Positions 1 through 64,000 of a stretch of 64,000 nucleotides of DNA are shown here, piece after piece (positions within the stretch are counted from its first letter, which is position 1; the number at the start of each line of letters is the position of its first letter). Made by a program: the position numbers and the translations under genes. Location of the stretch: NCBI GenBank assembly GCA_903860135.1, contig CAIOPG010000008.1:64127-128126 (forward strand). Direction: 5' to 3'. This DNA comes from Candidatus Omnitrophota bacterium (GTDB lineage: Bacteria; Omnitrophota; Gorgyraeia; Zapsychrales; Fredricksoniimonadaceae). The notes beneath the pieces are model-generated. The model made no database searches. It was not told where the DNA came from and saw only the letters and a list, made by a program, of their open reading frames with translations.

Positions 1-285
1 CCCCAGCCGGCCAGCCATGTCTGGCACGTATCCACCGACCATGTTTCCAGCACCTCGAGGGTCTTGTACCTTTCATCTTTCAGGAAAGACACCGCCTCCT
101 GCCGGATGACCGTATCCCGGTTGAGGACAACGATCGGCCGCGGATCGATCTTCTTGCAACGATCGACCGTCCACCAGAAATACCATTCACACTTCTTGTT
201 GTTCTCATACCCCATGTAGGGGAAAATGATCAACGGTTTGGAATGAATGCCTTTGCTCTCTGAAAGATGTGCCATATTATTCTTC
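1..285 (-). CDS. partial CDS (5' end present, 3' end beyond window edge), hypothetical protein
   Basis: ATG at 285..283 on the minus strand opens a frame that runs to position 1 without a stop (MAHLSESKGIHSKPLIIFPYMGYENNKKCEWYFWW...). It is absent from the ORF track because it is truncated, and it has no strong SD. Confidence 0.3.
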
Positions 286-304
286 AACGTTTAAGCGCGG
301 ATGT

Positions 305-1837
305 TCACGCCTGCCCCCGTTTAGCTTCCAACTGTTTGCGGATCTCATACGCCTTGTCTTCCGAAACCTCAAAGGTCGCGATAATGTAAATCGCGATCAG
401 CGTGGTCACGATCGGGATGCCGACATCGAACAGGCGCATATAAAACAGGGCATCGGGCGACTGATGCAACCCTAACTCCTGCTTGAAACCAGTGGCATTG
501 ATAAGAATACCTGCCAAAAGAGACGCGCCGGCCATGCCCAGTTTCTGTATCCACCAGTAAATGCCGCTGAACATCCCTTCCCGACGGGTACCGGTCTGCA
601 ATTCATCAAGATCGCACACATCCGCGACCATCGAAGGAACCATGGTAAAAAGCGATCCCAAGTGAAAGGCCAAAAATGGCGTGGAGATCAACAAGAGATA
701 AGGATGCTCCGGATTATAACCAATCCATTTTAATCCATACCCCACAATCGCCAACGACATAGTGAACAAGAATGTTTTACGCTTGCCCATCTTGGTGGAG
801 ATCCATGTTGTCAGCGGGATGGCAATAAAGGCTGTACAAATAGCACCAATCATGCCATTAAATCCCAACAAAGTTCCGCCATTCTGATACATCAGATCCA
901 TTGAGCTTTGCCCACCAAAGACGTAAAAGAAAATGACATACACGCTGAAAGAAGCCGCCAGCATAAAGCCGTTGAAGATCAAGAATGTCACGGCACACAA
1001 CTTGACAAACGGCAGGCACTGGAAAGAAGTCACACAATTAGCAACCAGATCCTTGATAACACCCATGGCGCCTTTTTCTTTTTTGGTTCGGGGTAAATTG
1101 GCATAAATTTCCCTGCTGAAAATCGCCGGCAGAATACCAAACACCGCAACAAAAACGCCCACAATGATCGCCACCACACGCGCACCGTGAACCATATCTG
1201 TAAACCCGGTATGCACCACAAACTTCGGGATAATGGTGAACGTGTAGTGCCACAATTTGATGGTCCATTCAATAACAAGATCTTTAGAGCTGATGACCAA
1301 AAGCACCCACGGTGCGATCATCCAAACCGGCTGGGCAAAAAAACTGGCAAAGGCTTGCAGGCGCGTGCGTTCATGATAGTCAGGGGTCATTTCATAACCC
1401 AGCGCGATCCAGGGGATGGAGAAACAGGCAAAAACTATAACGAAAAGGCACTGAACCCCCAGCACATACCAGAAATAAAAACTCTCACTCTGCCCCTGAT
1501 GGAGCTGAAACATCAACGCCAGCAAAATACCGGACACAAGGGCGCCAAAAAAGATCCATGGCCTGCGGCGACCATATTTCGTCCGCGTATTATCTGAACT
1601 GTAGCCGATCAGCGGATCTGAAAAAGCATCAATAAAACGAGGCACCGCCCCGATCAGTCCAACCGCGACAGGATTCATCCCCAGTCCGAGATTCAACACC
1701 ACGATCAACTGCCCTATGGCAGCACCAGCGAACTGATTAACAAAAGAGCCAAAACCATAAACAGCTTTCTGAAGAAAAGGGATACGGTCTTTCTTGGCTG
1801 TTATATGGTGGGTTGAATGCTCCATGCCTTGTCCCAT
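305..1837 (-). CDS. MFS transporter, glycoside-pentoside-hexuronide (GPH) sugar:cation symporter family
   Basis: 510 aa polytopic membrane protein with the GPH signature DPLIGYSSDNTRTKYGRRRPWIF near the N-terminus. Confidence 0.6.
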   Translation of the reverse strand: MGQGMEHSTHHITAKKDRIPFLQKAVYGFGSFVNQFAGAAIGQLIVVLNLGLGMNPVAVGLIGAVPRFIDAFSDPLIGYSSDNTRTKYGRRRPWIFFGALVSGILLALMFQLHQGQSESFYFWYVLGVQCLFVIVFACFSIPWIALGYEMTPDYHERTRLQAFASFFAQPVWMIAPWVLLVISSKDLVIEWTIKLWHYTFTIIPKFVVHTGFTDMVHGARVVAIIVGVFVAVFGILPAIFSREIYANLPRTKKEKGAMGVIKDLVANCVTSFQCLPFVKLCAVTFLIFNGFMLAASFSVYVIFFYVFGGQSSMDLMYQNGGTLLGFNGMIGAICTAFIAIPLTTWISTKMGKRKTFLFTMSLAIVGYGLKWIGYNPEHPYLLLISTPFLAFHLGSLFTMVPSMVADVCDLDELQTGTRREGMFSGIYWWIQKLGMAGASLLAGILINATGFKQELGLHQSPDALFYMRLFDVGIPIVTTLIAIYIIATFEVSEDKAYEIRKQLEAKRGQA

Positions 1838-1896
1838 GCATTACCTCCGATGTGTTGGATGATTATAAGATTGACAGACGGATCTACAGCCCGTCA

Positions 1897-2784
1897 TTAT
1901 GCTTTGACCGCAGAAGCCGCTGTGCGCGGCTGGCGCGCGCCGGTCCTGGCATAATCCAGGATCTTCGCGAGCAGGCCCTTCATGTCTTTGCGCGACACGA
2001 TCATATCGAGCAGCCCGTGGGCCAGCATGAATTCCGATGTTTGAAAACCCTTGGGGAGTTTCTGCCGCACGGTTGACTCGACCACGCGCGGGCCCGCAAA
2101 ACCCAGGAGGGCTTTGGGCTCGGCGATAATAATATCACCGATGCCGGCAAACGACGCCATGATACCGCCCATGGTGGGATTGGTCAGCACGGAAATATAC
2201 ACGAGCCCGGCTTTGCCATGACGCGATAACGCCGCGCAGGTCTTGGCCATCTGCATGAGCGAAATGCACCCCTCGTACATGCGTGCCCCGCCGCCGGAAC
2301 CTGACACAATGATCATCGCCAGTTTATGCGCCGTCGCGTACTCCACCGCCCGCGTCACCTTTTCGCCAACCACCGAACCCATCGACCCCATGATGAACTG
2401 CGAATCCGTCACCGCGATAACCGCAGGGCGTCCGTCGATCTTGCCGTGGCCGGTGATCGCCGCATCGTTTAACCCCGTCAACTTTTGATCGCTGGCGAGC
2501 TTTTCTTTATATGTTTTGACCCCTTTGAACTCGAGCGGATCCATCGACAACATATCAGGATCCATCTCGACAAAGGTCCCCTCGTCGATCAACACATCCA
2601 GGCGCTGGCGCGCGGTCAGCGTCATGTGATAACCGCACTTGGGGCAAAGGCTCTGATTACTGTCCACTTCTTTGGTATACGAAGGCTGGTCGCAGTCCGG
2701 GCATTTCAGCCAGACGCCGTCAGGAATAGCTTTTTTACGCGGGACACGCACAAACGTGTTACTTTTTTTTCCAAAAAGGCTCAT
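1897..2784 (-). CDS. accD: acetyl-CoA carboxylase carboxyltransferase beta subunit
   Basis: N-terminal Zn-ribbon CPDCDQ...CPKCGYH followed by the carboxyltransferase domain. The start was moved to the internal MSLFGKK Met. Confidence 0.85.
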   Translation of the reverse strand: MSLFGKKSNTFVRVPRKKAIPDGVWLKCPDCDQPSYTKEVDSNQSLCPKCGYHMTLTARQRLDVLIDEGTFVEMDPDMLSMDPLEFKGVKTYKEKLASDQKLTGLNDAAITGHGKIDGRPAVIAVTDSQFIMGSMGSVVGEKVTRAVEYATAHKLAMIIVSGSGGGARMYEGCISLMQMAKTCAALSRHGKAGLVYISVLTNPTMGGIMASFAGIGDIIIAEPKALLGFAGPRVVESTVRQKLPKGFQTSEFMLAHGLLDMIVSRKDMKGLLAKILDYARTGARQPRTAASAVKA

Positions 2785-2834
2785 GACGATCTCCACACCC
2801 GCCAAACCGCCTGCCCGAGGCAGGAAGGCCGCGG

Positions 2835-4097
2835 TTAAAGTTTATAAAGGGCAAGCCCTGACAGCGCCTTGGGATAAAAATAGGTGGTCTTGGGCGGCAT
2901 CTTCTCGCCATTCAAAGCGATCACGCGCAACTGGTCAATGCGCACCGGATTGAGGATAAAAGCCGCCTCGGCCTGGCCGTTATCCACCGCCGTGAAGCAG
3001 GCATCCATGTCCTTGTTGCAATACGTGATATCTTCGGACTTGATGTCCAGCTTGTCAAAGACAAAGGCCTTGAGGATCAACGAATCCAGGCAACGGTAAT
3101 CATCCGAACCTTCCTTGATGAACTCATTGATCTGGCTTTTGTTCTTCAGGCGCAGGAGCTGTATCCCTTTACGGGTATATAGCCCGAACGCATGCTCGTT
3201 GCGCCCCGCCTTGGCCAGCATGACCGCGAGGTCTTCCTTCTTCTTGATGCTGTCGATGCGAAAAAGCGTTTCCAGGAACCCGATGTCCCGAGGAAATGTT
3301 TTGATGATGCGATGGATGGGGAAAATCTGCAGTTCACGCGAATCGATATTCGTGAAATACGTCATCACATAATTCCAGGGCTCGTCGCCGGTGGCGTCGG
3401 GAGTCTTCTCGAGCATCAGCTCGCGGTAGCGCCGGGATACTTCATACCGGTGATGGCCGTCAGCGATAAAAAGGTTCTGATTCTCAAAAACATCAGCCAC
3501 CTGCCCGATCAGGTCCGGATCATCGAGGCGCCAAACCATGTTGCGCGTGCCGTCATCTTCGACCACATCCACAAACGGCTTGGTCATCGCCACCTTGCGC
3601 TGAAAGATCCCCTCAACCTTTTTCTGGCTATCGGAAAAACAGACAAAGATCGGGCTGCACGCCGCCTGGAGCGCTGTCCACAGCTTGAAGCGGTCTTCTT
3701 TGGCACCCGCGTGCGTTTTCTCATGCGGATGGATGCGCGTCTTTTCATTATCGATCTTCATGACCGCCAGGAACCCCATGCGGCTGTGGCGTTCACCGAC
3801 GATCTTGTATTCCTGGCGCGTATAATAAATGCACGGCTTCGCATCCTGGACCAGGACACCCGCCTTGAGCCATTTTTCAAACGTCTCGGCCGCCTTGGCG
3901 TAACGGGCATCATCTTCCCCGTGCCGGGCATCCGCCTTGGCGAGCATCACATGGATAAAATTAAAAGGACTGCGCTTCTTGAGGGCCGCTTCCTGTTCCG
4001 GGGATATCACATCATACGGCGGGCAAACGATCTTCGCCATGTCGCCGACTTTATCCGTGTTATACACAATACCATTAAAAGGTTTTATCACTGACAT
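2835..4097 (-). CDS. DUF1015 family protein
   Basis: N-terminus MSVIKPFNGIVYNTDKVGD...PPYDVISPEQ is typical of DUF1015. An AAGGAAGGAA SD lies 9 nt before the ATG at 4097; the track ORF starts 9 nt further upstream. Confidence 0.7.
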   Translation of the reverse strand: MSVIKPFNGIVYNTDKVGDMAKIVCPPYDVISPEQEAALKKRSPFNFIHVMLAKADARHGEDDARYAKAAETFEKWLKAGVLVQDAKPCIYYTRQEYKIVGERHSRMGFLAVMKIDNEKTRIHPHEKTHAGAKEDRFKLWTALQAACSPIFVCFSDSQKKVEGIFQRKVAMTKPFVDVVEDDGTRNMVWRLDDPDLIGQVADVFENQNLFIADGHHRYEVSRRYRELMLEKTPDATGDEPWNYVMTYFTNIDSRELQIFPIHRIIKTFPRDIGFLETLFRIDSIKKKEDLAVMLAKAGRNEHAFGLYTRKGIQLLRLKNKSQINEFIKEGSDDYRCLDSLILKAFVFDKLDIKSEDITYCNKDMDACFTAVDNGQAEAAFILNPVRIDQLRVIALNGEKMPPKTTYFYPKALSGLALYKL

Positions 4098-4106
4098 CCG
4101 CCGCAT

Positions 4107-4194
4107 TTCCTTCCTTGATTTTGATATTCAACCCCGTCAAACATCCATTTAGTATACAAAGAAAATCTGATTTGACAAGAAAAGGTTACACGAA
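4107..4194 (-). promoter_or_regulatory. sigma70-type promoter module (copy 1 of an ~88 bp duplicated element) driving the DUF1015 gene
   Basis: The minus strand reads TTGTCA-N16-TATACT (-35 at 4178..4173, -10 at 4156..4151), followed by AAGGAAGGAA. A near-identical copy lies at 5506..5593. Confidence 0.6.
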
Positions 4195-4466
4195 ACAGTG
4201 GGAACGAAACAGGTACAGGGAGAACGTAACTCTTATTGGTAAACCTCAGAACGTTTCGCGATCTTAGTCATGACGACAGGCCAAGTTCCTTTTCGATCCT
4301 GGCAGAAGGGATGCGGGGCGTTTTACGCGAAGCTTCTATCTCTTTCCAAAACTTTGGATCAGCGTATTCCATGGATTCAATCAGATCTTCCCAAACATTC
4401 TGAGGTAAAAGAACCCCTTTTGCCTGGCCTTTACTGTTGACCAGCCAGATTATTCTTGTGAGCGGG

Positions 4467-4820
4467 TTAACTTAACGGCAGGCCTAATAAATCGCGCAAC
4501 CTTGAATCTATTTCTTTCTGCATGGAAACACTAACATCTCCCAAAAAGCGCGCCGTGCTTGATTGTAACAGGCAAAAGATCTTATCTGTCTTGACCAAAG
4601 ATGCCACATGCAACCCGGTCCTGCTAAAATCAACATGCGTCGAAGAAATCAGGAGGTCAACTGACCGCGGCGAATCAATCACTGAACTAATGGCGATAAA
4701 TAGCGCGTCTTGACTTGTGCGATTGTATTGTTCAGAAGATATAACGAGGGCAGGACGAACTTTATTCCCAATCAAATCAGAAAAAGGATATTTAATCAGT
4801 ACAATATCCCCTTTCTTCAC
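4467..4820 (-). CDS. mazF: type II toxin MazF/PemK family endoribonuclease
   Basis: 117 aa, MKKGDIVLIKYPFSDLIGNKVRPALVIS matches the PemK/MazF N-terminal SH3-like barrel. There is a 4-nt overlap with the upstream ORF. Confidence 0.8.
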   Translation of the reverse strand: MKKGDIVLIKYPFSDLIGNKVRPALVISSEQYNRTSQDALFIAISSVIDSPRSVDLLISSTHVDFSRTGLHVASLVKTDKIFCLLQSSTARFLGDVSVSMQKEIDSRLRDLLGLPLS

Positions 4821-5053
4821 GACAAAGCCCTGCCATCTTCAAGCGTATAAATATCTTCAGCCGGATTGTCGAGGAATGAAAACATCCCTGTTTGAAAGGG
4901 AAGCCGCATTAATTCTTGGTCAGAAATTCCACCTTGAACTAAAGTCGGGGCAAAGACAAGGGTGCGATTAAAGAAAAAGGTCGCTTCAGCCGCGATCTCT
5001 GGTTTCTGATTTATTTTATAGCCAAGCGTCTCATGATCAATTGTTTGTGTCAT
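4817..5053 (-). CDS. hypothetical protein, candidate cognate antitoxin of MazF (non-canonical)
   Basis: 78 aa ORF translationally coupled to mazF (ATGA overlap). It has no AbrB/MazE or RHH signature. Confidence 0.4.
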   Translation of the reverse strand: MTQTIDHETLGYKINQKPEIAAEATFFFNRTLVFAPTLVQGGISDQELMRLPFQTGMFSFLDNPAEDIYTLEDGRALS

Positions 5054-5056
5054 CGC

Positions 5057-5455
5057 CTACACCCCCGATTGTGAAATTTGAAACCGTCTGGCGATGATGG
5101 GCTCGCTATCACATAATACTTCAAATCTATATTCACCGTAATCAGGAAAAGGAACATTGATCATTTCAAAATTAAATTCAACAATTTGCTTCGGGCTCTG
5201 AAAATTAATCTGCCCTTCCATCCCAAACAAATCAGTTTCTTTGCCTACTTGCAAACAGCGCAACCGCATCGTGTAGACCCCCGTGCCCTCTGTTAAGGAA
5301 AGAAATACATTTAAACGAGGATGCGCACAGGGCACCGTTGACGTTGTAATATTATTGAAAAGCCCCACAAGAGACTTCTTCCCCGTCGTCTTGTCGTCAA
5401 TAACAACATCACAAATCGCCATCACTAAAGCCATTGGCTTAGGTTTTTTAATCAT
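5057..5455 (-). CDS. hypothetical protein, first gene of the three-gene MazF module
   Basis: The first ATG gives MIKKPKPMALVMAICDVV... (about 133 aa). The track ORF is extended to a TTG at 5539 inside the promoter repeat. The stop lies 3 nt from the next gene. Confidence 0.4.
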   Translation of the reverse strand: MIKKPKPMALVMAICDVVIDDKTTGKKSLVGLFNNITTSTVPCAHPRLNVFLSLTEGTGVYTMRLRCLQVGKETDLFGMEGQINFQSPKQIVEFNFEMINVPFPDYGEYRFEVLCDSEPIIARRFQISQSGV

Positions 5456-5505
5456 ATGATGAGCACGCTCAGGATAATGGTCAAAAGAAACTTGGGGCGA
5501 AAATA

Positions 5506-5593
5506 CTTCCTTCTTGATTTTGATATTCAACCCTGTCAAACATCCATTTAGTATACAAAGAAAACCTGATTTGACAAGAAAAGGTTACACGAA
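5506..5593 (-). promoter_or_regulatory. sigma70-type promoter module (copy 2 of the ~88 bp duplicated element)
   Basis: Identical -35 TTGTCA (5577..5572), 16-nt spacer and -10 TATACT (5555..5550) as copy 1, with 2 substitutions plus a 1-bp indel across the element. Confidence 0.55.
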
Positions 5594-5611
5594 GAAGGGC
5601 AAGAAAGAAAC

Positions 5612-5944
5612 TCAACGCAAGCGCCGCGCGGCATAGGTGAAGGGCAAGAAATACTTCCGCCAGGAGGCATCGGTGGAACCAAACTCGTTTGAGCCCATAA
5701 AGAAATCAACAACCGCCTCGCGCACACGCGCCACTTCCTTAAGGCGCGGCAGGCCCGATACGCTGTCCAATGTCAGATCCAGAAGCTCCAGGGCCCTTTC
5801 CACGGCCCTGCGGCTGTAAGCGGGATTCTGCTTCACCTGCCAGTTGAGCGCGCGCTCCACCTCACTGCCGATATTGGCCATTTGCGCACACAGCGTCAAT
5901 TCCTTCCAACGCCCGGCAGCCAGATCCTTGTGCTGATAACTCAC
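5612..5944 (-). CDS. hypothetical helical protein
   Basis: 110 aa ORF with GC and codon usage like the host and no recognisable motif. Confidence 0.35.
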   Translation of the reverse strand: MSYQHKDLAAGRWKELTLCAQMANIGSEVERALNWQVKQNPAYSRRAVERALELLDLTLDSVSGLPRLKEVARVREAVVDFFMGSNEFGSTDASWRKYFLPFTYAARRLR

Positions 5945-6190
5945 GCTGTCACCCGCTGCATGACAAGACCCATGACAAAATCCCCAAACATCCCGGCCGC
6001 CATCTGGCGAAGTTCCACGCGGGAAATTGTATCCGTTATTATTTTCAATTTTTCCATCTCCCTGCCATTATTCAACCCCAAAAACCAGTGCTTACTATAA
6101 CGCCTGCCATAATCCGGGTCAATCTTGATCTTTTCCTCATGTTATGGGAAACTACCACCTTTTATTCACTTGGCAAAGATAATCAAGAAC

Positions 6191-6216
6191 AAAAGCCCGT
6201 CATAAGACGGGCTTTT
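6191..6216. terminator. bidirectional rho-independent terminator
   Basis: AAAAGCCCGTC-ataa-GACGGGCTTTT is a perfect 7-bp GC stem flanked by A and T runs, immediately 3' of the giant gene. Confidence 0.8.
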
Positions 6217-6238
6217 GAAGGATAACATGAAACGGTAC

Positions 6239-9200
6239 TTATGACGGCAACAGGCTCTTGACCGGGGTGATGTTAAGGATCACCGGCCGAAACCCGCTCA
6301 CGCCATCAGCCTTGATCCGCGCCAACTCCGCCGGATCCACCGTAACCTTCATCCCCGCGCCCGTGCGCTCGACCTTGAGGTTCAGCTGAGCCGGGTCGAA
6401 GTCGATACCACCGGTGGCGGAATTGTCACGAACCTCACGCATCAAACTTTGCCGTTCCGCAGTCATCTTAACATGATTCAATGTCCACTGAACATCTCGA
6501 CTATTCACACTTGTTTTTCCATCTTGTCCCAGGAAATTCTTCATTGTTATCGGCTCAACACCCGACTCTCTACTGGCGGGAATAATTAGCCTAGGATTCG
6601 TCACAGCCATTTCATCAAACCTCCCATGAATAATGTCGGCAAACGACGTTCCTTTATAATCCGCGATAAGAGATCTGTTAACAAACCTCGGCCCCCCTGT
6701 ATGCACTAATGAAATAATGATTTCATTTTCATACAACTCTAATTTGCTAACCTTTTCCCATCCATTTGAAGAAATATCCCAAACAGTCGGCTCTTCGTTA
6801 CCAACCACCACCCCCTGCAATGCAACATTAGCAATTCCAGGTGCAGCCGTTAAAGGCATATTAATATCACTCTCTTGAAGTATAAAATCCTTAAGATGTA
6901 GGTTATCTGGGACAATAAACTTACTATTTTGAAGATAAGAATTTCCATCCAAAATTAATTTAACACGCTTTGTGGGATCTGGATTTCTAATCGTCACATT
7001 TTCTAAGATCACATGCGCCCCGTCAGGAACAACAAGCTCTATGGTTTCATCAATTTGCACACGGCCTATCCTCGTTTCTTTACCGGGCATACTTTTTGCT
7101 TTATCATGAAAACCTCTAATATACCGATCAACATTCCCATCATCCTGAAATCCATTAACTTGACCAACAAGAATTTTATCTTCCTTCACAGAAACAGGCT
7201 TTGTCACAGCTGTATAAAATTTCTGTTCCTCCGCTGATAACGTTGCAAAGAAAGCAGGATTATACTGTTTCCCAACTGTTAAATCAAAATAACTTCCAGG
7301 GAATATACGTGCTGACTGTCCATTCATTACCCCTTCCTTATACGCAACCTGCTGCTGATCAAAAGCATCCCCAGTGTAAACAAGCAAAAACGCATTAGGA
7401 ATAATGCTGTTTGTATCAATCTTCTTTAACATAAAAAGCATTTGAACAGGCGTAGGTTTTTCCTGAAATAGTTTTTGCACTCCCGTATTTGAATCTGCAA
7501 AGTTTTCCCCCAAATCATGCCATTTATTCTTTTTAATACGTGCAATAGCAGCAGCCAAAGCAGGTGATTTCTTAATGACTGCGTTTTCCGTAATTCCGTC
7601 TTCTTTACCGTCATTGGCTTGAACCAACTCATCCAAAGCTTGAAAAACAGCTTGTTTATCTTGCGGCGCGAAAACCTGTCCAGGAACGCCAAGAATAGTT
7701 ACCCCGAAATTTCCATCATTCTTAAGTTCTGATATTTGCCGAGATCCAACCTTGATACCACCCACAAAATTATATGTTCCATCAGATGCCGCCCAAACCA
7801 GTCGACGCTGAGCACCTTCACCAAAATGAAGCATTTGTGAACGAACGGCCAGGATTGTTTTCATCACTTCCAAATAATATCTTGACCCATTAGCCGTTGG
7901 GAAATTACCGATATGCCCATTTTTTACTGTCGGCGGACCGCCACGATCTTTCGTGCCACCATCTGTAATAATATTGACATTAGCATTTTTAAAAAATTCA
8001 TATCCCATTGTATTCTGCACCGCCTGCACCGCAGATGTCATCCCGCATCCATCCCCCCTCAAAACCTTAACAGACTCTTCAACACTCAAAAATATCTGCA
8101 CATACCCATTGTATTGTTGAGATATTTGTTTCATAAACTCAAGGTACGCAATATGCGAATTCTCAGAAGCTCTTTTAATATTAGTTACAAAATACTGCAC
8201 GCCTAAAACACCACTCTTTAGTGCCGCCTGAAAAACCGCATCATTACGATCAGATTTTTCCTGAGTCTCAAAAGAAAACGGTTCTTTAACTTTTAATTTC
8301 CTAGCTTCTTCCTCTGTTATTCCATTTTCAATATATTGACCAACAACATCCTGAACATCACTCACGCTCATTGTTGTTAAATCAATAGGCTTGGGAGGAT
8401 TCTCCGTCTTTGCTAAAAAAAGCGCTGGCTTTGTCTCTTTGGGGCCATCAAGCTCATTAACACGGGCTTCTTCATAAATCCTATCAATTGCCGAAATATC
8501 ATGCCGCTCTGCCGCTTGTATAATTTGCTGAGAATGACGATTATTTTTTTCATAAAACATCTTTATCTTCTCGATCTTTACCAACTGCTCTTTTTGTCCC
8601 GCCACATCATTATCATCCCAGCGATCAATTAAATGCCCAAATCCATTTTCAGCTGCAAAAAATAATGTTGCTCTTTCCGGCGCATCCACCTGAGAACGCT
8701 CAAAATGAACTTTCGCTCTTTCTGGCAAATTAGAGCTTTTAACAAACTCAACCTGCTCTTGTGGCGTCGCAGCCCTGTCAAATGTCGTCTGCGGCCTCGC
8801 TTCAGGCTTCCCTGGCTTCTGCGTAATAGCAACCTTAACACTACTCAAATCATGACCCGCATCAGCCGCATCCCGAACCTGTACCGGCAATTTTTCAGCC
8901 CTGTCAACCTTTTGAGCATTCTCCCGAACCTTTGCCGCTAGTTCCGTACCCTGAAACCCCCCCGAAAAATACTTGCGCGGGAGGGTTTCCTGGGTGACGG
9001 GGTCTACGTCTTCTTTGATGTAATTGAACACGCCTTCTTTATAGGCGGCGATGTAGCGTTGGTAGATCTTTTCTTTGTCGGTCTTGTCGAGGATATCGAC
9101 GCCGTCGACTTTGTTCTTGTCGGCATAAACCTGGCCGAGGAGGCTGTCTTTAAGGTTGTTCTTGTACCACATGGCCAGCACCATCGCCTGGTAAACCTGG

Positions 9201-10021
9201 CGCAGGAGGGCGAAGTTTTTGCCGGTGTTGATCTCTTTCTCGATTTCGGGGATCACGACCTGGCGCATGACGTCGCTCGCTGATCGGGCGGCGTCGCGGA
9301 TGTCGGCATTGTTCATCTGGCCCATGCCGGCGGCCGGATCCTTCATGTTCTGCTTGAGCGCCAGGTAATCTTCTTCCATCATGACCTTCATGCGCGTCGC
9401 ACCGAGGATCGCGGTATCACCCACCTCATAAACCTTGGCCTGATCGGGCATGATCCAGACTTTATTGAAGGTATTGGTCGGCAGGTCAGCGGTACCGAGC
9501 ACCTGGGTAACCCTGGCGTACACGCGTGACCAGAATTCCTTGCCCAGGTCTTTTTCAGGATAAATGAGTGAAGCGGTCAGCTGTTTGAGCACATAGTCCT
9601 GCGCCAGAAGGTCGCGGCCCATTTCAGTCTGGCCAAAGGCTTCAGGCACAATGCGGTCGTGTTCGTAGGGCGACAGGTTGACCCATAGGTCTTTTTCAGG
9701 GATGGTGAGCGAGGCAAGGAAATATTTAACGAGTTTTTCGGTTTCGGTCTTGATGAGCGCCTGATTGGCATCTGTATCGCCGCTGTCGACGATAAAATCA
9801 AACACCAGGGGCTGGTCAGGGTACACCTTGACCGCGCGCAGAGACACCGGCATATACGCGGCGCTCGGCAGAACCATGGCACCGGGCCTGGGCAGGTCCA
9901 TCACGCCCTGGGCATAACCGGCCGGCAGAAGGCCTGTCAGCATAAAGCAAACCACGACCACTGCGGCTACCGTTTTTCTTAATCCCCGACCACAAGACGT
10001 TCTGTCAAAATGACCCAACAT
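6239..10021 (-). CDS. giant secreted protein (1260 aa): signal peptide, conserved N-terminal module, AT-rich variable core, conserved ~55 aa C-terminal domain
   Basis: Signal-peptide-like N-terminus AAVVVVCFMLTGLLPAGYAQG. The N-terminal ~230 aa are homologous to ORF 23135..23902, with about 85-90% nucleotide identity over a ~160 bp stretch (9550-9700 vs 23500-23660). The C-terminal GGIDFDPAQLNL...GFRPVILNITPVKSL is shared with ORFs 22730..23050 and 63125..63964. GC is ~42% across 6480-8750 versus ~60% in the flanks. Confidence 0.7.
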   Translation of the reverse strand: MLGHFDRTSCGRGLRKTVAAVVVVCFMLTGLLPAGYAQGVMDLPRPGAMVLPSAAYMPVSLRAVKVYPDQPLVFDFIVDSGDTDANQALIKTETEKLVKYFLASLTIPEKDLWVNLSPYEHDRIVPEAFGQTEMGRDLLAQDYVLKQLTASLIYPEKDLGKEFWSRVYARVTQVLGTADLPTNTFNKVWIMPDQAKVYEVGDTAILGATRMKVMMEEDYLALKQNMKDPAAGMGQMNNADIRDAARSASDVMRQVVIPEIEKEINTGKNFALLRQVYQAMVLAMWYKNNLKDSLLGQVYADKNKVDGVDILDKTDKEKIYQRYIAAYKEGVFNYIKEDVDPVTQETLPRKYFSGGFQGTELAAKVRENAQKVDRAEKLPVQVRDAADAGHDLSSVKVAITQKPGKPEARPQTTFDRAATPQEQVEFVKSSNLPERAKVHFERSQVDAPERATLFFAAENGFGHLIDRWDDNDVAGQKEQLVKIEKIKMFYEKNNRHSQQIIQAAERHDISAIDRIYEEARVNELDGPKETKPALFLAKTENPPKPIDLTTMSVSDVQDVVGQYIENGITEEEARKLKVKEPFSFETQEKSDRNDAVFQAALKSGVLGVQYFVTNIKRASENSHIAYLEFMKQISQQYNGYVQIFLSVEESVKVLRGDGCGMTSAVQAVQNTMGYEFFKNANVNIITDGGTKDRGGPPTVKNGHIGNFPTANGSRYYLEVMKTILAVRSQMLHFGEGAQRRLVWAASDGTYNFVGGIKVGSRQISELKNDGNFGVTILGVPGQVFAPQDKQAVFQALDELVQANDGKEDGITENAVIKKSPALAAAIARIKKNKWHDLGENFADSNTGVQKLFQEKPTPVQMLFMLKKIDTNSIIPNAFLLVYTGDAFDQQQVAYKEGVMNGQSARIFPGSYFDLTVGKQYNPAFFATLSAEEQKFYTAVTKPVSVKEDKILVGQVNGFQDDGNVDRYIRGFHDKAKSMPGKETRIGRVQIDETIELVVPDGAHVILENVTIRNPDPTKRVKLILDGNSYLQNSKFIVPDNLHLKDFILQESDINMPLTAAPGIANVALQGVVVGNEEPTVWDISSNGWEKVSKLELYENEIIISLVHTGGPRFVNRSLIADYKGTSFADIIHGRFDEMAVTNPRLIIPASRESGVEPITMKNFLGQDGKTSVNSRDVQWTLNHVKMTAERQSLMREVRDNSATGGIDFDPAQLNLKVERTGAGMKVTVDPAELARIKADGVSGFRPVILNITPVKSLLPS

Positions 10022-10147
10022 AGAACTCCTTTTGATTATTAAGTTCCACCACCATTGTTGTGAATATAACCCGATTGGTAACGAATATTATAACCATACA
10101 CTATAATTTTACGGGAAGCAACCCCATGACCAAAAATACAAAGAAAA

Positions 10148-10417
10148 CTACGCTCCGCATTTACCGGCGTGGGGGCAGGAGGCGGCGCAGGGAGGTGGGG
10201 TAGCGGGTTTGGCTTCTGTCTTGGGGGCATCTTTCTTCTTATAATCGGTTTCATAGAAACCGGTCCCTTTGAAGATAACGCCATTGCCTGACCCTATGAG
10301 GCGGTGCAGTTCTTTCTTGTGGCACCGGGGGCAATCGGTCAGCTTGAGCGCCTGCATGGACTGCAATTCTTCAAACGCATGGCCGCACGCGGCACATTCA
10401 TATTCGTACGTAGGCAT
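10148..10417 (-). CDS. FmdB family zinc-ribbon protein
   Basis: MPTYEYECAACGHAFE...CPRCH is the classic FmdB CxxC...CxxC motif. It sits immediately downstream of dnaJ. Confidence 0.75.
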   Translation of the reverse strand: MPTYEYECAACGHAFEELQSMQALKLTDCPRCHKKELHRLIGSGNGVIFKGTGFYETDYKKKDAPKTEAKPATPPPCAASCPHAGKCGA

Positions 10418-10426
10418 AACAACCTC

Positions 10427-11557
10427 TTATTTGAAAACCTTTTTGATTTTATCCGCGATCGAACCGCCGTGGACCTCTTCACCGCTGGCTTTGGCGAATT
10501 CTTCGAGCAGGCGGCGTTGTTCGGCGGTCAGTTTCTTGGGAACATCGACCATGACCCGGGCATAAAGATCACCGGTCGTCCCGGCATCATGCACATCGGG
10601 CATGCCCTTGGCCTTGAAGCGGAACACCTTGCCGCTTTCTGTTCCCGGCGGCAATTTCATGGTCACCGGGCCGGCCAGCGTATCGGCCGTTACCTCGCCG
10701 CCGAGCGCGGCCTGCGTGAAACTGACCAGCAGGTCCATCTCAAGATCCTTTCCCGAACGGCGGAACTTGGGATGGACGCTCACACGGATGGAAATATACA
10801 GGTCCCCCGCACCGCCCTGGCCAACCTCGCCCTCGCCGCGCATGCGCATCTGGGAATCATTGTCGAGCCCCGGCGGAAAAGTGACATCAATGTTGCGCAC
10901 CACACGGTTATGCCCGGCCCCGCGGCACACCGGGCACGTTTCCTTGATAACACGCCCGGCGCCCCGGCAGGACGGACACGCCTGCGCCATACGGAAAAAC
11001 CCGCTGTTAACCATGACCTGCCCCTGCCCGCCGCACGCGGCACAGGTGCTCAGCGCGGTGCCGCCCTTCGCCCCGGTGCCCTGGCAATCCCGGCAGGATT
11101 CATTGCGCGGAACCTTGATGGTTTTCTTGATCCCCTTGAAAGCTTCTTCGAGCGGGATCTCCACCTCGTACTGAATGTCCCTCCCGCGCGCCGCCCGGCG
11201 TGAACGCCGCCCGCCGCCGCCGCCAAAGGCATCGCCAAAGAAATGCCCCAGGATCTCGTCCATATTCCCTTCGCCAAAGACGCTCGAGAAATCCGCGCCA
11301 CGGAAAATATCCTCGGACGTGTAATTCTGGTCGATCCCCGAATGGCCGTACTGGTCATACGTCTGCCGCTTCTTGACGTCAGACAGGACGCCATAGGCCT
11401 CGGATATCTCCTTGAACCGCTCTTCCGCGGCTTTCTTTTCTTTCTCTTCAACGCGGTCGGGATGAAAGCGCATCGCCAGCTGGCGGTACACCTTCTTGAT
11501 CTCTTCAGCGCTGGCGTCTTTCTTGATCCCGAGGATCTCGTAATAATCTTTTTTCAT
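10427..11557 (-). CDS. dnaJ: molecular chaperone DnaJ
   Basis: J-domain with HPD (MRFHPDR), a G/F-rich linker and a four CxxCxGxG zinc-finger region. Confidence 0.9.
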
Positions 11558-13467
11558 TTATCATCCTGAACCTTAAAATCCGCGTCGATCACATCATCCT
11601 TGCCGCCCGACGGTTTCTCATTGTTCTGCGCCTGCCCGGGCTTCGCGTCCGGGCCGCACCCGCCGCCGCAACCTGGTTCGGCACCTGCCGCACCGGGCTG
11701 GGCCGCCTGGGCCTTATACATTTCTTCTGCCAATTTATGGCTGACCTTGGTCAATGCTTCCGTCGCGGCCTTGATCCGGTCAGGCGCCTTGTCCTTCACC
11801 GCCTGCTTGAGGGCCTCGAGTTCCTTGAGGATGCTGTCCCTCTCGGCCTGCGGCACCTTGTCGCCGTAATCCTTGAGCGATTTCTCGGTGGCATAGACAA
11901 GGGTATTGGCCTGGTTCTCGATCTCGACTTCATCCTTGCGCTTTTTGTCTTCTTCGGCGTATTTCTCGGCTTCCTTGACCATCTTCTGGATCTCTTCTTC
12001 GGAAAGTTTCTTCGGCGAAGTGATCCGGATGGACTGTTCCTTGCCCGTCGCCTTGTCCTTGGCATGAACATGCACAATACCGTTGACGTCGATGTCAAAG
12101 GTCACTTCGATCTGCGGGATGCCGCGCGGTGCCGGAGGAATACCCACAAGGTCGAAACGGCCGAGTTCGGTATTGTCATTGGCCATCTGGCGCTCGCCCT
12201 GCAGGACACGGATGGTGACCGCCGGCTGATTATCGTCGGCCGTCGAAAAGACCTGGCTTTTCTTGGTCGGGATGGTCGTATTGCGTTCAATGATACGGGT
12301 CGAAACGCCGCCCATGGTCTCGATCCCCAGCGACAACGGCGTCACGTCAAGGAGCAGAACATCCTTCACATCACCCTTGATGATGCCGCCCTGGACTGCC
12401 GCCCCGAGCGCCACGCACTCCATGGGGTCAATGCCGCGTTCGATCTTCTGGCCGACCTCTTTCTCGACGAAGCTCTGCACAATGGGCATGCGTGTCGGAC
12501 CGCCGACCATGATGATCTTGTCAACTTTGACATCCTGCCCGAGCTTGGTTGTCGCATCCTTGAGCGCCTGGCGGATCGGTCCGCGGCAACGCTCGACAAT
12601 AGGGCCGACCAGGCTTTCAAGCTTCGCGCGGTCAATCGACAGCGTCAAATGCTTGGGGCCTGTGGCATCGGCCGTGATGAACGGCAGGTTGATATCCGTC
12701 TGGATCGTCGAAGAAAGTTCAACCTTGGCTTTTTCCGCCGCTTCACGCAGGCGCTGGAAGGCCATCTTGTCCTGCATCAGGTCAATGCCGGTCTCTTTCT
12801 TGAACTCGCCCACAATGTGCGCAATGATGACATTGTCCATGTCCGTGCCACCGAGGAGATTGTCGCCGCTGGTCGAAAGGACCTCGAAGGTGCCGCCTTC
12901 GCCCATCTCAAGGATCGTGACGTCGAGCGTACCGCCGCCCAGGTCAAACACCATGATCTTCTGTTCCTTGCCCGCTTTATCAACACCATACGCCAGGCAG
13001 GCCGCTGTGGGCTCATTGATGATGCGCAGGACCTTGAGGCCCGCGATCTCGCCCGCGTCTTTGGTGGCCTGACGCTGGTTATCATTGAAATACGCCGGCA
13101 CCGTGATGACCGCGCCTTCGACGGTGTCCCCCAGGTATTTCTCGGCATCATCCTTGATCTTCTGAAGGATGAACGCGGAGATCTGCTGGGGAGTGAACTC
13201 TTTACCCATCACGCTGAACTTGTGATCTGTGCCCATCTTGCGCTTGGCGGCATAAACCGTCCCTTCAGAATTCATCGCGGCCTGACGACGGGCGGGCTCA
13301 CCTACGAGCCGCTGGCCGTCTTTGGTGAACGCCACAAACGACGGGAACGCTTTGCCCGATGCCACGCCCGCGCCTTCGGCTGACGGGATAATGACCGGAC
13401 GGCCACCCTCAAGGAGCGCCGCGGCCGAATTGGATGTTCCAAGATCGATACCGATAACTCTACCCAT
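11554..13467 (-). CDS. dnaK: molecular chaperone DnaK (Hsp70)
   Basis: [18 protein letters not shown] and the rest of the Hsp70 architecture; 637 aa. Confidence 0.9.
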
Positions 13468-13539
13468 AACTACCTCCTGTTAATGACGGATCATCATCCG
13501 CCACATCATTCGGGCGGGTTTGAAACCCGCCCCTACATG

Positions 13540-14073
13540 TTAATTTTTCTTTGAAACCTTCACTTTGGCGGTGCGTACCACGCGTCCGCCTAAGGTGTAA
13601 CCTTTTTGAAACACTTCAAGCACGGTGCCGTCTTCATGATCGGCGGATTCAAAGACCATGAGCGCCTCGTGATTTTCATGGTCGAACTTAAGCCCCAGGG
13701 CTTCGATCTCGCGCACATCGTACTTCTTTAATAACTGCTGCATCCGGGCATAGACCATTTCCACGCCCTTTAAAAGGATCTCGCCTTCGGCCGGGCTGGC
13801 CTTGGCCGCCGCGATCGTGCGCTCAAAATCCTCAAAGAACCCCAGGAGTTCAATGATCACTTCCTCATGCGCGTATTTGATCAAGGCCGCCCGGTCACGT
13901 TCATGGCGCTTGCGCATATTATCAAAATCAGCAAATAAACGGACATAGGCTTCTTTCGCTTCTGCCAACTCCTGCCGGAGTTTATCCGCCTCGCTGACAA
14001 CAACCTCTTCAGGTGCCGCCACCGGCTGTTCTTCTATATTTTTATTCTCATCGTCCATATTTCTCCAGAACAT
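13540..14073 (-). CDS. grpE: nucleotide exchange factor GrpE
   Basis: FADFDNMRKR motif and a GrpE-like C-terminus, positioned between hrcA and dnaK. Confidence 0.85.
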   Translation of the reverse strand: MFWRNMDDENKNIEEQPVAAPEEVVVSEADKLRQELAEAKEAYVRLFADFDNMRKRHERDRAALIKYAHEEVIIELLGFFEDFERTIAAAKASPAEGEILLKGVEMVYARMQQLLKKYDVREIEALGLKFDHENHEALMVFESADHEDGTVLEVFQKGYTLGGRVVRTAKVKVSKKN

Positions 14074-14080
14074 ATTAGGG

Positions 14081-14809
14081 TCAAAGTGTATCGTGCATCA
14101 GTTCCGCCACATATTCGAGCGTGGATACCACACGCGGATAATCCATCCGCACCGGCCCCAGGACCGCGATGCGCCCCGAAAGCCCGCCACGGGTGTTGAA
14201 CCGCGACACCGCCATCGCGCAATCCTCAAAAGCCGGGCAATCTGTTTCCTGCCCGATATAAACCTTGATCCGGCGGTCAAGGTCACGTCTCAACACCGCC
14301 AGGATCCGGTCTTTTTCCTCGAGCACTTTAAGGATAGCGACCATCTTCTGCAAACCCTGGGTGCCCACGGCTTCTGCCAGATAATTCATCCCGCGAAAAA
14401 TATATCCGTCGGGCTTGGCATCGATGCTGACAATGCTCATGCAATGCGTTGTTTCCGCGATCACCAGCGTTGTCATTTCTGCCAGCGCTTCCAGCTCTTC
14501 AATGCCGCGTTCATATTCTTTACGGATATGCAGCCGCTCTTCATCAAGCAGGGCCATTTCCTTCATCAGGAAATCAACATAATAACGGTACCCCCGCTCG
14601 GTCGGCACACGGCCCGCCGATGTGTGCGGATGCGTCAGATACCCATCCTCTTCGAGTTCCCCGAAAATATTGCGGATAGTCGCGGAACTGATATCCTGCT
14701 CATACTCATCGGCAATGAACGCGGAACTGATCGGCGTCGTCGTACGGATATAATGCCGGACCACCATGCCGAGAATGATATCTTTACGTTGATAAGGATC
14801 TGCACGCAT
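14081..14809 (-). CDS. hrcA: heat-inducible transcription repressor HrcA (short form)
   Basis: SSATIRNIFGELEEDGYLTHPHTSAGRVPTERGYRYYVD is the HrcA wHTH signature. At 242 aa it is about 100 aa shorter than typical HrcA. Confidence 0.75.
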   Translation of the reverse strand: MRADPYQRKDIILGMVVRHYIRTTTPISSAFIADEYEQDISSATIRNIFGELEEDGYLTHPHTSAGRVPTERGYRYYVDFLMKEMALLDEERLHIRKEYERGIEELEALAEMTTLVIAETTHCMSIVSIDAKPDGYIFRGMNYLAEAVGTQGLQKMVAILKVLEEKDRILAVLRRDLDRRIKVYIGQETDCPAFEDCAMAVSRFNTRGGLSGRIAVLGPVRMDYPRVVSTLEYVAELMHDTL

Positions 14810-14922
14810 AACGGTTTCCTTGCCTGACAGGGTTTAGCACTCTTGTCCTTGATTTGCCAAGCGCGCATTATAAAAAAAACACACCCCTGTGTCAACGTAT
14901 TTGCATCACAAAAAACAAATGA

Positions 14923-17055
14923 TCACACAACGATCCTGATCCCGCCCTCCTTGGCGGCATCGACCGTGATGGCCGCACCATCCTTGACATCCCCTTTCAG
15001 GATCCGGAGTGCCAAAGGATCCTGCACCGTACGCTGGATGAGCCGTTTCAGGGGCCTGGCCCCAAACTGCGGGTCATACCCTTCCTGGGCCAGCCAGGCA
15101 CGCGCCTTGTCCGTCACCTTGAGCGTCATCTTGCGTTCGGCCAGCCGCCGCGCCAGGATCGCCATCTGCATATCCACAATATGGATCACCGCCTCTTTCT
15201 TCAACCGCTCAAATACGATCACTTCATCGATACGATTCAGGAATTCAGGCCGAAAATGCCCCTGCAAGGCCCCGCGGATACGCGCCTCAACCACGCTCTT
15301 GGCCTGCTCTTCGAGGGCATATTCCGTTCCGATATTGGACGTCATGACAATGATCGTATTCTTGAAATTGATCGTACGCCCATGGCTGTCGGTCAGGCGC
15401 CCGTCGTCGAGGATCTGTAAAAGGACATTAAAAACATCCGGATGCGCTTTCTCGATCTCATCGAGAAGGACAACACAATAGGGGCGACGGCGCACGGCTT
15501 CAGCGAGCTGTCCGCCTTCTTCATACCCCACATACCCCGGAGGCGCTCCCACAAGGCGGGCCACCGAATGTTTTTCCATGTATTCGCTCATGTCCAGTCG
15601 CACCATGGCATTCTCGTCATCAAACAGGAATTCCGCCAGTGCCTTGGTCAGCTCCGTCTTCCCCACACCCGTCGGGCCGACAAAGATGAACGAGCCCATG
15701 GGCCGGTGCGGGTCATTGAGCCCCGCCCGCGAACGGCGCACACACGCCGCCACCAGGTCCAGCGCATCATCCTGCCCCACCACGCGCTTCTTCAACGCCT
15801 CCTCGATATGCACCAGTTTCCCGGCCTCGCCCTGACAAATGCGTTCCACCGGGATCTTGGTCCATTTCGCCACCACCGCCGCAATATCTTCCTCGCCCAC
15901 TTCTTCTTTTAGCAGGGGCTGTCCGCCCTGAAGCGCCAACAATACCGTATTCTTTGTATCGAGCTCTCGCTTCAATTCAACCAGCTTCCCGTAACGCAAT
16001 TCCGAGGCGCGCGCCAGATCGCCGGAACGCTCGGCCCTGGCTTCTTCAAGTTTGAACTGCTCCATGCTGGCTTTGATCTGACGCATCGTATCAATGACGG
16101 CCTTCTCTTTCTGCCAGCGCTTGCGCAGGTCGAGATTAATTTCTTTAAGGCCCTTCAACTGGGACTCCAGTTTCTCCAGGCGCTCTTTGGAGGCATCATC
16201 TTTTTCCTTCACCAGCGCCTGGCGCTCGATCTCGAGCTTCCGCACCTGCCGCTCATTCTCATCCAGGGCATGCGGCATGCTGTCAATGGCGATGCGCAGG
16301 CGCGAGGCCGCCTCATCAATCAAGTCTACCGCCTTGTCGGGCAGGAACCTGTCGGCAATATAACGGTCGGACATCACCGCCGCCGCCACGATCGCCGGGT
16401 CCTGGATGCGCACCCCATGATGCACCTCATAACGCTCCTTGAGCCCACGCAGGATCGCGATCGTATCCTCGACCGACGGCTCTGCCACCATGACCGGCTG
16501 GAACCGGCGTTCCAGGGCCGGGTCTTTTTCAATGTGCGTGCGATACTCATCGAGCGTTGTCGCCCCCACACAGCGCAGGGACCCCCGCGCCAGGGCAGGC
16601 TTCAACATATTCGACGCATCGAGCGCCCCATCCGCCCGCCCGGCACCCACGATCGTATGCAATTCATCAATGAAAAGCACGATCTCGCCAGCCTTGTCTT
16701 CCACTTCCTTTAACAGCGCCCGCAGACGCTCTTCAAACTCGCCACGAAATTTCGCCCCGGCCAACAAGGATCCCATATCAAGCGAAACCACCTTCTTGCC
16801 CTTGAGGCTTTCGGGGACATCCTGGGTCACAATGCGCTGGGCCAGCCCTTCCACGATCGCCGTCTTCCCGACCCCCGGCTCACCGATCAGGACCGGATTG
16901 TTCTTGGTGCGCCGCGACAACACCTGCACCACACGCCGGATCTCCTCATCACGCCCGATCACCGGATCAAGTTTCCCCTGGGCCGCCAACGCCGTCAGGT
17001 CCCGTCCGTATTTATCCAATGGACTTCTATTGTCGTCCTGATTTTCCATCTGCAT
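14923..17055 (-). CDS. clpB: ATP-dependent chaperone ClpB lacking the N-terminal domain
   Basis: It starts directly in NBD1 ([18 protein letters not shown]). A coiled-coil middle domain is present, and the second Walker A is [15 protein letters not shown]; 710 aa. Confidence 0.85.
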
Positions 17056-17087
17056 ATCATGCCCCTTCCGTAACCCTCATCACCATA

Positions 17088-17114
17088 TTATCACTCAGAT
17101 ACCAAGAGTGCTAA
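17088..17114. promoter_or_regulatory. CIRCE element (HrcA operator) upstream of clpB
   Basis: TTATCACTC-N9-GAGTGCTAA, one mismatch from the TTAGCACTC-N9-GAGTGCTAA consensus, 33 nt upstream of the clpB start codon. Confidence 0.7.
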
Positions 17115-17126
17115 TTGTTCTCGCTT

Positions 17127-17158
17127 AAAAAACCCCTTGGCTAAATCACACCAAGGGG
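17127..17158 (-). terminator. rho-independent terminator (minus strand)
   Basis: CCCCTTGG-11 nt loop-CCAAGGGG with a T6 run on the minus strand, separating the DUF2442 gene from the clpB promoter. Confidence 0.5.
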
Positions 17159-17333
17159 TGCATCTATTTCGAAATTAATACAACCTGCGAATTTTGTCAA
17201 GTATTTTTCATCAGAGATGTTGAATTGCCGACGATGAAACATGAAAATCACACACGTTTACAACAACGGAACGGCTTGAAACCGTTCCCTACGAAAATTT
17301 TCACATTAACCAATATCTGTCACCTTGACATCC

Positions 17334-17591
17334 TCACGCATGCGTCATTACAGGAGCCTGTGGCACCGCAAACGGTATAATAGCATCAATAGAAAGATCC
17401 TCGTCGATCAAGGGCCAATGGATACCATATCCGGAAGAAGTCACCTCGCAATACCGACGCTGATCCATAGATGAACGTGCAAGCCGAGCAGAGATCTTTC
17501 GAACCTCAACCCGATAACCAACCTCATCAATATTCAATAACATATAACCATGATCAAAAGAAATATCAGTAACACTATGTATTTTCTTCAT
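17334..17591 (-). CDS. DUF2442 domain protein
   Basis: 85 aa partner of a DUF4160 gene, with a 1-nt gap between the two. Confidence 0.55.
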   Translation of the reverse strand: MKKIHSVTDISFDHGYMLLNIDEVGYRVEVRKISARLARSSMDQRRYCEVTSSGYGIHWPLIDEDLSIDAIIPFAVPQAPVMTHA

Positions 17592-17592
17592 A

Positions 17593-17844
17593 TCAACGCC
17601 TTTCCTTCAATTCCTGCCATCTCTCAGTAATATAATCGAAATGATCAAAAATAATTCTACGGATCTCCCGTGATTCACTGGCTTTAAGCCCATATGAAAA
17701 GGCTTCCCGGACGTCAAACGTTTTTGAATCAAGCCAGAATTTACATTCAACCCCAGCTTTCCGCGCATGAATATGCATGGGCTCATGAGACTCATTGGAA
17801 TAAAAAAACAGTCGCCATCCGGATATTTCAAGTATTGTCGGCAT
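17593..17844 (-). CDS. DUF4160 domain protein
   Basis: 83 aa; the MHIHARKAGVECKFWL motif is typical of DUF4160. Confidence 0.6.
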   Translation of the reverse strand: MPTILEISGWRLFFYSNESHEPMHIHARKAGVECKFWLDSKTFDVREAFSYGLKASESREIRRIIFDHFDYITERWQELKERR

Positions 17845-17895
17845 AATTATAACCCAATTAAACTCATATCGAAACGATTTGAAACCGTTCTTCCA

Positions 17896-18099
17896 TTATT
17901 GATCAATCCCCTCAAAAAGCTCCTTTAAATCCTTTGTCTTAGTCACTCTCCCAGTCTTAATATCAATGGTCGCCCGACGTTCGTCAGCTTGCCACTCTTG
18001 CGTATAAAAATACTGCTGATCCTTTGGCACTGCAATCTGATTATTGTGTCCTAATTGGTATTGCATCAATGCCCCCTCCAAACATAACATCTGCATCAC
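17896..18099 (-). CDS. small hypothetical protein translationally coupled to vapC
   Basis: 67 aa ORF whose ATG overlaps the vapC stop (ATGA). Confidence 0.3.
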   Translation of the reverse strand: MMQMLCLEGALMQYQLGHNNQIAVPKDQQYFYTQEWQADERRATIDIKTGRVTKTKDLKELFEGIDQ

Positions 18100-18539
18100 G
18101 CGATGTCAAAGTGTTGCACATCAAAGGGATTAAATACCGACGCGCCGGTCATGGCGACATCTTTGGCATTGCGCGTGACGAGGGTCAAATTATGATGAAT
18201 CGCCGTAGCCGCCAAAAGGCCGTCGATCACAGGGATCAATACTTTGTTTTTCTGCGCATGACCGGCAATTACGCCCCAGCGGTCAGCCACACCTTCACTC
18301 ACTGGAATAATACGCCCTTCAAAACGGCGACGCAGGTCTTTTTCCAGCCAGGCCTCGATACTCACCCGGCGACCAGCGTCCGTCAGGGCGGCAACTCCTT
18401 TTCTAATTTCACCCAGCGTCAGAACACTCAAATAAAGCAGATCTTCATCGAGCCCTTTAAGCCATGCCGTGACCTTGGCATCAGGCCGTGGCCTGATCAA
18501 TTCGGAAATGATATTCGTATCCAGAAGAAAGCCGCTCAT
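18096..18539 (-). CDS. vapC: type II toxin VapC (PIN domain)
   Basis: MSGFLLDTNIISELIRP... with the PIN acidic residues (D6, E?, D in VIDGLLAATA and TRNAKD). Confidence 0.8.
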   Translation of the reverse strand: MSGFLLDTNIISELIRPRPDAKVTAWLKGLDEDLLYLSVLTLGEIRKGVAALTDAGRRVSIEAWLEKDLRRRFEGRIIPVSEGVADRWGVIAGHAQKNKVLIPVIDGLLAATAIHHNLTLVTRNAKDVAMTGASVFNPFDVQHFDIA

Positions 18540-18841
18540 AATGCAATGCTCCGGCCATGATCGGCATCACGTTGGAATTTAATTTCAGCACCAGACAGCG
18601 GCGACTTCGCAAAGAAATCAACCAAACTTTGCGATCCCGTATTTTTTCTAACCAGTCGCTCGAACTGCTCTGACGAAAGAATGACCACCGCCTCTTTTCC
18701 CTGGCGTGTAACCCATTGCGGCCCTTTGGTTCTAACCAACCGAAACAACTCGCTAAAACGCGCCTTGGCTACCTGCAACTGCCAGGCACCTTTCAAATTT
18801 ACGGAAACACTTCGCTTATCCAATACCTCGGCTGTAAACAT
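18536..18841 (-). CDS. phd: type II antitoxin Phd/YefM family
   Basis: KEAVVILSSEQFERL is the Phd/YefM signature. There is a 4-nt overlap with vapC. Confidence 0.8.
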   Translation of the reverse strand: MFTAEVLDKRSVSVNLKGAWQLQVAKARFSELFRLVRTKGPQWVTRQGKEAVVILSSEQFERLVRKNTGSQSLVDFFAKSPLSGAEIKFQRDADHGRSIAL

Positions 18842-18855
18842 AATATCCTTTCCTA

Positions 18856-18882
18856 TGACTAGTCTGACTAGTCTGACTAGTT
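18856..18882. promoter_or_regulatory. three tandem 9-bp repeats (TGACTAGTC x2 + TGACTAGTT), candidate Phd-VapC operator
   Basis: The repeats lie 15 nt upstream of the phd start. Each contains the palindrome ACTAGT. Confidence 0.45.
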
Positions 18883-19031
18883 AAGTATACAATCTATCAT
18901 CACATTTGACAATATATCATATCCATCCCAACGCCCCTCACAGCCCCAACTTCACATACACCGGCCTGTGGTCCGACCCCACATCAGGGCCTGTCCGGCG
19001 TTCCAGCACGGTGAAATCTTTCATCAGCAAC

Positions 19032-19370
19032 TCACCCCACTAAATTCGCCGCATGTTCGACGCAGTCGGCGCACGTTAGTTTGCCATTGGCCCGGATCTC
19101 GCGGCATGTCACGGCGCCGGCCTCTTTCATGAAATGCTCCTCTATAGCCGTTTCTTTGTTCAGCGACTTCATGGCAGATGCGGTTAGGGCCGCATACACC
19201 GCCCCGCAATACCCGCCCGGCGCGCGCCCGCCCCTGGCCCCGGCCATGGAGCCGACAAAAGCCTCATCGAGCCCCAACGGTTCGCGCAAGGCCTCTGCCA
19301 CGGCTTGGGCACACCCCAGCCGCGCCACCCCTTGCCCGAGATAATGTTTTCTTGCTGTTGATCCGACCAT
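19032..19370 (-). CDS. C_GCAxxG_C_C family putative redox protein (tentative)
   Basis: 112 aa with the Cys pattern LGCAQAV...YCGAV...TCREI...CADC. Confidence 0.45.
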   Translation of the reverse strand: MVGSTARKHYLGQGVARLGCAQAVAEALREPLGLDEAFVGSMAGARGGRAPGGYCGAVYAALTASAMKSLNKETAIEEHFMKEAGAVTCREIRANGKLTCADCVEHAANLVG

Positions 19371-19371
19371 G

Positions 19372-20610
19372 CTACACCGCCTTTTCTAATAATGCCGCCA
19401 GATGCCGCGGGACTGAGGCGCGGATATGAATTGTATTAGCGAGGTAATCCATACCTGAGATGGACCCTTCCTCGTGAACCCTGTTGACAAGGTCCATGCG
19501 AGTCATGGGGATACGGACATCAACGTCGACAACACGTCCGCCAAGTTCATGGTCAATGATGCGCAACAGACCGTCCATATTGATCTTGCCGCGGGCGGAG
19601 ATAACAACGGCATGACCGTATTCTTTGCGGATCGCCGAAACAAGTTCCGTGTCATTGACGGCATCGATCTTGTTGAGCACAAGGATCGTGGGCTTGGCGA
19701 GAGCGCCCAATTCCTCGAGCACCTTGTCAACACTGACTTTCAACGCACGGTGTGATGGGTTGCTGATATCGACAACATGCAACAGAAGGTCCGCGCTCTC
19801 GACCTCTTCGAGTGTTGCCTTGAAGGCTTCAATGAGATTATGCGGCAGGTCGTGCATGAACCCGACGGTATCCGAAAAAACAACCTTCTGGTGACTCGGC
19901 ATAACATGCTGACGCGCCAGGGAATCAAGGGTTGTGAAAAGCCCGTTACGGATCGTCTGGTGCGACCCGGTGAGCGCGTTCAAAAGAGTTGATTTGCCGG
20001 CATTGGTATACCCGACCAGCGAAATGAGCGGGATATGCTGGCGTTCACGATTCTTGCGTTTGGTCATGCGCCCCTGGGTCACGTCTTCCAGGTCTTTCTT
20101 CAGCCGGTCAATGCGTTCGCCGATACGGCGACGATCAGATTCAAGTTTTGTCTCCCCCGGGCCCAGGGTGCCGATGCCGCCGCCCTGGCGTGACAGATCA
20201 TTGTAATTCCCCGTTAGACGCGGCAAACGATACGCCAGCTGGGCCAATTCCACCTGCAATTTACCTTCCTGGGATACCGCCCGACGGGCAAAAATATCCA
20301 GGATCAGCTGGGTGCGGTCAAGGGTCTTCACCGCGATGGCTTCTTCAAGATTGCGCTGTTGCACGCCTTTTAATTCCTCGCTGAAAATAACCGCCTGGGC
20401 TGCAAGCGCCCGCGCATGCGCCGCCAACTCCTCGACCTTGCCGCTCTGGATCAGGGTCGCCGCCGTCGGAGGGCTTGCCGGGCAAACAAATGTCCCGACC
20501 ACCTCACCGCCGCAAGCCTTGACCAGCTCCGCCATCTCAAGGGATGTCTCCGGGATCGGCCATCCCCCACTGCGCCTGAAATCTACGATCGCTAAGATAA
20601 CTTTTTCCAT
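19372..20610 (-). CDS. hflX: GTPase HflX
   Basis: HflX N-domain followed by a G-domain with GYTNAGKSTLLNALTG and DTVGF. Confidence 0.85.
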   Translation of the reverse strand: MEKVILAIVDFRRSGGWPIPETSLEMAELVKACGGEVVGTFVCPASPPTAATLIQSGKVEELAAHARALAAQAVIFSEELKGVQQRNLEEAIAVKTLDRTQLILDIFARRAVSQEGKLQVELAQLAYRLPRLTGNYNDLSRQGGGIGTLGPGETKLESDRRRIGERIDRLKKDLEDVTQGRMTKRKNRERQHIPLISLVGYTNAGKSTLLNALTGSHQTIRNGLFTTLDSLARQHVMPSHQKVVFSDTVGFMHDLPHNLIEAFKATLEEVESADLLLHVVDISNPSHRALKVSVDKVLEELGALAKPTILVLNKIDAVNDTELVSAIRKEYGHAVVISARGKINMDGLLRIIDHELGGRVVDVDVRIPMTRMDLVNRVHEEGSISGMDYLANTIHIRASVPRHLAALLEKAV

Positions 20611-20612
20611 AA

Positions 20613-21524
20613 TTAACCCCTGATCTGTTTATATATTCTGTCTGCCGTTGCGCCAGGCGTTTCATCCGGTGCCAGCGTCAGCCATTCGATCCGTTTATCC
20701 TTGCGGAACCATGTCATCTGGCGTTTCACATAATGCCGCGTGTGCAATTTCATCAGATATCGGGCATGGTCGATAGCATAAAGCCCGTCGACAGCCCCCT
20801 TGACCTCCGGCAACCCGATGATCCGCGACCCGGTCGATGACAACGGCAATGCCAACAATGCCTGGACCTCCTCAACAAGCCCGCCCGCGAACATGGCATC
20901 GATCCTCGCCTCCGCCCGGCGATATAATTCTTCCCGCGGCCGTTCAAGGCCGAAGATCCGCACCGCATACTTCCCCCAGAAACCTTTGCGCTGCTGCTTG
21001 GCCTGTGAGAACGGAATGCCGGTGGCTTTATAAACCTCGAGCGCCCGCGCCACACGCCGAACATTGCCCGGCGGAATGGCCGCAGCCGCTTCAGGGTCAA
21101 CCCGTTGTAATTCGGTGTAAAGGTCCGTTGGATCTGCCGCTAGCAGCGCAGCCCTCAGATCAGGGTTGACTTCCCCCTCAAAGAGCCCGTCGAGCAGGGC
21201 CATCATGTACATCCCGCTACCGCCAACCACCAGCGGCACCTTGCCCCGGGCATGAATGCCCGCCACCGCCGCAGACGCCAACGCACGATAACGCGCCGCG
21301 CTGAATGCTTCGGTAACAGAAACAACGTCAATCAAATGATGCGCGATGCGCTGTTGAAGATCAAGGGAAGGTTTATCGCTGGCAATATGGGCTTCCCGAT
21401 AAACCTGCATGGCATCGCAGGAAACGATCTCGGCATTAACCAATGCCGCCAAGGCCACGGCGATCGCGGATTTCCCGACAGCTGTCGGCCCGACGATGAA
21501 AATAACAGGCAGACGATCAGTCAC
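20613..21524 (-). CDS. miaA: tRNA dimethylallyltransferase MiaA
   Basis: P-loop GPTAVGKS plus the MiaA architecture. There is a 4-nt overlap with the upstream gene. Confidence 0.85.
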   Translation of the reverse strand: MTDRLPVIFIVGPTAVGKSAIAVALAALVNAEIVSCDAMQVYREAHIASDKPSLDLQQRIAHHLIDVVSVTEAFSAARYRALASAAVAGIHARGKVPLVVGGSGMYMMALLDGLFEGEVNPDLRAALLAADPTDLYTELQRVDPEAAAAIPPGNVRRVARALEVYKATGIPFSQAKQQRKGFWGKYAVRIFGLERPREELYRRAEARIDAMFAGGLVEEVQALLALPLSSTGSRIIGLPEVKGAVDGLYAIDHARYLMKLHTRHYVKRQMTWFRKDKRIEWLTLAPDETPGATADRIYKQIRG

Positions 21525-22279
21525 GGATAAATACGCGTCGGGTAACCCAAACCGGAAAGTTTAGTCTCCAGGGCAAGGGCATCCTTCAAAGCCGTTGTCC
21601 GCCCCACACGCACACGATAAAAAAGCCGCCCGTCCGGGGCTGTCGTTGCGACGATGTAGGCATATTCCCCGCGGTCAAGGAGATCGCGCGTTAGCCGTTC
21701 CGCCAGCGCCTTGTCAAGAAAAGCACCCACCTGGACCGTGAAATACTGCTTCTCTTCGAGCAATTGCCGGGCCAGCCTGCCTTCGAAACTCTTAGGGTAA
21801 TCATGGACGATCTTTTGAAGGAAATCCTGCGCCTGGGCCCAATGAGCCAGCCTGAGACTGGCCCGCGCAGCCTTGAGATAGATCAATCCCAGCATCTCCG
21901 AACGGGGACGCCTGCCCATGAGCGACAACGCCTCCTGGAGCGCCTGCTCATAACGGCCCTGCATATAAAGCGCGTCGATCACGCCGATGTATGCCTTTTC
22001 ATATATTTGATCGGAGGGGCGCTCATTGACCACCTGTTTAAACGCGTCATACGCCTGCGGGTAATCGCCCAACCGCAAACGGCTCAACCCCAAATAATAC
22101 CCTGCGTACGCGGCATCATGGCGCGACAAATACCCCTTACGCGCCCCCTTGGCCAATGCCCCGGCTTTCTTGTAATCTTCCTGGATAATGGCCGCCTCAA
22201 TATCGGCCAAAGGGCTGGTGCGGGCCAACGCCGTCAACGGCACAGCCACCATGATCAGGCAAAACAGCATGCGTTTCAT
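21521..22279 (-). CDS. TPR-repeat protein with C-terminal SPOR domain
   Basis: Signal peptide, TPR-like helices, and a C-terminal YFTVQVGAF...YRVRVG SPOR motif. Confidence 0.6.
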   Translation of the reverse strand: MKRMLFCLIMVAVPLTALARTSPLADIEAAIIQEDYKKAGALAKGARKGYLSRHDAAYAGYYLGLSRLRLGDYPQAYDAFKQVVNERPSDQIYEKAYIGVIDALYMQGRYEQALQEALSLMGRRPRSEMLGLIYLKAARASLRLAHWAQAQDFLQKIVHDYPKSFEGRLARQLLEEKQYFTVQVGAFLDKALAERLTRDLLDRGEYAYIVATTAPDGRLFYRVRVGRTTALKDALALETKLSGLGYPTRIYP

Positions 22280-22729
22280 GAGTTTCCCTCGTTAAACGAA
22301 TACATAAGATATTATTAACTATACGCACACAAGGGAGTCTGTCAACGAAAGTTTAACCCGCACTTTTCAATAAACAGAGGTAATGCGGGCTGAATCCGGG
22401 GTTAGAAGGAAGAAACAGGGGCGACAGAGATTCGGAGGGAACTACAGTTTGGTGGATTCGTCATTACGGGAGGGCCCTGATCACCCCTGAATTCAATTGG
22501 GAAATTTGGTTTGAAACGATCCCTCACTCCCCTCCCACAACCAACCTAATAGGCTGACCACCTGCTAAAGTATGCACTAAAACCATAAGAAAATCAATGG
22601 TTAGAAACAAAAATTATCGAGGAATAAGGAAAAGTTCCTGTTATCGACGGATCGATGTGATTGATATTCAGCGTTTTATGAATCATGTTGAAAACTTTCG
22701 GTTGAAAGACACTCCAAAGCCAGCCAAGA

Positions 22730-23050
22730 TCACTTCCCCAATATCACCGAAAGACCTAGGAATTCCGAAAGACTTGCCAGCGGCTTAACGCCCATGATCA
22801 CCGGTGACACGCCGGAGGCGTTCTGCAGACGGGCAAGCATGGCAGGGTCGAGGTTGAATTCAATCGCCGGGCCATGGCTGTTGGTGGTCATGTTGATTTG
22901 GGAGGGATTGAGGTCGATACCGCCGGAGTGATTTACATTCATACTATTAGGAACATTTTTCGATGGTAATGCTTCAGGCATATTAATAACTTGCGTATAC
23001 AAATTAATTATATTGGGAAGTGATAAATCTCCTTTAAACTCAACATCCAC
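22730..23050 (-). pseudogene. remnant encoding only the conserved C-terminal module of the giant-protein family
   Basis: SGGIDLNPSQINM...NLDPAMLARLQNASGVSPVIMGVKPLASL aligns with the last ~55 aa of ORF 6239..10021. Upstream lies only ~85 bp of AT-rich filler before the N-module ORF. Confidence 0.4.
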
Positions 23051-23134
23051 ATACTTTGATCGTTTCTTATAAATCGAAGGATAATAAAAACGAATTTTTT
23101 TCCATCATCAGAAACAAACTCTTTGGCAACCGTT

Positions 23135-23902
23135 TCAATAAATAATCGTAACGCAGGACTGCCCTCCCCACGCTAGCGCGGGGGCGGGTGATAATTGGTT
23201 GATGCCCTGGGTCGCTTGCGTATCCGATAAAAAAGGGCGGGTCATGGCCCCGCCCCTACGTGAGAATTCATCATTTTCTGCGGTGGCCTTATAATCGGAC
23301 TCCAACATTACCTTTAACCTGGATTCAACGACGTAGGCGGCGTCTTGGTGTTCGTAGACGGTGGCTTTCTCGGGGGTGATCCAGACTTTGTTGAAGGTGG
23401 CGACGGGGATATCCGTGGTGCCGTAGCGTTTTAAGGCTTCGGCGTAGACTTTAGCCCAGAATTCCTTGCCGACTTTATCGTCGGGATAAATGACGGATGC
23501 GGTAATTTGTTTAAGAATATAATCCTGCGCCAAAAGGTCGCGGCCCATTTCGGTCTGGCCAAAGGCTTCGGGCACAATGCGGTCTTTTTCATACGGACTT
23601 AAATTCACCCACAGGTCTTTCTCGGGAACCGTGAGCGAGGCGAGAAAATATTTGATCAGGCGCAGGGAATCCCCTTCAGCCTTCGCATCCCCTTTATCCA
23701 AGATAAAATCAAAGCGGAAAGGGTCGTTCCGATACACCTTGATGCCCTTTAAAAGCGGCGGGGCAAAGACCGGGCTCAAAGCCAGGCGCGTACCCGGCGC
23801 GGGCAATGTCACCTGCGCATAAAGCCGTGCATCCGGCATGATCAATGCCGTGATCAGGATGCTGGCGATAAACTTATATAGTTTTACCCTGAAATTATAC
23901 AA
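23135..23902 (-). CDS. truncated paralog of the giant protein (signal peptide + conserved N-terminal module only)
   Basis: A TTG start at 23902 with a GAGGG SD gives a signal peptide KLYKFIASILITALIM. There is about 70% aa identity to residues ~60-280 of the giant protein, after which it diverges and stops. Confidence 0.5.
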   Translation of the reverse strand: MYNFRVKLYKFIASILITALIMPDARLYAQVTLPAPGTRLALSPVFAPPLLKGIKVYRNDPFRFDFILDKGDAKAEGDSLRLIKYFLASLTVPEKDLWVNLSPYEKDRIVPEAFGQTEMGRDLLAQDYILKQITASVIYPDDKVGKEFWAKVYAEALKRYGTTDIPVATFNKVWITPEKATVYEHQDAAYVVESRLKVMLESDYKATAENDEFSRRGGAMTRPFLSDTQATQGINQLSPAPALAWGGQSCVTIIY

Positions 23903-24063
23903 AATTATCCCTCTATTGATATAAATGAACCCAACCTTAATGATAAAGATAACATATATAAGCGAATGCAATATGTTGGACAAATTGGCAATTGAATTGA
24001 CAATTTGTCCAGTGCAGGAAATCTTGGGGAATGCTTTATGATTAAATCAGGGGAAATAAATCT

Positions 24064-24489
24064 TCAATCACGCCCTGCATCAAACGGGTTAACAATCTTG
24101 ATACCTTCATACAGGCACCCGACACTAAAATCTTCGCTCAGGATCTCGTCGGCCTTGGCTGACCTAGCTGCCGCGATGATCAATGAATCCCAAAAAGACA
24201 GCTTCAACCGCGACTTCAATCGCATCCCTTCGGTCAACAGCGCCGCATCATTAACAACAACATTCCATTGAAGCAAGTCTTCAATAATTTCTGCTGCCAG
24301 GTTTTCCGAGACACCCTTCCTGACAAAATTAACATAACACTCCTGCAAAACCTGAATACTGATGCTCGGCGGAATCGCTTGTCCCCATAATGATTTAAGG
24401 ATGCGCACCGCCATCGTGTGCCGCGCCCCCGCATCAAGGTCATAGGCATAAATGATTATATTGGAATCAACGAACACCTTTTTACTCAT
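24064..24489 (-). CDS. PIN domain toxin (VapC-like)
   Basis: MSKKVFVDSNIIIYAYD... PIN fold. Confidence 0.75.
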   Translation of the reverse strand: MSKKVFVDSNIIIYAYDLDAGARHTMAVRILKSLWGQAIPPSISIQVLQECYVNFVRKGVSENLAAEIIEDLLQWNVVVNDAALLTEGMRLKSRLKLSFWDSLIIAAARSAKADEILSEDFSVGCLYEGIKIVNPFDAGRD

Positions 24490-24709
24490 AAATATCAGCC
24501 CGGCTTAACGGCTTGCCGCCCAGATGAAACCCTTGCTTCAGGCTTGCCAATGCCCGTGCCCTTGCGCGCTGGTGATCATCTGACGCTGATACCTCAGAAG
24601 CAATAAGGTCACTGACCCATTGGGAAAGCGATTTATTATAAGCAACAGCCTTGTATCGCGCCTTATGCAAAAGCTGTGCATCCAGTCTCAATGTGATATT
24701 CTTTGTCAT
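24482..24709 (-). CDS. antitoxin partner of PIN toxin (RHH-like)
   Basis: 75 aa ORF that overlaps the PIN gene by 8 nt. Confidence 0.55.
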   Translation of the reverse strand: MTKNITLRLDAQLLHKARYKAVAYNKSLSQWVSDLIASEVSASDDHQRARARALASLKQGFHLGGKPLSRADIYE

Positions 24710-24789
24710 GAATTCATCCTCCTCAGACCAATATTAGCACATTTTGTGTGCAGAATAAAGGCGGATAGGGATCAATGCTGCTTTGTTCT

Positions 24790-25041
24790 TTACATAACAG
24801 CATGAAAATGTTGCGCCACCAAAACCTTGACAACCGCCTGACGCGTAATGCCAAGACGCCCGGCCTCTTTATCCAGTGAATTCAACATCCACACAGGAAA
24901 ATCAACATTAACCCGCTTGATCTCCTGCCCACCACGTCTTGTTTTAGCAAGATCCAAATGTGTTGTCACATTTTTACCTGCATCAAAAATAGCATCAAAT
25001 TCTTTAGCTTTCATAAATAGCCCTCTCTTCTGGCCTTGCAC
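24790..25041 (-). CDS. BrnA-like (CopG family) antitoxin, orphan
   Basis: KAKEFDAIFDAGKNVTTHLDLAKTRR resembles BrnA. No BrnT-like ORF is adjacent. Confidence 0.45.
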   Translation of the reverse strand: MQGQKRGLFMKAKEFDAIFDAGKNVTTHLDLAKTRRGGQEIKRVNVDFPVWMLNSLDKEAGRLGITRQAVVKVLVAQHFHAVM

Positions 25042-25052
25042 GGCGCATCTAT

Positions 25053-25793
25053 TCAGCGCCCGAGAGATTTTAGGTAGTCGTCGATGACATTGTTGTGGTC
25101 AAAGGCGCAAGGGGTGGTGCGTAAGGCGGTAAAGGGAATGATGCGCAGGGCTTGGGCGTCGTCTCCGGCCTGGGGGTTGCCGATGCCTTTGGCGGTAAAG
25201 ACGGTGGTGACCGTATGGAAACGCGGGTCACGGGACGGGTCGGAATAGATGTGGAACTGCTTTAGATCTTCCAGGTCCATGCCCGTTTCTTCCTTGGCTT
25301 CACGCCGGGCAGCGGTTTCAAGGCTTTCCCCGCGGTCCACAAAACCTCCGGGCAAAGCCCAGCCAAAGGGCGGATTGGTGCGCTCGATCAGGATGATCCC
25401 TTCGCCAACCTCAATGATGATATCCGTTGTCACGTAAGGCCCCCAGGCAAGGTCTTCCATGATATGGCGCAGGTAACCAAAGACCTGTTTTTCAAAAAGA
25501 CGCAACATATCATCTGTCGGCAACGTAATAACAATTTCTTTAAGAATGCTGTCTGTCGCCGCCTCACGGGCAACACGTAAAATTTCCTGCGACATGATTT
25601 TAGACGACGCGATCAACGGGAATCCGACATCACACCCCACCGCCGGAAGGGCTAGCACCGGCAATGCGGCATTCTGGACAAAAAATCCCGCATAAGCCGC
25701 ACGCACTGTATGTTCATTGACCCCTGCCCCGATAACAACAGCCGGGACATGCCCCTTGACGATCGAAACCTTGATGTGGCGCACCATGATCAT
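25053..25793 (-). CDS. NUDIX hydrolase with N-terminal extension
   Basis: NUDIX box [23 protein letters not shown]. Confidence 0.6.
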
Positions 25794-27223
25794 GACGTAA
25801 CCGCCTTTCTGACAAATTCCAAGGCCTGTTCTTTGGTCGTGATCTTGCCCAAATGCTGGGCCTCTTCGACCTGCTCAAGCCACACGGCAAAATCCGGCCC
25901 GGGCTTAAGGCCAAGCACTCGGATCAGATCATCCCCACCGAGCAGACGCACGAACGGTTTTTCCTTCTTCTTCTGAAAATACTGCCGCATCAACGGCAGG
26001 CAGATAGCCTGCATATGCGCAAGGTCCCCGTCGGTGGTCAAAGGGCCGCGCGTGGCGCGCTGATCAGCCAGGCACAACAAAAGGATCGCCGCCGCCTCAT
26101 CTTTGGCATCACGGAAATAACGGAAAACCGCCTTGTCCGACGGCCGCTTGAAATTGGCCAGATACCCCGGGCGCAAATGCAAGGCCACCATATCTTCGAG
26201 GGCGTGCCGTTCTTTCGTCGAAAATAATAATTGCCGGGCCATGATCTGCACGATCCGGCGCCCCACATGTTCATGGCCGTGAAAACTGGTACGCCCGCCC
26301 GGTTCTTTCTTCATGGTGTCCGGCTTGCCGCTATCATGCCACAGGCAGGCCAGCTTGAGGAGCGCGCCGCGCCTGTGCCCTCCGGCGATCTCCTCGTCGA
26401 GATAAGCCTTAAGGTCAGGCTCAGCGGCCAGTTCAACCAAGAGCTTTTCGAGCTGAACAAGCGTTTCGAGCGAATGCTTCCAGACATCCAGATGATGATA
26501 CCCCCCCTGCACCACGCCATACATCACCCGCACCTGCGGCATGACCATAAAAAGCACCCCGTCGCGGTCCATGGCCTTGATCACCCGCGCCGCTCGCGGG
26601 CTCTGCAATATCTTGAAAAGTTCTTCGCGCACGCGTTCGGGAGATACCGCCTTAATCAAGGAACATTCCGCCTTAATGCGCGCCCTGGTCAACGGCTCGA
26701 TCTTGAAACCCAGCTGGGCCGAAAGGCTGTAGGCACGCAATATCCTTAAGGGATCTTCCTTAAACGCTGCGGCAAACGCCATGCGGATCACCTTCGCCGC
26801 GATGTCCGCTTTCGCCCGGGGATGGGCGATGACACGCAAAGGTGTCTGATGCAGCTGACCGTCGATACCGGAAATATCCGCCGCAAAAGTGTTGATCGTA
26901 AAGTCCCGGCGCCGCAAGTCCCCCCGGATGGTCGTAGCCCGCAGGTCAGCAAAGTCATACGTCCATAACCCGTCAGGCCGTTTACGGACCACACGGCCAC
27001 AGCCATGGTCAGCATCGAGAAGGACAAAAGCCCCGCGTACCGCCCTGGCAAAACGCCGCGCCAGCGCCACAGCCCCCGAGGAGACCGCAAAGTCAAGGTC
27101 GCGCCCAGACCGCCCGACCTGGGCATCGCGTAAATAGCCGCCGACGAGGAAAACCTGTGTTTTCCCCCGGCGGAGCATTTTTTGTAATAACTGGAGTTCG
27201 GGTTGATCAGGCAGGAACAGCAT
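25790..27223 (-). CDS. cca: CCA-adding tRNA nucleotidyltransferase with HD domain
   Basis: PolyA-polymerase head domain GGYLRD...DLDF followed by an HD domain. Confidence 0.8.
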
Positions 27224-27226
27224 CGG

Positions 27227-27631
27227 CTATGCGTCCGTACCAAGGACCTGCGCAAAGATCTTGTTCTCGATGAAGATCGGGATATTCATGCGCACGGACA
27301 AGGCAATGCCGTCGGACGGCCGGCAATCTATCAGCACCTGTGCCCCTTCCCTGTTCTTCAAACACAGTTTGGCAAAGAATGTCCCTTCAAGAAAACCATC
27401 AATGAAAAGATGTTCCACTTCGGCCTCCAACGCTTTGATCACCGCCGAGAGAAGATCATGCGTCATGGGGCGCGGGGTCGTGACACCGGCGATGCACATC
27501 TGGATGCTCGACGCCTCAACAAAACCGATCATGATCGGGATCAGGCGGCCGCCGTCCTTCTCGCGCAGGACAACGGCCTGGTCATGATTCTTCTCGTCGA
27601 TAATGATCCGTGCCAGCTCAACCCTGATCAT
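27227..27631 (-). CDS. bifunctional nuclease (BFN/DUF151) family protein
   Basis: 134 aa with the RPSDGIALSV motif. Confidence 0.65.
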   Translation of the reverse strand: MIRVELARIIIDEKNHDQAVVLREKDGGRLIPIMIGFVEASSIQMCIAGVTTPRPMTHDLLSAVIKALEAEVEHLFIDGFLEGTFFAKLCLKNREGAQVLIDCRPSDGIALSVRMNIPIFIENKIFAQVLGTDA

Positions 27632-28101
27632 GCCCGCACCTTTTCTTTCTCGCGCTCAAGGATGACCTTGATCTCGTTCATGAAATGATTCACGTCGCGG
27701 AATTGACGGTAAACAGAAGCAAAACGCACATAGGCCACTTCATCCAGGTCGTAAAGCCTTTCCATGATCTGCTCGCCGATCACGGTCGCGGCCACTTCAC
27801 GGTCATAGCGCTTCTGAAGTTCCCGCTCGATGTCCATGGCAATGTTCTCGATCTGGACAATGCTGACCGGCCGTTTTTCGCAGGCCTTGATCATGCCGTT
27901 AATGATGCGCGCGCGGTCATACGCCTGGCGCCGGCCGTCTTTCTTGATGATCATCAGAGACACATGCTCGATATATTCGTGCGTCGTAAAACGCTTCGAA
28001 CACTTCAGGCACTCCCTACGGCGGCGGATAGATGAACCTTCCGCGTTCATGCGCGAATCGATGACCTTGGTCTCTTTATACTGACACGCCGGGCATTTCA
28101 T
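27628..28101 (-). CDS. nrdR: transcriptional repressor NrdR
   Basis: MKCPACQYKETKVIDSR Zn-ribbon followed by an ATP-cone. Confidence 0.85.
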   Translation of the reverse strand: MKCPACQYKETKVIDSRMNAEGSSIRRRRECLKCSKRFTTHEYIEHVSLMIIKKDGRRQAYDRARIINGMIKACEKRPVSIVQIENIAMDIERELQKRYDREVAATVIGEQIMERLYDLDEVAYVRFASVYRQFRDVNHFMNEIKVILEREKEKVRA

Positions 28102-28104
28102 GTA

Positions 28105-29349
28105 TCAGGCAAGCCCTGGATAGATCGGAAATTTCTTTGTCAACGCCGCGACACCCGCGCGCACCTTGTCAAGCGCTGGGGCATCATCACGGTGGATAAT
28201 GGCCTCATCGATGAAACGGGCGATCTCTTCCACCTCCGCCTCGTCCATGCCGCGGGTCGTGACCGCCGGTGTGCCGATACGGATGCCGCTGGTGACCGCC
28301 GGTGCCTGGGTATCAAAAGGAACAAGATTTTTATTGACCGTGATCTTGACCGTATCCAGGAGCGTCGCGGCATCCTTGCCGGTAATATTCTTGGGGCGCA
28401 GGTCAACCATGAAAAGATGGTTATCCGTCCCGCCGGAAACAATGCGGAAACCGCGCCGCTCGAGTGCCGCGGCAAAAACCTTGGCGTTGCGGACAACACG
28501 TTCCTGGTACGCCTTGAATCCGGGAGCAAGGGCTTCCTTGAAAGCCACGGCCTTGCCGGCAATGACATGCATCAACGGGCCGCCCTGAATACCGGGGAAA
28601 ATGGCCGCATCGATTTTCTTGGCAAATGCCTGACGGCACAGGATGATCCCGCCGCGCGGGCCACGCAGGGTCTTGTGCGTCGTAGAAGTAACAAAATCAG
28701 CATACGGCACCGGGCTTGGATGAAGCCCCGCCGCCACAAGCCCCGCAAAATGAGCCATATCTACAAAAAGGTAGGCACCCACCTTATCGCAGATCTCACG
28801 GAACCGCTTGAAATCCAGGACGCGGGAATACGCTGAATACCCGGCAATGATCATTTTAGGTTTATGCTCGAGCGCGATACGCTCCACCTCATCCATATCA
28901 ATGCGCTCGGTAACCGCATCAACTTTGTAGGAAACAATATTATAAAGGCGGCCGGAAATATTGATCTTCAATCCGTGCGTCAAATGCCCGCCGCAAGCCA
29001 GGTCAAGGCCCATCAGGGTGTCGCCGGGCTTGAGGGCCGCTAGAAAAACGGCGGTGTTCGCCTGAGAACCGGAATGCGGCTGAACATTGGCATGATCCGC
29101 CCCGAAAAGCTGTTTGAGACGGTCAAGGGCCAGCTGTTCCACGGCATCAACGTGCTCACAACCGTTGTACCAGCGCGCCGCGGGATACCCTTCGGCATAC
29201 TTGTTGGTCAGAACCGAACCCATGGCCTCGATCACGGCTTCGGAAACGATATTCTCCGACGCAATAAGTTCAAGGTTCTCCTGCTGACGCCCAAGCTCCG
29301 CCTGAATGGCATTAAAAATTTCCTGATCCGCTTGTTGAAGATATGACAT
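28105..29349 (-). CDS. glyA: serine hydroxymethyltransferase
   Basis: [14 protein letters not shown] and [12 protein letters not shown]. The start was moved to the MSYLQQ Met, which has a GGAG SD; the track ORF is 75 aa too long. Confidence 0.9.
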
Positions 29350-29362
29350 ACCTGCTCCGTTA

Positions 29363-29836
29363 TTAAAGATCCTTGAAAAGTTTTTTCTCCATCGCCGCGA
29401 TCTGCTTCGTGCGGCGCAAATGCCTGCCCCCTTCAAACTCCGTTGCCAACCATACCTTGATGATCTCGAATAGATCCTCATGCGCCACGAACTTCGCGCC
29501 CAGGACAAGGATATTGGCATTATTATGCTGACGCGATAATATGGCTGCTTCCTTGTTATAGCACAACGCGGCATAAGCCCCGGGCACTTTGTTGGCCGCG
29601 ATCGAATGCCCGATCCCGCTCATGCAGACCAGGATACCGCGCCCTTTCTTAAAACGGGCCACCTGCGATGCCACCTCATAAGCAATGAGCGGATAATCAC
29701 AAGGCTCAACATCATAAGAACCAGCGTCGATCACCTCATGCCCGAGCTTCTTAAGAAACACCATGATCTCCGCCTTCAGCTCAAACCCGCGATGATCGGC
29801 GCCGATAAAAACAGGGCTGCGTCCTTTAACTGTCAT
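29363..29836 (-). CDS. rpiB: ribose-5-phosphate isomerase B
   Basis: RpiB/LacA/LacB fold with [10 protein letters not shown]. The start was moved to MTVKGRSPV. Confidence 0.8.
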
Positions 29837-29840
29837 AACC

Positions 29841-30905
29841 TCACACCAATCCTTTAATGCGGCCAAGGCAATCCTTGATCGCGTCACGGCATAACTGATA
29901 TTCCCCCTGCGCCTTGCCGATAGGATCCGGGATATCCAGATCGTGTTCATGCCGCACCTTGTGGCTGGCAAACTCGCCGAGCAGATAAACCCTTTTCTCG
30001 ACCGACGGGGCACGCTCGAGCACCTGATTGCGGTGGGCGCGTGTCATCACAAAAATAAGATCCGCTTGCTTAAGGAGCATGCTCGTCACAGGCCGTGAAC
30101 GATGCGCCCGCGCCTCGATGCCCTCTTCCCGAAGAACATTGACCGCCTCGGCACTGGCCGCAGAGTGGAAATAAACGCCTATTCCCGCCGAAGCCACCGT
30201 AACATCCGGATGAGCCCCGAGCATCTTCCTGAAAAGATACTCGGCCATGACCGAACGGCAGCTGTTCCCTGTGCAAACAAACAGAACCTGCCGGGTTCCT
30301 GTAACCTTCAAGACATCTGCCGTCGAGATCGCGCCTTCGCGCACGACCGATAAGGGGTCGGTCGCGAAATCAACGATCGTCGACGCCGTGCCAATGGCCA
30401 CCGGCCCGCTGTCGATAGCCATGTCCACCAACCCGTCAAGATCACGCAGGGCTTCCGCGCACGTCGTTGGTGCCGGAGCCCCTTCAACATTGGCTGAAGG
30501 CGCGGCGATGGTACAGTGGGCATGCTCCACCAGCTTGAGAGCCACCGGATGATCCGGGATACGGATACCGAGCGTGCCACCGGCCTTCCCCGTCGGGACA
30601 ATGACCGTCAACGGCCCTGGCCAGTAATGATCAATGAGCTTGAATAATTTGGGATCTTGATGATCCGTATAATTGCCGATCAATTCTTTCTGGGCGATCA
30701 TCACCGAAAAAGGTTTGCCCGCCGAACGCTTTTTCACTGCCTGTAAACGCCGCATCGCCTGGGGATTGGCATGGTCCGCGGCAATGCCGTAAACCGTCTC
30801 CGTCGGAAAAATAACAAGCCCACCCTGATGTACCAGGCGGGCCGCGTCAAGGATAAGATTGGCTTCGGGCGACTTCGGGTTGATCCTGACAACTTTTGTT
30901 TTCAC
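29841..30905 (-). CDS. tsaC: fusion protein: L-threonylcarbamoyladenylate synthase (TsaC/YwlC, Sua5-YciO-YrdC domain) + low-molecular-weight protein tyrosine/arginine phosphatase
   Basis: N-terminal YrdC domain (GGLVIFPTETVYGIAAD), then a C-terminal LMW-PTP P-loop VLFVCTGNSCRSVMAE and DP motif. Confidence 0.75.
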   Translation of the reverse strand: MKTKVVRINPKSPEANLILDAARLVHQGGLVIFPTETVYGIAADHANPQAMRRLQAVKKRSAGKPFSVMIAQKELIGNYTDHQDPKLFKLIDHYWPGPLTVIVPTGKAGGTLGIRIPDHPVALKLVEHAHCTIAAPSANVEGAPAPTTCAEALRDLDGLVDMAIDSGPVAIGTASTIVDFATDPLSVVREGAISTADVLKVTGTRQVLFVCTGNSCRSVMAEYLFRKMLGAHPDVTVASAGIGVYFHSAASAEAVNVLREEGIEARAHRSRPVTSMLLKQADLIFVMTRAHRNQVLERAPSVEKRVYLLGEFASHKVRHEHDLDIPDPIGKAQGEYQLCRDAIKDCLGRIKGLV

Positions 30906-30942
30906 AGACGATCCTCGGCGTTCAAAGGCCGCTTCTTTTTGA

Positions 30943-31419
30943 CTATCCCTTTAAGATCTTTTCCGCCTGGTCTCTGTTAAAAGCTTCGAGTTTCCCGACC
31001 AGTGCCGTATCCGACAAGGCCAGGATCCGCACCGCCACCAGTGCCGCATTCTTGGCACCAGGCTTGCCGATACCCACCCCCGCCACAGGCACTCCGGGCG
31101 GCATCTGAACGGTTGATAACAGCGCATCCAGGCCATTGAATCCCATGGAATCAAGCGGGATGCCAATGACCGGCAGGCAGGTGTGCGCCGCGACCGTCCC
31201 GGCCAGCGCCGCAGAACCGCCCGCCGCACAAATAACAACCTTGACCCCTCGCCCGGCCAGTGCTTCAGCGTAAGCCACCGTTTCTTTAGGCGTGCGATGT
31301 GCTGACAAAACCCGCGTCTCATGCCGCACACCAAAAACATCCAACATTTTTAACGCTTCTTCCACGACAGGCATATCATTCCTGCTGCCCATCATCAATG
31401 CCACCTGGATTTCTTCCAT
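30943..31419 (-). CDS. purE: N5-carboxyaminoimidazole ribonucleotide mutase
   Basis: VALMMGSRNDMPVVEE...AGGSAALAG. The start was moved to MEEIQV. Confidence 0.85.
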   Translation of the reverse strand: MEEIQVALMMGSRNDMPVVEEALKMLDVFGVRHETRVLSAHRTPKETVAYAEALAGRGVKVVICAAGGSAALAGTVAAHTCLPVIGIPLDSMGFNGLDALLSTVQMPPGVPVAGVGIGKPGAKNAALVAVRILALSDTALVGKLEAFNRDQAEKILKG

Positions 31420-31459
31420 AATATCTCCCGTCAACGGTACGCTCAACGCGCCGCCTGCC

Positions 31460-32728
31460 TCAATGCCGGTCCAAGGCCTTCTTGCCGATATCACGGCGGA
31501 ACTGCATGCCTTCAAAAGTGATCTTGCTGACATCCCCGTACGCCTGGTTGATCGCACCGGCAATATCTTCGCCGAGCGCCGTCACACCCAGGACACGCCC
31601 GCCGGCGGTAACAACCCCGGCACCCTGTTTCCTGGTACCGGCATGAAAAACATGCGCCAGAGAAGAGACCCGGTCAAGGCCGTTGATCGGCGCGCCCACA
31701 GGAGACTCGCCGGGATAACCACCCGCGGCCAGCACCACACACACACAGGCACGCGCCTCCCACTCAAGCTTCACCTCGGCCAGCCGTCCTTCAACAGAAG
31801 CCAGCATTAAATCCACAAGATCCGACTTTAAGCGCGGCAGGATCGCCTGCGCTTCAGGATCGCCAAAACGCACATTAAACTCAAGGACCTTCGGGCCATC
31901 AGCCGTCACCATGATACCGGCGTAAAGGATGCCTTTGAACGGAGCGCCCTCATCGGCCATGCCCTCCATCACGGGACGGATGATCGTATCAGCGATCACG
32001 CGTGAAAGCGCGGGGGTAATGACCGGAGCCGGAGAATATGCCCCCATCCCGCCGGTGTTGGGTCCTTCATCCTGGTCAAAAATACGTTTATGATCCTGCG
32101 ACGATTCAAGGACAATAAAATCTTTACCGTCAGCAATGGCAAGGATCGACGCTTCCTCGCCGGCCATGAACGCTTCGATGACCACGCTATTGCCCGCATC
32201 GCTGAACATCTTCCCGGACATGATCCGCGATACCGCGCCTTCCGCCTGCGCCTGGTCACGGCAAATGATAACGCCTTTGCCGGCGGCAAGGCCTGATGCC
32301 TTGACGACCAGCGGATACTTCTGCCCGGCAAGATACGCCAACGCCGCTTTCTCCTGGCTGAAAGCCGCGTAACCGGCCGTCGGTATATCCCAGCGTTTCA
32401 TGAAATTCTTCGCAAAGACCTTACTGCCTTCAAGGCGTGCCGCGGCCTGCGAAGGCCCGAAGATCTTAAGGCCTTCTTCTTCAAAAAGGTCAACGATCCC
32501 CGCCGCCAGAGGCACCTCTGGCCCGACGACTGTCAGGTCGATGCCCTCGGCCAGCGCGAAATCCGCAAGGGCAATGATATCGTCAGCCTTGATGTCCACA
32601 CACTCAGCTATATCCGCGATGCCGCCGTTGCCCGGCGCACAAAAAACCCTGCTCACACGGGGATTTTGTCTGATCTTCCAAATAAGCGCATGTTCGCGCC
32701 CGCCTGAACCCACTACAAGTATTTTCAT
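31460..32728 (-). CDS. purD: phosphoribosylamine--glycine ligase
   Basis: MKILVVGSGGREHAL and the ATP-grasp domain. Confidence 0.9.
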   Translation of the reverse strand: MKILVVGSGGREHALIWKIRQNPRVSRVFCAPGNGGIADIAECVDIKADDIIALADFALAEGIDLTVVGPEVPLAAGIVDLFEEEGLKIFGPSQAAARLEGSKVFAKNFMKRWDIPTAGYAAFSQEKAALAYLAGQKYPLVVKASGLAAGKGVIICRDQAQAEGAVSRIMSGKMFSDAGNSVVIEAFMAGEEASILAIADGKDFIVLESSQDHKRIFDQDEGPNTGGMGAYSPAPVITPALSRVIADTIIRPVMEGMADEGAPFKGILYAGIMVTADGPKVLEFNVRFGDPEAQAILPRLKSDLVDLMLASVEGRLAEVKLEWEARACVCVVLAAGGYPGESPVGAPINGLDRVSSLAHVFHAGTRKQGAGVVTAGGRVLGVTALGEDIAGAINQAYGDVSKITFEGMQFRRDIGKKALDRH

Positions 32729-33729
32729 ATCAGCTCTAATTTCTCTTTGCCGCGCCCGGTCACCGCACCAATAAGGTAAGACGGCATCCCTGTTTTCTTG
32801 AGCGCTGATTGAACCGCGTTAATATCCTTGGCCTTGACGATCACCATGAAACCGATCCCCATGTTGAACGTCCTGTACAGCTCACGCTCGGCGATATCCG
32901 CCTTCTGCGTGATCAACTTGAAAATTTCAGGCAGGGGCCATGTGCCCTTATGAATGGCCAGGCTGCAATGATCAGGCAGGCATTTGGTCAGCTTCTCATA
33001 AAACGCACCGCCGGTATTGTGCGCCATGCCATGAATATCAAACTTTTTGACCAGCGGCAAAATGTTCCGCACATAGATACGCGTCGGTTCCATGATGAGC
33101 TGGGCATATTTCTTCTGTTCCGCCGGTGTAAAAACTTTCCGGACCATGGAATACCCGTTGGAATGCACCCCGCTCGATGGGAGGCCGATGACCGCATCCC
33201 CCGGCATGATCTTCGCCCCGTCGATGATGCGCGCCTTCTCAACGACACCGACGGTAAACCCGGCCAGGTCATAATCACCATGATGGTACATTCCCGGCAT
33301 CTCGGCTGTCTCGCCGCCAACCAGGGCGCAATCCGCCTGCCGGCAGCCCTCGGCGATACCCTTCATCACCTCGACAAGGATCTTTTTATCCACCTTGCCG
33401 CAGGCCACATAATCAAGGAAGAACAAAGGCTTGGCGCCGACACAGAGGACATCATTGACATTCATTGCTACAAGGTCGATCCCCACCGTATCATGACGCC
33501 CGACGTGGTTGGCGATGAGGAGTTTGGTGCCAACACCGTCGGTCGACGCCACCAGCACCGGTTCACGGTACCCTTTGGGAAGGGCGAACAAAGAACCAAA
33601 GGCCCTGGTCCTGTCCATGACCCCGGGCTTGCGGGTCGACCCCACAAGGCCCTTGATCGCGGCCACGAACGCATCCGCCTTGGCAATATCCACACCACTG
33701 TCTTTATACGTCAGCTGTTTTTTTGTCAC
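32725..33729 (-). CDS. purM: phosphoribosylformylglycinamidine cyclo-ligase
   Basis: AIR synthase-related architecture, YKDSGVDI. Confidence 0.9.
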   Translation of the reverse strand: MTKKQLTYKDSGVDIAKADAFVAAIKGLVGSTRKPGVMDRTRAFGSLFALPKGYREPVLVASTDGVGTKLLIANHVGRHDTVGIDLVAMNVNDVLCVGAKPLFFLDYVACGKVDKKILVEVMKGIAEGCRQADCALVGGETAEMPGMYHHGDYDLAGFTVGVVEKARIIDGAKIMPGDAVIGLPSSGVHSNGYSMVRKVFTPAEQKKYAQLIMEPTRIYVRNILPLVKKFDIHGMAHNTGGAFYEKLTKCLPDHCSLAIHKGTWPLPEIFKLITQKADIAERELYRTFNMGIGFMVIVKAKDINAVQSALKKTGMPSYLIGAVTGRGKEKLELI

Positions 33730-34541
33730 AAAAGATTTTCTTTCACGTAATTGATACCGTTGGCGAATATCTGCGCTCCGTCGCCGAGCGCCGCACGGTC
33801 ATGCCCGCCCTCAGCCTTGAGCCTGGTCCAGAAAGGATGCTGGGTGAAATGGAAATGCCTTTCCGGATGAGGCATAAGCCCCAGGATGCGGCCTGTAGCA
33901 TCCGTGATCCCGGCCACATCATCCACCGCTCCGTTGGGATTGTGCGGATACCCACCGCGCGCACCGTCGGCACACACATAGCGGAACGCCACCTGACCGT
34001 TAGCCGCCAGCGCCTTCATCAACTGGTCATTGGCCGGAATGAACTTGCCTTCCCCATGAGCGACGGGGATGTAAATCACATCTTTAAGCCCTCGAGTCCA
34101 AACGCTATGGCCTTCGACCTTCAGATACGTCCACCGGTCCTCAAATTTACCGGAATCATTGTTGGTCAGCGTCACCGTCTGCTGGCCGGACGCTTCAGGC
34201 GCAAAAGGCCCGGGAAGGATACCGGCCTTGACGAGGATCTGAAAGCCGTTGCAAATCCCGATAATTAATTTCTTGTCGTCAATGAAACGGGCAATGTCCT
34301 TGCCCAGGCGAAGCCTCAGCTCATTGGCAAAGATGCGGCCCGAAGCAATATCATCCCCGTAACTGAACCCGCCCGGCAAAGCCAGGATATGGTAATCGGC
34401 CAGCTTGACCTCGCCGGCAAACACCCGTTCCAGATGCACTTCGTCGACCACCGCGCCGCCGTGCGTGAACGCAAAAGCTGTTTCCACATTACAATTGGTC
34501 CCTGCCGTACGCAGGACCAGAACCCGGACTTTTTGAGGCAT
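33726..34541 (-). CDS. purQ: phosphoribosylformylglycinamidine synthase subunit PurQ (glutaminase)
   Basis: Class I glutamine amidotransferase (GICNGFQ), long PurQ form. Confidence 0.85.
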   Translation of the reverse strand: MPQKVRVLVLRTAGTNCNVETAFAFTHGGAVVDEVHLERVFAGEVKLADYHILALPGGFSYGDDIASGRIFANELRLRLGKDIARFIDDKKLIIGICNGFQILVKAGILPGPFAPEASGQQTVTLTNNDSGKFEDRWTYLKVEGHSVWTRGLKDVIYIPVAHGEGKFIPANDQLMKALAANGQVAFRYVCADGARGGYPHNPNGAVDDVAGITDATGRILGLMPHPERHFHFTQHPFWTRLKAEGGHDRAALGDGAQIFANGINYVKENLL

Positions 34542-34544
34542 GGC

Positions 34545-35213
34545 CTATTTCGCCTTGTTTTTCTTGTAAAAATTTTTGATAACCTTGAGGGCATCCTCTG
34601 GTTCATCCACAATATGATAAAGATACAGGTCATTCTCGTCAATGCACTGCTCGCCGAGGATCTTGTCCTTGATCCAGGCCTCCAGCCCGTTCCAGTAATA
34701 ACTGCCGAACAAGATCACCGGCACCTTCGGCATACGGCCCGTCTGAACGAGCGTCAGGCTTTCAAAAAGCTCGTCGAGCGTCCCGAAACCGCCGGGAAAC
34801 ACAATGACCGCCTTGGCGTATTTAACGAACATGACCTTGCGGCAAAAGAAATAATGAAAATTGATGAGCGTCCGGATAAAAGGATTCGGCTTCTGCTCAA
34901 ACGGCAATTCAATATTCAGACCGATCGACTCGCCCTTGGCCATGAACGCCCCGCGATTGCCCGCCTCCATGATGCCAGGGCCTCCGCCGGTGATGACCGC
35001 ATAACCATTCTCGACCAGCAGCTGAGCCGTTTGTTCGGCGAGCTGGTACATCTTGTGATTAGGCTTCAGACGCGCGGAACCAAAGATCGTAACCCCGTTA
35101 TCAACCTTGTGCAGGCTGTCAAAGCCTTCCACAAATTCCGCCATGATGCGAAAAATACGCCACTGATCCATTTCATAAAAATCAGCTGCTGAACCTTCAT
35201 TCTTCCTGCTCAT
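34545..35213 (-). CDS. LOG family protein (cytokinin riboside 5'-monophosphate phosphoribohydrolase-like, TIGR00730)
   Basis: GGGPGIMEA and PGGFGTLDE motifs. It is embedded between purSL and purQ. Confidence 0.8.
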   Translation of the reverse strand: MSRKNEGSAADFYEMDQWRIFRIMAEFVEGFDSLHKVDNGVTIFGSARLKPNHKMYQLAEQTAQLLVENGYAVITGGGPGIMEAGNRGAFMAKGESIGLNIELPFEQKPNPFIRTLINFHYFFCRKVMFVKYAKAVIVFPGGFGTLDELFESLTLVQTGRMPKVPVILFGSYYWNGLEAWIKDKILGEQCIDENDLYLYHIVDEPEDALKVIKNFYKKNKAK

Positions 35214-35222
35214 AGGCCCTCA

Positions 35223-38138
35223 CTAGAATTGCAACGGTTTCTTCCAGGTTTCCTTCAGCGCATGCACCTTCGCCTTGAGGCAGAGATTATCCTTCAGCCC
35301 GTAAACAAAGAGTTCCGGCGCCTGCTGGACGCGGCCGATCAATCCCACGGGAACCCCCGCCATCGCCTGCGCGAACGCTTTCTGACGGGAAGGATCCACC
35401 TCGACCAGAAACCTTGAATTCGATTCGGAAAAAAGGACGGTGTCATCGCGCCTGGCGGTGCCTTCAAAAGGCACAGCCCCGAGGATCGCATTGGCGCCAA
35501 ACCCGCCGGCGAACGCCATTTCAGCCAAAGCCACCGCAAGCCCTCCCTCGGAACAATCATGCGCGGCCAGGACCAGCCCGCGGCGGATCGCACCAGCGAG
35601 AGCCGTATACGCTGCCAAGGCCTCTGCCGGACGCACCTGCGGCACAGCATTCCCCAAAGCACCGAATGTCTTAAAATAAACGGAGCCGCCCAGCTCATCA
35701 TACGTCTTGCCGACGGCATAGATCAAACTGCCGGCTTTCTTGAAGTCCATGGTGACTGCCTTGGCCACATCGCTGACAATGGCCATCGCAGAAATGAGCA
35801 GCGTCCCCGGGATCGCGATCGAACGGCCCTTGTCCGTGTATTCATTGTAAAAACTGTCTTTGCCGGAAATAAAAGGCGTCGCGTAAGCCACGGCAAAATC
35901 ATGACAGCCCTTGGCCGCACGCACAAGGCCGCCCAGCCGGTCAGGCTTATCCGGATTTCCCCAGCAGAAATTATCAAGGATGGCGATGGTCGGGATATCA
36001 CCGCCGACAGCCACGATCTGGCGTATCGCCTCGTCGATCACGCTGCCAGCCATCCAGTAAGGGTCGATCAGGCCAAAGCGCGGGTTGATGCCGTTGGACA
36101 CCGCGATGCCTTTTTTGGAATCAAGGCGCGGGCGGATGACACTCGCATCCGACGGGCCGTCGCAGGCAGGGCCGACTAAAGGCTTCACCACACTGCCACC
36201 CTGAACCTCATGGTCATAGCGGCGGATGATAGCCTCCTTGGAGCACACATTGTAATCGGCGAGGACTTCCTCCAGTTTCGGCAAGAGATCCGCCGGACAG
36301 GCAAACTTCGGCTCCTTATGCCGCGGCTCCGCCCATACAGCTTCCTTGGCGATCTTGGGGATACCGCCGTGCATGAAAGACATATCCAGGTCACAGACCC
36401 GCACCGCATGGTAATAAAGTTCAAGCCGCCCGGTGCCCGTGTAGGTACCGATGACCGCCAGCTCAACATTTTCCGATGCGAAGAGAGCCTTGAGTGTGGC
36501 GATCTTCGACGGAGAGACAGCCATGACCATGCGTTCCTGCGACTCGCTGATCCATATTTCCGTATAATGAAGACCCTGATATTTCAGCGGCACCTTGTCC
36601 AGATCGACACGCGCGCCAAGCACCTCGCCCATCTCGCCCACGGCGCTCGAAAGGCCGCCGGCACCGCAATCGGTCAAGGCCGTAAAAAGCCCCTGGTCAC
36701 GGGCCTGCATCAGCACATCGAGGACTTTCTTCTCTTCAATCGGATTACCGATCTGCACCGCCCCTGATGACACCACTTCGGACTCGTGCGTGAGTTCACC
36801 GGAAGAAAAGGTAGCGCCGTGGATACCGTCACGCCCCGTGCGCCCGCCGGCCACGACCACAAGATCGCCCTTGCGGGCAGCCTTCTTGTCCTTCCCCTTG
36901 GGGATCAAGCCGATCGTGCCGCAGAAAACCAGCGGATTACCAACAAAATGTTCGTGGAAACAAACCGCGCCATTGACCGTGGGGATACCCATCTTGTTGC
37001 CATAATCGCGCACCCCGCTGACAACGCCTTTCATCACACGCTTGGGATGAAGGACGCCCGCAGGCAACTTGTCCGCAGGGAAGTCCGGCGGTGCAAAACA
37101 AAAAATATCCGTATTGCAAACAGGCTTGGCGCCAAGGCCGGTGCCCAGGATATCACGGATAACGCCGCCCACCCCGGTATTCGCTCCGCCAAAAGGCTCG
37201 AGCGCCGACGGATGATTGTGCGTTTCCGCCTTGAAACACATATTATATTCATTGTCAAACTTCACAATACCGGCATTGTCATGAAAAACAGAAACACACC
37301 ACGACTTATTGAGCGTCGTGGTCGCCTTAACGATCGTGTTCTTTAAAAGGTTCTGGATCAGCTCCGTCTTGGCCTTGCCTTTGTGCTTGACCGTGTAACG
37401 GATATCGCCACGGAAGGTCTTGTGATGGCAGTGCTCGCTCCAGGTCTGGGCAATGGTCTCAAGCTCAATGTCCGTCGGCGCACGGCCCTTGCCATCAAAA
37501 TGCGCCTGGATCGCCTTCATCTCATTGGCATTAAGGTACAGCTGGCCGCAGGCGGCAAGCGCGGTCAACTTCTTGGCCGAAAGCCCTTTCAACGGGACCA
37601 CCGCCACAGCAGGCACGGCCTTGGTCACCCGGTCAAGCACGACCGTACGGAAGGAATCCGCCGGATCCTTGACCGCGTGCTGGATCAGCTTGTTCATCAG
37701 GGCCTTATCCTTGATGAGCTCAAATTCTTTGTCACTCACCGTGCCGCCGATCACAAACTGCCGGGCGGTGCGCACGGACTTGATGCCGGCGACCCGCATA
37801 TCAGCGATCCCCTTGAGGGTTGTTGTTTCCACCGGATCCATCACGCCGGGATTATAGGCCACTTCGGCCACGCGTGATCGCACCGCCGAAGAAACCACGA
37901 ACGGTTCAGCCACAGGCTTGCCTGTAATACGGTAATCCTGCGCCACCGGATCAACGAGAAGTTCACGGGCAATACGATCCGCATCTGGCAGGCTGAAGTC
38001 GCCTTCAAGGATAAAAACCTGCACCACGCGCACATCCACCACCGATGCCACGCCCATATCGGCGATGTCGCGCAGGACGCCATGCCCTGCGGCATCAAAA
38101 ATACCGTCTTTGTCTTTTATTTCAATACGACAGATCAT
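35223..38138 (-). CDS. purL: phosphoribosylformylglycinamidine synthase PurL with fused N-terminal PurS domain (PurSL)
   Basis: 971 aa. The first ~80 aa (IEIKDKDGIFDAAGHGVLRDIADMGV...VRVVQVFILE) are PurS-like; the rest is the PurL AIRS/AIRS_C duplication. Confidence 0.85.
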   Translation of the reverse strand: MICRIEIKDKDGIFDAAGHGVLRDIADMGVASVVDVRVVQVFILEGDFSLPDADRIARELLVDPVAQDYRITGKPVAEPFVVSSAVRSRVAEVAYNPGVMDPVETTTLKGIADMRVAGIKSVRTARQFVIGGTVSDKEFELIKDKALMNKLIQHAVKDPADSFRTVVLDRVTKAVPAVAVVPLKGLSAKKLTALAACGQLYLNANEMKAIQAHFDGKGRAPTDIELETIAQTWSEHCHHKTFRGDIRYTVKHKGKAKTELIQNLLKNTIVKATTTLNKSWCVSVFHDNAGIVKFDNEYNMCFKAETHNHPSALEPFGGANTGVGGVIRDILGTGLGAKPVCNTDIFCFAPPDFPADKLPAGVLHPKRVMKGVVSGVRDYGNKMGIPTVNGAVCFHEHFVGNPLVFCGTIGLIPKGKDKKAARKGDLVVVAGGRTGRDGIHGATFSSGELTHESEVVSSGAVQIGNPIEEKKVLDVLMQARDQGLFTALTDCGAGGLSSAVGEMGEVLGARVDLDKVPLKYQGLHYTEIWISESQERMVMAVSPSKIATLKALFASENVELAVIGTYTGTGRLELYYHAVRVCDLDMSFMHGGIPKIAKEAVWAEPRHKEPKFACPADLLPKLEEVLADYNVCSKEAIIRRYDHEVQGGSVVKPLVGPACDGPSDASVIRPRLDSKKGIAVSNGINPRFGLIDPYWMAGSVIDEAIRQIVAVGGDIPTIAILDNFCWGNPDKPDRLGGLVRAAKGCHDFAVAYATPFISGKDSFYNEYTDKGRSIAIPGTLLISAMAIVSDVAKAVTMDFKKAGSLIYAVGKTYDELGGSVYFKTFGALGNAVPQVRPAEALAAYTALAGAIRRGLVLAAHDCSEGGLAVALAEMAFAGGFGANAILGAVPFEGTARRDDTVLFSESNSRFLVEVDPSRQKAFAQAMAGVPVGLIGRVQQAPELFVYGLKDNLCLKAKVHALKETWKKPLQF

Positions 38139-38171
38139 ATAAGGTAGGAAAAAATGAAACGCTGATTAAAT

Positions 38172-38885
38172 TCAAGCTGCCTTGCCCGTTACTCTTTTTA
38201 AAACTTCCTGGTACCCTTCCTTTATATTCCCAAGGTCATGGCGAAAACGATCTTTGTCAAGGCGCACCCCGGTGCCCACTTCCCAGAAACGGCACGTGTC
38301 CGGTGATATCTCGTCGGCAAGAATAACCTCGCCTTTGTGCCGGCCGAATTCGACCTTAAAATCGATCAACTCGATATTGAGCGCCAGAAAGAACTTCTTC
38401 ATCAGTTCATTGATCTTGAAGGTCAACTCCCTGATCGTGGCAATTTCAGATGCCGTGGCGATATCCAGCGCCAGGATGTGCGTCTCATTCATCAAAGGAT
38501 CATTGAACGCATCCTCTTTATAACAGAATTCAAGGACGGGCGCCGATAATGTCCGGCCTTCGGTCACACCATAGTTGCGGCACAAGGAACCTGCCGCACG
38601 GTTACGGATGATGACCTCGACCTTGACGATCTCGACTTTCTTGACCAGCATTTCCCGGTCGGATAGCTGTCGGACAAAATGCGTCGGAATGCCGTTCTGC
38701 CCCAGGTACTCAAACACCTTGGTCGAAATGGCATTGTTCATGATCCCTTTTTCATCGACCGTGCCTTTTTTCTTGGCATTGAACGCCGTCGCATCATCCT
38801 TGAAATACTGGATAACGCAATCCGGATTATCGGTCGCGTAAAGGATCTTGGCCTTGCCCTCGTAAAGTTTAGCGCGCTTTTCCAT
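38172..38885 (-). CDS. purC: SAICAR synthetase
   Basis: LYEGKAKILY motif. Confidence 0.9.
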   Translation of the reverse strand: MEKRAKLYEGKAKILYATDNPDCVIQYFKDDATAFNAKKKGTVDEKGIMNNAISTKVFEYLGQNGIPTHFVRQLSDREMLVKKVEIVKVEVIIRNRAAGSLCRNYGVTEGRTLSAPVLEFCYKEDAFNDPLMNETHILALDIATASEIATIRELTFKINELMKKFFLALNIELIDFKVEFGRHKGEVILADEISPDTCRFWEVGTGVRLDKDRFRHDLGNIKEGYQEVLKRVTGKAA

Positions 38886-40180
38886 TACTTAAGCCCCACT
38901 TTTTTGAAAATAAGGTCGCGGTGTTTGATGTAATACTTGATATCGAAACAGGCATTGATCTCGTCTTGCGACATATGCTTGCGCACGCGGCGGTCGCGGG
39001 AAAGGACATCCTTGAAATCCGATGTCTCCTGCCACACCTGCATGGCACAGCTCTGGATGATCTCGTAAGCCTCCGAGCGCGGCAGGCCTTTCTTCATCAA
39101 CTCAAGCAGGCAGCGCTGCGAGTAGATAAGGCCGCGTGTCTTCTGCAGGGACTCGATCATGTTCTTGGGATAAACGAGCAACCCTTCAACCAGCGGAATG
39201 AACTTGTTGAGCATATAATCCAGGGCGATGGTGCTATCGGGGATAATGACGCGTTCTGCCGACGAATGGCTGATGTCGCGCTCGTGCCAGAGATCCATAT
39301 TATCAATGCCGACCTGGGCATTGGCCTTGAGGATACGCGCCAGCCCGCAGATACGTTCGCACGTGACAGGGTTACGCTTATGCGGCATGGCAGATGACCC
39401 GATCTGCCCCTTGAAGAAAGGCTCCTCAACTTCGAGCACTTCAGTCTTTTGAAGAAGGCGGATCTCCGTGGCGAACTTGCTCAAAGACGCGCCGACAACC
39501 GCAATGACATTCAAAAAATGCGCATGATGATCGCGCTGGATGACCTGCGTGGCGATATTGGCAGGCTTTAATTTCAGCTTCTCGCAGACATACTGCTCGA
39601 CCTGCGGATCAATATTGGCATACGTCCCCACTGCTCCGGAAAGTTTACCGATGCGCATATCTTCGGCGGCTGTTTCAAGGCGGATAAGATTGCGGCTCAT
39701 CTCATCGTACCAGATGGCCAGCTTGAGCCCAAAGGTCATGGGTTCGGCGTGCACACCGTGCGTACGGGCGATACATACGGTATCTTTATACTTCTTGGCC
39801 TTAAGTTTCAGGACACCGAGCAGTTTCTTGATATCACCAATAACAATATCACTGGCCTCAACGCACTGCACCGACAATGCCGTGTCAAGCAGGTCGGAAG
39901 AGGTCATCCCGATATGCAGGTATTGCGCTTCAGGTCCGAGATTCTGGCCGACGTTCTGGATGAACGCCACAACATCGTGCTTGGTGCGCTCTTCGATGCG
40001 CTTAACCTCGTCGAGATCGAACCGAGCATTCTTCTTTATTTTTTCAAGAGCCGGTTTGGGGATCTTCCCCAGGCCGCACATCGCTTCGCAGGCAAGGACT
40101 TCAATCTGGAGCATGATCTCAAGCTTGTGCTGTTCCGACCATATCCGCCCCATCTTCGAAAGTGTATACCTGTCGATCAT
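38885..40180 (-). CDS. purB: adenylosuccinate lyase
   Basis: Lyase_1 family with GSSAMPHKRNP. Confidence 0.9.
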   Translation of the reverse strand: MIDRYTLSKMGRIWSEQHKLEIMLQIEVLACEAMCGLGKIPKPALEKIKKNARFDLDEVKRIEERTKHDVVAFIQNVGQNLGPEAQYLHIGMTSSDLLDTALSVQCVEASDIVIGDIKKLLGVLKLKAKKYKDTVCIARTHGVHAEPMTFGLKLAIWYDEMSRNLIRLETAAEDMRIGKLSGAVGTYANIDPQVEQYVCEKLKLKPANIATQVIQRDHHAHFLNVIAVVGASLSKFATEIRLLQKTEVLEVEEPFFKGQIGSSAMPHKRNPVTCERICGLARILKANAQVGIDNMDLWHERDISHSSAERVIIPDSTIALDYMLNKFIPLVEGLLVYPKNMIESLQKTRGLIYSQRCLLELMKKGLPRSEAYEIIQSCAMQVWQETSDFKDVLSRDRRVRKHMSQDEINACFDIKYYIKHRDLIFKKVGLK

Positions 40181-40288
40181 AATATGCTCCTTTTAATAGA
40201 TTAAAAATCTCATCTGATGTTCAAGGAATTCCCAATATAACAAAGAACCCCCTTGAAATCAAATAAATTTTACCCGTAAAATTATAAA

Positions 40289-40945
40289 CTATTGCGCGGT
40301 AACAGGTTGAGTGGCTGCCGGCTCACCCTGATCCTGCTTGAGGCTCGCGGGAAGATGCGCATCGAGGTATTTCATGCTCATTTCCACGGAATCCTTCATC
40401 AGAAGGGGCAGGGTCTGTACCAGTTTTCTACCTTCAGGTGATGCGTAAAAACGAATATAGGCACGCAGGTCGGCTTCAGAAAAATGTTTGTCATAGATCG
40501 GCAAAAGTTCCTGGATGATCTCATCCACTTTGACCGAACCACGAAATGCTTCCGCTTGCTCAGGCTTAAGGGAAGCGGTCATCTGATCAAAATTCGCCTG
40601 CATATTCTCCTTGACCCCGTAAATTTCGACAAACTTGCGGATCAGAGCGTCCTTCTGCAAGCCGTCAAACTCATCTGCCGGAACCACTGGTGCCAATATC
40701 TTATCGGACGCAGGTAGCACGGCCGGTGCTGCCGCCGCAACTGGTTCCTGGGAAGATTCAACCGCATCGACTTCATCATTATAATAGGTCAGCGGCACGC
40801 CATTGACATTGATCTTGATCCATTCAGAGCTTCTCTCGATAAGATTCCCTTCAACCACGGAGCCGTTCTTCAATTTGACAGTATCCGCGAGAGCCGGCAT
40901 AGCACCCAGACACAAACCCACAAGCATGACAATAAGTCCCCTCAT
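40289..40945 (-). CDS. DUF2059 domain periplasmic protein
   Basis: Signal peptide MRGLIVMLVGLCLGAMPALA and a C-terminal YIRFYASPEGRK motif. Confidence 0.5.
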   Translation of the reverse strand: MRGLIVMLVGLCLGAMPALADTVKLKNGSVVEGNLIERSSEWIKINVNGVPLTYYNDEVDAVESSQEPVAAAAPAVLPASDKILAPVVPADEFDGLQKDALIRKFVEIYGVKENMQANFDQMTASLKPEQAEAFRGSVKVDEIIQELLPIYDKHFSEADLRAYIRFYASPEGRKLVQTLPLLMKDSVEMSMKYLDAHLPASLKQDQGEPAATQPVTAQ

Positions 40946-41061
40946 AGCATCCCCCTTGTTGTTATGATCCAAAGATATACCATCGATTGTAAAAACTTTA
41001 CGCCTGCCGTCAATCGAATTCGTACTTGGACGCAAGCGGTGTTCATGATACCATAACCGTT

Positions 41062-42147
41062 ATGTTAAACAACCTGCGCCAGAAAATCGATCAAACCCTT
41101 GTCTCTTTCCTTGATACCGTCGAGAAGGAATACAACTTCCACCGCGTTAACCCTTTGCTTTACACCAGTATCCGCGAATTCTCCTTGCGCGAAGGCAAGC
41201 GCATCCGGCCACTCTTGTTCCTGCTCGCCTACAAAGGGTATGCCCCTCAAGGGAAAAAGATCACGGCGGCGCTGTACCGTACCGCCACCGCCATCGAATT
41301 CCTGCACAACTTCATGCTCATCCACGACGACATCATCGACCGCTCGGACCTGCGCCGTGGCCGGCCAACCATGCATCGCCTGCTCGAGAAAACTATCCCG
41401 GCCGCAGATCCCTACAGGCTGGGTACCGATCTGGCGATCATCGCGGGCGACATTGTCCATGCCATGGCCATCGACGCCTTCCTCGCCGTCAGCGAAGACC
41501 CCGCGCGCAAAGAACGCGCCTTAAGCTATTTCGTCCACACCTCCGCCTTCACGGCCATGGGCGAATTCGTGGACACCCTGCACGGGGTAGACCAGCTGAA
41601 ACATGTCGCCGAGGATGATGTCTTCCTCAATTATTCCCTGAAGACCGCGCGCTACACTTTCCAGTGCCCACTGGTTACAGGCGCGATCCTCGCCGGTGCT
41701 TCCCGGCACGAAACGCAGCGTCTGGCCGAGTTCGGGCTACTTATCGGGCAGGCCTTCCAGATCCAGGATGATATCATCGGGATATTTGAGACCGAACAAG
41801 CCATTGGCAAGTCCATTTTGAGCGACCTGGCCGAACAAAAAAAGACACTGCTCATGGTGCACGCCGACCGCACCCTCAGGGGCAAAGCCCATCAGCATTT
41901 CACGCAATTATTCCTCAAGCCCGCTCCAAACCTGGCGGATCTGGATGCCATACGCAAGATCCTCGTCGATGCCGGCACGCTGGTCTATGCCCTCGATGCC
42001 ATGCGCACCCACGCCACTCAAGCCAACACGATCCTCAAAAGCCTCAAGCTAACCCCGCGCTACCGCACCCTCATCCACACCGCCCTCTTCAACCTCTTCC
42101 GGCACGCCGAAACTGTTGCTAAAAAGTGGCAATCTCCAGGAAGTTAA
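41062..42147 (+). CDS. polyprenyl diphosphate synthase (trans-isoprenyl diphosphate synthase family)
   Basis: Two DDxxD motifs: LIHDDIIDR and FQIQDDIIG. Confidence 0.8.
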   Translation: MLNNLRQKIDQTLVSFLDTVEKEYNFHRVNPLLYTSIREFSLREGKRIRPLLFLLAYKGYAPQGKKITAALYRTATAIEFLHNFMLIHDDIIDRSDLRRGRPTMHRLLEKTIPAADPYRLGTDLAIIAGDIVHAMAIDAFLAVSEDPARKERALSYFVHTSAFTAMGEFVDTLHGVDQLKHVAEDDVFLNYSLKTARYTFQCPLVTGAILAGASRHETQRLAEFGLLIGQAFQIQDDIIGIFETEQAIGKSILSDLAEQKKTLLMVHADRTLRGKAHQHFTQLFLKPAPNLADLDAIRKILVDAGTLVYALDAMRTHATQANTILKSLKLTPRYRTLIHTALFNLFRHAETVAKKWQSPGS

Positions 42148-42212
42148 AAACCGGAGCTGCTGAATACGCCGATTCAACAACTCCGGTTCAAAATATTCAC
42201 TTTCGTGTGTCC

Positions 42213-42626
42213 TTATTTCGTCACCCAGCGGCCCGAGGGTTCCTGGATTTTTTCACCCACAGCGGCTTTGTCGCGCTGAACACCGGCGAAAACACCTTCA
42301 ACCGTGGCCATGGCTTTAGCACCGAGGTCATTCTGCTCGACGATCGCCTGGTAAAGCTCTTTACGATTGGCATTCTCGGCGTTAACAAGTTCTTTCACAA
42401 AAACACCGCTCCCGTCGAAGATTTCCACATAACCACGGTTATTCTCACCCACAACGCCCTGCCCTTTGATCGCTTTCAACTCGGCAAAACGGGCTTTGCG
42501 CGCCTGCAGCGCGGCCTCGACCTGCGGAGTCATGACCTTGATATCATAACCGGCCTGCGCCGCGGACATACCGCAAACACCTGCCAGAAAGACCGCCAAA
42601 AAAACAGCACAACCGAACTTTCTCAT
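42213..42626 (-). CDS. YdbL-like DUF1318 periplasmic protein
   Basis: Signal peptide; this gene order matches the ydbH-ynbE-ydbL neighbourhood. Confidence 0.55.
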   Translation of the reverse strand: MRKFGCAVFLAVFLAGVCGMSAAQAGYDIKVMTPQVEAALQARKARFAELKAIKGQGVVGENNRGYVEIFDGSGVFVKELVNAENANRKELYQAIVEQNDLGAKAMATVEGVFAGVQRDKAAVGEKIQEPSGRWVTK

Positions 42627-42636
42627 AACCCCCCCC

Positions 42637-42825
42637 TTATTTGGTTTGCCCGCCGCTGATCATATCCTCGATACCCGACGCGGTCTTTTCCAGGCCTTTG
42701 ATATCAATGGTAATATGCGCATTGATCGTGATCGGACGATTGGGATCGCCGATAGCCTTGACGGTACAACCACTCCCAACCGCCATGCTCATCATCAGGA
42801 CAAAAATCATTTTCGATCGTTGCAT
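42637..42825 (-). CDS. YnbE family lipoprotein
   Basis: 62 aa with a lipobox-like AVGSGC; lies between the YdbH-like and YdbL-like genes. Confidence 0.5.
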   Translation of the reverse strand: MQRSKMIFVLMMSMAVGSGCTVKAIGDPNRPITINAHITIDIKGLEKTASGIEDMISGGQTK

Positions 42826-42834
42826 GCCTCCTCC

Positions 42835-43857
42835 TCATTTCAAGAATTTCTGACCGTACGCCGCTAGGGAAGCGAGCGTCCCATCCGTATTGATCTCGTG
42901 CGCCAGATTCAACTCAAGATTAACCTCTCGGCTTCTCAGGCGCAGTTCCCCCGTGAATTTCCCCTTGGCACCGCCCTTCATTGTAAACGAAAAAAGCTCC
43001 ATGGCAAGCTTCCCGCCATTGCGGATAAGAAAATCCAGCCGTTTCTTCTCGCGCGACCTGGGCAAATACTGTGTCAACGCCGCCAGCAACGCCGCACTCA
43101 CCTGGCCTCCGGCGGGCATGGTCAGGTCGACATCCAGGGTATCCACCGTACCGATACCACCTGCCAGCTTGACCGCGCCTGTCATCACACCATTTAATTG
43201 ATCAGCGAGTTCACGGTTAAGCTCTGCCAGCTGTGCCACATCGCACCCTTCAACAAAGATCTCCGCCGCATACGTCAACGATGGACCCAGATGAACAACC
43301 GCCTGCCCCGTCACACGGCCACCATAAGCCTGCAGCTTGACCGCACGCCATTCAATCTCCGCGCCTTTGATGATAATAAAGGCCGACACAGCCCGCGCAC
43401 GGATATTATCCCAGACCGCCTCCTGCGCTGTAACGGAACCGCTCAGCGTATCCCCGGCGAGCGTCAACTGCAGACCCGCCTCCCTGGCATCGCCGGCATC
43501 ATAAACCCCATGGGCATGCTCTAGGCTCACCAGGATCCGCCGCTCCCTGCCCCACACACTTTGCAACCCGGTAACAATGACGCCGGGCGTTTCCAAGATC
43601 AACGGTTTACCATTGATCCCAAGCTCAATGCGGACGTCCTTCAGTTCTAACCGGCCAGGCAGGGAAAACGACTGCCGGCCGATGCGCAGTTCTTTCATAA
43701 CAACCCCGGGACGTCCTGCCAACGCACGGCTACAGGCTTCACGGGTCAACCAAGGGGTTTGCAACGCGCTCACCACCAACAGCACCACAGATAAAGAAAT
43801 GGCCGGAATCAACCAACGCATAAACAGCTCCATTGTGTATTCAAAGAAACCTATCAA
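42835..43857 (-). CDS. YdbH/AsmA-like membrane-anchored protein (short form)
   Basis: N-terminal TM segment; grouped with ynbE-ydbL by synteny. Confidence 0.45.
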   Translation of the reverse strand: MIGFFEYTMELFMRWLIPAISLSVVLLVVSALQTPWLTREACSRALAGRPGVVMKELRIGRQSFSLPGRLELKDVRIELGINGKPLILETPGVIVTGLQSVWGRERRILVSLEHAHGVYDAGDAREAGLQLTLAGDTLSGSVTAQEAVWDNIRARAVSAFIIIKGAEIEWRAVKLQAYGGRVTGQAVVHLGPSLTYAAEIFVEGCDVAQLAELNRELADQLNGVMTGAVKLAGGIGTVDTLDVDLTMPAGGQVSAALLAALTQYLPRSREKKRLDFLIRNGGKLAMELFSFTMKGGAKGKFTGELRLRSREVNLELNLAHEINTDGTLASLAAYGQKFLK

Positions 43858-44966
43858 ATAAGCCTGGCCGATATTTCATCGAGCACCAGGCGCCCGCGGT
43901 CAGCCACTTGCATACACGCCCCGTCGCGGATCAGCCATCCGTCGGCTACCAGCACATCCAGTTCTTCACGCCGGTCAACAGGCAACAAGACACCAAAACG
44001 TTCCTCGAGCAGGGCGATATTGATACCCGCGTTCATCCGTAACCCGAGAACAAGCGTTTCCATCAACCTTGCCACCGGCGTCAAATGCTCCTGCCCGATG
44101 ACGGCACGCCCGCCGGTACGGATCATCTTGAGGTACTGCGGCAGGGTGTCCGCGTTCCAGGAGCGCTGGCCGTCATGATGCGCATGCGCCCCCATCCCCA
44201 GCCCCACATAATTACCGCCCTGCCAGTAATGGCTATTATGGCGCGACTCAAATCCGGACCTGGCGAAATTACTGACCTCATACTGGAAAAGCCCCGCCGC
44301 TTTCAACCGGGCACACACCTGCTGGTACAATTCCGCTTGGCTATCCAGCGATACCTTTTCTCCGCGCACATGAAAGACACTGCGCTCCTCGACGGTAAGG
44401 GCATAAACCGCCACATGCTCACTGCCCAGGGACACCAACGCATCCATATCCTGATCCAGCTGCGCCGTCGTCTGCCCCGGGAACCCGAACATCAGATCGA
44501 CACTGATATTATCAAAACCAGCCGATCGAAGCACCTTAAATGCGTAAAAGTTTTCCGCGACCCCGTGCGTCCGCCCCAGCCATGACAAATACCGACGGTC
44601 AAACGACTGCGCGCCAAAACTCACACGGTTAAAACCGAGCGATCTTAATAGGGCTGCTTTCTCTGGCGTCACGCTTTCGGGGTTCATTTCAAACACACGC
44701 TCGGCATCCCCGCCGATGAAGTTCTCCCTGACCAACGCAGCCAGGCGTCTGATCCCGTCCGTAGACAAGAGCGAGGGCGTCCCGCCGCCCACATACAACG
44801 AAGAAACCGCCTGTTGCCTGTACGGCTGTGCCTCGAGCTCCACAGCGTCAAGATAGTCCGCTTCACGGAAAAATCTGCCCGTCACGACAGGGAACGCGCA
44901 ATACAGGCATTTCCGCGCGCAGCACGGGATATGAATATACAGCGATGTCATCATAAGCAGCCTCAT
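43854..44966 (-). CDS. hemW: radical SAM heme chaperone HemW (HemN-like)
   Basis: YIHIPCCARKCLYCAF CxxxCxxC radical SAM motif and a HemN C-domain. Confidence 0.8.
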   Translation of the reverse strand: MRLLMMTSLYIHIPCCARKCLYCAFPVVTGRFFREADYLDAVELEAQPYRQQAVSSLYVGGGTPSLLSTDGIRRLAALVRENFIGGDAERVFEMNPESVTPEKAALLRSLGFNRVSFGAQSFDRRYLSWLGRTHGVAENFYAFKVLRSAGFDNISVDLMFGFPGQTTAQLDQDMDALVSLGSEHVAVYALTVEERSVFHVRGEKVSLDSQAELYQQVCARLKAAGLFQYEVSNFARSGFESRHNSHYWQGGNYVGLGMGAHAHHDGQRSWNADTLPQYLKMIRTGGRAVIGQEHLTPVARLMETLVLGLRMNAGINIALLEERFGVLLPVDRREELDVLVADGWLIRDGACMQVADRGRLVLDEISARLI

Positions 44967-45086
44967 TTTCTCACCCACCCACAGGAAAAATTGAACCCAT
45001 GAAGGCTTCCTTATCAACACCGTCGATAAGCAATAACTCGTTATCATGTCATAATTAATAATTAAAGAAAAAATAATTAAATATTT

Positions 45087-45115
45087 TTTACATCTTAAAC
45101 TATAAATGTTAATAT
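45087..45115 (+). promoter_or_regulatory. strong sigma70-type promoter for the small basic protein gene
   Basis: TTTACA-N17-TAATAT in an AT-rich tract, about 40 nt upstream of an AAAGGAG SD. Confidence 0.6.
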
Positions 45116-45157
45116 AAACGTAAGTTTTAACATTTAATCATGAAAGGAGAAAATAAC

Positions 45158-45271
45158 ATGGCTTGCTCAACAAAATGCTGTCCCAAGGGCGTCACCAAGA
45201 AGGCTCCCGCTGCGAAAGCAGCTCCTGCCAAGAAGGCGGCTCCTGCGAAGAAAACAGCGAAGAAGAAGTAA
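45158..45271 (+). CDS. small (37 aa) Lys/Ala-rich basic protein, histone-H1-like AKKAAPAKK repeats with an N-terminal CxxxCC
   Basis: MACSTKCCPKGVTKKAPAAKAAPAKKAAPAKKTAKKK. A perfect AAAGGAG SD lies 8 nt upstream and a terminator immediately downstream. It is below the 60-aa ORF-track cutoff. Confidence 0.6.
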   Translation: MACSTKCCPKGVTKKAPAAKAAPAKKAAPAKKTAKKK

Positions 45272-45297
45272 GACCTCTTATCGTGATGTGTTAAAGA

Positions 45298-45326
45298 CCC
45301 TCCGGGATTCCGGGGGGTTTTTTATA
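45298..45326. terminator. rho-independent terminator shared by convergent genes
   Basis: CCCTCCGG-gatt-CCGGGGGG followed by TTTTTT. Confidence 0.7.
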
Positions 45327-45345
45327 GCACGGACACCCCCACTTG

Positions 45346-46590
45346 TCAGAAATTTAACATCATCTCTTTTATATCCGCAGACGTTTTAGTCTCTGATAAT
45401 AACACGGAGCGACGGGCCATGTCGGTTCGTGCTGTGTCGACGTGTGCGGCGAGGGCGGCAATAAGTTCCTTGTAGGCCAACACGTCGGAACGGTCTGCCC
45501 TTGCGACCCTGCGGGCATACGTCAGCACTTGTTGCTTGTCACGCACGATCTGCCGGAATTCACTGGACAGGGCGGGATCAGCAAGGCAATAGTTCAGGTA
45601 TTCATCCGCCTGGAGGTAAAGCCCGTCCACTTCGGCAAAAGCCCCAGCATCGGCCAATTTCAGGATCATGATCCCCTGCGGCACATCAGCCAGCAGGTCG
45701 ACCCCGGCCAGGGTGCGCGCCGTAACAGGAACGCCAGACCATGATAATTCTTCCAAGGCTGCCGTTGTCCCCTTACCGGTGGCGCGGAACTTGGCCAGTG
45801 CCTCACGCCAGCGACGCGCCTTGACCTCCCTCGCTTCATTGAATGCCTGAACGAAGGTCTTGACCGGAAACACCTCTTTATAACTATCCTCGGAAAGCAC
45901 CCGATCACCGGTGATCCCAATGACCTGGTCAATGCGTCTTTGATCAAGTCCCAGGCGACCGAGCGCCTGCGCCACCACATGGATGCGCCGCCTCCCGTCG
46001 GACAATGATACGGTGCCGTCTAAACTGGCCAGCGCGTCAAAAGGCCGAACGGATTTCTGGCACACCCGCATGGCCTCGACCAACCCCAAGCCCTGATTGG
46101 CCTTGAGGCACTCCCGCTCCGACTGCCGGCTCAATCGCTCCGCCGGGCCTTCAGCGCCGCGTTCGATCTCGGACAGCCGCGCCGACTCCATGGCAAGCCG
46201 CTCGTAAGCGGCCATGCGGTAATGTTTAAGAACATCAGCGGTCACGGGGCTTGAGTATTCAAGTAATAGCAAAGGATGCCGGAGCGAAACATAACTCTGG
46301 TAATCCTTATCCTGCCGCAGGTTCTTGATTAAATATTTATCGAAGGCCGCGTCAAGGTCGCGCAAGGCACTCGGGCGTGTCATCCCCTCGACCGCAAGCG
46401 CTTTAACCTCGGACATCTTCTCCTGATGCCCGACCTGGTCGATGCCAGGCGTGCGAAAATAATAATCTGCCTGATCCTCTTTCAGGGCTTCGCGGAGCAC
46501 CGTATCCGCCGGACGGACACGTTCAAAAATATCGGCGTGCGCCAACGGCATGGCCGGCAGCATCAGCAAAAACAGGATCAAGCCTCTCAT
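45346..46590 (-). CDS. periplasmic T4SS accessory protein, TraH/PFL_4711-like (tentative); last gene of the T4SS/T4P operon
   Basis: Signal peptide MRGLILFLLMLPAMPLAHA. It follows traU as in F/G-type mating-pair-formation (MPF) systems. No direct motif was confirmed. Confidence 0.4.
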   Translation of the reverse strand: MRGLILFLLMLPAMPLAHADIFERVRPADTVLREALKEDQADYYFRTPGIDQVGHQEKMSEVKALAVEGMTRPSALRDLDAAFDKYLIKNLRQDKDYQSYVSLRHPLLLLEYSSPVTADVLKHYRMAAYERLAMESARLSEIERGAEGPAERLSRQSERECLKANQGLGLVEAMRVCQKSVRPFDALASLDGTVSLSDGRRRIHVVAQALGRLGLDQRRIDQVIGITGDRVLSEDSYKEVFPVKTFVQAFNEAREVKARRWREALAKFRATGKGTTAALEELSWSGVPVTARTLAGVDLLADVPQGIMILKLADAGAFAEVDGLYLQADEYLNYCLADPALSSEFRQIVRDKQQVLTYARRVARADRSDVLAYKELIAALAAHVDTARTDMARRSVLLSETKTSADIKEMMLNF

Positions 46591-46874
46591 TCCGGCAGCC
46601 TCTCCAGGATACGCTGAGCCGCGGCGATCTTCTTGAGACGTTCTTTCTGCCACGCGAGGTATTTCAGCGCTGTTGTTGCATTGGGGTCATCGAGAAAAGC
46701 CTCGACGACCGCTGGCGGCGCGAAACCTCTTTCCACCCATAAAGGATCCGGGAACGAAGGCTTAGCCTGGGCATTTTCTTTAACGGCAAAATATTCGATC
46801 CGGCCGATGCCGTAAAGATCCGCCGCGACCACCGACGGGAAGGCCGCACAGCCCACGATCAAAACAAGCAACAT
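46587..46874 (-). CDS. small periplasmic protein (TrbC/TraW-like position, tentative)
   Basis: Signal peptide MLLVLIVGCAAFPSVVAA; ATGA overlap with the downstream gene. Confidence 0.35.
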   Translation of the reverse strand: MLLVLIVGCAAFPSVVAADLYGIGRIEYFAVKENAQAKPSFPDPLWVERGFAPPAVVEAFLDDPNATTALKYLAWQKERLKKIAAAQRILERLPE

Positions 46875-47722
46875 TCTTTTTTTCGCCAGTAGATCCACAC
46901 AAACCTCCCGTCGCGTGCGTTCACGCCATTGTCCCATAAGGCCGGATCTGCCCCGACAGCCATGCAGCGCTGCTTGACCGGCGACACCATCTGCAAGCGG
47001 TCAAAACGGACATCCGGCCAGAAAAGCACCGGGGCTACAACCTGATGCGGTGTCTGAGGTTTTAGCGCCGCGATATCAACCGCCCTGAAAGCCGCCACCG
47101 CAGAAGCCGTGGCCGGGCTGGCGTGCACCACAAACCCGGTGCGCGGATAAAGCGGCCCCCAGACCCCCAGACATAACCCCGGGAATAAAGCACCGTAACG
47201 CGCACAGACAGGGGCGACCTTAGCGGTCATCTGCGCCAGGGGATGCTTCATCTCGTAACGCGCGCGCCGCCATTCATCCCTGTCCTGTTCACTGATATAA
47301 CTGATCGCACTCCCCAAATCCGGCAGACCTTCACACGGGGCTTCGACCATGAGTGAAAAGGTATCTGAAAAAGGAAACCCGAAAACATGGGCCTCGTTCA
47401 GGTGAAGATTGGTCGTATCGGCTTGTCCCGCGGCCCCGCACGCAGAGGCCTCTGCCCGCGAACCGGCCATAGCGGCCACAACAGACTTATATTCCATGAT
47501 GCCCGATACCCCGGAACGTCGGGTGGTTTCAACCAGCAAGACCGGCTGCCAGTAACGGACCTTGGCTCCTACAAAGGGCGGTGAATTCCTCCGGCAAACG
47601 CCGAGCACCTGGAACCTGACACACGGCCAGTCCGCCTGGGCTGCCAAAGCAACAAGGCTTTCATCGGCTGTCACCGGAACAACAGTAAAAGTCAAAAGGA
47701 TCAGGGCAATGATGGCTTGCAT
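46859..47722 (-). CDS. traU: conjugal transfer protein TraU family
   Basis: Signal peptide and conserved Cys residues. The C-terminus VWIYWRKKECCLF matches the F TraU C-terminus ...MWRKRNCVFL. Confidence 0.7.
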   Translation of the reverse strand: MQAIIALILLTFTVVPVTADESLVALAAQADWPCVRFQVLGVCRRNSPPFVGAKVRYWQPVLLVETTRRSGVSGIMEYKSVVAAMAGSRAEASACGAAGQADTTNLHLNEAHVFGFPFSDTFSLMVEAPCEGLPDLGSAISYISEQDRDEWRRARYEMKHPLAQMTAKVAPVCARYGALFPGLCLGVWGPLYPRTGFVVHASPATASAVAAFRAVDIAALKPQTPHQVVAPVLFWPDVRFDRLQMVSPVKQRCMAVGADPALWDNGVNARDGRFVWIYWRKKECCLF

Positions 47723-47723
47723 A

Positions 47724-48611
47724 TCACGACCTTATGATCCAGTACAACGCCATCGACGGCTGAACGTTGTTGTGCGCAAGGCCGCCCCCGGCTGCTGCTG
47801 TGACGCCCGCGCGCTGGGATGTGAGTAACGGGGAAGAACTCCCATCGTACCGACTGCCCGTCCAAGGTGATTCGTTATAGCCGTGCGTGTGCGCCGGCAT
47901 TTCGGCGATGGTCAACCGATGCGCTTCTTCACCGAAGATCCCGCCCAGCGAACGCCCCCGGGTATCGGTCATGACATTGGCCGCAGAGCCGCCCATATTA
48001 TCAAGCCCCACGACCGTGCGTCCGCGCAAATCAGGCAGATTGAACGTTGTTGACCCGTTGCCTGGACCATAGGTGGTGCCGATCACAGCGAACAATCCCG
48101 TATAATCCGCGCGCGCCACAGCGCGGCCGTCACAGATCAGCCAGCCTGAGGGCAGTGTCCCCGCAGGCCACGGCACGATCGTCCCGGCCGCTGCCAGTGA
48201 TTCCGTCCCCGGCGGTGTTACCTTGAGATTGACCCGTGTTCCGTTGATAACCGGCATCGGCAATAACACGGCTGTCGCTGACGCAAGGTCCGCCGGTAAA
48301 GTCGTGGTCAAATTTAGAAGCGCCCCCGCCTTCTGAACTTCATAAAGGTTCCCAAAAGGATTCCTGGTGCTCCAGGCTGTGTCTAGGAATCCGGCCGTAC
48401 GCAAAGCATCAAGGCTGTCAGGCCATTGTTGTTTTTCGATATAATACGCGCGCGCAACCTCGGCGATCTGGGACATCTCCATCGCCGTCTTTCTGGCCGC
48501 TTCCAAGCGCACCCCGCGGACAAAATCAGGGACGACCGCGCCGGCCAGGATCATGGCCATGGCCAGGGCCAGCGACAATTCGATCAAGGTGAAACTCCGT
48601 CTACGGTGCAT
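47724..48611 (-). CDS. minor pilin with class-III prepilin N-terminus fused to a phage tail-collar (MdpB-like) domain; candidate pilus-tip adhesin
   Basis: RRRSFTLIELSLALAMAMIL prepilin leader/helix. The C-terminus carries the LICDGRAVARADYTGLFAVIGTTYG...FNLPDLRGR...AHTHGY tail-collar signature. Confidence 0.6.
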   Translation of the reverse strand: MHRRRSFTLIELSLALAMAMILAGAVVPDFVRGVRLEAARKTAMEMSQIAEVARAYYIEKQQWPDSLDALRTAGFLDTAWSTRNPFGNLYEVQKAGALLNLTTTLPADLASATAVLLPMPVINGTRVNLKVTPPGTESLAAAGTIVPWPAGTLPSGWLICDGRAVARADYTGLFAVIGTTYGPGNGSTTFNLPDLRGRTVVGLDNMGGSAANVMTDTRGRSLGGIFGEEAHRLTIAEMPAHTHGYNESPWTGSRYDGSSSPLLTSQRAGVTAAAGGGLAHNNVQPSMALYWIIRS

Positions 48612-49050
48612 GCTTATTCCTTTGTTGGTATAATAACCGCGCCGCTTGGCCATGATCCTTTCCAATCGACAGACGGATCAGGTCCCAGGAGCCCCTGGAC
48701 TGAACCACAAACCCGTATCTCCCGGCGTCTGCTTTGGCCGTTCCGGCGGGAACCTCGGTTTCGATCCACAGGCGCCGCGCGTCTGAAGCAAAGGTGTACG
48801 CACGGCCCCAGCTATTATTTTCCGGCATCCTGGGAAGCACCCCATGGATCTCCTGCCACGCGGCAGGCCATACCCCCTGAAGGCTGGCGTATTGACGGCC
48901 AGCCTCAAGAAAAGCCGCCATATCATTGACCGTGCGCCGGGCACGGGCCATGGCCACCGGTTTACCGGCAGAACAGAGAACCCCGCCGGCCACGGCCACG
49001 AGCAAGACGCACGTCAACGACAATTCCAGCAAGCTGGCCGCGCGCTTCAT
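48601..49050 (-). CDS. minor (pseudo)pilin
   Basis: MKRAASLLELSLTCVLLVAVAGG is a prepilin-like N-terminal helix. Confidence 0.5.
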   Translation of the reverse strand: MKRAASLLELSLTCVLLVAVAGGVLCSAGKPVAMARARRTVNDMAAFLEAGRQYASLQGVWPAAWQEIHGVLPRMPENNSWGRAYTFASDARRLWIETEVPAGTAKADAGRYGFVVQSRGSWDLIRLSIGKDHGQAARLLYQQRNKHAP

Positions 49051-49496
49051 CAAAACGTGGCTTTCCATACCTTGCCTGCCTGGTCGTAATTAGTCGCTTC
49101 CGCTCGCGATAGAAACGTACTGGTCAATTCAGCACCCGCCGACGCAGGGACGCTGGCGAGCGCAATGTCCACCCGCGTATTATCCGCCGCGTTCGCCGCC
49201 ACGGTGTAATCACCGCCAAAGCTATTGGCAAGGGCAGGATCAAAGTTGTTGGGCAACAGGCCGGCAGTCTTGAGCGTCCCTACGCTAACGCCGGTATAGG
49301 TGAGATTCTGCCCCGAAAGATAATTCTGCGCAGCGATGCGCAAACTGTCGACCGCCTGCGCCTCCCGCTGAAGGCGGCATTTATTCATCATCCCGCCACC
49401 GGCGGCCACAACGCTCACAAGGACACCCATGAGCCCTATGGCTATCGCCAGTTCCATCAAAGAAAATCCCCGGTTATAACGTGCGTTCCTCTTCAT
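49050..49496 (-). CDS. major type IV pilin (class III signal peptide)
   Basis: MKRNARYNRGFSLMELAIAIGLMGVLVSVVA has a G|FSLMEL cleavage/methylation motif. The start was moved; the track ORF is 64 aa too long. Confidence 0.7.
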   Translation of the reverse strand: MKRNARYNRGFSLMELAIAIGLMGVLVSVVAAGGGMMNKCRLQREAQAVDSLRIAAQNYLSGQNLTYTGVSVGTLKTAGLLPNNFDPALANSFGGDYTVAANAADNTRVDIALASVPASAGAELTSTFLSRAEATNYDQAGKVWKATF

Positions 49497-49510
49497 CTTC
49501 CCCTCCTGGT

Positions 49511-50572
49511 TTACGGTTTCAACACACCAATGTGTGTCAGATTGGCATAAATAGGTTTCAAGAATGCAAGTGCCATGAGCATGACAAAGAACGCCGCTAC
49601 GCCCAGCAAGGCCGGCTGAAGTGTTGCCGCCAGCAGGCCGACGCGCGTTTCGAAGGAACGATAATAAAATTTGAACACACGCTCGCAATATTCATCGTAA
49701 TGCCCGGTTTCCTCGCCGAGCCTGACAGTTTCAACAACCAGCCGCGGGAAATATTTTCCAACAGCCAAAGCAGCTGAAAACGTATGCCCTCCGGCAAGGT
49801 ATTGCCGGCAGTGTTTTAATTCCATCCCGGTTCTGTTGACAGCCGCGGCCGCCGCCTCCGTGAGGGCGGTGTCGAGCGGAATACCACTGCGCAACAGCAC
49901 AAAGATATCGAAAAAACACAAGGCGATCTCGAGGTCCCGGTGCGCCCGGCCAACCAAAGGAAGTTCATTCAAAAAGGCATGCCATTGATCAGGATAGCGT
50001 GAGATCAATCCCATCATGGTCAGCCCCAGGACTGCGGTCCCACCAAACAACCATCCCCCCGCGTGCACGATGAAAGCGCTGAAAGTGATAAGGGCGCGTG
50101 TCAACCAATTATCCAAGGCCTCCGGCGGTAACAGCGGCGCCAGTTGGGGCACAACGGCCTGTGCCATATAAATGAGCACCACCAAAAGAAGCCCGATGAC
50201 GCTTGCCGGATAAATAACCGCCTGAAGGCATTTATCCTTTAAACGCGCGGACAGGTCAAAATGATCCGCCAGAAGCCCCATGACCAAAGGTAGATTCCCG
50301 GCATGCTCGCCAGCCTTAACCGCATTTAAAGCCAAACGAGGGAAAAGGCCTGTTTGCCCCATGGCCTGTGCCAACGGGCGGCCTGCGGCAAGTTCAAGGA
50401 GCATCACCGCACAACCCCGCGACAACCGTGGATCAAGGACAGCTTCTTTGAGTGAACCCAGGGCATGGTTAAGGGCAATGCCCGCCACCAGCATATTGGC
50501 AAGGTCCCTGAAGAAAAACGACAGACGTGCGGCCGGGACAGCCCTTGGCGGTAACAAGAACAACGCTGTCAT
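49511..50572 (-). CDS. type II secretion/type IV pilus platform protein (GspF/PilC/PilR family)
   Basis: 353 aa polytopic membrane protein with duplicated GspF-like cytoplasmic domains; directly downstream of the ATPase. Confidence 0.7.
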   Translation of the reverse strand: MTALFLLPPRAVPAARLSFFFRDLANMLVAGIALNHALGSLKEAVLDPRLSRGCAVMLLELAAGRPLAQAMGQTGLFPRLALNAVKAGEHAGNLPLVMGLLADHFDLSARLKDKCLQAVIYPASVIGLLLVVLIYMAQAVVPQLAPLLPPEALDNWLTRALITFSAFIVHAGGWLFGGTAVLGLTMMGLISRYPDQWHAFLNELPLVGRAHRDLEIALCFFDIFVLLRSGIPLDTALTEAAAAAVNRTGMELKHCRQYLAGGHTFSAALAVGKYFPRLVVETVRLGEETGHYDEYCERVFKFYYRSFETRVGLLAATLQPALLGVAAFFVMLMALAFLKPIYANLTHIGVLKP

Positions 50573-52197
50573 CGCACCACCCGCGCAGCCTCTTCGGGCG
50601 CGATGACCCCTTCGCGCACAAGCCGGCAGGCATCGGCGTGCATGGTGATCACGCCGGGCCTGGCCCTGACTTTCAAGAAGATCTCGTTGACCAGCCCCTG
50701 CTCGATCATGAAACGTATTTCATCATCGATGAACAAGGTTTCCGCCACCACGGTCCGCCCCCGATAACCGTCAAAACACCAGGGGCATCCCCGCGGATCC
50801 GCCCGATGAATGATCTGCCCCGGCCCGTTGACAAAAGCCTGTTCCGCCTCGCCGAGGAGCAGCGGCGTCACAAATTCCTCGATCCGGCAATGCGGACAAA
50901 GCTTGCGCACCAGCCGCTGGGCGACAACACACTTCAGGGTGCTGGCGATATAACTGTTATCCACTCCCAGGTCACGCAGGCGCAAGATGGCACTTACGGC
51001 ATCACGGGTATGCAGTGTTGAAAAGACCTTGTGCCCCGTGATCGCCGCACGCACGGCTTCTTTGGCCGTCTTTTCATCGCGGATCTCGCCGATCAGGATG
51101 ATATCCGGGTCATGCCGCAGAAAGGCCCGTGCCAACTGATGGAAATCATGCCCTTTACGGATATCGACCGGCACCTGGGTCACCAGCGGCAATTTGATCT
51201 CAACCGGATCTTCCGCCGCCACAACCTTGATCCCGACAGCCTTGACATGATTGAGCATGGCATAAAGGCTGGTGGTCTTGCCACAACCGGTAGGCCCGGT
51301 CAAGAGCACGATACCGCCGGGGCTTTTAACCGCACGCTCAATGACACGGCAATGCCCCGGGGCATAACCCAGGCTTTCCAGGGGCACGGCCGAGCGTGTT
51401 TTATCGAGAAGCCTCAGTACGAGCGAGGCCCCGTTGACCGACGGTATGTGCGAAAGCCGGATATCCATCCGGCGGTTGCCGCACACATGATCAAAGCGCG
51501 CGTCATGCAGTTTCATGAAATCGCCCGCGCTGATCTCGGCACGATTAAAGAATATGTTCACGATCCGTGCATGATCCCCGCGCGCGAAAGAACGGTGAAA
51601 GCGCAGGACCCCGTCGAGACGCAAGCGCACTTCGACCGAGTCTCCCGAAGGTTCGATGTGGATATCCGTTGCGCCCAGATCGATCGCTTCTTCCAGAAGG
51701 CTGTCCGCGGCATCCTGGACACCGCGTGTGCCGGCCTCAACAGCCCCTTGCTGCGCCTTCACGAAATGGGCCGCCCCCGCCGCAATGGTATCGCTATTGC
51801 CAATAAAGAACCGCACCTCCGAACCGAACACCGACACCACCTGATCCGTTGCCCGGGTATCATACGGGTCCGCAAGGACAAAAACGGTCCCCGCCGTATC
51901 GGTGCAAGGTAAAACCAGATGCTCCTGCATGAAAGCCCCGCCCAACCGGCTCGCCGCCGCTTGATCGAGGCACGCCGCACCTTCATAAACCGGCCAGCCT
52001 GATTGCTCGGACAATCCGGCCATCAGGTCTTCCTCACGCACAAGCGCATACTGACGCAAGATGTTCCCGAGGCGTTCGCGCCCCGCTGAAGACGCCTGCA
52101 CCCCAAGGCCCAACGCCACATCGCCCGACGTCAGGGCGCCCCGCCTTACCAGCAATGCTCCCAAGGGTTCGGGTTTCATCCGTCGTGCCGTTATCAT
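50569..52197 (-). CDS. type II/IV secretion system ATPase (GspE/PilB/PilQ-R64 family)
   Basis: Walker A LLTGPTGCGKTTSLYAML, a tetracysteine motif (CPHC...CPWC), and a GspE N-domain. Confidence 0.85.
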   Translation of the reverse strand: MITARRMKPEPLGALLVRRGALTSGDVALGLGVQASSAGRERLGNILRQYALVREEDLMAGLSEQSGWPVYEGAACLDQAAASRLGGAFMQEHLVLPCTDTAGTVFVLADPYDTRATDQVVSVFGSEVRFFIGNSDTIAAGAAHFVKAQQGAVEAGTRGVQDAADSLLEEAIDLGATDIHIEPSGDSVEVRLRLDGVLRFHRSFARGDHARIVNIFFNRAEISAGDFMKLHDARFDHVCGNRRMDIRLSHIPSVNGASLVLRLLDKTRSAVPLESLGYAPGHCRVIERAVKSPGGIVLLTGPTGCGKTTSLYAMLNHVKAVGIKVVAAEDPVEIKLPLVTQVPVDIRKGHDFHQLARAFLRHDPDIILIGEIRDEKTAKEAVRAAITGHKVFSTLHTRDAVSAILRLRDLGVDNSYIASTLKCVVAQRLVRKLCPHCRIEEFVTPLLLGEAEQAFVNGPGQIIHRADPRGCPWCFDGYRGRTVVAETLFIDDEIRFMIEQGLVNEIFLKVRARPGVITMHADACRLVREGVIAPEEAARVVR

Positions 52198-52655
52198 CGG
52201 ACCTCCAGCAAGCTTTCATGCCCGTCTTGCGTCACCATGGTGATCTCCGTCGCGGATATTTTCTTGATGATCCTGTCCGCGCAACGATCGCCTTCTTGCC
52301 AACGCTTGAGCACGCCGTCCACATCCACCACCGCTTCCTTGCGCGTCCCGGTGATGGCTATATAACGCACATGAATATTGGGCTCCGTTCCGGCTTGTTC
52401 GTGCGGCTTTCGGGTTTCCCCGCCGCCTGAAAGCCCGGCGAGTTCGAGTGAAACTTTTTTGCGCTCAAGTTCAAGCTTCAAGCGCTCCACATCCAGATGC
52501 AGTAACTGCAGTTCTTCCTCCCTGGCGCGCTCCGTGTCAACACGCCCCCGCATCTTTTCGAGCGTTGCCGTCCCGTCGTCAACAGCCGGTCCGGCCGCCA
52601 GTGCCGCGCTGGCGAACATGAAGATCAAGCAAATGCTCCCCACCTGTTTTTTCAT
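52194..52655 (-). CDS. pilus assembly protein, PilP-like periplasmic beta-domain protein
   Basis: Signal peptide MKKQVGSICLIFMFASAALA, a coiled-coil, and a C-terminal beta domain. Confidence 0.45.
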   Translation of the reverse strand: MKKQVGSICLIFMFASAALAAGPAVDDGTATLEKMRGRVDTERAREEELQLLHLDVERLKLELERKKVSLELAGLSGGGETRKPHEQAGTEPNIHVRYIAITGTRKEAVVDVDGVLKRWQEGDRCADRIIKKISATEITMVTQDGHESLLEVR

Positions 52656-53161
52656 GATGCCCCCTCCTGAAGTCCAACAATAATAACTTCCATCTCGAGC
52701 GTATCTTTTGTTCCCTTTATACGACGGATCACCGCCGTCCCCTTCTCTTCTATCCCTGAGAAAGCCCTCAGCATCGAAAAGAAGGCACTCCGGCTCTGTA
52801 GCCCCGTGCAATGCACATTTAGCGGCAGTTGCTGCACCCCCGCCCAGGGAGAAGCTTCCACCGCGCGGCGCATATCCCCTTGAACCATGCCCGGGACGAT
52901 CACCGTGCAGGCCGTATGCTCCGAGCGCCCGATTACATAAATGTCATTGATAAACCCGGCGTACGCCTCTTTAAAAATATCTTTCGGGGGTGTGCGCTCC
53001 AGCACGGCACAAGCTTTAAGCTCCTCGTTCAGACGGCGTGTCTCGTGCAGCGTTTGGGCCAGTGCCACGTTCTTTCTGGCCGCACGATCCCGAGCGGCAT
53101 AGCCTGTCACTAAGCCCGCAACCAGCAACAGGCTTCCGGCAAAGATCACCAGCAGCCTCAT
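52652..53161 (-). CDS. pilus assembly protein, PilO-like (TM + periplasmic domain)
   Basis: N-terminal TM MRLLVIFAGSLLLVAGLVTGY; ATGA overlaps on both sides. Confidence 0.45.
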   Translation of the reverse strand: MRLLVIFAGSLLLVAGLVTGYAARDRAARKNVALAQTLHETRRLNEELKACAVLERTPPKDIFKEAYAGFINDIYVIGRSEHTACTVIVPGMVQGDMRRAVEASPWAGVQQLPLNVHCTGLQSRSAFFSMLRAFSGIEEKGTAVIRRIKGTKDTLEMEVIIVGLQEGAS

Positions 53162-54231
53162 GGTGCTCTCCTTTCTTCGGCCGGGCAGGTAGAAAATACA
53201 GCACGGATCTTCAACCCCGGCTTATCCTCTATCACAATAGCCTCGCTGACAGCTTCCGTAAAAAGCCCATGGCCTGAAAAAGGGAAAACCTGTTTTTGTT
53301 CAAACACAAGCTCACCTGTGAAGATCCACCCGTCGCTCTGCCCGCGTTCAAACGTAACTGAACTGACCCGGCTCTCCAAAGGCAAGCCCTCCATAAACTG
53401 ACGGGACACATCAAAAAAATCAACGCGCGGCCATTGCCTGAGGCGCGCCTGATAGGTCACGATCGACACCTCTTTCAAGGCCGGCACACCACCGGCTCTT
53501 TGATCAGTAGCCTCCTGTGCCGCCGTGTCAACCGCCTGTTCAGACATGACCGCGCTCCAGCCATACCCGATACCGGCCAAGGCCATCAGCAACGCCATCG
53601 CCCCTGCACCCAACAAGCCCCGCCGGTCTGCCTGCCGCTGCCTTGCGGCCGCATCTTCCGGTGCCATCAAATGCACCGCGAACCTGACCGTACCCAACAC
53701 CTCAAAAGCCGGGAATAATGTTTCAAAGAAAACTACATTTTCTTTATCTTCCGCGCTCAACACCTCGATCACGGCGGCGTCATTGCCCAGCAAGCAGCAG
53801 GCCGCCGTCGGCAGCCCTTCGATCAAATTCTTGCGGGAACGCCGCACTTCCTCGGCGATCCGCTCCGCGTTCTGTGGCAGGAGCACCCGTGTTTCCACGG
53901 CCTCACGCGTGTTATAGGCCGTGAGCAAATACCTGTCGCCGATGTTGTCAATCACGATCATGGGCTGTTCGGCCGGGACCAAATTCTGCCCCCAAAGATA
54001 AGCCCGCAACGCCAGGCTGTACGGCACAAATGTCCTGATCCCGCCGCGCGGGAAAGCCCGGCTGATACGCCGGATCATGGCCGGCTGATCCTCCGTCGAC
54101 AGCACCAGCAGGACATGCGCCTCCTTATCTGCAACATGCGCAGAAGCCATAAAATCATCAACCGTCATGCAGGTCGGGTCATCCCCGCAGGCAAAGTAAA
54201 CATTCCCGTTCTGAAAAAGATAGCGTCCCAT
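53158..54231 (-). CDS. pilus assembly protein, GspL/PilM-PilN-like (cytoplasmic domain + TM + periplasmic domain)
   Basis: 357 aa with a central TM GLLGAGAMALLMALAGIGYGW. It follows the secretin, in the position of R64 PilO. Confidence 0.45.
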   Translation of the reverse strand: MGRYLFQNGNVYFACGDDPTCMTVDDFMASAHVADKEAHVLLVLSTEDQPAMIRRISRAFPRGGIRTFVPYSLALRAYLWGQNLVPAEQPMIVIDNIGDRYLLTAYNTREAVETRVLLPQNAERIAEEVRRSRKNLIEGLPTAACCLLGNDAAVIEVLSAEDKENVVFFETLFPAFEVLGTVRFAVHLMAPEDAAARQRQADRRGLLGAGAMALLMALAGIGYGWSAVMSEQAVDTAAQEATDQRAGGVPALKEVSIVTYQARLRQWPRVDFFDVSRQFMEGLPLESRVSSVTFERGQSDGWIFTGELVFEQKQVFPFSGHGLFTEAVSEAIVIEDKPGLKIRAVFSTCPAEERRAP

Positions 54232-54233
54232 AT

Positions 54234-55814
54234 TTAACCTTGGTGCGGGGTCATGAAAATGACCAGTTCTGTCCGCCGGTTTCGGCGAACCTCATAGGAA
54301 AACAATCTGCCCAATACAGGCAGGCGGCACAGGAAAGGCACCCCCTGCTGTTCCTTCCGCTTGTCGCGCGTGATAAGCCCGCCGATGGCTACCGTCTGCC
54401 CGTCTTTCACCCGCACCTGCGTGGTCATGGTCTTGATGGACGTGTCGGGCGCCTCCAGCCGGCTCCCGCCGCCGAGCGTGATCGTGCGGATATCATCAAT
54501 GCTGGTCACGACCGGCGTCACCCCCAGGAACACATCCTCGCCGGCAATACTGCCGACGATCTGGAGCGTCACGCCGCCATGGACTTCATTCAAGGCCGCC
54601 GACGTGATCGTACCCCCGTTCTGTGTGGTTTCCACGTTACTGCTCTCCACATACGATCGGGTTTCCCCGACCTGAATACTGGCCACCGCGTTATTGAGCA
54701 TCATGAGGCGCGGCTGAGACACCACCTCGATCTGCCCGAATGATTCCAGCGCTTTTAAGACGGCCTTGATCCCCGATGCGGTATCACCCGCCCCGCTTCG
54801 GCCGGCGCTGGCCGCCAGGGTCATCACATTGCCGGTGGCCATATTCCCGGAGGCAAAGTTCGTCGACGCCCGCAGGCCTTTTAAACTGCCCCCGGCCATC
54901 AGGGCACCCCAATCGATCCCCAGCTTATGCTCCCTGGAAAGTTCCACCTCGACGACCTTGACATCCACCATGATCTGACGCGCCGCCCGGGCATTGATAT
55001 CCTTGAGAAAAGTTTCCAGCGTTTCCAGCCGTCGCGGCGTATCCGTGACCACGATCACACCGGCCGCCTTGTTAACCGAAACAAGCCCGTCCTTGGAAAC
55101 AAGATTCCTCACACCCGCTTCAACATCACTCCAGTAGGAAAGTGCCTCGGCCTTGTTGTGGATAACAACCCTGGCTCCCACGCGCACATGACTGCGCCCG
55201 GCGGTGCCCGCCCCTGCATTACCTTCCTCGCCGGCACTTGAACTTTCATTGGTCGTGGCTGTATCAAAAGCCTGCGCCACCGGTGGTAGGTCGATGCGGA
55301 AAGACTGCGTATCACGGGCCAGGATAACAAGCTCTCCCCCGTTGACCTTATACCCGTATTCGAGCGGAACCAGGATGGCCCTTAACGCGCGCGCCAGCGG
55401 GGCTTGGCTAATATTCAGCGTCAATTCAGTGTCCACGACACCCGGCCCCAGGACAACCTGCTTTCCGGCGGCTTCGGCGATGATCTTCAAAGCTTCAAAC
55501 AGTTTCACCTGCCCTGCCAGCGTGATCAGCCGCGGTGCTCCGCCTTTAAACACCACGGTGCCGGTGCCCGTTGCAACAGCCTGCACAGGCATGACCAGCG
55601 GCTGAGCCGGTGCCCTCACCCAGGCCCCAGGCCTTAGGATCACCAGCTCATCACGGGCAGGATAATAAACACCGTCAGTGATCCCCGCCGGGACCCGCAC
55701 CTCTGAAACCAGAGGCTCCACCCACTGGTCGCTGGCTTGCGTCGCTGCCGCCCAGCCGCCTGACAGGCACCACAACCATAACCCTGCCCACACAATATTG
55801 GTCCGCATGATCAT
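54234..55814 (-). CDS. secretin (GspD/PilQ/PilN-R64 family)
   Basis: Signal peptide and STN-like N-domain. The secretin core IMVDVKVVEVELS...LGIDW and the C-terminal GVPFLCRLPVLGRLFSYEVRRNRRTELVIFMTP are present. Confidence 0.85.
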   Translation of the reverse strand: MIMRTNIVWAGLWLWCLSGGWAAATQASDQWVEPLVSEVRVPAGITDGVYYPARDELVILRPGAWVRAPAQPLVMPVQAVATGTGTVVFKGGAPRLITLAGQVKLFEALKIIAEAAGKQVVLGPGVVDTELTLNISQAPLARALRAILVPLEYGYKVNGGELVILARDTQSFRIDLPPVAQAFDTATTNESSSAGEEGNAGAGTAGRSHVRVGARVVIHNKAEALSYWSDVEAGVRNLVSKDGLVSVNKAAGVIVVTDTPRRLETLETFLKDINARAARQIMVDVKVVEVELSREHKLGIDWGALMAGGSLKGLRASTNFASGNMATGNVMTLAASAGRSGAGDTASGIKAVLKALESFGQIEVVSQPRLMMLNNAVASIQVGETRSYVESSNVETTQNGGTITSAALNEVHGGVTLQIVGSIAGEDVFLGVTPVVTSIDDIRTITLGGGSRLEAPDTSIKTMTTQVRVKDGQTVAIGGLITRDKRKEQQGVPFLCRLPVLGRLFSYEVRRNRRTELVIFMTPHQG

Positions 55815-55843
55815 GCCCTCTCCTTGATGTTCTTCCGCATCCT

Positions 55844-58291
55844 TCAGCGCACACCGCCGGGATATTTTGCCGCACAAACCCTGAGGGCTTCCAATAGGTC
55901 ACCCCCGGCCTTTTCCTTTTCCGCATCTAATAGCGCATTGTCGCGCGGCTCTGACGTGGCCGCCCAATAAAGCAGAGGGTCAGGCACCAGCCGGATAACC
56001 CCTGTCGAAGAAGGCGTCATCACCAAAGCCTCGGCATACCGCCCTTTGACCGTGCGGACCGACCGCAGCAAACCTGCCGCCTCGTCGGCGAGAGACAATT
56101 CTCTTTTTAAATGTTCGATCAGCGCAACTTCCTGCTTCAAAAAGATCTTGTTGGCTGTATTGGCCAGGATCGCCAGCCCGCTCTTTTGTTGCAGGAAGTC
56201 AGCAACCTCCTGGGTAACCGCCACTGCCGCACAGCGGTATTTGCGGAATGTCTTGAAGGCATTGGCAATAAAATCACCGGTGCTGGCGAGCTTTAATAAC
56301 TGCCACGCTTCATCGATCAGCATGAACTTCCTCTTGCCGCGGATGCGCGGATCACCCACAAACTGCGTCACAAAGAACATGATATTAAGGAGCACCACCA
56401 GCTGAAGGTCCGGGTAAGCACTCAGATTCGCCAGTTCAAACACCGTGAAACGGCTGTTCACTGTAAACTGATTCTGCCCGTCGAAGAATTTCCCGTACGG
56501 CCCTTTCCGGGTGAACGGTGCCAGCCTGAGCGCCAAACGAGGCCCCATTGCACTCACATCCTCGAGCGTCGCGTTGTTCAACACGCCGGCGACATCGGTC
56601 AATGTCACCTCACGGCCTTTCACCGTCCTGTACGCTTCAAGCACTGCCTGCTGGAGAAAGCCTTTCTCCTCGCGCGTCAGGCGGTCGCGTTCATCGCCGC
56701 CCGAAGCCATGAAACCCAGCACTTCGACAAGGAAAGCCAGATTTTCGCTGTCAGGAGCACACAGGAACGGATTGATCGTCAGCGGCGCCCGCAGGTCAAA
56801 ATCAAGGTACTGCCCGCCGAGGATGGCGCAGGTCTTGCGGTAAGAATGCCCTTTGTCGAGCACAAAGAAATGCGCGCCCAAACGGTAATTCTGATAAATA
56901 AAATCATTGATCAGGAATGACTTCCCGGCCCCCGAAGCCCCGATCACCAGCCCGTGAGGATTTGTTTCCGAATCAAAAAGATCCAGCCATACCGGCTCGC
57001 CCCGGCGGTTCATGTAAAGCCCCGCCGGTGTGGCTGTACCGCGGCAGGCGCCGTAAAAGGGCAGCATATCCGCGAAATTATCTGAGAGAATGCGGCGTTC
57101 CCGGCGCACAAAACACTCGTTGCGGTGGTCGAAATTTAGCGGCAGGCATGTCAGGTAGATCGACGGAGCAATGATCTCTTCTTTCAAGCCTTCGGCCCCC
57201 ATCCGGTGCAGAGCGGCCAGCAGTGTGTCGCACACCCCTTCAAGGGCAGGCAAAGCCTCGCCCCACACCACGAGATGCCAGCGCGCCTGCACGATCACCT
57301 TGCCGCTCTTAAAGGTCTGCGTGATAAGCCCGCTCAGTTCCTCTTTCTTTTGCACCGCCTCCTCGCTCACATCACCCATCGACGACGTCCGCTGCATAAA
57401 CGCCAGGGCCTTCTGAAATTTGAGCCGCGACAGGGCCGACTGCTGATCGGGCACCGTGAAATTGACAACGACCATCATGTCCCTGTGACTGTCACATAAG
57501 CCTTCGCGGGTTGATAACATCCCCGCCCATGTCGCCGGCGGTAATTCCTTCAGGCTCAACACCCGGGTGTGATAACCGTCAAAGATAAAGCCGTTGCCAT
57601 GCACGTCCGGTGCCCCGTACAAAACCTGTTCTCTCAAAAAGTCTTGTCCCAGCCGTGGCGGCGGAATTCTGAGCGCACGGCGAGGGTTCAACAGCCGGTA
57701 AACAAGCGCACACAAACCCGCTCCGTCGATTTCAACCCACGGGATCCGCATGGCCTGCAGTTGGCTTTCGATGACGGCACAAAATCGAAGAAAATCACCG
57801 CGCACTTTGTCTTGCGTCCGGGCATCGTGCGCCGCGCCTTGAGACACCGGAAAAGACCGTACAGTCAAAAACAGCCGCATCCGCCTGGGGAACAGTTCTT
57901 CCCCGGCCTGCCGGAAAAACCCTTCCCGGCTGTCTTCCATATGCTGCACTTTCCCGTCGATGATCATCGCTGTGGCCTTATCCGCTCCGGCCGGCGTCAT
58001 GGCCTGGTACGGACCGGTCAGCGGCGTAATATCGCTGTCCGATACGAGGATGGCCTGCGCGCTGATCCCCGGTAACATACGCCCGACAAGCCCCCCGAGC
58101 ATATGCACAAATTCATCCAGCTGTGCCGCCCCTACAGCCTCGGATTCATAAAGGGATAGTTCCCACACGCGCCCGATACTGCCGTCCACATGAAGAAATA
58201 TCCCGCCAGCGTATTCCGCGTACGGCAAATGATCAACGAGCGATTTCCCTTCATCGAACAAAGCCTGTATCCCTGACACGGTCAACATCAC
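55844..58291 (-). CDS. traC: conjugative transfer ATPase TraC/VirB4 family
   Basis: 815 aa with Walker A VIGASGAGKSFLINDFI and a Walker B-like FMLIDEAW. Confidence 0.8.
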   Translation of the reverse strand: MMLTVSGIQALFDEGKSLVDHLPYAEYAGGIFLHVDGSIGRVWELSLYESEAVGAAQLDEFVHMLGGLVGRMLPGISAQAILVSDSDITPLTGPYQAMTPAGADKATAMIIDGKVQHMEDSREGFFRQAGEELFPRRMRLFLTVRSFPVSQGAAHDARTQDKVRGDFLRFCAVIESQLQAMRIPWVEIDGAGLCALVYRLLNPRRALRIPPPRLGQDFLREQVLYGAPDVHGNGFIFDGYHTRVLSLKELPPATWAGMLSTREGLCDSHRDMMVVVNFTVPDQQSALSRLKFQKALAFMQRTSSMGDVSEEAVQKKEELSGLITQTFKSGKVIVQARWHLVVWGEALPALEGVCDTLLAALHRMGAEGLKEEIIAPSIYLTCLPLNFDHRNECFVRRERRILSDNFADMLPFYGACRGTATPAGLYMNRRGEPVWLDLFDSETNPHGLVIGASGAGKSFLINDFIYQNYRLGAHFFVLDKGHSYRKTCAILGGQYLDFDLRAPLTINPFLCAPDSENLAFLVEVLGFMASGGDERDRLTREEKGFLQQAVLEAYRTVKGREVTLTDVAGVLNNATLEDVSAMGPRLALRLAPFTRKGPYGKFFDGQNQFTVNSRFTVFELANLSAYPDLQLVVLLNIMFFVTQFVGDPRIRGKRKFMLIDEAWQLLKLASTGDFIANAFKTFRKYRCAAVAVTQEVADFLQQKSGLAILANTANKIFLKQEVALIEHLKRELSLADEAAGLLRSVRTVKGRYAEALVMTPSSTGVIRLVPDPLLYWAATSEPRDNALLDAEKEKAGGDLLEALRVCAAKYPGGVR

Positions 58292-58680
58292 GGCTCCTTT
58301 ACCGGTAAGACCGGAACGATCGCTCGTCCGTCGGTGCTTTCCCCCGCAGGCCGCTCGATATACCAGTGCGGCTCATCGACCATGAGAAACGTCCAATGCC
58401 CGGCGACCATGGCGTCGCGGCCGTGGCCGCTCACATGCGCCGGGATCCATACTTTCCGGATGCGCGGGGGTTCATAGATCGGCCAATACGGTCGCACCAC
58501 GCCAGCCTCAGGCAAAAGCTCCACCCTGCCCGTAGCACCACCCTCGGCAGTGCCGCACGAATGGTGATAGATCTGTGCCAGCGTACGCGGCGCCTCCCCT
58601 TGCGCCGGGACTGCCTGACGGCCCGCGCAACCGCTAATCAGCGTAACGCACAGGCATAACAGCACTCTTCTTGAGCCCAT
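58288..58680 (-). CDS. T4SS lipoprotein (TraV/TIGR03751-like position)
   Basis: Lipobox LCLCVTLISGC. It lies immediately upstream of traC, as TraV does in F-like systems. Confidence 0.5.
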   Translation of the reverse strand: MGSRRVLLCLCVTLISGCAGRQAVPAQGEAPRTLAQIYHHSCGTAEGGATGRVELLPEAGVVRPYWPIYEPPRIRKVWIPAHVSGHGRDAMVAGHWTFLMVDEPHWYIERPAGESTDGRAIVPVLPVKEP

Positions 58681-59806
58681 AAACCGCCGTCCCTTCGAGT
58701 ACAATGAAATAAACGCCGACCCCGGCCTCAACCTTGACCGCCGGGACAATATTCCCCAGCTGATCCTCGTAATACTTGGACATTTGCGCCGCGCTCTGCG
58801 CCAACCCCTGAAACCCGGCATTCTTTGTGCGGCTCCCGGTCACATTCCTTGTCATATGCCCGTTATCGCCCATGACCGTTGTTGTCTGGGCGTCGGCCAT
58901 GGCCTGCGCAGCCCCGCCGGTAAATCCGGTCATGAACGACATCGCCAACTGCCGGCCGGCGTTATAAACGACCTCGCCTTTCAAGCCCAACTGGCCGGAA
59001 ACATCTGTCAGATACCCGATATTCCCTTTGTGCTCAAAAGTCTCACCTTGCGGGAACACCGCCGACACCGTCGTGATCTGGACAAGCGCCCGTTCGCTCA
59101 CAAGATCCCCCGACGCCTTGCCTGCCGCCAGGGCACCTTCGAGCGGTATGCGCGACCCGTTGGGGCCATAAAAAGCTTCCTTAAGGCGGATCAAGACCGG
59201 CAAGGGATTGGCATTGCCTGACGGCGCATAAACCCCCGTCAGCAATGTCCCGCTCACAAAACTGCCGGCGGGCAAATACACCCGGTCTCTGTCGTTCTCG
59301 CGCGCAACAGGGGCCGCGATATTGATCACATCCATCTGATACCGCCGCATATCCGGCTGTTGCACCATAGCCCCGGCGGGGGATGACACCTCCGCCTTGT
59401 TGCTCACCGCCTCGGCCATGCGCCCGGCAAGGCTCGCGAAACTCTCGGACAACCGCCCCTGGCCCTTGGACAGCTCACTCACTTTCCCGGCAAGATCGTC
59501 GATCCGCCCCTGCAAAAGCTGATCTTTCTCTGCGGCAGAAAAATATTGCGCCTCAAGCCGCTGCACATACGCCTTCTTGTCAATGTCCTCCCCCAGGAAA
59601 TACCCGCCCTCGTCCTTCTTCACCTCTTGCGGCGACGCCAATGGCTTCACCGGGCCATCGCCGGGCACTGGTTCTTTGGGCAGAAACAGCCAGCACGCCG
59701 CGATCAGCAAGCCTCCGGCCGCGCACAGTGCCGTCAAGCGCCCGCGCGTGTCCAGTGCCTGAAATTTTTCCTGCCACGACCGGATCAACGCCTGAATATT
59801 ATTCAT
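58634..59806 (-). CDS. traB: TraB/VirB10 family protein
   Basis: N-terminal TM, a coiled-coil, and a C-terminal beta-barrel region (RVYLPAGSFVSGTLLTGV). Confidence 0.6.
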   Translation of the reverse strand: MNNIQALIRSWQEKFQALDTRGRLTALCAAGGLLIAACWLFLPKEPVPGDGPVKPLASPQEVKKDEGGYFLGEDIDKKAYVQRLEAQYFSAAEKDQLLQGRIDDLAGKVSELSKGQGRLSESFASLAGRMAEAVSNKAEVSSPAGAMVQQPDMRRYQMDVINIAAPVARENDRDRVYLPAGSFVSGTLLTGVYAPSGNANPLPVLIRLKEAFYGPNGSRIPLEGALAAGKASGDLVSERALVQITTVSAVFPQGETFEHKGNIGYLTDVSGQLGLKGEVVYNAGRQLAMSFMTGFTGGAAQAMADAQTTTVMGDNGHMTRNVTGSRTKNAGFQGLAQSAAQMSKYYEDQLGNIVPAVKVEAGVGVYFIVLEGTAVYGLKKSAVMPVRYAD

Positions 59807-60468
59807 CGCCGGACCACCATATAAATCCGCCCTTTCATCCGCGGGCCAAGCGTATCTTCCTCTGCCGCCACCGCCAGCAGGCCGGGATACGTTATCCGCT
59901 GCAACGGCAGTATGACCGGCGCATCCGTCACATTCTCAGCGGCGAGCACATACCCGGCGACCATGGGCCATTCATCGCTCCATAAAAGAACCAGCCTGAG
60001 CTGGGCATCCTCAAAAACCACCTGCCCGCCGTTGTGCCGCACAACCCCCTCCGGCTGACGCTCCTGCATCAAGGCCCGCATGGCCGCCATGACCGGATCC
60101 GTTCCCGCCGCTGGCCCTGCCGGCACGCGGCAATCCGCGATCGTCACCTTGTCATCGACCCCCTCACCAAAAACATACCTGACCCGGTGCGAACGCCCAT
60201 TGCTATCGAGGATGGTGATGCCCGCCGGCGCGGCTGTAAGCGGCGTCAGAAAAAGATGCCCCGCCGCGTGCTCCACCTTCACCGTTGCCGGATCACCCCA
60301 GCGCACAAGATCGGATATCCCATCCTCCATATAAATATCGACCATCTTGCCGACCTCCACCCGCACCGCTGTATCAGCCCCGGCGCAGATACGTTTTTCC
60401 GCCGCCGCGCCGCCCACCCCGCCGAGCAGGATCAGCCCTGCCACCAGACAATGCTCAACTCGGATCAT
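59803..60468 (-). CDS. traK: TraK/VirB9-like protein
   Basis: Signal peptide MIRVEHCLVAGLILLGGVGGAAA; placed between the TraE-like and TraB-like genes. The start was moved. Confidence 0.5.
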   Translation of the reverse strand: MIRVEHCLVAGLILLGGVGGAAAEKRICAGADTAVRVEVGKMVDIYMEDGISDLVRWGDPATVKVEHAAGHLFLTPLTAAPAGITILDSNGRSHRVRYVFGEGVDDKVTIADCRVPAGPAAGTDPVMAAMRALMQERQPEGVVRHNGGQVVFEDAQLRLVLLWSDEWPMVAGYVLAAENVTDAPVILPLQRITYPGLLAVAAEEDTLGPRMKGRIYMVVRR

Positions 60469-61078
60469 GGCTGGCCTTCTCTTTCCTGACATCCTCGACC
60501 GCAAGCCCGTAAGGATTGCGCGTCGTTGGCGTGATCCGCCGGACAGCCACCGTGAAACGCACGGCTTCACCTGACATTTCTTCCTTGCCCATGTAGATCC
60601 GGCGCTCGCCCTCAAAAACAACCGTAAAACCCACCGCTTGCGCCTCACACTGCGGCACGCCTTTCAGCGTGAATACCGACGACAATCTGTCGCGGGCGAT
60701 CTTTTCAAGCTCGGCCTTCAACCCCGCCTGGATCCTGGCCGTGAACCCGGGCATGACCAGGGTGAGCGCCCGCTGATAAACGCTTTCGGCGGTGTCGGGG
60801 GTATAATTCATCCAGTCCAGGATCCAGGCCGCCGTGAAACTGCTCACCGACGGCAAAGGCACCTGTCCCGGGTAGGATAGTCCCGCCGCGGGCATGGCCG
60901 GAATATAATGAATAGGCTTGGGGCGCAGGGCTGTCATCACCAGGGCCGCCGCCAGCACCACACTGACCAACCCCAAAACAAAAACAGCCCCTGCCAGCAC
61001 CGCGCGCTGTTGTTCCGCCTGGGCGTAGCGTTCAAAATACAGGGAACTTTTGGATCTCACCGCCTTCTCCTGACTCAT
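60455..61078 (-). CDS. traE: TraE/VirB8-like bitopic protein
   Basis: N-terminal TM VLAGAVFVLGLVSVVLAAALVM followed by a periplasmic domain; F-type gene order. Confidence 0.5.
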   Translation of the reverse strand: MSQEKAVRSKSSLYFERYAQAEQQRAVLAGAVFVLGLVSVVLAAALVMTALRPKPIHYIPAMPAAGLSYPGQVPLPSVSSFTAAWILDWMNYTPDTAESVYQRALTLVMPGFTARIQAGLKAELEKIARDRLSSVFTLKGVPQCEAQAVGFTVVFEGERRIYMGKEEMSGEAVRFTVAVRRITPTTRNPYGLAVEDVRKEKASHDPS

Positions 61079-61368
61079 GCCGCCTCCTTAAGGAATGCCC
61101 CGTAACGTTCTCCGTGCGCAGGTACCGGCGGCAAAAGTCCAGGCAGTGGTACGCCTGCCCGGTACAAGGCATGCGCCACATACCCTTCTGGCTTGCCCCG
61201 CTTGAAGGCGACGAGCGCCGGCCAGACCGCAAAGATCAGGATCAACGGGATCGCCGGAGAGATCAGGATCGCCGGCACCCCGAACAAGAGCATCAGCACC
61301 GCGATATCCTCCCCTTCGAGCCCGAGGATCAGCAAAGGCTTGTCAATGGTCTTGGGGCAATGCCGCAT
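61075..61368 (-). CDS. traL: TraL/VirB3-like small membrane protein
   Basis: 97 aa; LILGLEGEDIAVLMLLFGV resembles the TraL family. Confidence 0.5.
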   Translation of the reverse strand: MRHCPKTIDKPLLILGLEGEDIAVLMLLFGVPAILISPAIPLILIFAVWPALVAFKRGKPEGYVAHALYRAGVPLPGLLPPVPAHGERYGAFLKEAA

Positions 61369-61371
61369 CTG

Positions 61372-61686
61372 TCACCGCCCGAACACGTTTAAGATCTGCG
61401 GTAAAAAAACCAGGGCCAGCAAGGCGATCACACACCCCACCGCCGTGCCATAATCCCGGTTGATGATCTTCCATATACCGACGAGAAGCAGTACCAGCGC
61501 GATGATCTTGGCCACCGGCCCGGTCATGACCGTCACGATGAATTTCGACAGGTTGTCAAACTGTTGCTTTGTTTCATCTTCGATCCCGGATGCCTGGGCC
61601 CATGCCCGGGTGACCACCCCCATCACAACCACCGCCCCCGCACTCACGCGTAACAAGATCCGCTCCCCGACTTTGATATACCTCAT
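61372..61686 (-). CDS. conjugative pilin (TraA/VirB2/PFL_4701-like)
   Basis: About 104 aa: a signal-like segment plus two hydrophobic helices (KIIALVLLLVGIW, VGCVIALLALVFL). The track ORF is over-extended upstream in a Gly-rich out-of-context frame. Confidence 0.45.
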   Translation of the reverse strand: MRYIKVGERILLRVSAGAVVVMGVVTRAWAQASGIEDETKQQFDNLSKFIVTVMTGPVAKIIALVLLLVGIWKIINRDYGTAVGCVIALLALVFLPQILNVFGR

Positions 61687-62906
61687 GCCTGCCCCCTTGT
61701 TGAATGGCATCTGTTGAGAACCAAAAGAAATACCCCCAGCCCTGCCAGCGGCAACACCAAGACCGCGGTCGCCGTTATCACATTCACCACCGGCGACAAC
61801 CACAGCGCCGTACTCCCCGGCATCGCCGGCAACAGGAACAATACCCCCGCCGCCTTGGCCGCCAAGACCCACAAGACTGTCCAGCCTTTCACCGCCAGCA
61901 ACAACCCCAGCCATAACGCCAGTGCCCCCGCCGCACGGCATAAGAGTGCCGCCACCATAACCACAGGCAAGGCCACCCATAAACACAGCAGGCACAATCC
62001 TTGCGCCGCAGGATAAAACCGCACGATCACCCAGGCAAAGGCATCGAGCACGCCCGGTGCCCCCGCTTCAACCGCGACCTGCTGGGGTGCCCCATAAGCA
62101 AAGCGCGTATACGCTTGCGGTCTCAACCGCATTTCCTGTTCGAGCAAGGCCTGCACCACCGCATCCTTGTCGATCACCGCGCCGTAAAACCGCTCGAACA
62201 TCCGGTCAAAGATCTTTTCCTGGTTCACACAACCATACAACGCATCACGTAACACGCCCCAGCGTGCCCGGGCGTCTTCCTTATACACAGCCACCACCCG
62301 CTTATCCCCCGGCCACAGGCCCACGGTCTCAACATCCAATCCGCGCACGGCTTTCCAGTAATCCTGCTGATAGAACCTGGCCGCGGCATCGCTCAACGCA
62401 CGATCCGTGATCCCCCGCCCGATGATCGCGCGCGTGATCAGCGACACCTTGACCGCCAGGAACGGACTCGCCAGATACCCCCGCGCACCGCCGCCCTTCC
62501 CCATCCGGTCAACGACCGCCGCCACGCCCGTGACCAGCGCGTCAACGCCCCGGCTGACCGCAAAGAAAACCGGATTAACCACCACCGCGTCATATCCACC
62601 CTTCTTTATCAGTTCCGCCGCGCTCAAGCCCTGATACCCGTTGCGTTCCATGGCTGACACAGGCGCCACGACCGTTGCCCGCGGCTGAACCCCCAGGAAC
62701 CACACCCCAAAGAAGGCAACCACAAACACCATAACCCCCTTAAAATTTCCCCTCTCTAACCCCCTGGCAAGCCCGAGGATAAAACCCAGCGCAAAAATAA
62801 CTTTCCCGCCGAGCGTCTCTACAAAAATAAACCGCATCAACGCCTGCGCCTCGTGCAAGCCCATCATTTCAAATGCCGCATCGACCGGTGTGATCCCCAA
62901 GATCAT
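61683..62906 (-). CDS. polytopic membrane protein, first gene of T4SS/T4P operon (VirB6/TraG-N-like?, tentative)
   Basis: Multiple TM helices throughout. A GGAGAGAGGGG SD lies before the ATG at 62906. Confidence 0.4.
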   Translation of the reverse strand: MILGITPVDAAFEMMGLHEAQALMRFIFVETLGGKVIFALGFILGLARGLERGNFKGVMVFVVAFFGVWFLGVQPRATVVAPVSAMERNGYQGLSAAELIKKGGYDAVVVNPVFFAVSRGVDALVTGVAAVVDRMGKGGGARGYLASPFLAVKVSLITRAIIGRGITDRALSDAAARFYQQDYWKAVRGLDVETVGLWPGDKRVVAVYKEDARARWGVLRDALYGCVNQEKIFDRMFERFYGAVIDKDAVVQALLEQEMRLRPQAYTRFAYGAPQQVAVEAGAPGVLDAFAWVIVRFYPAAQGLCLLCLWVALPVVMVAALLCRAAGALALWLGLLLAVKGWTVLWVLAAKAAGVLFLLPAMPGSTALWLSPVVNVITATAVLVLPLAGLGVFLLVLNRCHSTRGQA

Positions 62907-62943
62907 AACCCCTCTCTCCACGTGTACGCCCATCAACCAGAGA

Positions 62944-62988
62944 TTTGATTTATAATCAAAATATAAACCATCGTTGCACGAAAAGCAA
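62944..62988 (-). promoter_or_regulatory. promoter of T4SS/T4P operon with an overlapping palindromic operator
   Basis: The minus strand reads TTGCTT-N17-TATATT (-35 at 62988..62983, -10 at 62965..62960). A perfect palindrome TTTGATT-tat-AATCAAA (62944..62960) spans the -10/+1 region. Confidence 0.5.
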
Positions 62989-63027
62989 GTTTTATTTTGA
63001 TATTACATCAAAACAAACCCCAAGGAA

Positions 63028-63050
63028 AAACCCCGCTCGTCGGGGATAAT
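63028..63050. terminator. bidirectional terminator hairpin
   Basis: AAAAA-CCCCG-ctcgt-CGGGG-ataATAAAAAA. Confidence 0.5.
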
Positions 63051-63065
63051 AAAAAAGTATATGTT

Positions 63066-63097
63066 TAAAAAGCCCGCGCGATGACCCGCACGGGCTT
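63066..63097 (-). terminator. rho-independent terminator of gene 63125..63964
   Basis: The minus strand reads GCCCGTGCGGG-tcat-CGCGCGGGC followed by TTTTT, a 9-bp stem with one G.U pair. Confidence 0.6.
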
Positions 63098-63124
63098 TCA
63101 AGTACGTCCAATACCGCTACGCGC

Positions 63125-63964
63125 TTACGGCGTTATCAGGCCCTGCAACAGGCTGGCGCCGACAGGCTGTATGCTCAGGATCTCGGGCACAAGGCCGTCG
63201 ATCCGTATATTCTCCAGATTCTGCTGGCTCACCGGCAAAACCACCCCGGCCCCATCACGCTTGATCTGCATGTCAAGGTTCGACTGCGCAAAGTCGATAC
63301 CACCTTTTAAATCTTGACTATTATCATGGTTAGTCGTGAATTTGTTATGTTTATCCTGCTCAATAAGTTGTTTCGCTGTGTTACCTTTCAACATTCCCTC
63401 AATATAGGGCCTGACACGAAAATATTCATTCGAGTCTTTTTCAAAAATGGCCTTAAGTGCCACACCCACACGATAATTCAGACTATCTATCTGAACTGTT
63501 GGAAAATGATCCAAGAATGGCGTCATGCTGATAACATGCAACGCCATGGCGCGTCCATTCCCACGCTTAAAATCCTCTTCCATTGCTGTATTAAAACGAG
63601 CAAATATCCCATTTAAATAATTTTCAGTTATCGCGCTCGCCTGATCGACCTTAAAAGAAATAACAACAGGATTCATTTGAAAGTCTGGATTGCCTATAAC
63701 TTCTAAACTCTTAACATCCCAATTCATGGCATCAGCAAATATTTTCGTATAGTTTCTTACGTCGCCATTATCGACAAATGGCATCGATACCGTAATAACC
63801 TGTCGATCATTTGATGTTATTTTTATCCTTTTATAGATCGTTGCATTGATATTGTTAATATTCCTTTCATTTTCTAAGCTATGCTTTAGAATATAGATCG
63901 TTGCATTGATATTGTTAATATTCCTTTCATTTTCTAAGCTATGCTTTAGAATAAAAGCATGCAA
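63125..63964 (-). CDS. protein with AT-rich N-terminal region and conserved GC-rich C-terminal domain shared with the giant protein; possibly 5'-incomplete at window edge
   Basis: The C-terminus GGIDFAQSNLDMQIKRDGAGVV...GLVPEILSIQPVGASL aligns with the C-terminus of ORF 6239..10021. GC drops sharply at ~63310. It contains an in-frame 60-bp tandem duplication. Confidence 0.5.
   Translation of the reverse strand: MHAFILKHSLENERNINNINATIYILKHSLENERNINNINATIYKRIKITSNDRQVITVSMPFVDNGDVRNYTKIFADAMNWDVKSLEVIGNPDFQMNPVVISFKVDQASAITENYLNGIFARFNTAMEEDFKRGNGRAMALHVISMTPFLDHFPTVQIDSLNYRVGVALKAIFEKDSNEYFRVRPYIEGMLKGNTAKQLIEQDKHNKFTTNHDNSQDLKGGIDFAQSNLDMQIKRDGAGVVLPVSQQNLENIRIDGLVPEILSIQPVGASLLQGLITP
63834..63953. 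repeat. perfect 60-bp tandem duplication (2 copies) inside a CDS
   Basis: TAGATCGTTGCATTGATATTGTTAATATTCCTTTCATTTTCTAAGCTATGCTTTAGAATA x2, in-frame, which duplicates the peptide ILKHSLENERNINNINATIY. Confidence 0.9.
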
Positions 63965-64000
63965 AATGATGGGCGAAAGTTATCCAGAGAAGTTCAGGAA

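Follow-up and report, generated by a model that had tools for sequence, protein, structure and literature searches.

The window analysed here, a 64,000-nucleotide stretch of a Candidatus Omnitrophota contig, contains a gene (6239-10021) whose AT-rich interior lies in frame between two ends of genome-like composition. Omnitrophota are abundant, uncultured, ultra-small bacteria for which a dependence on hosts or prey is assumed. How did such a composite reading frame arise, what does its interior encode, and is the arrangement peculiar to this locus?

The gene and its parts

A preliminary description of the window had called this a giant gene; at 1260 aa, it is large rather than giant. The exact protein (P0001) is found on five contigs, the longest of 128 kb. 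The relevant features of the window are the following:

6239..10021 (-): whole ORF, ATG start, 1260 aa, comprising signal peptide, N-module, linker, enzyme core and C-module
9911..10021 (-): predicted Sec-type signal peptide, aa 1-37, as read from the sequence (basic n-region RGLRK, hydrophobic aa 17-35, ending in GYA followed by QG)
8954..9910 (-): conserved N-module ("N-arm"), aa 38-356, ending PRKYFSGG, GC3 about 0.71
8573..8953 (-): semi-conserved linker, aa 357-483, of intermediate GC3 (0.41)
6437..8572 (-): cargo core, aa 484-1195, nucleotidyltransferase-like Rossmann domain plus left-handed beta-helix, GC 39.9%, GC3 0.32
6419..8953 (-): exchanged cassette, the difference between alleles P0001 and P0003, about 2.5 kb by protein-level comparison
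6239..6418 (-): conserved C-module ("C-arm"), aa 1202-1260 plus stop, ATGGIDFDPAQLNLKVERTGAGMKVTVDPAELARIKADGVSGFRPVILNITPVKSLLPS, GC3 0.83
5612..5944 (-): downstream 110-aa ORF, with the same protein sequence beside another upstream family member (L089)
22730..23983 (-): decayed paralog, with a partial N-module (matching aa 14-225), unrelated residues, three in-frame stops and a C-module, without cargo
22769-22927: C-module of the paralog locus, in ORF 22730-23050
63125..63964 (-): 279-aa AT-rich ORF with a family C-module at its end, without N-module or signal peptide
63149-63328: third C-module, within ORF 63125..63964

The protein has a single hydrophobic segment, that of the signal peptide, and none after aa 35; the "AQ" at the end of the signal peptide is near-invariant in the family alignment, and cleavage there is probable on sequence grounds. 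A helix and a strand of the linker (aa ~360-398) lie confidently inside the N-module fold in an AF2 model, and the C-terminal end reads KSLLPS. In Pfam, NCBIfam, PADLOC and PHROGs, no relevant match was obtained with the whole protein, nor with the P0003 allele, with fragments of the paralog or with the downstream ORF; the 110-aa ORF had no family match in these scans, nor did the C-module in Pfam or NCBIfam. No recombinase gene adjoins the gene, and no recombination site or repeat common to both cassette junctions was seen, except a G7 run at the N junction.

The N-module copy reported nearby does exist (23135-23983, minus strand; 52% amino acid identity over 212 aa), but its nucleotide identity, put at 85-90%, was overstated: we computed 78.8% for 9550-9700 and 80.6% for the most similar 160-nt stretch, and blastn gave 74.6% over 295 bp. 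The core has no counterpart elsewhere in the window; for the paralog locus this had been noted. The C-module of the paralog locus, the decay of this paralog and the third C-module had all been overlooked.

A family framed by two modules

The proteins built from the N- and C-arms constitute a very large, Omnitrophota-restricted and apparently undescribed family, with a common plan: a signal peptide, an N-module of ~320 aa, a linker, a variable cargo and a C-module of ~59 aa. An HMM of the N-arm matched 8356 representative clusters (6718 with E<=1e-30), and in 149 of the 150 matches listed the matching part lay at the N-terminus or no more than ~45 residues from it. Both arms stood at the extreme termini in 114 of the 120 top matches. 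Pfam content between the arms was highly diverse: besides UDPGP (in 18), it comprised NDK, ADK, NUDIX, PGM and FBA+GAPDH, as well as transaldolase, methyltransferases, kinases and response regulators. Most cargos are enzymes that act in nucleotide, nucleotide-sugar or sugar-phosphate metabolism. Species-representative genomes hold more than 547 family loci, several per genome and some in tandem. The window protein has every part of this plan, with a hydrophobic signal followed directly by the N-module, marked by LPxPG, WVNLSPYE, FNKVWI and PRKYFSGG, with GGIDF, DPA and PVI..I.PV.SL within ~55-60 aa at the extreme C-terminus, and a variable, non-homologous interior between the two modules. The arms, first described as fixed recombination arms, are indeed conserved; however, they are phylum-wide protein modules and not mere recombination substrates.

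No solved relative of the N-module fold was found; profiles of the N-arm, the core and the P0003-type core gave nothing meaningful against PDB sequences, and neither a name nor a description of the N-arm/C-arm frame was found in Pfam, NCBIfam or the literature searched. Cargo-less proteins made of the two modules were considered and rejected, as the short family matches (420-611 aa) look truncated and do not have the C-module. The arms of paralogs within a genome are only slightly more alike than those of between-genome pairs, with no gradient. Concerted evolution across the family was accordingly dropped, the arms not being generally homogenised within genomes, and recombination thus seems limited to sets with similar arms.

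The cargo of the window gene

In the window gene the cargo resembles FKP/GFPP and is a putative sugar-1-phosphate nucleotidylyltransferase that includes a beta-helix. FKP is a GDP-fucose pyrophosphorylase, and the signatures of the class are an N-terminal G-x-G-T-R-type loop and a (V/I)EKP motif. The core has the succession typical of FKP, GMPPB and AGPase enzymes, a Rossmann-like nucleotidyltransferase fold and then a left-handed beta-helix; in the core alignment E-K-P is invariant and a G-D-G-x-G-M loop is conserved where GxGTR is expected. At the sequence level the core had no Pfam or NCBIfam match at E<=1, the NTP_transferase, Fucokinase and UDPGP models included. The suggestion that an enzymatic or toxin fold be sought in the core led to a biosynthetic nucleotidyltransferase fold and to no toxin domain.

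Composition of the core and origin of the mosaic

The mosaic of three GC segments is borne out, the interior being AT-rich and the ends genome-like in GC3. The preliminary figures shift somewhat on computation: 55.0% instead of ~60% for 8750-10021, 58.3% instead of ~60% for 6239-6480, and 39.9% instead of ~42% for 6480-8750 (window mean, 54.4%). The contrast resides almost wholly at third codon positions: GC3 is 0.71 in the N-arm (aa 1-356), 0.41 in the linker (aa 357-483), 0.32 in the core (aa 484-1195) and 0.83 in the C-arm (aa 1201-1260), with transitions at aa ~340-420 and ~1170-1200. The family shows the same tendency, cores being AT-richer than their flanks, most strongly in high-GC genomes. 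Among 63 family genes measured in other genomes, GC3 was higher in the N-arm than in the core in 55 (Wilcoxon p=1.7e-10), and the gap in the window gene (0.386) exceeds that of all 63.

We propose that recombination in or next to the conserved modules imports low-GC cassettes into a modular family gene, the best explanation in our view, to which we give a probability of about 0.7. Alternatively, the cores could be native and long resident, either because frequent, GC-biased gene conversion between paralogs raised the arms to high GC or because the cargo family is intrinsically bound to AT-rich codons, the alleles then being an old balanced polymorphism. GC3 in the inner N-arm (aa 211-300) and in the C-arm, 0.83 in both, does exceed the genome-typical 0.72, homogenisation is strongest in the inner arm, and the GC3 of FKP-like cores is ~0.32 in every genome examined (0.32-0.34 in genomes of 43-47% GC) and could be a property of this cargo. 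However, the arms overall match the housekeeping neighbours (0.71 against 0.72-0.73 for ClpB, DnaK and DnaJ) and the core is the outlier. Moreover, unrelated cargos in high-GC genomes are likewise low in GC3 (0.35-0.45 in L002, 0.46 in L003, 0.37-0.44 in L040, L044 and L047), general homogenisation of arms within genomes is not seen, and the other AT-rich islands of the window are strain-variable insertions. We thus consider long-resident cores unlikely.

Unrelated cargos between the same arms

In each of two species, closely related strains carry unrelated cargos at the same syntenic position, framed by arms that are identical or nearly so. The first case is the window locus itself, where the in-frame replacement of cargo between conserved arms that had been postulated is supported by strain polymorphism: in the alignment of related loci that had been proposed as a check, near-identical strains have conserved arms and different cores. 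Around the P0003 allele (1123 aa) the genes follow one another as they do around the window gene (ClpB-HrcA-GrpE-DnaK-DnaJ-Zn_ribbon, the gene, a 110-aa ORF, then DUF1015-Carboxyl_trans-MFS), with a 110-aa gene at equal spacing downstream. By protein comparison, the allele does not differ from the window protein in aa 3-356 or in the final 59 aa, the interior being unrelated; the identical arms span about 1.07 kb and 0.18 kb, and identity stops at the 5' edge of the linker, between aa 356 and 357 (TTTTCGGGGGGGTTT followed by CAG). Contigs with the Zn-ribbon variant that accompanies P0003 show 99.68% identity to window positions 10717-9164, with zero mismatches across the first 858 nt of the window gene, the part over which arm DNA was compared; the breakpoints were located at the protein level. 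Of the first 23 linker residues of P0003, about 20 agree with the linker of L002 (the ROK locus in a close relative), and beyond them the cores diverge, pointing to several breakpoints. In a third strain (L089) a different family member occupies the window locus next to the exact same 110-aa protein. Here the whole gene is replaced, including a different type of C-arm, and arm-mediated exchange is therefore not the sole route to variation at this locus.

The second case comes from a sister species: P0002, with a window-type core, and P0013, with a UDPGP core, share one locus (PPK-CHAD-Metallophos-ROK and TPR-PG_binding-ETF converging on the gene from either side). The cargo type of the window gene thus sits at different loci in the two species. 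Compared as proteins, P0002 and P0013 (the latter's locus is also represented, from another record, by L003) are 97% identical in the N-arm and 93% in the C-arm, with allele-specific substitutions that begin at residue 3 and are also present in the tail that follows the C-arm. L002 combines a UDPGP-type core with a window-type N-arm, whose nucleotide identity to the window gene increases from 60-67% in the signal peptide through 75-93% in the outer arm to 92-100% in the inner arm, with an exact run of 86 nt, and falls to 57% at the junction. The same gradient is seen between P0002 and P0013.

Could short-read assemblers have joined the flank of one gene to the core of another via the repeated arms, so that the "alleles" are chimeric? 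The identical arm stretches of P0001 and P0003 do exceed assembly k-mers, three other assemblies of the strain linked to P0003 break off at one common point in the N-arm (window 9164), and many family contigs end inside family genes; repeated arms break short-read assemblies, and family genes are consequently fragmented in a systematic way in metagenome-assembled genomes. Several observations nevertheless make an artefact improbable: (i), flanks are constant for P0001 in 5 assemblies, and for P0013 and P0002 in 20 and 5 independent assemblies. (ii), P0002 and P0013 differ from residue 3 and in the tail while their flanks are the same, which a graph switch inside the arms cannot yield; each having its own signal-peptide and tail substitutions, neither is an assembly hybrid. 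(iii), apart from P0001 itself the database contains no protein at least 90% identical to it, although at least 4 samples yielded assemblies of the second strain and, (iv), L089 adds a third, independent arrangement, whose sequence is unique right to the edge of the shared flank.

Under the recombination reading, the arm sequences would provide the homology for exchange: crossing over near their inner edges (PRKYFSGG on one side, GGIDF on the other), whether by homologous recombination or by gene conversion, would replace the whole cargo in frame from another family member, either a paralog or other Omnitrophota DNA. The arms would retain the composition of the resident genome, and the imported cassette the low GC3 (~0.32) that its cargo family has in low-GC Omnitrophota. 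It counts against this explanation that no near-identical donor was found for either core: word-indexed homology searches with either core alone returned only 3 and 5 proteins, the nearest relatives being 44% identical. In JGI metagenome contigs the exact 62-nt inner-arm pattern was absent, a core-profile scan retrieved 4 loci at 30-38% identity, all in arm-bearing genes, and no close cassette donor was found.

What the two arms do for the protein is more speculative. They might serve as handles for export and for sorting or assembly, putting varied enzymes outside the cytoplasm, in which case strains might diversify their exported enzyme set via cassette exchange. It is tempting to go further and imagine a phylum-wide "plug-and-play" export frame, in which the N-module, with its fold without solved relative, and the C-module would carry outward thousands of different enzymes that normally stay in the cytoplasm and act in nucleotide, nucleotide-sugar, glycolytic and signalling metabolism, perhaps to a common surface assembly or to host or prey cells. 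The modules would double as homology arms, so that strains and paralogous loci could swap entire payloads in frame; the exported repertoire would be shuffled rapidly and supplied horizontally, and the shorter members may be unit modules of the giant multi-enzyme proteins of the phylum. Taken together, this wider picture is tentative and we hold it to be rather doubtful.

Relation to known systems

The likeness to Rhs/CDI loci that had been pointed out is valid for the architecture but not for toxin and immunity, as no toxin domain was found and no immunity gene co-varies with the cargo. Polymorphic toxins (Rhs, CDI/CdiA) similarly have a conserved delivery part, payload cassettes swapped at a conserved junction, orphan or decayed cassettes nearby and strain-specific payloads, but their payload is C-terminal and followed by an immunity gene, whereas here it is internal and of metabolic type. 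That the window gene encodes a toxin against competitors or prey, guarded by an immunity gene, is highly improbable: a trafficking-like conserved N-terminus with variable payload, the orphan and decayed copies nearby (22730-23983, 63125-63964), TA modules in the neighbourhood and one family member carrying PF15538 (which we take to be Toxin_61) would fit, but the payload fold is biosynthetic and family payloads are mostly housekeeping-type enzymes, Pfam, NCBIfam and PADLOC gave no match to an Rhs/YD, PAAR, VENN, LXG or toxin model, conservation covers the final 59 aa, and the 110-aa protein is unchanged next to another family member and so does not co-vary as an immunity gene would.

Two other systems invite comparison. 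In the flagellin FliC, conserved N- and C-terminal ends that serve export and assembly frame a hypervariable centre replaced by recombination or lateral transfer, and flagellinolysin is a variant with an enzymatic central domain. Conserved ends around a strain-replaced, possibly enzymatic centre are common to both, the role of the arms in export and assembly being putative here. However, the window protein matches no flagellin model and has no sequence or family relationship to flagellin; its ~320-aa N-module follows a Sec-type signal peptide and adopts a fold without solved relative, and the cargos of the family are non-homologous enzymes of 300 to >2000 aa. In the HsdS subunit of Type I restriction-modification systems, target-recognition domains are exchanged between conserved regions; the in-frame swap of whole domains via conserved segments common to paralogs and the resulting strain-level functional diversity are comparable. 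HsdS domains are nevertheless homologous, have one function and are often exchanged by site-specific invertases, whereas the cargos here are unrelated enzymes and no recombinase is adjacent.

Within the same phylum, the Archaeovorins are giant proteins of up to 85,804 predicted aa, with numerous transmembrane regions and, in most, a SecA DEAD helicase (West-Roberts et al. 2023, bioRxiv 10.1101/2023.11.21.568195), whose N-terminal regions generally lack identifiable domains (bioRxiv 10.1101/2023.11.21.568195). They overlap with the present family in domain content (HEAT, NUDIX, PPDK_N, HATPase_c, Radical_SAM, PGM/PMM, FBA), and the two groups share the prediction that sugar-phosphate enzymes which are usually cytoplasmic have an extracytoplasmic location. 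The window protein, with 1260 aa, one hydrophobic segment, one cargo and no SecA match, does not fit the description of an Archaeovorin, and neither the N-arm/C-arm frame nor cargo exchange is described in that paper (bioRxiv 10.1101/2023.11.21.568195). Finally, T9SS CTD cargo and dockerin-bearing cellulosomal enzymes also add one module to many unrelated enzymes for a common route, but here there are two modules, one per end. No T9SS CTD, dockerin or exosortase-type signal was detected in the window protein with Pfam and NCBIfam; as to C-terminal sorting signals (T9SS CTD, PEP-CTERM, GlyGly-CTERM, LPXTG), these databases gave no match and the C-module has no transmembrane tail.

Significance for Omnitrophota

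More than 8,000 distinct representatives thus combine a predicted signal peptide with nucleotide-sugar, nucleotide-kinase or glycolytic enzymes between two invariant modules for which Pfam-A, NCBIfam, PADLOC and PHROGs hold no model. The arm-framed family provides a concrete and testable handle on cell-cell interaction in Omnitrophota, and its N- and C-modules, if they prove to be portable export or assembly tags, would be of interest for engineering. Strain-level payload exchange would exemplify the shuffling of non-homologous enzymes as cassettes in a fixed protein frame and would extend the known cases beyond surface antigens, toxins and restriction specificity subunits.

Mosaic composition and modular architecture

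The gene under study encodes protein P0001, made up of a predicted signal peptide, an N-module, a linker, a core (the cargo) and a C-module:

6239-10021, (-) strand: window gene, ATG start, 1260 aa

The gene is a compositional mosaic, as the preliminary description had claimed, with corrected figures: GC is 55.0% for 8750-10021, 58.3% for 6239-6480 and 39.9% for 6480-8750, the whole window being at 54.4%. GC at third codon positions (GC3) confirms it, with values of 0.71 (aa 1-356), 0.41 (aa 357-483), 0.32 (aa 484-1195) and 0.83 (last 60 codons). Because the contrast sits in third codon positions, amino-acid composition does not explain it, and since the GC3 of the ends resembles that of the adjoining ClpB, DnaK and DnaJ genes (0.72-0.73) whereas that of the interior is low, the interior, not the ends, is the outlier. 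The protein begins with a basic stretch, a hydrophobic segment (aa 17-35) and then GYA followed by QG, which we read from the sequence as a Sec signal peptide; the "AQ" is nearly invariant in the family alignment, and the protein has no other transmembrane-like segment.

The family is modular and large. A homology search with the window protein returned more than 4,700 significant matches, the named ones mostly from Candidatus Omnitrophota, and what they have in common with the query is confined to its first ~27-35%, where identity is 50-70%. An exhaustive search with an HMM built from the N-module alignment matched 8,356 representative clusters at E<=1e-3, of which 6,718 reach E<=1e-30; among the 150 HMM matches listed, proteins range from 420 to 4,969 aa and the N-module match lies at most ~45 residues from the N-terminus in 149. 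In 114 of the 120 homology matches listed, the protein has the N-module at its very start and a C-module homolog at its very end, save for a tail of 0-70 residues. More than 547 family loci turned up when one genome per species was scanned, several per genome and some in tandem arrays. Such arrays, of two to four family genes with differing cargos (L052, L056 and L066, also L006, L012 and L051, in other Omnitrophota genomes), carry arms that diverge within a genome about as much as between genomes. The N-module has many invariant polar residues in the family alignment and may possibly itself be an enzyme or ligand-binding domain; its structure model is of moderate confidence only.

The commonest annotated cargo is UDPGP (18 of the 120 listed matches). 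Others are nucleoside-diphosphate kinase, adenylate/guanylate/cytidylate kinase, NUDIX, phosphoglucomutase, aldolase with GAPDH, transaldolase, aldose epimerase, PPDK_N, protein kinase, HATPase_c, response regulator, methyltransferases and HEAT repeats, and some interiors contain nothing recognisable. All relatives found for the window core (aa ~484-1195), with 28-44% identity, are parts of other Omnitrophota proteins that carry the arms. An E-K-P triplet, typical of nucleotide-sugar pyrophosphorylase-like enzymes, is invariant in the core alignment, and the glycine-rich loop is non-canonical. The window cargo is a putative enzyme of this kind, in the same broad class as UDPGP, an assignment that is firm at the level of fold class.

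Other family sequences occur elsewhere in the window:

22730-23983, (-) strand: decayed family member; N-module cut after ~225 residues, then unrelated residues, 3 in-frame stops and a C-module in the same frame
63125-63964, (-) strand: third C-module ORF; 279 aa, AT-rich, ending GGIDFAQSNL...PEILSIQPV

The N-module copy reported earlier does exist (23135-23983, (-) strand; 52% amino-acid identity over 212 residues), and the stretch for which 85-90% nucleotide identity had been claimed measures 78.8%. The C-module homolog beside it, in ORF 22730-23050, had been missed; it matches the last ~55 residues of the window protein. This decayed member lies within an island of 46-50% GC and adjoins a PIN-domain gene (24064-24489). 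The ORF at 63125-63964, at the window edge, has neither signal peptide nor N-module, includes a 20-aa stretch repeated perfectly in tandem (ILKHSLENERNINNINATIY x2) and could be an orphan cargo and C-arm fragment or a silent cassette.

Cargo variation at two loci

Different cargos lie between identical or near-identical arms at one locus in each of two species. The in-frame replacement of cargo between conserved arms proposed in the preliminary description is thus supported by two allele pairs, P0001/P0003 and P0002/P0013; all sequences come from metagenome assemblies, and P0003 and P0002 were compared as proteins. The genes around P0003 (1123 aa, from a different sample) follow the order seen around the window gene (ClpB, HrcA, GrpE, DnaK, DnaJ, Zn-ribbon, gene, 110-aa ORF, DUF1015, carboxyltransferase, MFS), with identical intergenic spacings on either side of the gene. 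The two proteins are identical over residues 3-356 and the last 59, and their interiors are unrelated. That of P0003 carries an HxGH-like (PLHFGQ) and an SSTAIR motif, both characteristic of NadD/cytidylyltransferase-type nucleotidyltransferases, and the sequences closest to it, at 40-44% identity, are the cores of further family proteins.

The Zn-ribbon protein on the P0003 contig is a one-residue variant, P0124. Two short contigs with this variant are 99.68% identical to window 10717-9164, with five mismatches that all fall within the Zn-ribbon gene and leave the first 858 nt of the family gene unchanged, so the P0003 and window configurations come from very close strains. Three independent assemblies of the P0124-variant strain (L082, L083 and a 7,052-bp contig) stop exactly at window 9164, inside the N-module, which suggests that co-existing variants or paralogs diverge there and break short-read assembly graphs. 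These breaks also speak for another explanation: because the P0001 and P0003 arms are identical, the P0003 contig is possibly an assembly chimera. On the far side of ClpB the window has an AT-rich region (17056-18100, ~40% GC) with no long ORF and then a PhdYeFM/PIN toxin-antitoxin pair, whereas the P0003 contig carries other genes on that side (Exo_endo_phos and two small ORFs); a second junction close to the locus thus varies between strains.

The second, independent case, found in a sister species, cannot be put down to an assembler switching within the arms, because its two alleles have allele-specific ends and the same flanks. P0002 has a core 44% identical to that of the window, and the core of P0013 is UDPGP. 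P0002 (5 assemblies) and P0013 (20 assemblies) share the flanks PPK-CHAD-Metallophos-ROK and TPR-PG_binding-ETF-ETFQO. Between the two alleles the N-arms are 97% and the C-arms 93% identical, and each allele is distinguished by substitutions of its own, both in the signal peptide and in the tail that follows the C-module. The ROK locus of a close relative of the window organism (L002) has a UDPGP-type core and an N-module matching that of the window at 93% amino-acid and 85% nucleotide identity. Hence the two species carry the same cargo type at different loci, and different cargos are found at a single locus.

A third, whole-gene variant occupies the window locus in another assembly, L089:

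L089 1-5004 (ERZ4223863 NODE_3470): family protein, 2,216 aa or longer, CofD (PF01933), GC3 0.40-0.56

It ends in a divergent C-module of another type (GGVDFQITDDKMEI...), and an 82-aa ORF comes next. The L089 sequence resembles the window only from 6140 on, ~100 nt 3' of the stop of the window gene, and downstream identity is 98.3-98.4%. Together with P0003, this variant makes the window locus a hotspot for replacement, of just the cargo or of the entire gene. Further downstream, the window has an AT-rich island of 1.3 kb (4195-5506; 4107-5593 overall) with a DUF6941 ORF (5057-5539) and a PemK/MazF-type toxin ORF (4467-4820), bounded by 88-nt direct repeats (4107-4194 and 5507-5593, 96.6% identical). 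Being missing from L089, which is so similar in the aligned flanks, the island looks like a strain-variable insertion.

Signals of probable recombination and import

Between the window gene and L002, N-module nucleotide identity climbs towards the cargo, from 60-67% in the signal-peptide region to 75-93% in the outer and 92-100% in the inner module, with an exact run of 86 nt (9082-8997), and falls to 57% exactly at the junction. P0002 and P0013 show the same gradient at the protein level, with 100% identity through a family-variable loop. The linkers of P0003 and L002 match at ~20 of their first 23 residues and then diverge, indicating further breakpoints. These patterns, seen in only these sets of sequences, are consistent with exchange that happened repeatedly, the crossovers lying in the inner arms. 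Since 54 within-genome paralog pairs are only slightly more similar than expected from between-genome pairs and show no gradient, we do not claim general concerted evolution of the arms.

Cores are AT-richer than their flanks, most of all in high-GC genomes: in 55 of 63 family genes from other genomes the N-module has a higher GC3 than the core (mean difference +0.11; Wilcoxon p=1.7e-10), and the gap in the window gene is the largest seen. Window-type (FKP-like) cores in L084, L085 and L087 have a GC3 of 0.32-0.34 in genomes of 43-47% GC, and the window core (6437-8572) has the same GC3 in a genome of 54-57% GC. Such near constancy across hosts more than 10 GC points apart fits a recent import, although it could also reflect a constraint specific to that cargo. 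Read most simply, the arms are resident and the cassette derives from a low-GC member of the family; as no close donor was found, this import is something we infer. We propose, with fair confidence, that cargo is swapped in frame by homologous recombination or gene conversion whose crossovers lie within the arms or at their inner edges, and, equally, that the window cassette was imported fairly recently from a low-GC source.

Relation to known systems and possible function

The suggested resemblance to polymorphic toxin, Rhs and CDI loci turned out to be architectural only: model scans for toxin, Rhs/YD, PAAR, LXG, T9SS-CTD, dockerin, exosortase-type, flagellin and defence-system models gave no match, and the downstream 110-aa ORF does not co-vary with the cargo, since an identical protein stands beside a different family member in L089. 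No recombinase gene adjoins the window gene. Flagellin, whose conserved ends serve export and assembly and whose middle is exchangeable and sometimes enzymatic, is a better analogy, and so is HsdS domain swapping.

Omnitrophota also encode giant proteins, the Archaeovorins, with sugar-phosphate enzymes predicted outside the cytoplasm (bioRxiv 10.1101/2023.11.21.568195). The family has much of its cargo repertoire in common with them and poses the same puzzle of sugar-phosphate enzymes with a predicted extracytoplasmic location. The two-module frame and the cargo exchange are undescribed in that study (West-Roberts et al.) and in the other Omnitrophota literature searched. The process, cassette exchange between conserved flanks, is known in kind, here in a very large and apparently undescribed family of an enigmatic phylum. 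More tentatively, and judging from sequence features, the window protein may be exported, and the arms might be handles for sorting, anchoring or assembly by which varied enzymes are displayed, which could conceivably process host or prey nucleotide and sugar pools.

Follow-up and report, generated by a model that had tools for sequence, protein, structure and literature searches.

Conserved head and tail modules of a large Omnitrophota protein family at a locus that is probably an internally deleted gene remnant

Two short open reading frames (ORFs) that resemble the two ends of a much longer protein lie side by side on the minus strand of the window, as we call the whole 64,000-nucleotide stretch of Candidatus Omnitrophota DNA analysed here (contig CAIOPG010000008.1, positions 64,127 to 128,126); all coordinates below refer to it. 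In the upstream ORF (23135-23983), translation probably starts at a TTG (23902), which gives a product of 255 aa, the N-fragment. Residues 35-237 of this product align with residues 14-225 of a 1260-aa protein encoded at 6239-10021 in the same window (52% identity, E 5e-72). The downstream ORF (22730-23050) encodes the C-fragment, of which residues 42-94 align with the last 55 residues to be matched in the same protein, 1203-1257 (40% identity, E 5e-12). By these alignments, both similarities are real and far above chance. An earlier description made from the letters alone (the sequence-only reading) had assigned the end of a giant protein, its C-module, to the downstream ORF, and had estimated about 85 bp between the two ORFs. 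Both statements are borne out, the measured spacing being 84 nt (23051-23134). Collinearity of the small ORFs with the ends of the giant gene had been named as a check, and they are indeed collinear with the ends of the family architecture described below, with everything between them missing. Relative to the 1260-aa paralogue, residues 226-1202 are absent, and only 73 codons lead from the linker of the N-fragment to the C-module. The two ORFs share one frame, in which three TGA codons stand between them (23137-23135, 23110-23108 and 23107-23105).

The region upstream of the N-fragment (23903-24063) has a GC content of 31.7% and contains a near-perfect palindrome with 17-nt arms and a 1-nt gap (23977-24011); judged by its sequence, it may act as a promoter or operator. 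A Shine-Dalgarno-like GAGGG (23913-23909) is located 6 nt ahead of the TTG start. The signal peptide that follows (23813-23902), MYNFRVKLYKFIASILITALIMPDARLYAQ, combines a charged n-region with a hydrophobic core and the YAQ end of the family, and was called by reading the sequence and by alignment to family members. Next comes a complete first domain, dom1 (aa 31-204, 23291-23812), recognised by its identity to the paralogue and its match to family profile positions 3-224, and then a variable linker (aa 205-248, KATAEN...AWGGQ, 23159-23290) that is homologous to the linkers of the family proteins P0003 and P0004. The linker stops 2-5 codons short of the position at which a second domain, dom2, is expected. 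After AWGGQ the N-fragment leaves the family alignment, matched up to position 224 of a 294-position profile, so that dom2 is absent. The upstream ORF had been described as a signal peptide plus N-module; this holds for signal peptide, dom1 and linker, but not for dom2. Within the linker coding sequence lies a terminator-like hairpin of nine pairs, seven of them G-C, followed by TTTTTTA (23233-23257), which is also kept in the homologue L001.

The junction segment (23105-23158) consists of seven codons (SCVTIIY), a TGA, eight further codons and two consecutive TGA, and is without homology in all frames. The AT-rich stretch behind it (22958-23104) is open in the frame of the C-module and is probably what remains of the C-terminal tail of a cargo. 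The lead-in of the C-fragment (23104-22941) had been noted before as AT-rich, which is correct (GC about 31%), but it does not look like a spacer: its 54 codons without a stop are rare in shuffled sequences (P about 0.01), as would be expected of a coding remnant. Since its GC content is low, like that of the cargo in the intact paralogue (42%, compared to 55% for the genome), we interpret the stretch as the tail end of the lost cargo. A homologue of the filler between linker and C-module was sought in all three frames and none was found. The C-module itself (22733-22957, NVPNSMNVNHSGGIDLNPSQ...FLGLSVILGK, stop codon 22730-22732) is complete; it matches profile positions 4-70 and keeps every family motif. 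When the candidate starts of the C-fragment were inspected by eye, no convincing ribosome-binding site was seen. The range 22280-23130 had been taken as non-coding, yet it holds the C-fragment, a block (22410-22600) that shares about 92% identity with a relative, and a promoter-like site close to consensus (22345-22318). On neither strand does the block fold better than shuffled sequences do. Rfam searches returned no RNA family, either at the gathering threshold over the whole window or at permissive settings over 22200-24100, and no recoding element; no tRNA genes were found. Among the ordinary stop codons of the window, TGA is used most often; on the gene-rich strand it terminates 28 of the 44 ORFs that have 200 codons or more.

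To describe the parent family, profiles of the N-module and the C-module were built and run on all six-frame ORFs of 79 related loci. About 100 ORFs with an N-module were found, 70 of which are single intact ORFs of 784-3212 aa (measured from stop to stop, and hence with a few codons ahead of the true start). All 70 intact genes examined follow the same plan: a signal peptide, the N-module, a diverse cargo and, last, a C-module of about 70 aa. The N-module (about 330 aa) is composed of the highly conserved dom1 (profile positions 1-220), a hypervariable linker and the helical dom2 (226-294), which ends in PRKYFSGG. The C-module has the consensus GGIDLtP...FhLDPAmLaQLQNApGFvPVIinIqP...FLG, usually with a D-x-A-M motif in front. 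Cargo length in the 70 intact genes ranges from 379 to 2846 aa (median 833); in P0201 the cargo measures about 275 aa, and the shortest proteins with both modules among 147 C-module representatives have 629-686 aa. A majority of the cargo has no Pfam match. The types that could be assigned include HATPase_c, methyltransferases, GDSL lipase, HAD, PP2C, histidine phosphatase, uridine kinase-like, TPR and HEAT.

The C-module was found in 4885 representative protein clusters, always at the C-terminus, and at least 10 long proteins carry it without an N-module. More than 1000 relatives of the N-fragment are present in the databases; the named ones are proteins from Omnitrophota metagenome-assembled genomes (MAGs), and none has a Pfam domain. 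Species-representative genomes, chiefly Omnitrophota MAGs, contain at least 586 N-module matches, often several per genome and often in tandem, and the family appears to be mostly restricted to this phylum of ultra-small and probably host-dependent bacteria. Pfam and NCBIfam gave no match for the three family proteins of the window, and the Omnitrophota papers searched do not describe a family with these N- and C-modules. The parent family itself is undescribed, very large, multicopy and Omnitrophota-specific. Its members appear to be Sec-exported. The AlphaFold model of the C-module is mostly coil (pLDDT 65) and contains no beta-sandwich. We infer that the family works by flanking diverse enzyme cargo with a conserved head on one side and a short tail tag, intrinsically unstructured, on the other. 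In function, such a design is reminiscent of polymorphic effector families and of C-terminal sorting tags, but the family belongs to no described one.

The 1260-aa protein encoded on the minus strand at 6239-10021 is an intact family member, in which GC content changes from 55% in the N-module to 42% in the cargo and 62% in the C-module. When the three family proteins were compared with the window by tblastn, a third C-module was detected (63149-63328) and no further N-module. This C-module belongs to a 219-aa ORF on the minus strand (63125-63784) with a cargo-like N-terminal part and neither N-module nor signal peptide; the ORF lies 246 nt from the contig end, and its only Pfam or NCBIfam match is weak, below threshold and unrelated.

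The locus had also been proposed as a template or acceptor for recombination with 6239-10021. The only DNA match between the two, 23653-23362 with 9727-9436, lies inside dom1 and amounts to 74.6% identity over 295 nt with a longest identical run of 18 nt, and the two C-modules share no detectable DNA similarity. Direct repeats, which had been suggested for the junctions, were looked for; only short two-copy matches at chance level turned up, and no recombinase genes were seen at the junction. Long, near-identical DNA of the kind that a silent cassette or acceptor needs is absent within the 128-kb contig. The locus is therefore probably not an exchange partner of 6239-10021. A diversity-generating retroelement was considered as well and is not supported: a template/variable repeat pair of about 100 nt, near-identical except at adenines, would be expected, and the C-terminal regions of the paralogues share no DNA similarity. 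Phase variation by slipped-strand mispairing is likewise not supported for this locus, since its halves are in frame and split by stops, not by a frameshift; a homopolymer at the point of frame loss does occur in another locus, L084, described below.

To assess how far the two modules have decayed, we analysed their conservation. At the 86 columns conserved to at least 90%, dom1 of the N-fragment has two mismatches, compared to a mean of 2.5 in intact genes, and its dN/dS against the nearest homologues is 0.08-0.10, as in intact pairs. Neither a loss of conserved residues nor a dN/dS near 1, by which a pseudogene would be recognised, was seen for dom1 or the C-module. However, dom1 was compared with other species at a dS of at least 0.76, and its low dN/dS therefore mostly reflects the time before the deletion. 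Because the comparisons largely predate the lesion, they are compatible with a recent pseudogene. The values reject neutral evolution over most of the divergence and are silent on selection after the deletions.

The surroundings of the locus were compared with those of its relatives. The downstream gene encodes a SPOR-domain protein and has a 73%-identical orthologue in L088; ahead of that orthologue lie a conserved non-coding block and a gene for an AAA_14 ATPase, and no family gene. An intact syntenic orthologue of the locus was not found; in relatives that have the SPOR gene, the upstream gene encodes an AAA_14 ATPase or a response regulator rather than a family protein of full length. The closest N-module, that of L005, has 86% DNA identity, and its C-module and neighbours differ. 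An orphan C-module in L004 (MAG ELA167) has 90% DNA identity to that of the window, the similarity beginning exactly at GGIDL and stopping at FLG; its only ATG falls inside the module. It is followed by an AAA_14 gene whose product is 92% identical to the AAA_14 protein that precedes the SPOR orthologue in L088, which argues that the C-modules of L004 and the window occupy orthologous positions. The Nei-Gojobori method counts 12 synonymous and 6 nonsynonymous changes between these two C-modules (dN/dS about 0.14, dS 0.35); raw inspection of the same 57 codons gave 5 amino-acid changes. For reference, dS is 1.03 for the SPOR gene (window and L088) and 0.45 for the AAA_14 gene (L004 and L088). 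Since the orthologous C-module is constrained, either losses occurred recently and independently in both lineages, or the fragments are still selected.

The same arrangement was found in other assemblies, where it occurs on five contigs with an identical N-fragment. A 7040-nt contig from another sample carries a one-residue variant of the N-fragment with the same neighbours, the same gap of about 85 nt and a 106-aa C-fragment. In a third sample, a 1792-nt contig contains an N-fragment of 90% identity (P0002), the same junk tail and gap, and a downstream ORF of 106 aa; most of the differences between P0002 and the N-fragment of the window lie in the signal peptide and a single loop, and the upstream neighbour is not the same. 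As the arrangement recurs in assemblies of three samples, it is no assembly artefact, and the collapsed state is old enough to be common to several assemblies.

Decay is common in the family. Otherwise full-length genes are interrupted by a single in-frame TAG in L001, L013, L022 and L086/L087 and by a single in-frame TAA in L028 and L059. Recoding of TAG in these interrupted relatives was considered and found unconvincing, given four cases with TAG and two with TAA. Further damage comprises a frameshift in L056, a truncated dom1 in L091, the orphan C-module of L004, and the loss of most of dom1 in P0171. L084/L085 is a second, independent collapsed locus, in which dom1 (profile positions 1-220) stands directly before a C-module in a different frame. 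This C-module is degenerate (E 3.6e-4), and the frame shift falls in a run of eight G that encodes the GG of GGVDFN; with seven G, the locus would encode an intact dom1-C protein of about 280 aa. P0011, a dom1-only ORF of the L084/L085 type, is identical on 13 contigs. Neither a dedicated profile search nor the 147 C-module representatives yielded an intact cargo-less protein with dom1 and C-module. Database proteins that seem to consist of dom1 only were also considered as a genuine short class, which was rejected: their ends cluster just past the conserved region, the pattern of contig breaks, and the three cases examined turned out to be a frameshift, an error-rich long-read contig and a truncated remnant.

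Taken together, we consider the locus to be an internally deleted pseudogene remnant of one family copy, with a probability of roughly two in three. It carries disabling lesions (dom2 and cargo deleted, three stops) and does not form the single ORF of intact family members. A decaying pseudogene was among the options offered by the sequence-only reading and fits best, given the three stops, the lost dom2, the C-fragment without a convincing start or ribosome-binding site, and the lack of any intact cargo-less member. A deletion of the cargo core, also proposed there, is supported, and this deletion additionally took dom2, which had gone unnoticed. The alternative that cargo has not yet been inserted does not agree with the 54-codon open stretch, which looks like a cargo tail left behind. 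The deletion would have begun where the dom1-dom2 linker ends (about 23159) and reached into the final 55 or so codons of the cargo, removing dom2 and nearly all of the cargo, and the three TGA at the junction would have arisen after it or together with it. With three TGA among the 18 junction codons, no single protein could be made from both halves. At most the upstream half would be expressed, as a truncated exported dom1 protein from a transcript that probably ends at the hairpin 23257-23233, and the C-fragment is presumably silent. Against a remnant speak a dom1 without signs of relaxation, a fully intact C-module with a constrained orthologue in L004, halves that are still in frame, and the second collapsed locus L084, which the loss of one G would turn into an intact fusion.

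Alternatively, the upstream ORF could be a functional, exported dom1-only protein that selection maintains, perhaps because it competes without cargo for the binding partner of dom1 or serves that partner as an adaptor; the C-fragment alone would then be dead. The start signals of the ORF (Shine-Dalgarno-like motif and TTG) and its signal peptide are undamaged, its conserved residues are retained at a dN/dS of 0.08-0.10, and according to the AlphaFold model the cut falls at a predicted domain boundary, after the second beta-hairpin and a short helix and before dom2. Moreover, the ORF is identical or nearly so across the three samples, and P0011 is likewise dom1-only and present in identical form on its 13 contigs. 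On the other hand, the low dN/dS was measured at a dS of at least 0.76 and mostly belongs to the time before the deletion, the ORF runs on into seven junk codons and has a terminator-like hairpin within it, and most database proteins of this form are contig-end or frameshift artefacts. We regard a selected dom1-only protein as unlikely, though deserving of consideration. That assembly produced the locus, a short-read assembler having collapsed a full-length paralogue, is very improbable. High-copy families do fragment assemblies, many database members stop at contig ends, and the present contig likewise stops 246 nt upstream of a further family fragment (63125-63784). Against this, junction and filler are unique and offer no shared k-mers for a jump, and gene order and ORF lengths are equal in the assemblies of three samples.

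Scarcely credible is a recoding event, be it TGA read-through or an alternative code, that joins the two ORFs into a small dom1-C protein. The shared frame and the fact that all three intervening stops are TGA would suit it, but three read-throughs within 11 codons would be needed, TGA is the stop of those 28 of 44 long ORFs, the Rfam searches gave no recoding element or other RNA family here, and the 18 junction codons have no homology. A maintained "empty" state has more in its favour and still seems clearly improbable to us. The locus would then be an acceptor or docking site, with conserved head and tail acting as homology arms for cargo, or a switchable mini-gene, or its C-module would be functional alone. 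The topology of dom1 followed by C-module does occur at two independent loci (the window and L084), L084 is one G in its G8 tract away from an in-frame fusion, the C-module is under purifying selection relative to its orthologue in L004, and the different signal peptide, loop and neighbour of P0002 would fit replacement of the 5' part by recombination. Yet the paralogues of the window are too diverged for homologous exchange (18 nt at most, none in the C-module), neither junction repeats nor recombinase genes were seen, and an acceptor would lack dom2, which is present in every intact gene. In addition, the C-module of L084 is degenerate, three of three assemblies are equally empty, and the C-fragment has no usable start, the only ATG of L004 being inside the module. 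The undecayed dom1, the purifying selection seen with L004 and the G8 tract of L084 together hint at a recurrent empty state; that cargo-less dom1-C loci are in general a recurrent, selectively kept state of the family, able to regain cargo, is nevertheless doubtful in our view.

An internally deleted remnant has counterparts in other bacteria. Like the gene remnants of fast-turnover families, the locus has intact paralogues, has lost an essential domain and contains premature stops, and sister copies of the family in other genomes carry nonsense or frameshift mutations in the same way. Unlike usual remnants, its modules are undecayed, and its C-module is under purifying selection relative to the orthologous orphan. 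Orphans of polymorphic toxins (cdiA-CT/cdiI, Rhs tips) retain a variable payload, an immunity gene and a stretch of homology to the main gene. The family resembles polymorphic toxin loci in its conserved trafficking parts, highly variable payload and tandem arrays, and its partial copies without a 5' end near intact genes (L004, 63125-63784) resemble such orphans. The locus, however, keeps the conserved ends and no payload, and neither an immunity-like partner nor a homology arm at the DNA level was found there. Silent cassettes such as Neisseria pilS and Borrelia vls contain a variable segment without a 5' end, with flanks near-identical to the expression site. The locus is, like them, a partial copy of a gene for a surface or exported protein located elsewhere in the genome, but its make-up is the opposite: the 5' end is present along with the two conserved ends, the variable segment is lacking, and identity reaches only 75%.

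Cargo proteins of type IX secretion (T9SS) combine an N-terminal Sec signal with a conserved C-terminal sorting domain. The family is similar in that a Sec signal is present and a 70-aa module ends otherwise unrelated cargo; it differs in its conserved N-module of 330 aa and in a C-module whose model has no beta-sandwich. The Pfam and NCBIfam models of T9SS C-terminal domains had no match in the family proteins of the window. Very long Omnitrophota proteins of at least 10,000 aa, exported or membrane-bound and with methyltransferase, phosphatase and kinase domains, are the subject of a recent preprint (Nielsen & Lui 2026, doi 10.64898/2026.06.07.730766). The phylum is the same and the enzyme-like domains are similar, whereas members of the present family have 0.7-3.2 kaa, and in the passages searched neither the family with its N- and C-modules nor its remnants are mentioned.

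Taken by itself, the locus is nothing unusual: it is a copy, with a deletion, of a gene from an undescribed family. Its value is that of a natural dissection: it exposes the boundary between the two domains of the conserved head, demonstrates that head and tail can be separated as modules, and shows how quickly family copies arise and are lost. Should the family serve to bring enzyme cargo to hosts or to the cell surface, remnants of this kind would help to date gene turnover, and if the empty state should prove true, they could reveal a mechanism of cargo exchange or of on/off switching.

The remnant at 22730-23902 (minus strand) lacks dom2 and the cargo. The family member P0171 (495 aa) has kept the signal peptide, about 45 dom1 profile positions, dom2, the cargo and the C-module, and most of dom1 is gone. 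This deletion is the converse of that in the remnant. In the related loci L084 and L085, a G8 homopolymer (at 5675-5690 in L084) marks the exact point where a dom1-only ORF meets a C-module that lies in a different frame. If one G were lost from the L084 tract, an intact cargo-less fusion would result, and it is possible that the tract in both loci acts as a slipped-strand switch. This dom1-only ORF is found in identical form on 13 contigs.

In other MAGs, otherwise full-length family genes are broken by one in-frame stop, at about position 920 in L001, 18743 in L013, 12309 in L022, 4813 in L086 (948 in L087), 2906 in L028 and 2478 in L059. The stop replaces a conserved Gln codon in L001 and a conserved Tyr codon in L022, in both cases as TAG. 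These stops could be nonsense mutations or sites of read-through; the excess of TAG among them (four TAG, two TAA) is only marginal.

Directly upstream of the remnant (24064-25041) are toxin-antitoxin genes: those for a PIN toxin and its DUF6364-type antitoxin, together with a BrnA-like ORF. A BrnT/BrnA pair also precedes the orphan C-module found at the orthologous position in the relative L004. At 23977-24011, in the interval from the PIN toxin gene to the start of the N-fragment, there is a near-perfect palindrome with 17-nt arms (TGGACAAATTGGCAATT / AATTGACAATTTGTCCA). The same palindrome was absent upstream of the intact paralogue, the 1260-aa family protein encoded at 6239-10021 (minus strand).

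Upstream of the SPOR-domain gene, the sequence varies between relatives. The non-coding block at 22410-22600, also upstream of this gene, shares approximately 92% identity with the orthologous position in the relative L088, whereas identity in the SPOR gene's own DNA is only about 76%. The block had no match in Rfam, and on neither strand did it fold better than shuffled sequences. It contains a short reading frame on the plus strand (…EGTTVWWIRHY…NWEIWFET…) that is kept in L088 but in the window has no start codon. Immediately upstream of the SPOR-miaA genes is a near-consensus sigma-70-like promoter (22318-22345, minus strand; TTGACA, 16 nt, TATAGT; 11/12 matches), which is preceded by a CCCGCA...TGCGGG hairpin. 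A 49-nt piece of this hairpin region is matched at 88% by L004 2355-2403.

A third ORF with a C-module (63125-63784, minus strand; 219 aa) has neither signal peptide nor N-module. Ahead of it is an exact tandem duplication of 60 nt (repeats 63830-63949), and a good terminator follows it. The ORF adjoins the conjugation/type IV secretion genes TrbC, TraL, TraE, TrbI and TraC, and 246 nt separate it from the end of the contig, which is 128,154 nt long. Many C-module proteins in the database are short, Met-initiated and without an N-module. Most members (loci L005-L083 and proteins P0149-P0295) carry, 3-25 residues ahead of the GGIDL start of the C-module, a conserved D-x-A-M motif that may serve as a processing site.

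In the intact paralogue (6416-9000 versus 9001-10021), GC content is about 42% in the cargo, much lower than in the N-module (55%), the C-module (62%) and the surrounding genome (55%). In 70 genes of other genomes, this gap is small (43% vs 46-47%).

A GGGCGGG...CCCGCCC hairpin with a T-run occurs twice in the window (23233-23257 and 13512-13532), where none is expected by chance. The former sits within the linker coding sequence of the N-fragment, translated there as RRGGAMTRPF. Since the homologue L001 keeps this hairpin, a sub-branch of the family has a terminator-like element within its coding sequence.

Follow-up and report, generated by a model that had tools for sequence, protein, structure and literature searches.

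The locus examined here raises two questions: whether a very short, lysine-rich reading frame is a gene, and what a protein so small and so basic could do in the cell. It lies in a 64,000-nt stretch of DNA from a Candidatus Omnitrophota bacterium (hereafter the window), in which the original prediction placed a 37-aa Lys/Ala-rich basic protein gene with its own promoter, ribosome-binding site and terminator.

The small gene and its expression signals

Analysis of the window confirmed the predicted ORF (Table 1), which was the sole Lys-rich small ORF within the 64 kb. The encoded peptide contains 12 Lys, 11 Ala, 4 Pro and 3 Cys and neither Asp nor Glu, with a calculated pI of 10.3 and a mass of 3.7 kDa. 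Its description as unannotated holds only in part: the exact product is already recorded as a gene in five public contigs, and the region 40158..50271 of the window is 100% identical to the ENA metagenome contig ERZ27313599 k141_359998 (128 kb), in which the ORF is called.

Table 1. Features of the small gene and its divergent neighbour (window coordinates)
Feature	Position	Strand	Basis or remark
hemW, radical-SAM heme chaperone, divergent neighbour	43854..44951	-	TIGR00539 HemW, E = 2e-78
AT-rich stretch upstream of the -35	45040..45086	+	also the divergent intergenic region common with hemW
-35 hexamer TTTACA	45087..45092	+	sequence and promoter scan; followed by a 17-nt spacer
Extended -10 box TGTTAATAT (TGnTAnnAT)	45107..45115	+	promoter scan, same site, TG present
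-10 hexamer TAATAT	45110..45115	+	TG at 45107-45108 gives an extended -10 (TGnTAATAT)
5' UTR (putative)	45122..45157	+	putative transcription start about 7 nt past the -10, from the promoter position
Shine-Dalgarno AAAGGAG	45143..45149	+	8 nt ahead of the ATG at 45158
Coding sequence, 37 aa + TAA, MACSTKCCPKGVTKKAPAAKAAPAKKAAPAKKTAKKK	45158..45271	+	translation; conservation in nine orthologues
Intrinsic terminator	45294..45323	+	8 G-C-rich pairs with an A-U extension, loop GATT, then T6

The TTTACA-N17-TAATAT promoter was present as described, and its -10 hexamer is moreover extended by a TG. It lies in an AT-rich island with a GC content of 15-24% over 45000..45150, compared with about 55-60% in the surroundings (composition profile). 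We aligned 16 upstream regions, taken from Cys-type genes such as that of the window and from a Cys-less group of small genes described below. This analysis revealed that T40, G41, T43, A44, A47 and T48 of the -10 box (TGnTAnnAT) were invariant in all 16 promoters and in both gene types. GGAG and the ATG were likewise invariant; the -35 region was nearly so (TTTACA or TTTGCA in the majority of promoters from orthologues and paralogues), and the T-run directly 5' of it was near-invariant across the Cys-type and Cys-less genes alike. The AT-rich stretch upstream of the -35 (45040..45086) is UP-element-like and may act in that role. Of the ten Cys-type upstream regions, nine had an extended -10, located at -51 or -70 relative to the ATG, and the 5' UTR sequence was conserved in part (AACATTTAA..ATGAAAGGAG; upstream-region alignment). 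The predicted AAAGGAG-N8-ATG arrangement was also found, and GGAGAAA preceded the ATG by 8-9 nt in all ten orthologues.

The strong terminator that had been claimed was present as well, beginning 23 nt past the end of the small gene. Its stem (CCCTCCGG/CCGGGGGG) occupies 45298..45317 around the GATT loop, A-U pairs extend it to 45294..45321, and the T6 run lies at 45318..45323. Folding of a 66-nt stretch that contains the terminator gave -26.4 kcal/mol (centroid -22.1; z = -3.6 compared with shuffled sequences). A hairpin and T-run followed the stop codon in all ten orthologues, with differing stem sequences and a preserved structure. The terminator was absent from the list produced by a simple terminator scan, while the fold itself is unambiguous. 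The region 45087..45323 is a self-contained monocistronic gene, which is probably expressed very strongly.

On its downstream side, the small gene converges with the final gene of a pilus-like operon on the minus strand, which encodes a 414-aa protein without a family match, TraU, a pilin with a phage tail-collar domain, T2SS-F and T2SS-E. Since the convergent stop codons at 45271 and 45346 are separated by a single hairpin, it is plausible that the small gene and the minus-strand operon share one terminator. Use of the hairpin by the minus strand would depend on a weak T-tract, only TCTTT. The same gene order bears on the idea that the ORF is a Lys-rich leader peptide, which would sense lysyl-tRNA and attenuate a downstream gene at the terminator. 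A short ORF with 12 Lys codons and an intrinsic terminator 23 nt further on would fit such a role, but in every relative, as in the window, the gene that follows is convergent, which leaves no same-strand gene downstream. Furthermore, no conserved alternative anti-terminator pairing was found, and Cys, Pro and Thr positions outside the Lys codons are conserved. Gene order thus brings the attenuator reading close to refuted, and we give it next to no weight.

Orthologues beside hemW and the coding strand

The hemW loci of relatives were collected by exact-protein look-up, by one genome scan with a HemW alignment and by one metagenome pattern scan, and the small-gene family was traced through hemW synteny and this one sequence pattern. 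The pattern, built from the first orthologues, combined a Shine-Dalgarno sequence with ATG-x-Cys and [VA][TS]KKA; in metagenome contigs it returned four true loci, all adjoining hemW, and one false locus. This yielded ten Cys-type genes of 25-37 aa, namely that of the window and nine orthologues of 25-36 aa on Candidatus Omnitrophota metagenome contigs (Table 2). Cys-type genes were found only in loci where HemW was at least 55% identical to that of the window. The closest named homologues of the window HemW were from Candidatus Omnitrophota MAGs.

Table 2. Cys-type peptides and the identity of the adjoining HemW to that of the window
Locus	HemW identity to window	Peptide
Window	reference	MACSTKCCPKGVTKKAPAAKAAPAKKAAPAKKTAKKK
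L089 (=L160)	69%	MACSTKGCTKGVTKKAPAKKAPAKKAVPAKKTAKKK
L161		MACSSKKCTKGVTKKAPAKKTAKKKK
L085	62%	MACCTSKKCTKKVTKKATKKAPAKKTAKKK
L159		MACCSTKKCTKKVTKKAPAKKTAKKK
L088	55%	MACCSSKKCTKKVTKKAPAKKVAKKK
L002	60%	MSCCSKKCCTKKASKKAPAKKTAKKK
L163		MPCCSKKCTKKASKKAPAKKVAKKKKK
L086	57%	MKCCATKCTKKATKKAPAKKAPAKKTAKKK
L004	57%	MSCCTSKKCTKPASKKAPAKKAKKK

In each of the ten loci, the small gene lay 5' of hemW and was transcribed divergently from it, and hemW is its only conserved syntenic partner. We see no functional reason for this partnership beyond the common divergent AT-rich control region. Two Omnitrophota loci (L005 and L007) had no such ORF near hemW, and the gene is therefore not universal in the phylum. 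The hemW loci among the matches listed in the genome scan were mostly non-Omnitrophota; L005-L009 were informative, and the other 75, taken as negative controls, had no comparable K/A-rich ORF adjoining hemW.

The small gene had also been described as abutting the operon for a hybrid machine. This is correct for the window; in several relatives, however, L161 among them, tatA/tatC separate the pilus/TraU operon from the small genes, and the conserved neighbour is hemW. The contact seen in the window is therefore secondary. Functional membership in the pilus/TraU operon was considered and rejected on the same ground, tatAC being in between in relatives. These data also weigh on the suggestion that the product is an exported cationic peptide, cell-penetrating or antimicrobial, which would act against prey or a host and be tied to the type IV pilus/TraU-like machine. 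Omnitrophota have been proposed to be predators or parasites (PMC10066038), PAKKA-type peptides from the Ku tail act as cell-penetrating peptides (PMC10739243), and the window gene does adjoin the machine operon. Set against this, the peptide has no signal peptide or hydrophobic segment, and the gene lies outside the operon and converges with it, with tatA/tatC intervening in relatives and hemW as the invariant neighbour; we regard export as very unlikely. A lipoprotein or secreted peptide was rejected as well, there being no hydrophobic region or lipobox.

To compare the small gene with hemW, we used L089, the closest relative with DNA available for a pN/pS estimate. The two small genes differ by 16 synonymous and 4 non-synonymous codon differences. 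The Nei-Gojobori method gave pN 0.06 and pS 0.68 for the small gene, compared with pN 0.20 and pS 0.59 for hemW; the small gene is thus under tighter constraint than hemW. Synonymous sites are saturated and the peptide is almost unchanged, so that the amino-acid sequence is under strong purifying selection. Across the family, the variable sites at codon positions 1, 2 and 3 numbered 9, 7 and 24 of 25, respectively (columns filled by at least eight sequences), and the stop codon came right after the Lys run in all ten orthologues. The pattern expected of a small RNA, in which the expression signals are conserved around an ORF that is not, did not occur: ORF, promoter, Shine-Dalgarno sequence, start, stop and terminator were all conserved. 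A single promoter or terminator match would not suffice to exclude chance, but the recurrence of the whole arrangement in nine other loci does so. We are confident from these comparisons that the locus is a real translated gene, and the codon-position and pN/pS data support the original prediction of a small protein gene over a small RNA.

Codon periodicity alone cannot choose the strand, because the antisense -2 frame has the same wobble positions as the sense frame. This antisense frame was open in all ten orthologues and reads as a hydrophobic helix (FFFAVFFAGAAFLAG...), and the NCBI annotation of one relative calls a 54-aa antisense ORF. The K-rich frame might then be unselected, and the locus would specify either a regulatory small RNA or, on the antisense strand, a hydrophobic peptide resembling a type I toxin (FFFAVFFAGAAFLAGAAF...), the plus-strand transcript being the antisense RNA of the toxin in the latter version. 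The 3-nt periodicity suits both frames. The antisense frame is nevertheless open because reversed AAG and GCN codons give no stops. The antisense ORF is anywhere between 34 and 106 aa long, and TTG, GTG or ATG serves as its first start at differing places, sometimes just past the terminator hairpin; no conserved start codon or Shine-Dalgarno sequence, as would be looked for in a type I toxin, was found for it across the ten loci. The signals of the sense frame, in contrast, are positionally conserved in 9-10 of the ten loci, and an antisense membrane peptide could not be accommodated in the 14-aa members of the Cys-less group. As for a small RNA, a search of Rfam 15 returned only three chance-level matches, at 14-18 bits compared with gathering scores of 36-127, and a non-coding RNA would not vary by codon position as described above. 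The strand call rests on the promoter, Shine-Dalgarno sequence, start, stop and terminator, and on these grounds an unselected K-rich frame is highly improbable.

The cysteine head and the cysteine-less paralogue

Alignment of the Cys-type peptides gave the consensus M-x-C-[CS]-x2-K-x-C-[TP]-K-x-[VA]-[TS]-KKAP-(AKKAP)n-AKKxAKKK, in which the repeat number varies among orthologues. Each peptide has two to four Cys residues. Two of these are invariant and spaced as C-x4-C (C3 and C8 in the window), while C7 is variable; the CxxxCC motif first proposed for metal binding therefore did not hold as such, and only its C3 and C8 are conserved. Neither the CxxC spacing of heavy-metal-associated MxCxxC motifs nor the dense Cys cluster of metallothioneins was found, the conserved pair being C-x4-C. 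A heme-attachment motif was also rejected, with no CxxCH or CxxCK present.

Most relatives carry a second small gene, which encodes a Cys-less peptide of 14-28 aa and is located between the Cys-type gene and hemW (examples are MAVKKAKKKAPAKKVAKKKK, MAVKKAAKKAVKKAVKKAPAKKTAKKKK, MAKKPAKKPVKKVAKKKK and MATKKKKKKTAKKK). Its promoter, Shine-Dalgarno and terminator layout is the same as that of the Cys-type gene, and its range is wider than that of the Cys-type gene, taking in more remote Omnitrophota at a HemW identity of 43-49%. In the window, L089 and L161, the Cys-type gene stands alone and is longer. The upstream region of the window gene was 67-74% identical to paralogue promoters compared with 55-67% to the Cys-type promoters of two-gene relatives, and the upstream regions of L089 and L161 likewise resembled the paralogue promoter more than the Cys-type promoter. 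The identities hint at a deletion in these three loci that placed the Cys ORF behind the hemW-proximal promoter.

Kind of protein and possible function

Database searches returned no family for the peptide. When five family members were searched against Pfam-A at E up to 10, each gave zero families, with no match to Hc1 (PF07432), Hc2 (PF07382) or linker-histone models. NCBIfam, also at E up to 10, contained no matching ribosomal-protein model (bS22, bL37, bL36 and others); its sub-threshold compositional matches were to the Rv3852 family (15.7 bits compared with a cutoff of 100) and to the linker regions of the valine-tRNA ligase and methylmalonyl-CoA decarboxylase gamma subunit models. No significant match to the peptide was identified in the PDB. 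A phmmer search with the 37-mer against 1.84 billion representatives gave no match at E up to 0.001, and a very large protein search with a 43-aa in-frame extension gave 285 candidates, none at E up to 1. The peptide was absent from an exact-sequence cluster look-up, although the gene-position index contains it. The empty large searches are due in part to the poor representation and down-weighting of short, biased peptides. We found no description of such peptides in Omnitrophota in the literature searched; histones, nucleoid proteins and lysine-rich small proteins go unmentioned both in the main paper on the phylum and in a 2026 preprint on complete genomes.

By composition, the peptide belongs with H1-like and PAKKA-type tails: it contains tandem (A/P/T)-A/P-K-K units (KKAPAAKAAPAKKAAPAKKTAKKK), with no acidic residues and predicted disorder. 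A-P-A-K-K occurs twice in the window peptide, KKAPAKK is present in every orthologue, and the repeat tail of the window peptide has no bulky hydrophobic residues. AlphaFold2 run on the single sequence returned a pLDDT of 59 and no secondary structure, and the peptide is accordingly predicted to be disordered. No folded domain is attached to the tail as in Hlp, Ku and AlgP, the whole protein being 37 aa long between a conserved ATG and a conserved stop. The resemblance to histone H1, AlgP and Hc1 noted in the original prediction therefore stands as one of composition, without a match to any of their family models. In viral contigs, a scan with PAKKxAKKK-stop was non-specific, many unrelated phage proteins sharing this tail, and free-standing K/A-rich ORFs of 19-33 aa were also found there. 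The PAKKxAKKK tail thus represents a generic module that has evolved repeatedly, and its target cannot be named from sequence alone.

In mycobacteria, Hlp (HupB) and Ku carry PAKKA tails, which interact with DNA and favour end apposition (PMC3553676); these tails have the same repeat unit as the peptide described here and are disordered, strongly basic and variable in copy number. The mycobacterial repeats, however, are appended to folded DNA-binding domains, whereas here the tract makes up nearly the whole of a 25-37-aa protein, together with a Cys head. The likeness is one of composition; low-complexity tracts evolve repeatedly (PMC3553676 argues likewise). Chlamydial Hc2 contains Lys-rich pentamers in variable number (PMC2848022), and the KPAA tail of Pseudomonas AlgP interacts with DNA and associates with polyphosphate granules, for which its authors speculate on chromosome tethering (PMC9239181). 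Hc1, Hc2 and AlgP are similarly Lys/Ala/Pro-rich, the repeat number varies between strains or species (Hc2), and their roles are nucleoid condensation or polyanion tethering (AlgP: PMC9239181). In contrast to the peptide described here, Hc2 has 165-237 aa and the C-terminal domain of AlgP alone has 154 aa. Hc1, Hc2 and AlgP also have no conserved N-terminal C-x4-C head, and the Pfam models that include them do not match the peptide. The Omnitrophota are usually grouped with the PVC bacteria, which include the Chlamydiae. Bacterial H1-like Lys/Ala-rich basic proteins are the known kind; the form described here is new in being reduced to the tail alone, 25-37 aa long and headed by conserved cysteines, with a Cys-less twin in most relatives.

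The function is read from the design of the peptide, because there is no family, PDB or large-database match and no predicted structure. The near-consensus promoter and Shine-Dalgarno sequence, the pure A-P-A-K-K polycation and the free variation in repeat number point to an H1-tail-like protein. On balance, we interpret the gene as one for an abundant, disordered polyanion-binding micro-protein in a clade of Candidatus Omnitrophota, with DNA as the likeliest target. Polyanion or nucleic-acid binding, taken as the function in itself, we judge by analogy to be somewhat probable; DNA as the main target is put forward tentatively and at less than an even chance.

Other polyanions and other basic proteins were weighed against this interpretation. 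Binding to polyphosphate or another polyanion that is not a nucleic acid, as a granule organiser or a polyamine-like counter-ion, would agree with a pure polycation that has no specificity-conferring fold; polyphosphate granules are where the H1-like KPAA tail of AlgP localises, and their spacing requires this tail (PMC9239181). The locus, however, has no link to polyphosphate metabolism, its neighbours being hemW and the pilus-like operon, and we consider this role improbable. Binding to polyphosphate and binding to DNA are indistinguishable from sequence. Somewhat less improbable, but still unlikely, is a lineage-specific micro-protein of the ribosome or of RNA, which would fill an rRNA pocket or stabilise RNA and would not bind DNA. 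Ribosomal proteins that are small and basic are known, bS22 for example (bioRxiv 10.1101/2023.03.31.535098), and a tiny, very basic, monocistronic product with a consensus Shine-Dalgarno sequence and a strong promoter would suit a stoichiometric part of an abundant machine. Mycobacterial bS22, bL37 and eL41 are comparable in being 24-33 aa long and highly basic, are frequently monocistronic and tend to be overlooked in annotation; unlike the peptide described here, they are Arg/Lys-rich, have a fixed length and make specific rRNA contacts. No NCBIfam ribosomal-protein model matched even at E up to 10, the length is free among close relatives (Cys-type 25-37 aa, paralogue 14-28 aa), which would be unusual for a fixed rRNA site, and the window peptide is a low-complexity sequence of K, A and P with no Arg or aromatic anchor residues.

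A DNA-binding tail would act as a free-standing equivalent of the histone-H1 C-terminal tail or the mycobacterial PAKKA tail, binding a cellular polyanion, most likely chromosomal DNA, electrostatically. Most Omnitrophota are cells of about 0.2 μm (PMC10066038). Cells this small would face an acute need to neutralise and compact their DNA; the tail may offset DNA charge and aid compaction. A precedent for a very small basic DNA-binding peptide in a compact cell form is provided by ScvA and Hq1 of Coxiella burnetii, small basic DNA-binding proteins that are enriched in the small-cell variant with its condensed nucleoid (PMC4766238).

The invariant C-x4-C head is missing from the paralogue, which implies that it adds a property of its own. 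Vertebrate P1 protamines are also short polycations with a Cys-containing N-terminus, and mammalian P1 begins MARYRCC...; inter-chain disulfide or zinc bridges lock protamine-condensed DNA, and these could serve as a model for the head. Protamines are nonetheless Arg-rich, eukaryotic, about 50 aa long and unrelated in sequence to the peptide. ScvA, at about 30 aa, is Arg/Gln-rich rather than Lys/Ala/Pro-rich and is not known to have a Cys motif. Two thiols per peptide would be too few alone for a tetrahedral metal site, which a dimer could complete; alternatively, the Cys pair could form inter-chain disulfides between two or more peptides. Pairing of either kind would conjecturally turn a monovalent tail into a multivalent, protamine-like cross-linker. 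By this analogy, Cys-mediated pairing is conceivable, and we rate it as rather doubtful. A broader and still more doubtful proposal is that this clade packages or organises its DNA with two-part micro-protamines and not only with classical nucleoid proteins. The two parts would be a Cys-less poly(Lys/Ala) peptide of 14-28 aa and a Cys-headed peptide of 25-37 aa, both expressed from near-consensus extended -10 promoters; the C-x4-C head would be a redox- or metal-switchable cross-linker, and nucleoid compaction in these cells of about 0.2 μm would follow the oxidation state or metal supply.

If the micro-protamine reading is true, these peptides would rank with the smallest chromatin proteins known in bacteria. 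Peptides this small and basic systematically escape notice: both of the very large protein collections gave no match, and in at least one relative the public annotation takes the meaningless antisense ORF for the gene. The conserved promoter, Shine-Dalgarno and terminator cassette is predicted to be a ready-made strong expression unit for an uncultured phylum. If the peptide and its Cys-less paralogue are abundant, they would offer a minimal natural model of H1/PAKKA-type tails that work without a folded domain, in which the conserved Cys pair provides a simple handle for asking whether multivalency is under redox or metal control. They would then also bear directly on how DNA, RNA or polyphosphate is neutralised and compacted near the lower limit of cell size.

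Promoter of the small gene and the second micro-gene of relatives

Analysis of the loci of relatives revealed a second micro-gene that lacks cysteine and is placed between the Cys-type gene (the orthologue of the small gene in the window) and hemW. Its product is 14-28 aa in length (for example MAVKKAKKKAPAKKVAKKKK and MATKKKKKKTAKKK), and every copy has its own promoter (TTTACA-17-TGTTATTAT), a consensus SD and a terminator. No Cys-less micro-gene was present in the window. When upstream regions were aligned, the promoter and 5' UTR of the small gene (45068..45157) displayed 67-74% similarity to those of the Cys-less paralogue, compared with a lower level of 55-67% to the Cys-type promoter of relatives that carry both genes. 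This comparison suggests that, in the lineage of the window and the orthologous loci L089 and L161, the Cys-type ORF became joined through a deletion to the promoter nearer hemW.

In three orthologues (L085, L086 and L159), the extended -10 box was located at -70 from the ATG, not -51. The added sequence of roughly 20 nt is a 5'-UTR hairpin (e.g. ggctctttcatgggaaagagcc), possibly an mRNA-stabilising stem.

Coordinates of features in other contigs, local to each locus
Feature	Locus	Position	Strand
Cys-less micro-gene	L002	505..567	-
Cys-less micro-gene	L004	1023..1079	-
Cys-less micro-gene	L085	2713..2799	-
Cys-less micro-gene	L086	2737..2799	-
Cys-less micro-gene	L088	2551..2616	-
Cys-less micro-gene	L159	5733..5795	+
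Cys-less micro-gene	L163	821..883	+
Cys-less micro-gene	L006	3538..3600	-
Cys-less micro-gene	L008	3755..3799	-
Cys-less micro-gene	L009	3843..3887	-
Shifted extended -10 box and 5'-UTR hairpin	L085	about 2400..2440	-
Shifted extended -10 box and 5'-UTR hairpin	L086	about 2370..2410	-
Shifted extended -10 box and 5'-UTR hairpin	L159	about 5890..5925	+
Notable IMG/VR tail or K/A-rich ORF	L107	6120..6179	
Notable IMG/VR tail or K/A-rich ORF	L122	2644..2745	
Notable IMG/VR tail or K/A-rich ORF	L097	84..371	
Notable IMG/VR tail or K/A-rich ORF	L137	1615..1920	

hemW start and gene calls on record

The longest hemW ORF in the window (43854..45047, minus strand) encodes 397 aa from an ATG at 45047 and extends into the AT island. 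Together, the 365-366 aa length of hemW in all relatives and the public gene call, which agrees with an ATG at 44951, indicate that the latter is the true start. This places the hemW start about 135 bp from the -35 box of the small gene. In L089 (GCA_005795785.1), the recorded gene call (2042..2206, plus strand) is an antisense hydrophobic ORF of 54 aa, and the K-rich gene itself is passed over. A 73-aa ORF annotated on the DNA-less contigs of P0002, with tatC on one side and hemW on the other, is probably the same mis-call.

Similar sequences elsewhere

PAKKxAKKK-stop forms the terminal tail of dozens of unrelated phage-contig proteins (IMG/VR loci L092-L158). These loci also hold free-standing K/A-rich ORFs of 19-33 aa, and K/A/P-repeat proteins of 95-101 aa with an N-terminal Cys (MFFGSKKCAAAKK... 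and MFGLKKKCACAK...). Separately, an AT-rich stretch at the window end holds a perfect 60-bp tandem duplication (63833..63952, two copies of atagatcgttgcattgatattgttaatattcctttcattttctaagctatgctttagaat), and both copies include TGTTAATAT, the extended -10 sequence of the small gene.

The adjacent operon and tatA/tatC

The adjacent operon (46859..48665, minus strand) encodes a TraU-family protein (PF06834), T2SS-F/E components and a pilin-like protein that bears a phage tail-collar domain (N_methyl and PF07484), and this arrangement is kept in the loci of relatives. At the junction between the operon and the small gene, tatA and tatC were missing in the window (45272..45345), L085, L088 and L089. 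Since these two genes intervene between the last operon gene and the small gene/hemW in several relatives (e.g. L161, 1361..2137), the direct adjacency of small gene and operon in the window is, as judged from locus comparison, a derived arrangement.

Follow-up and report, generated by a model that had tools for sequence, protein, structure and literature searches.

A conserved Omnitrophota operon interleaves F-like type IV secretion genes with type IV filament genes

Genes of a type IV secretion system (T4SS) and of a type IV filament lie interleaved in a single operon of an Omnitrophota contig, which raises the question whether their products form a conjugation apparatus, two separate machines, an importer or one device for contact between cells. 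The analysed stretch of DNA (the window, 64,000 nucleotides) comes from a contig that ends about 30 bp past window position 64000, i.e. 1.1 kb upstream of the operon. Judging by the close homologs that carry names, all of them from Omnitrophota MAGs, the host is an uncultured Omnitrophota bacterium. We found no description of this arrangement in the searchable literature.

The cluster spans positions 45346-62906 of the minus strand and comprises 20 tightly packed, co-directional genes forming one operon, with junctions of -47 to +29 nt and 4-nt ATGA-type overlaps at nine of them, as the initial annotation had proposed. It opens with TraG_N-like, TraA/VirB2-like pilin, TraL, TraE, TraK-like, TraB, TraV-like, TraC and secretin genes (g01-g09), continues with three proteins in the assembly position, a GspE/PilB-class ATPase, a GspF platform protein, a major and a minor pilin (g10-g16), and ends with a PilV-like Collar-domain pilin, TraU and two genes of no assigned family (g17-g20). 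Searches of the operon proteins against Pfam and NCBIfam returned matches for both the F-like T4SS set and the filament set, which confirmed the reported interleaving and the observation of the operon as a whole; the interpretation attached to it was supported in part. Six of the 20 proteins were assigned to no family. Base composition is that of the host, as had been claimed, with GC3 of 0.68 in the cluster vs. 0.65 in housekeeping genes and a codon-frequency correlation between the two of r = 0.90.

A single regulatory region was recognized by sequence and inverted-repeat search:

62944..63013, minus strand: sigma70-like promoter bracketed by two palindromes

The promoter consists of a -35 element TTGCTT (62988-62983) and a -10 element TATATT (62965-62960) with a 17-nt spacer, and a TTTGAT-N5-ATCAAA palindrome lies on either side of it (63013-62995 and 62960-62944). 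This block is kept in the non-coding upstream DNA of two relatives (L004, L005) and in part in two others (L006, L007). A simple promoter scan did not list the promoter, because its -35 element matches at only 3 of 6 positions. The promoter proposed earlier together with one operator at 62944-62988 was upheld, with two palindromes in place of one and a block reaching 63013.

The T4SS set resembles a divergent F-like core:

61683..62906, minus strand: g01, polytopic membrane protein of 407 aa, TraG_N-like (VirB6-analog), by blastp homology
61372..61686, minus strand: g02, TraA/VirB2-like T4SS pilin of 104 aa, by sub-threshold matches and conserved position
61075..61368, minus strand: g03, TraL (VirB3-like), PF07178 31.4 bits (above cut-off), TIGR02762 24.9 bits
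60455..61078, minus strand: g04, TraE (VirB8-like), PF05309 51.4 bits, DUF2895 32.7 bits
59803..60468, minus strand: g05, TraK-like (VirB9-analog), weakly assigned by PF23536 TraK_C 23.7 bits (cut-off 28.5) and position
58634..59806, minus strand: g06, TraB (VirB10-like), PF03743 TrbI 84.4 bits
58288..58680, minus strand: g07, TraV-like lipoprotein, weakly assigned by PF09676 TraV 18.9 bits (cut-off 21) and conserved position
55844..58288, minus strand: g08, TraC (VirB4 ATPase), P-loop_TraG 144.5 bits, TraC_F_IV 71 bits
46859..47722, minus strand: g18, TraU, PF06834 104 bits

The profiles named in advance for TraL, TraE, TraB, TraC and TraU all matched (PF07178, PF05309, PF03743, TraC_F_IV, PF06834). 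F-type TraB is the top NCBIfam match of g06 (blastp to F TraB 1.6e-14), and g18 scores higher with TIGR03756 (59 bits) than with F TraU (31 bits), its Cys and Trp pattern being conserved. TraC carries Walker A (GASGAGKS) and Walker B (LIDEAW) motifs and reaches 341 bits with TIGR02746, under the equivalog cut-off of 567, with identity to plasmid TraC proteins of 31% or less. The suggested pilin, TraK and lipoprotein/TraV remain weak assignments, with sub-threshold profile matches backed by position. For the pilin, a signal peptide and two hydrophobic helices accompany matches below cut-off to PF04956 TrbC/VirB2 (24.4 bits) and NF041281 TraA (26 bits); g05 is co-linear with F TraK in hhalign, not significantly, in a conserved slot between TraE and TraB; and g07 has a lipobox, LISGC. 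The first gene, formerly just a membrane protein with no direct match in Pfam or NCBIfam, could be refined to a TraG_N homolog through a 457-aa protein of Ca. Velamenicoccus archaeovorus carrying PF07916 TraG_N (blastp 5e-34), and its homolog opens the cluster in most relatives.

The filament set resembles an MSHA/T2SS-like type IV machine:

54234..55814, minus strand: g09, secretin, PF00263 131 bits
50569..52197, minus strand: g13, GspE/PilB-class assembly ATPase, T2SSE 310 bits, GspE 342 and PilB 328 bits
49511..50572, minus strand: g14, GspF/PilC platform protein, T2SSF 138 bits in two stretches, GspF 176 bits
49050..49496, minus strand: g15, major prepilin, PilS_N 25.6 bits, N_methyl 23.3 bits
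48601..49050, minus strand: g16, minor pilin-like protein with a pilin-like N-terminus, weak GspH match only
47724..48611, minus strand: g17, PilV-like pilin and putative tip adhesin, Collar PF07484 88 bits, N_methyl 21.4 bits

The secretin, ATPase and platform assignments were again borne out by the profiles proposed for them (PF00263, T2SSE and T2SSF, at the scores listed). The secretin contains, fused, an N-terminal domain that is a separate ORF of about 150 aa in many relatives, and of its roughly 48 close homologs the named ones are all from Omnitrophota. The module had been described as R64-type type IVb, a description that holds for the gene order (secretin, assembly proteins, ATPase, platform, pilin, PilV-like adhesin) and for PilS/PilV features such as the PilS_N match and a blastp match of g15 to IncI1 PilS (2e-5), and for nothing else. 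By sequence, in contrast, the pilus genes appear closer to MSHA/T2SS/type IVa genes than to those of R64. The secretin favours MshL (222 bits) over GspD (147), PilQ (144) and PilN-IVB (142); the ATPase, with an MshEN-like N-terminus (MshEN 25 bits) and the CPHC..CPWC Zn motif of GspE/PilB, is nearer to a plasmid GspE (39.6% identity) than to IncI1 PilQ (29%); the platform protein matches GspF; and the pilin leader (MKRNARYNRG|FSLMELA) is short, with Phe+1 and Glu+5. R64-type PilL, PilM, PilT, PilU, rci and shufflon are all absent here. The C-terminus of g17 is a Collar domain of the phage tail-fibre Collar/Gp10_C type, probably receptor-binding; among 11 homologs the domain was recognized in 6, with no variation at its signature residues in any of the 11.

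The remaining genes encode proteins outside known families:

53158..54231, minus strand: g10, 357 aa, one transmembrane-like hydrophobic stretch at about residues 205-230, no family
52652..53161, minus strand: g11, 169 aa, N-terminal TM segment, no Pfam/NCBIfam match
52194..52655, minus strand: g12, 153-aa secreted protein with signal peptide, no Pfam/NCBIfam match
46587..46874, minus strand: g19, 95-aa exported protein, possible lipobox IVGC, no Pfam/NCBIfam match
45346..46590, minus strand: g20, 414 aa, secreted and helical, its small family containing no named protein

No family matched g10-g12, so their description as three assembly proteins was not confirmed, nor did the small periplasmic protein g19 match any. 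For g10 nothing was found in Pfam, NCBIfam or PDB, and hhalign to IncI1 PilO gave no match; the layout of its hydrophobic stretch and its position would fit a GspL/PilMN-like role. Almost every locus that extends beyond the secretin has it next in order; tblastn did not detect it in L019 and L027, and in L008 it was found by blastp alone. The position of g11 is conserved among relatives. A motif of g19 (FLDDP..NA..YL.WQ) looks by eye only like the N-terminal region of F TraF, with no significant hhalign score. The assignment of g20 as TraH was rejected, TraH not being detectable; its family is seen only in these clusters.

Dozens of Omnitrophota genomes carry the interleaved cluster, with protein identities to the window of 20-75%. 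The same order recurs in L005, L010, L014, L016, L019, L022, L032, L049 and L072 and, with insertions, in the complete genome of V. archaeovorus (L042). From relative to relative, TraC, secretin, ATPase and TraU lose identity in parallel.

Could the operon be an integrative conjugative element or its decayed remnant? Its T4SS would then move DNA between Omnitrophota cells, with the pilus stabilising mating pairs as in R64/PAPI-1, and the copy in the window would have lost its coupling protein (T4CP), relaxase and integrase, or they would sit just off the contig, which stops right upstream of the operon. In support, the clusters of one large clade, to which V. archaeovorus belongs, contain a gene for a VirD4-type T4CP and another with weak similarity to relaxases. 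This T4CP, 66-94% identical across more than 120 clusters, lies in one clade (that of V. archaeovorus) between the TraG_N and pilin genes, so lack of a coupling protein is not inherent to the machine family. The relaxase-like gene of the V. archaeovorus cluster encodes 254 aa that match Replic_Relax weakly (E 4e-5, 24.2 bits, cut-off 25.3). Clusters of this clade also carry TA, HEPN, NYN and Imm_superinfect cargo; V. archaeovorus has HTH_17 and ParB_N genes upstream of its cluster, and L012 has a Prim-Pol/PriCT gene 4.7 kb downstream. Given this mobile-element-like cargo and the Replic_Relax match, true conjugation may occur in that clade. The Replic_Relax match, however, was not reproduced in the two homologs tested, and the cluster of the window's clade has neither a VirD4-type coupling protein nor a relaxase-like gene. 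As first reported, Pfam scans of the larger ORFs of the 64-kb window revealed neither a T4CP nor a relaxase, an integrase or a prepilin peptidase, and the window has no tRNA; VirB11 and a retraction ATPase are also absent from it, and the V. archaeovorus T4CP as tblastn query gave no match there. The flanks are housekeeping genes that differ between lineages, and at the more than 30 loci whose flanks were examined, neither an integrase nor a canonical relaxase nor a tRNA was present there. Transfer genes are absent from the 1-3 kb upstream in close relatives, two of which (L049, L050) keep the downstream synteny of g20, a HemN-like gene and a 340-aa gene. Together with the host-like composition, this synteny suggests that the chromosomal operon has been inherited vertically. 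The idea of domestication was strengthened by this synteny and by the Omnitrophota-wide conservation among housekeeping genes, and a mobile element appears rather unlikely.

Another possibility is that two mechanistically independent machines are merely co-transcribed, an F-like T4SS/pilus and, apart from it, a T2SS/type IV pilus that would serve in adhesion, in motility or in secreting enzymes. Each half has a near-complete recognisable core set, proteins of an outer-membrane complex (TraK-like, TraV-like, TraB) are already part of the F-type core, and known partnerships of T4SS and type IV pilus in R64, TP114 and PAPI-1 use separate machines (PMC9045228). Yet split or reduced clusters are not broken between the modules. 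TraC is still accompanied by the secretin, g10 and g11 in L006, L007, L009, L011-13, L015, L026 and L029; TraC still adjoins the secretin in L016 and L025 though the upstream TraA-to-TraV block is missing; and TraU and g19 remain with pilins and ATPase in L053 and L064. As these breaks ignore the T4SS/pilus boundary, they hint at one integrated machine, and we regard two independent ones as unlikely.

DNA uptake usually proceeds via a secretin plus a type IV filament, and the Helicobacter ComB T4SS imports DNA without VirD4. Prey of V. archaeovorus reportedly loses rRNA and DNA, nucleic-acid phosphorolysis having been proposed for this bacterium, it is said, by Kizina et al. in 2022. A competence-like hybrid of filament, secretin and ComB-like T4SS, which would acquire nucleic acids (DNA or RNA) or other macromolecules from prey that is lysed or attached, would suit these precedents and the missing T4CP in the window, but is very improbable, since the idea rests purely on analogy, ComEA, ComEC and DprA were not seen in the cluster, a retraction ATPase is absent and the sister clade's cluster holds an export-type coupling protein.

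We favour, at a probability of about 0.5, a composite cell-envelope apparatus for cell contact, i.e. a domesticated machine for contact-dependent attachment and transfer, whose function and every mechanistic step we infer. Weighing against this reading are the missing coupling protein, relaxase, VirB11, retraction ATPase and prepilin peptidase in the 64 kb of the window's lineage, the six proteins of no family and the three sub-threshold Tra assignments. The one promoter with its two conserved palindromic operators would turn on all 20 genes. The filament, built from secretin, three assembly proteins, ATPase, platform and three pilins, would then display the Collar-domain pilin, which may bind a surface glycan of the target (host or prey) cell, analogous to the PilV adhesins of R64/TP114 that select recipients. 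With the envelopes apposed, the T4SS core (TraG_N/VirB6-like protein, VirB2-like pilin, TraL, TraE, TraK-like protein, TraB, TraV-like protein, TraC/VirB4 and TraU) would become the conduit. In the V. archaeovorus clade the in-cluster VirD4-type coupling protein would recruit the substrate, be it protein or nucleoprotein; for the window's clade, whose cluster lacks that gene, a coupling protein may be encoded elsewhere, or the T4SS half may operate without one. Omnitrophota are tiny bacteria, probably predatory or parasitic, and have been proposed as predators or parasites (PMC10066038). V. archaeovorus preys as an epibiont, and its contacts suggest that molecules are transferred into the prey (PMC13153191).

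The 20 consecutive ORFs of the cluster (g01 to g20, from the first to the last gene) lie on the minus strand at window positions 45346-62906, with junctions ranging from a 47-nt overlap to a 29-nt gap. A 4-nt ATGA-type overlap occurs at nine junctions, which bears out the single co-directional operon with recurrent ATGA overlaps proposed in the initial annotation. Downstream, a 298-nt gap separates g20 from a HemN-like radical-SAM gene. At the other end, two terminator-like hairpins follow the 219-aa ORF preceding the operon, and an AT-rich promoter region is located downstream of these hairpins. The regulatory features are as follows:

Upstream of g01, minus strand: AT-rich promoter, by sequence reading, with -35 TTGCTT and -10 TATATT at 17-nt spacing
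63013-62995: TTTGAT-N5-ATCAAA palindrome
62960-62944: second TTTGAT-N5-ATCAAA palindrome, which together with the first brackets the operon promoter

This non-coding block is kept in two homologous loci (L004, L005; L-numbers denote homologous loci in other genomes and metagenome contigs) where protein identity is no more than about 56-87%, and to some extent in L006 and L007. The conservation in L004 and L005 supports the promoter and operator previously placed upstream of the operon, to which a second operator is added here. The 219-aa ORF itself (63125-63784, minus strand) gave no Pfam match. Over its final ~49 residues it shares 92% identity with the C-terminus of an ORF of at least 617 aa upstream of the L005 cluster (L005 12-1865), and a further match is to a 748-aa ORF that lies downstream of g12 in L008 (4377-6623); it seems to be a recurrent neighbour whose C-terminal motif is conserved.

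On the T4SS side, Pfam and NCBIfam searches gave firm identities for TraL, TraE, TraB/VirB10, TraC/VirB4 and TraU, so that these five Tra assignments of the initial annotation stand, whereas the TraK-like and TraV-like proteins stayed below threshold. TraL, TraE and TraB exceeded the Pfam cut-offs, as did TraC (g08) with both TraC_F_IV and P-loop_TraG; the sub-threshold TraK_C and TraV matches were found at the expected positions. The VirB2/TraA-like pilin, also sub-threshold, is named like these two mainly by position, size, and signal or lipobox features. With TraK and TraV placed in this way, the traA-L-E-K-B-V-C order recognized earlier was matched against plasmid F (NC_002483). The first gene, g01, had no direct family match in Pfam or NCBIfam and is homologous to a TraG_N-bearing protein of Candidatus Velamenicoccus archaeovorus (blastp 5e-34). 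The operon thus resembles the MPF_F system of plasmid F in this order and in having TraU and a TraG_N-type protein, and the best scores of TraE, TraB and TraL were likewise obtained with F-type models. For TraC the best NCBIfam model was the F-type TIGR02746, at 341 bits and below its equivalog cut-off of 567, vs. 112 bits for the ICE-type TIGR03744 (PFL_4706). All Tra and filament protein scores were below the NCBIfam equivalog cut-offs, and the best plasmid TraC proteins are 25-31% identical to that of the operon. The whole cluster gave no megablast match to plasmids.

Unlike plasmid F, the operon is chromosomal, no mobility genes were found, and nine type IV filament genes stand between traC and traU. 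Pfam, NCBIfam and blastp revealed no match to TraW, TrbC, TraN, TraF or TraH among the operon proteins, nor were the TraG C-domain, TraD and TraI found; just TraU and the TraG_N homologue represent the mating-pair set. The lack of TraW, TraN and the TraG C-domain had been noted before. In contrast, the designation of the last gene as TraH-like had to be given up, as g20 reached an hhalign probability of 0.3% vs. TraH and matched no family. In g19 (46587-46874, minus strand), a small exported protein, the family consensus FLDDPxxENAxxYLxWQxxRL resembles by eye the N-terminal region of F TraF (ILYPGVDNFVKYFRLQNYW), with no significant hhalign result, so that g19 as TraF is at most a motif-level lead. 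Profiles of the TraK-like protein and g19 compared with single F proteins by hhalign, which is an insensitive comparison, were not significant. In all, 6 of the 20 operon proteins (g10, g11, g12, g16, g19 and g20) are without an assignment.

Firm identities were also obtained by Pfam and NCBIfam for the filament side, namely a secretin, a GspE/PilB-class ATPase, a GspF/PilC platform protein and a PilS_N/N_methyl prepilin. As in IncI1 R64 and IncI2 TP114, T4SS and type IV pilus are linked genetically (PMC9045228), and the filament genes run in the R64 order, from secretin through assembly proteins, ATPase and platform to PilS-like pilin and PilV-like adhesin with a C-terminal receptor-binding part. 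The R64 pil genes, however, stand apart as a block of their own next to an MPF_I (Dot/Icm-like) T4SS, whereas the filament genes of the operon lie inside an F-like operon; R64 PilL, PilM, PilT, PilU, rci and the shufflon have no counterparts in it. The sequence affinities differ as well, being to MshL, GspE and GspF rather than to PilN, PilQ and PilR. The secretin (g09) scored 222 bits with MshL, 147 with GspD, 144 with PilQ and 142 with PilN-IVB; the ATPase (g13) is 39.6% identical to a plasmid GspE vs. 29% to PilQ of an IncI plasmid (IncI1; LT985289) and carries a CPHC..CPWC Zn motif and an MshEN-like N-terminus; the platform protein (g14) matches GspF. The major prepilin (g15) has a short, IVa-type leader of ten residues ending in G|F, with Glu+5, and a PilS_N match of 25.6 bits. 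The R64-type IVb pilus named in the initial annotation is paralleled in gene order and by the PilS_N match; the sequence affinities and the short leader do not agree with it. At the family level only, the filament genes resemble MSHA/T2SS/type IVa systems. An ordinary MSHA cluster was considered and rejected; the outgroup MSHA loci (L033-L041) are without Tra genes.

The g10-g12 products, at the position of alignment proteins (PilMNOP, MshIJK or GspCLM), gave no family or PDB sequence match. Assignment of g10 as PilO found no support from hhalign or from a PDB profile search, and its single-sequence AF2 model (pLDDT 35) was discarded. Neither an A24 prepilin peptidase nor an SLT gene was found in the cluster or window. 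In the ATPase g13 (50569-52197, minus strand) the MshEN match, at 25 bits, is above the Pfam cut-off and the MshE-type c-di-GMP-binding motif is below it, which hints that the pilus ATPase may be under c-di-GMP control. The PilV-like g17 (47724-48611, minus strand) is a pilin with a C-terminal phage tail Collar domain (88 bits) and a weak T4 Gp10_C match; this domain sets it apart from the R64 adhesin. The Collar signature residues are invariant in 11 of 11 aligned g17 homologues; the signature includes an HxH motif (AHTHGY in g17) typical of phage fibre tips. No rci-like gene follows g17; TraU comes directly next and the Collar domain is fixed. A phage-type receptor-binding domain on a type IV pilin is unusual by itself.

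Comparison by tblastn and blastp with 29 species-representative genome loci and several metagenome loci showed that the filament genes are interleaved with the T4SS genes, and not merely adjacent to them, in related genomes as well. The full interleaved order recurs in nine loci (L005, L010, L014, L016, L019, L022, L032, L049, L072) and, with insertions, in the closed genome of V. archaeovorus (L042). For the secretin there are about 48 close homologues, beyond which similarity falls abruptly to that of ordinary MshL proteins, and for TraC more than 120 close homologue clusters; the named close homologues of both come without exception from Omnitrophota MAGs or from V. archaeovorus. Some homologous loci (e.g., L013 and the homologue P0344) were labelled 'Candidatus Elulimicrobium', 'uncultured Planctomycetales' or 'Candidatus Portnoybacteria' by their submitters; because such proteins cluster tightly with Omnitrophota ones, these are probably labelling issues and not spread to other phyla. 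In MAG nCal2bin1 (L029, L030) two secretin-g10 loci of different subtypes and a third secretin gene (L029 19220-20857) were seen, reflecting either paralogous systems or a mixed bin. Protein identities of the related clusters to the window range from about 75% down to about 20%, and those of TraC, secretin, ATPase and TraU fall in parallel, indicating that the two halves have been linked for a long time.

The way in which the cluster is divided in other genomes is informative. In five species (L006, L007, L008, L009, L015) it ends after g12, the secretins of the first four being about 60% identical to that of the window. Five others (L011, L012, L013, L026, L029) have g01 to TraC, secretin, g10, g11 and g20, and no ATPase, platform, pilins or TraU nearby. 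The secretin is directly downstream of TraC in nearly all loci extending far enough, the exceptions being L020, with a 7-kb insertion, and L024; even in L016 and L025, which are without the TraA-to-TraV block, TraC still adjoins the secretin. Conversely, pilins, PilV-like protein, TraU and g19 occur together without the T4SS core in L053, which additionally has a g12-like gene, ATPase and platform, and in L064, which additionally has g20. The division thus does not run between T4SS and pilus: VirB4 keeps the secretin and its partners beside it, and the pilins keep TraU. Such cross-module break points are our main argument, purely one of genetic linkage, that the interleaving is functional and not accidental.

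The rest of the window is core chromosome (pur genes, glyA, hflX, miaA, clpB, dnaK, dnaJ, grpE, CCA-adding enzyme, Sua5, accD). PurS and PurL form one 971-aa fusion protein (35223-38138, minus strand), with PurS at the N-terminus, in a purC-purB-purL-purQ-purM-purD-purE neighbourhood, and a 1260-aa ORF without Pfam match (6239-10021, minus strand) lies in the lowest-GC stretch, 42-49% vs. about 55%. Genes flanking the related loci vary by lineage and have chiefly housekeeping or regulatory functions (PGI, peptidase U32, ABC transporter, TatC, haem biosynthesis, histidine kinases, FeoAB, FadL). In the nearest relatives (L049, L050) the HemN-like gene and a 340-aa gene follow g20 as in the window; because this downstream synteny is kept, the cluster is read as inherited vertically in a stable chromosomal location. 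The window covers the last 64 kb of a 128-kb metagenome contig, and the upstream boundary of its cluster is not visible. A perfect 60-bp tandem repeat (x2; 63832-63953) lies in AT-rich DNA at the extreme end of the source contig. Every copy of this contig on record (ERZ27313599 k141_359998, 128,154 bp) stops ~30 bp beyond window position 64000, which suggests that something there breaks assembly.

A VirD4-type coupling protein (T4CP) distinguishes V. archaeovorus and a large related clade. The homologous cluster of strain LiM (CP019384, 602-625 kb), with the same interleaving, is annotated gene by gene only, with NCBI names including 'putative conjugative transfer protein TraC' and 'type IV secretory protein VirD4'; unlike in the window, its secretin N-domain is a separate ORF. 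Clusters of this clade start with TraG_N, a small ORF, a protein of ~223-257 aa and the T4CP (754 aa), continue with pilin, TraL and a 63-aa Imm_superinfect-like protein, to which some genomes add variable TA/HEPN/NYN cargo, and end with TraE-K-B-V-C, the secretin and the remainder. The T4CP is conserved more than TraC (66-94% identity, >120 clusters). The 254-aa protein of V. archaeovorus gave a near-threshold Replic_Relax match (E 4e-5), which neither of two homologues reproduced. The T4CP and the Replic_Relax-like gene are absent between g01 and g02 in the window and in all loci of its own clade, and tblastn found no T4CP anywhere else in these; the Imm_superinfect-like gene and TA/NYN insertions are missing from the window too. 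As side observations, the 63-aa Imm_superinfect-like protein after TraL is conserved in V. archaeovorus-clade clusters (L042 5813-6807; L043 12895-17741), with NYN, HEPN, ParE toxin and DUF5677 forming a variable island between its gene and TraE. Three metagenome contigs (L060, L068, L078) carry a TraD-like T4CP with T2SSE/T2SSF in one minus-strand operon, divergent from an operon whose TraU is 35% identical to that of the window; in L068 a pilin and TraL are found 10 kb further on.

The best-supported reading, to which we assign a probability of about 0.5, is that the operon encodes a domesticated contact-dependent apparatus; we infer every functional step of it. A type IV filament tipped by the Collar-domain pilin would bind the target-cell surface, and the F-like T4SS would serve as conduit; it would depend on the clade whether a coupling protein takes part. 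There is precedent in R64/TP114, where the partner cell is chosen by PilV adhesins of a pilus associated with the T4SS (PMC9045228). The biology also fits this contact apparatus, as V. archaeovorus is an epibiotic predator with evidence of molecule transfer into prey (PMC13153191) and a mostly predatory or parasitic way of life has been proposed for Omnitrophota (PMC10066038).

That the operon is instead an ICE or its remnant seems unlikely. Mobile islands of the PAPI-1/ICEclc family (MPF_G) do likewise combine an F-related T4SS with a type IV pilus, and two operon proteins match their families: TraU slightly prefers the ICE/MPF_G family TIGR03756 over the F-type model, and TraE additionally matches DUF2895/TIGR03746. 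However, TraC favours the F-type model, the pil2 type IVb genes of these islands form a separate operon, and their integrase, relaxase, T4CP and tRNA-gene integration were not found for the operon. There is no tRNA in the 64-kb window, and the larger ORFs scanned include no integrase, relaxase, T4CP or prepilin peptidase, in line with the initial annotation. No integrase or relaxase was found in the flanks of related loci either, a canonical relaxase being absent everywhere examined. The host-like composition claimed earlier was borne out (GC3 0.68; codon usage r = 0.90 vs. the window's housekeeping genes), which, like the conserved downstream synteny, argues against an ICE.

We consider it quite unlikely that two independent machines are simply co-transcribed, as the break points do not follow the module boundary. 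An uptake machine is improbable.

More tentatively, and with a low probability, the halves may form one chimeric trans-envelope apparatus for docking and macromolecule transfer, a possibility supported by the cross-wired splitting (TraC-secretin-g10; TraU with pilins and ATPase). The secretin and g10-g12 would then be the outer-membrane conduit of the VirB4/TraB core, and the type IV filament with its phage-like tip adhesin would have TraU, g19 and g20 as partners. Ultra-small Omnitrophota might in this manner dock on much larger host or prey cells and inject or extract macromolecules. If true, contact-dependent systems would gain a new class that is neither T4SS nor T4P/T2SS.

T4SSs associated with type IV pili are already known, and the kind is not new. 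New relative to the searchable literature are the intercalation of filament genes in an F-like tra operon, the conservation of the cluster in many genomes across the phylum at chromosomal, apparently non-mobile sites, and the phage-type Collar pilin as adhesin. Genomic surveys published so far draw attention to Tad pili, type IVa pili and giant proteins, not to this cluster, and the major Omnitrophota genomics paper with its supplements does not mention Tra, T4SS, secretin or conjugation (PMC10066038). Two 2026 preprints and the giant-gene preprint concern other loci. The giant-gene locus of West-Roberts et al. 2023 is likewise a phylum-wide Omnitrophota secretion/pilus locus, with gspD/E/F-like genes and class III signal peptides. 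Identity with it was rejected because gene content differs: that T2SS/Tad-like locus has rcpC and a Rotamase_2 PPIase, with Tra genes unmentioned, whereas the operon is defined by Tra genes and has neither.

Omnitrophota are abundant, ultra-small, uncultured and thought to be predators or parasites. A phylum-wide, chromosomally fixed T4SS plus pilus with a phage-type tip is a concrete candidate for their contact and transfer machinery, testable in V. archaeovorus, the sole available enrichment culture. It would exemplify a conjugation-type machine domesticated and genetically merged with a type IV filament system, and so bears on the exchange of parts among secretion systems.
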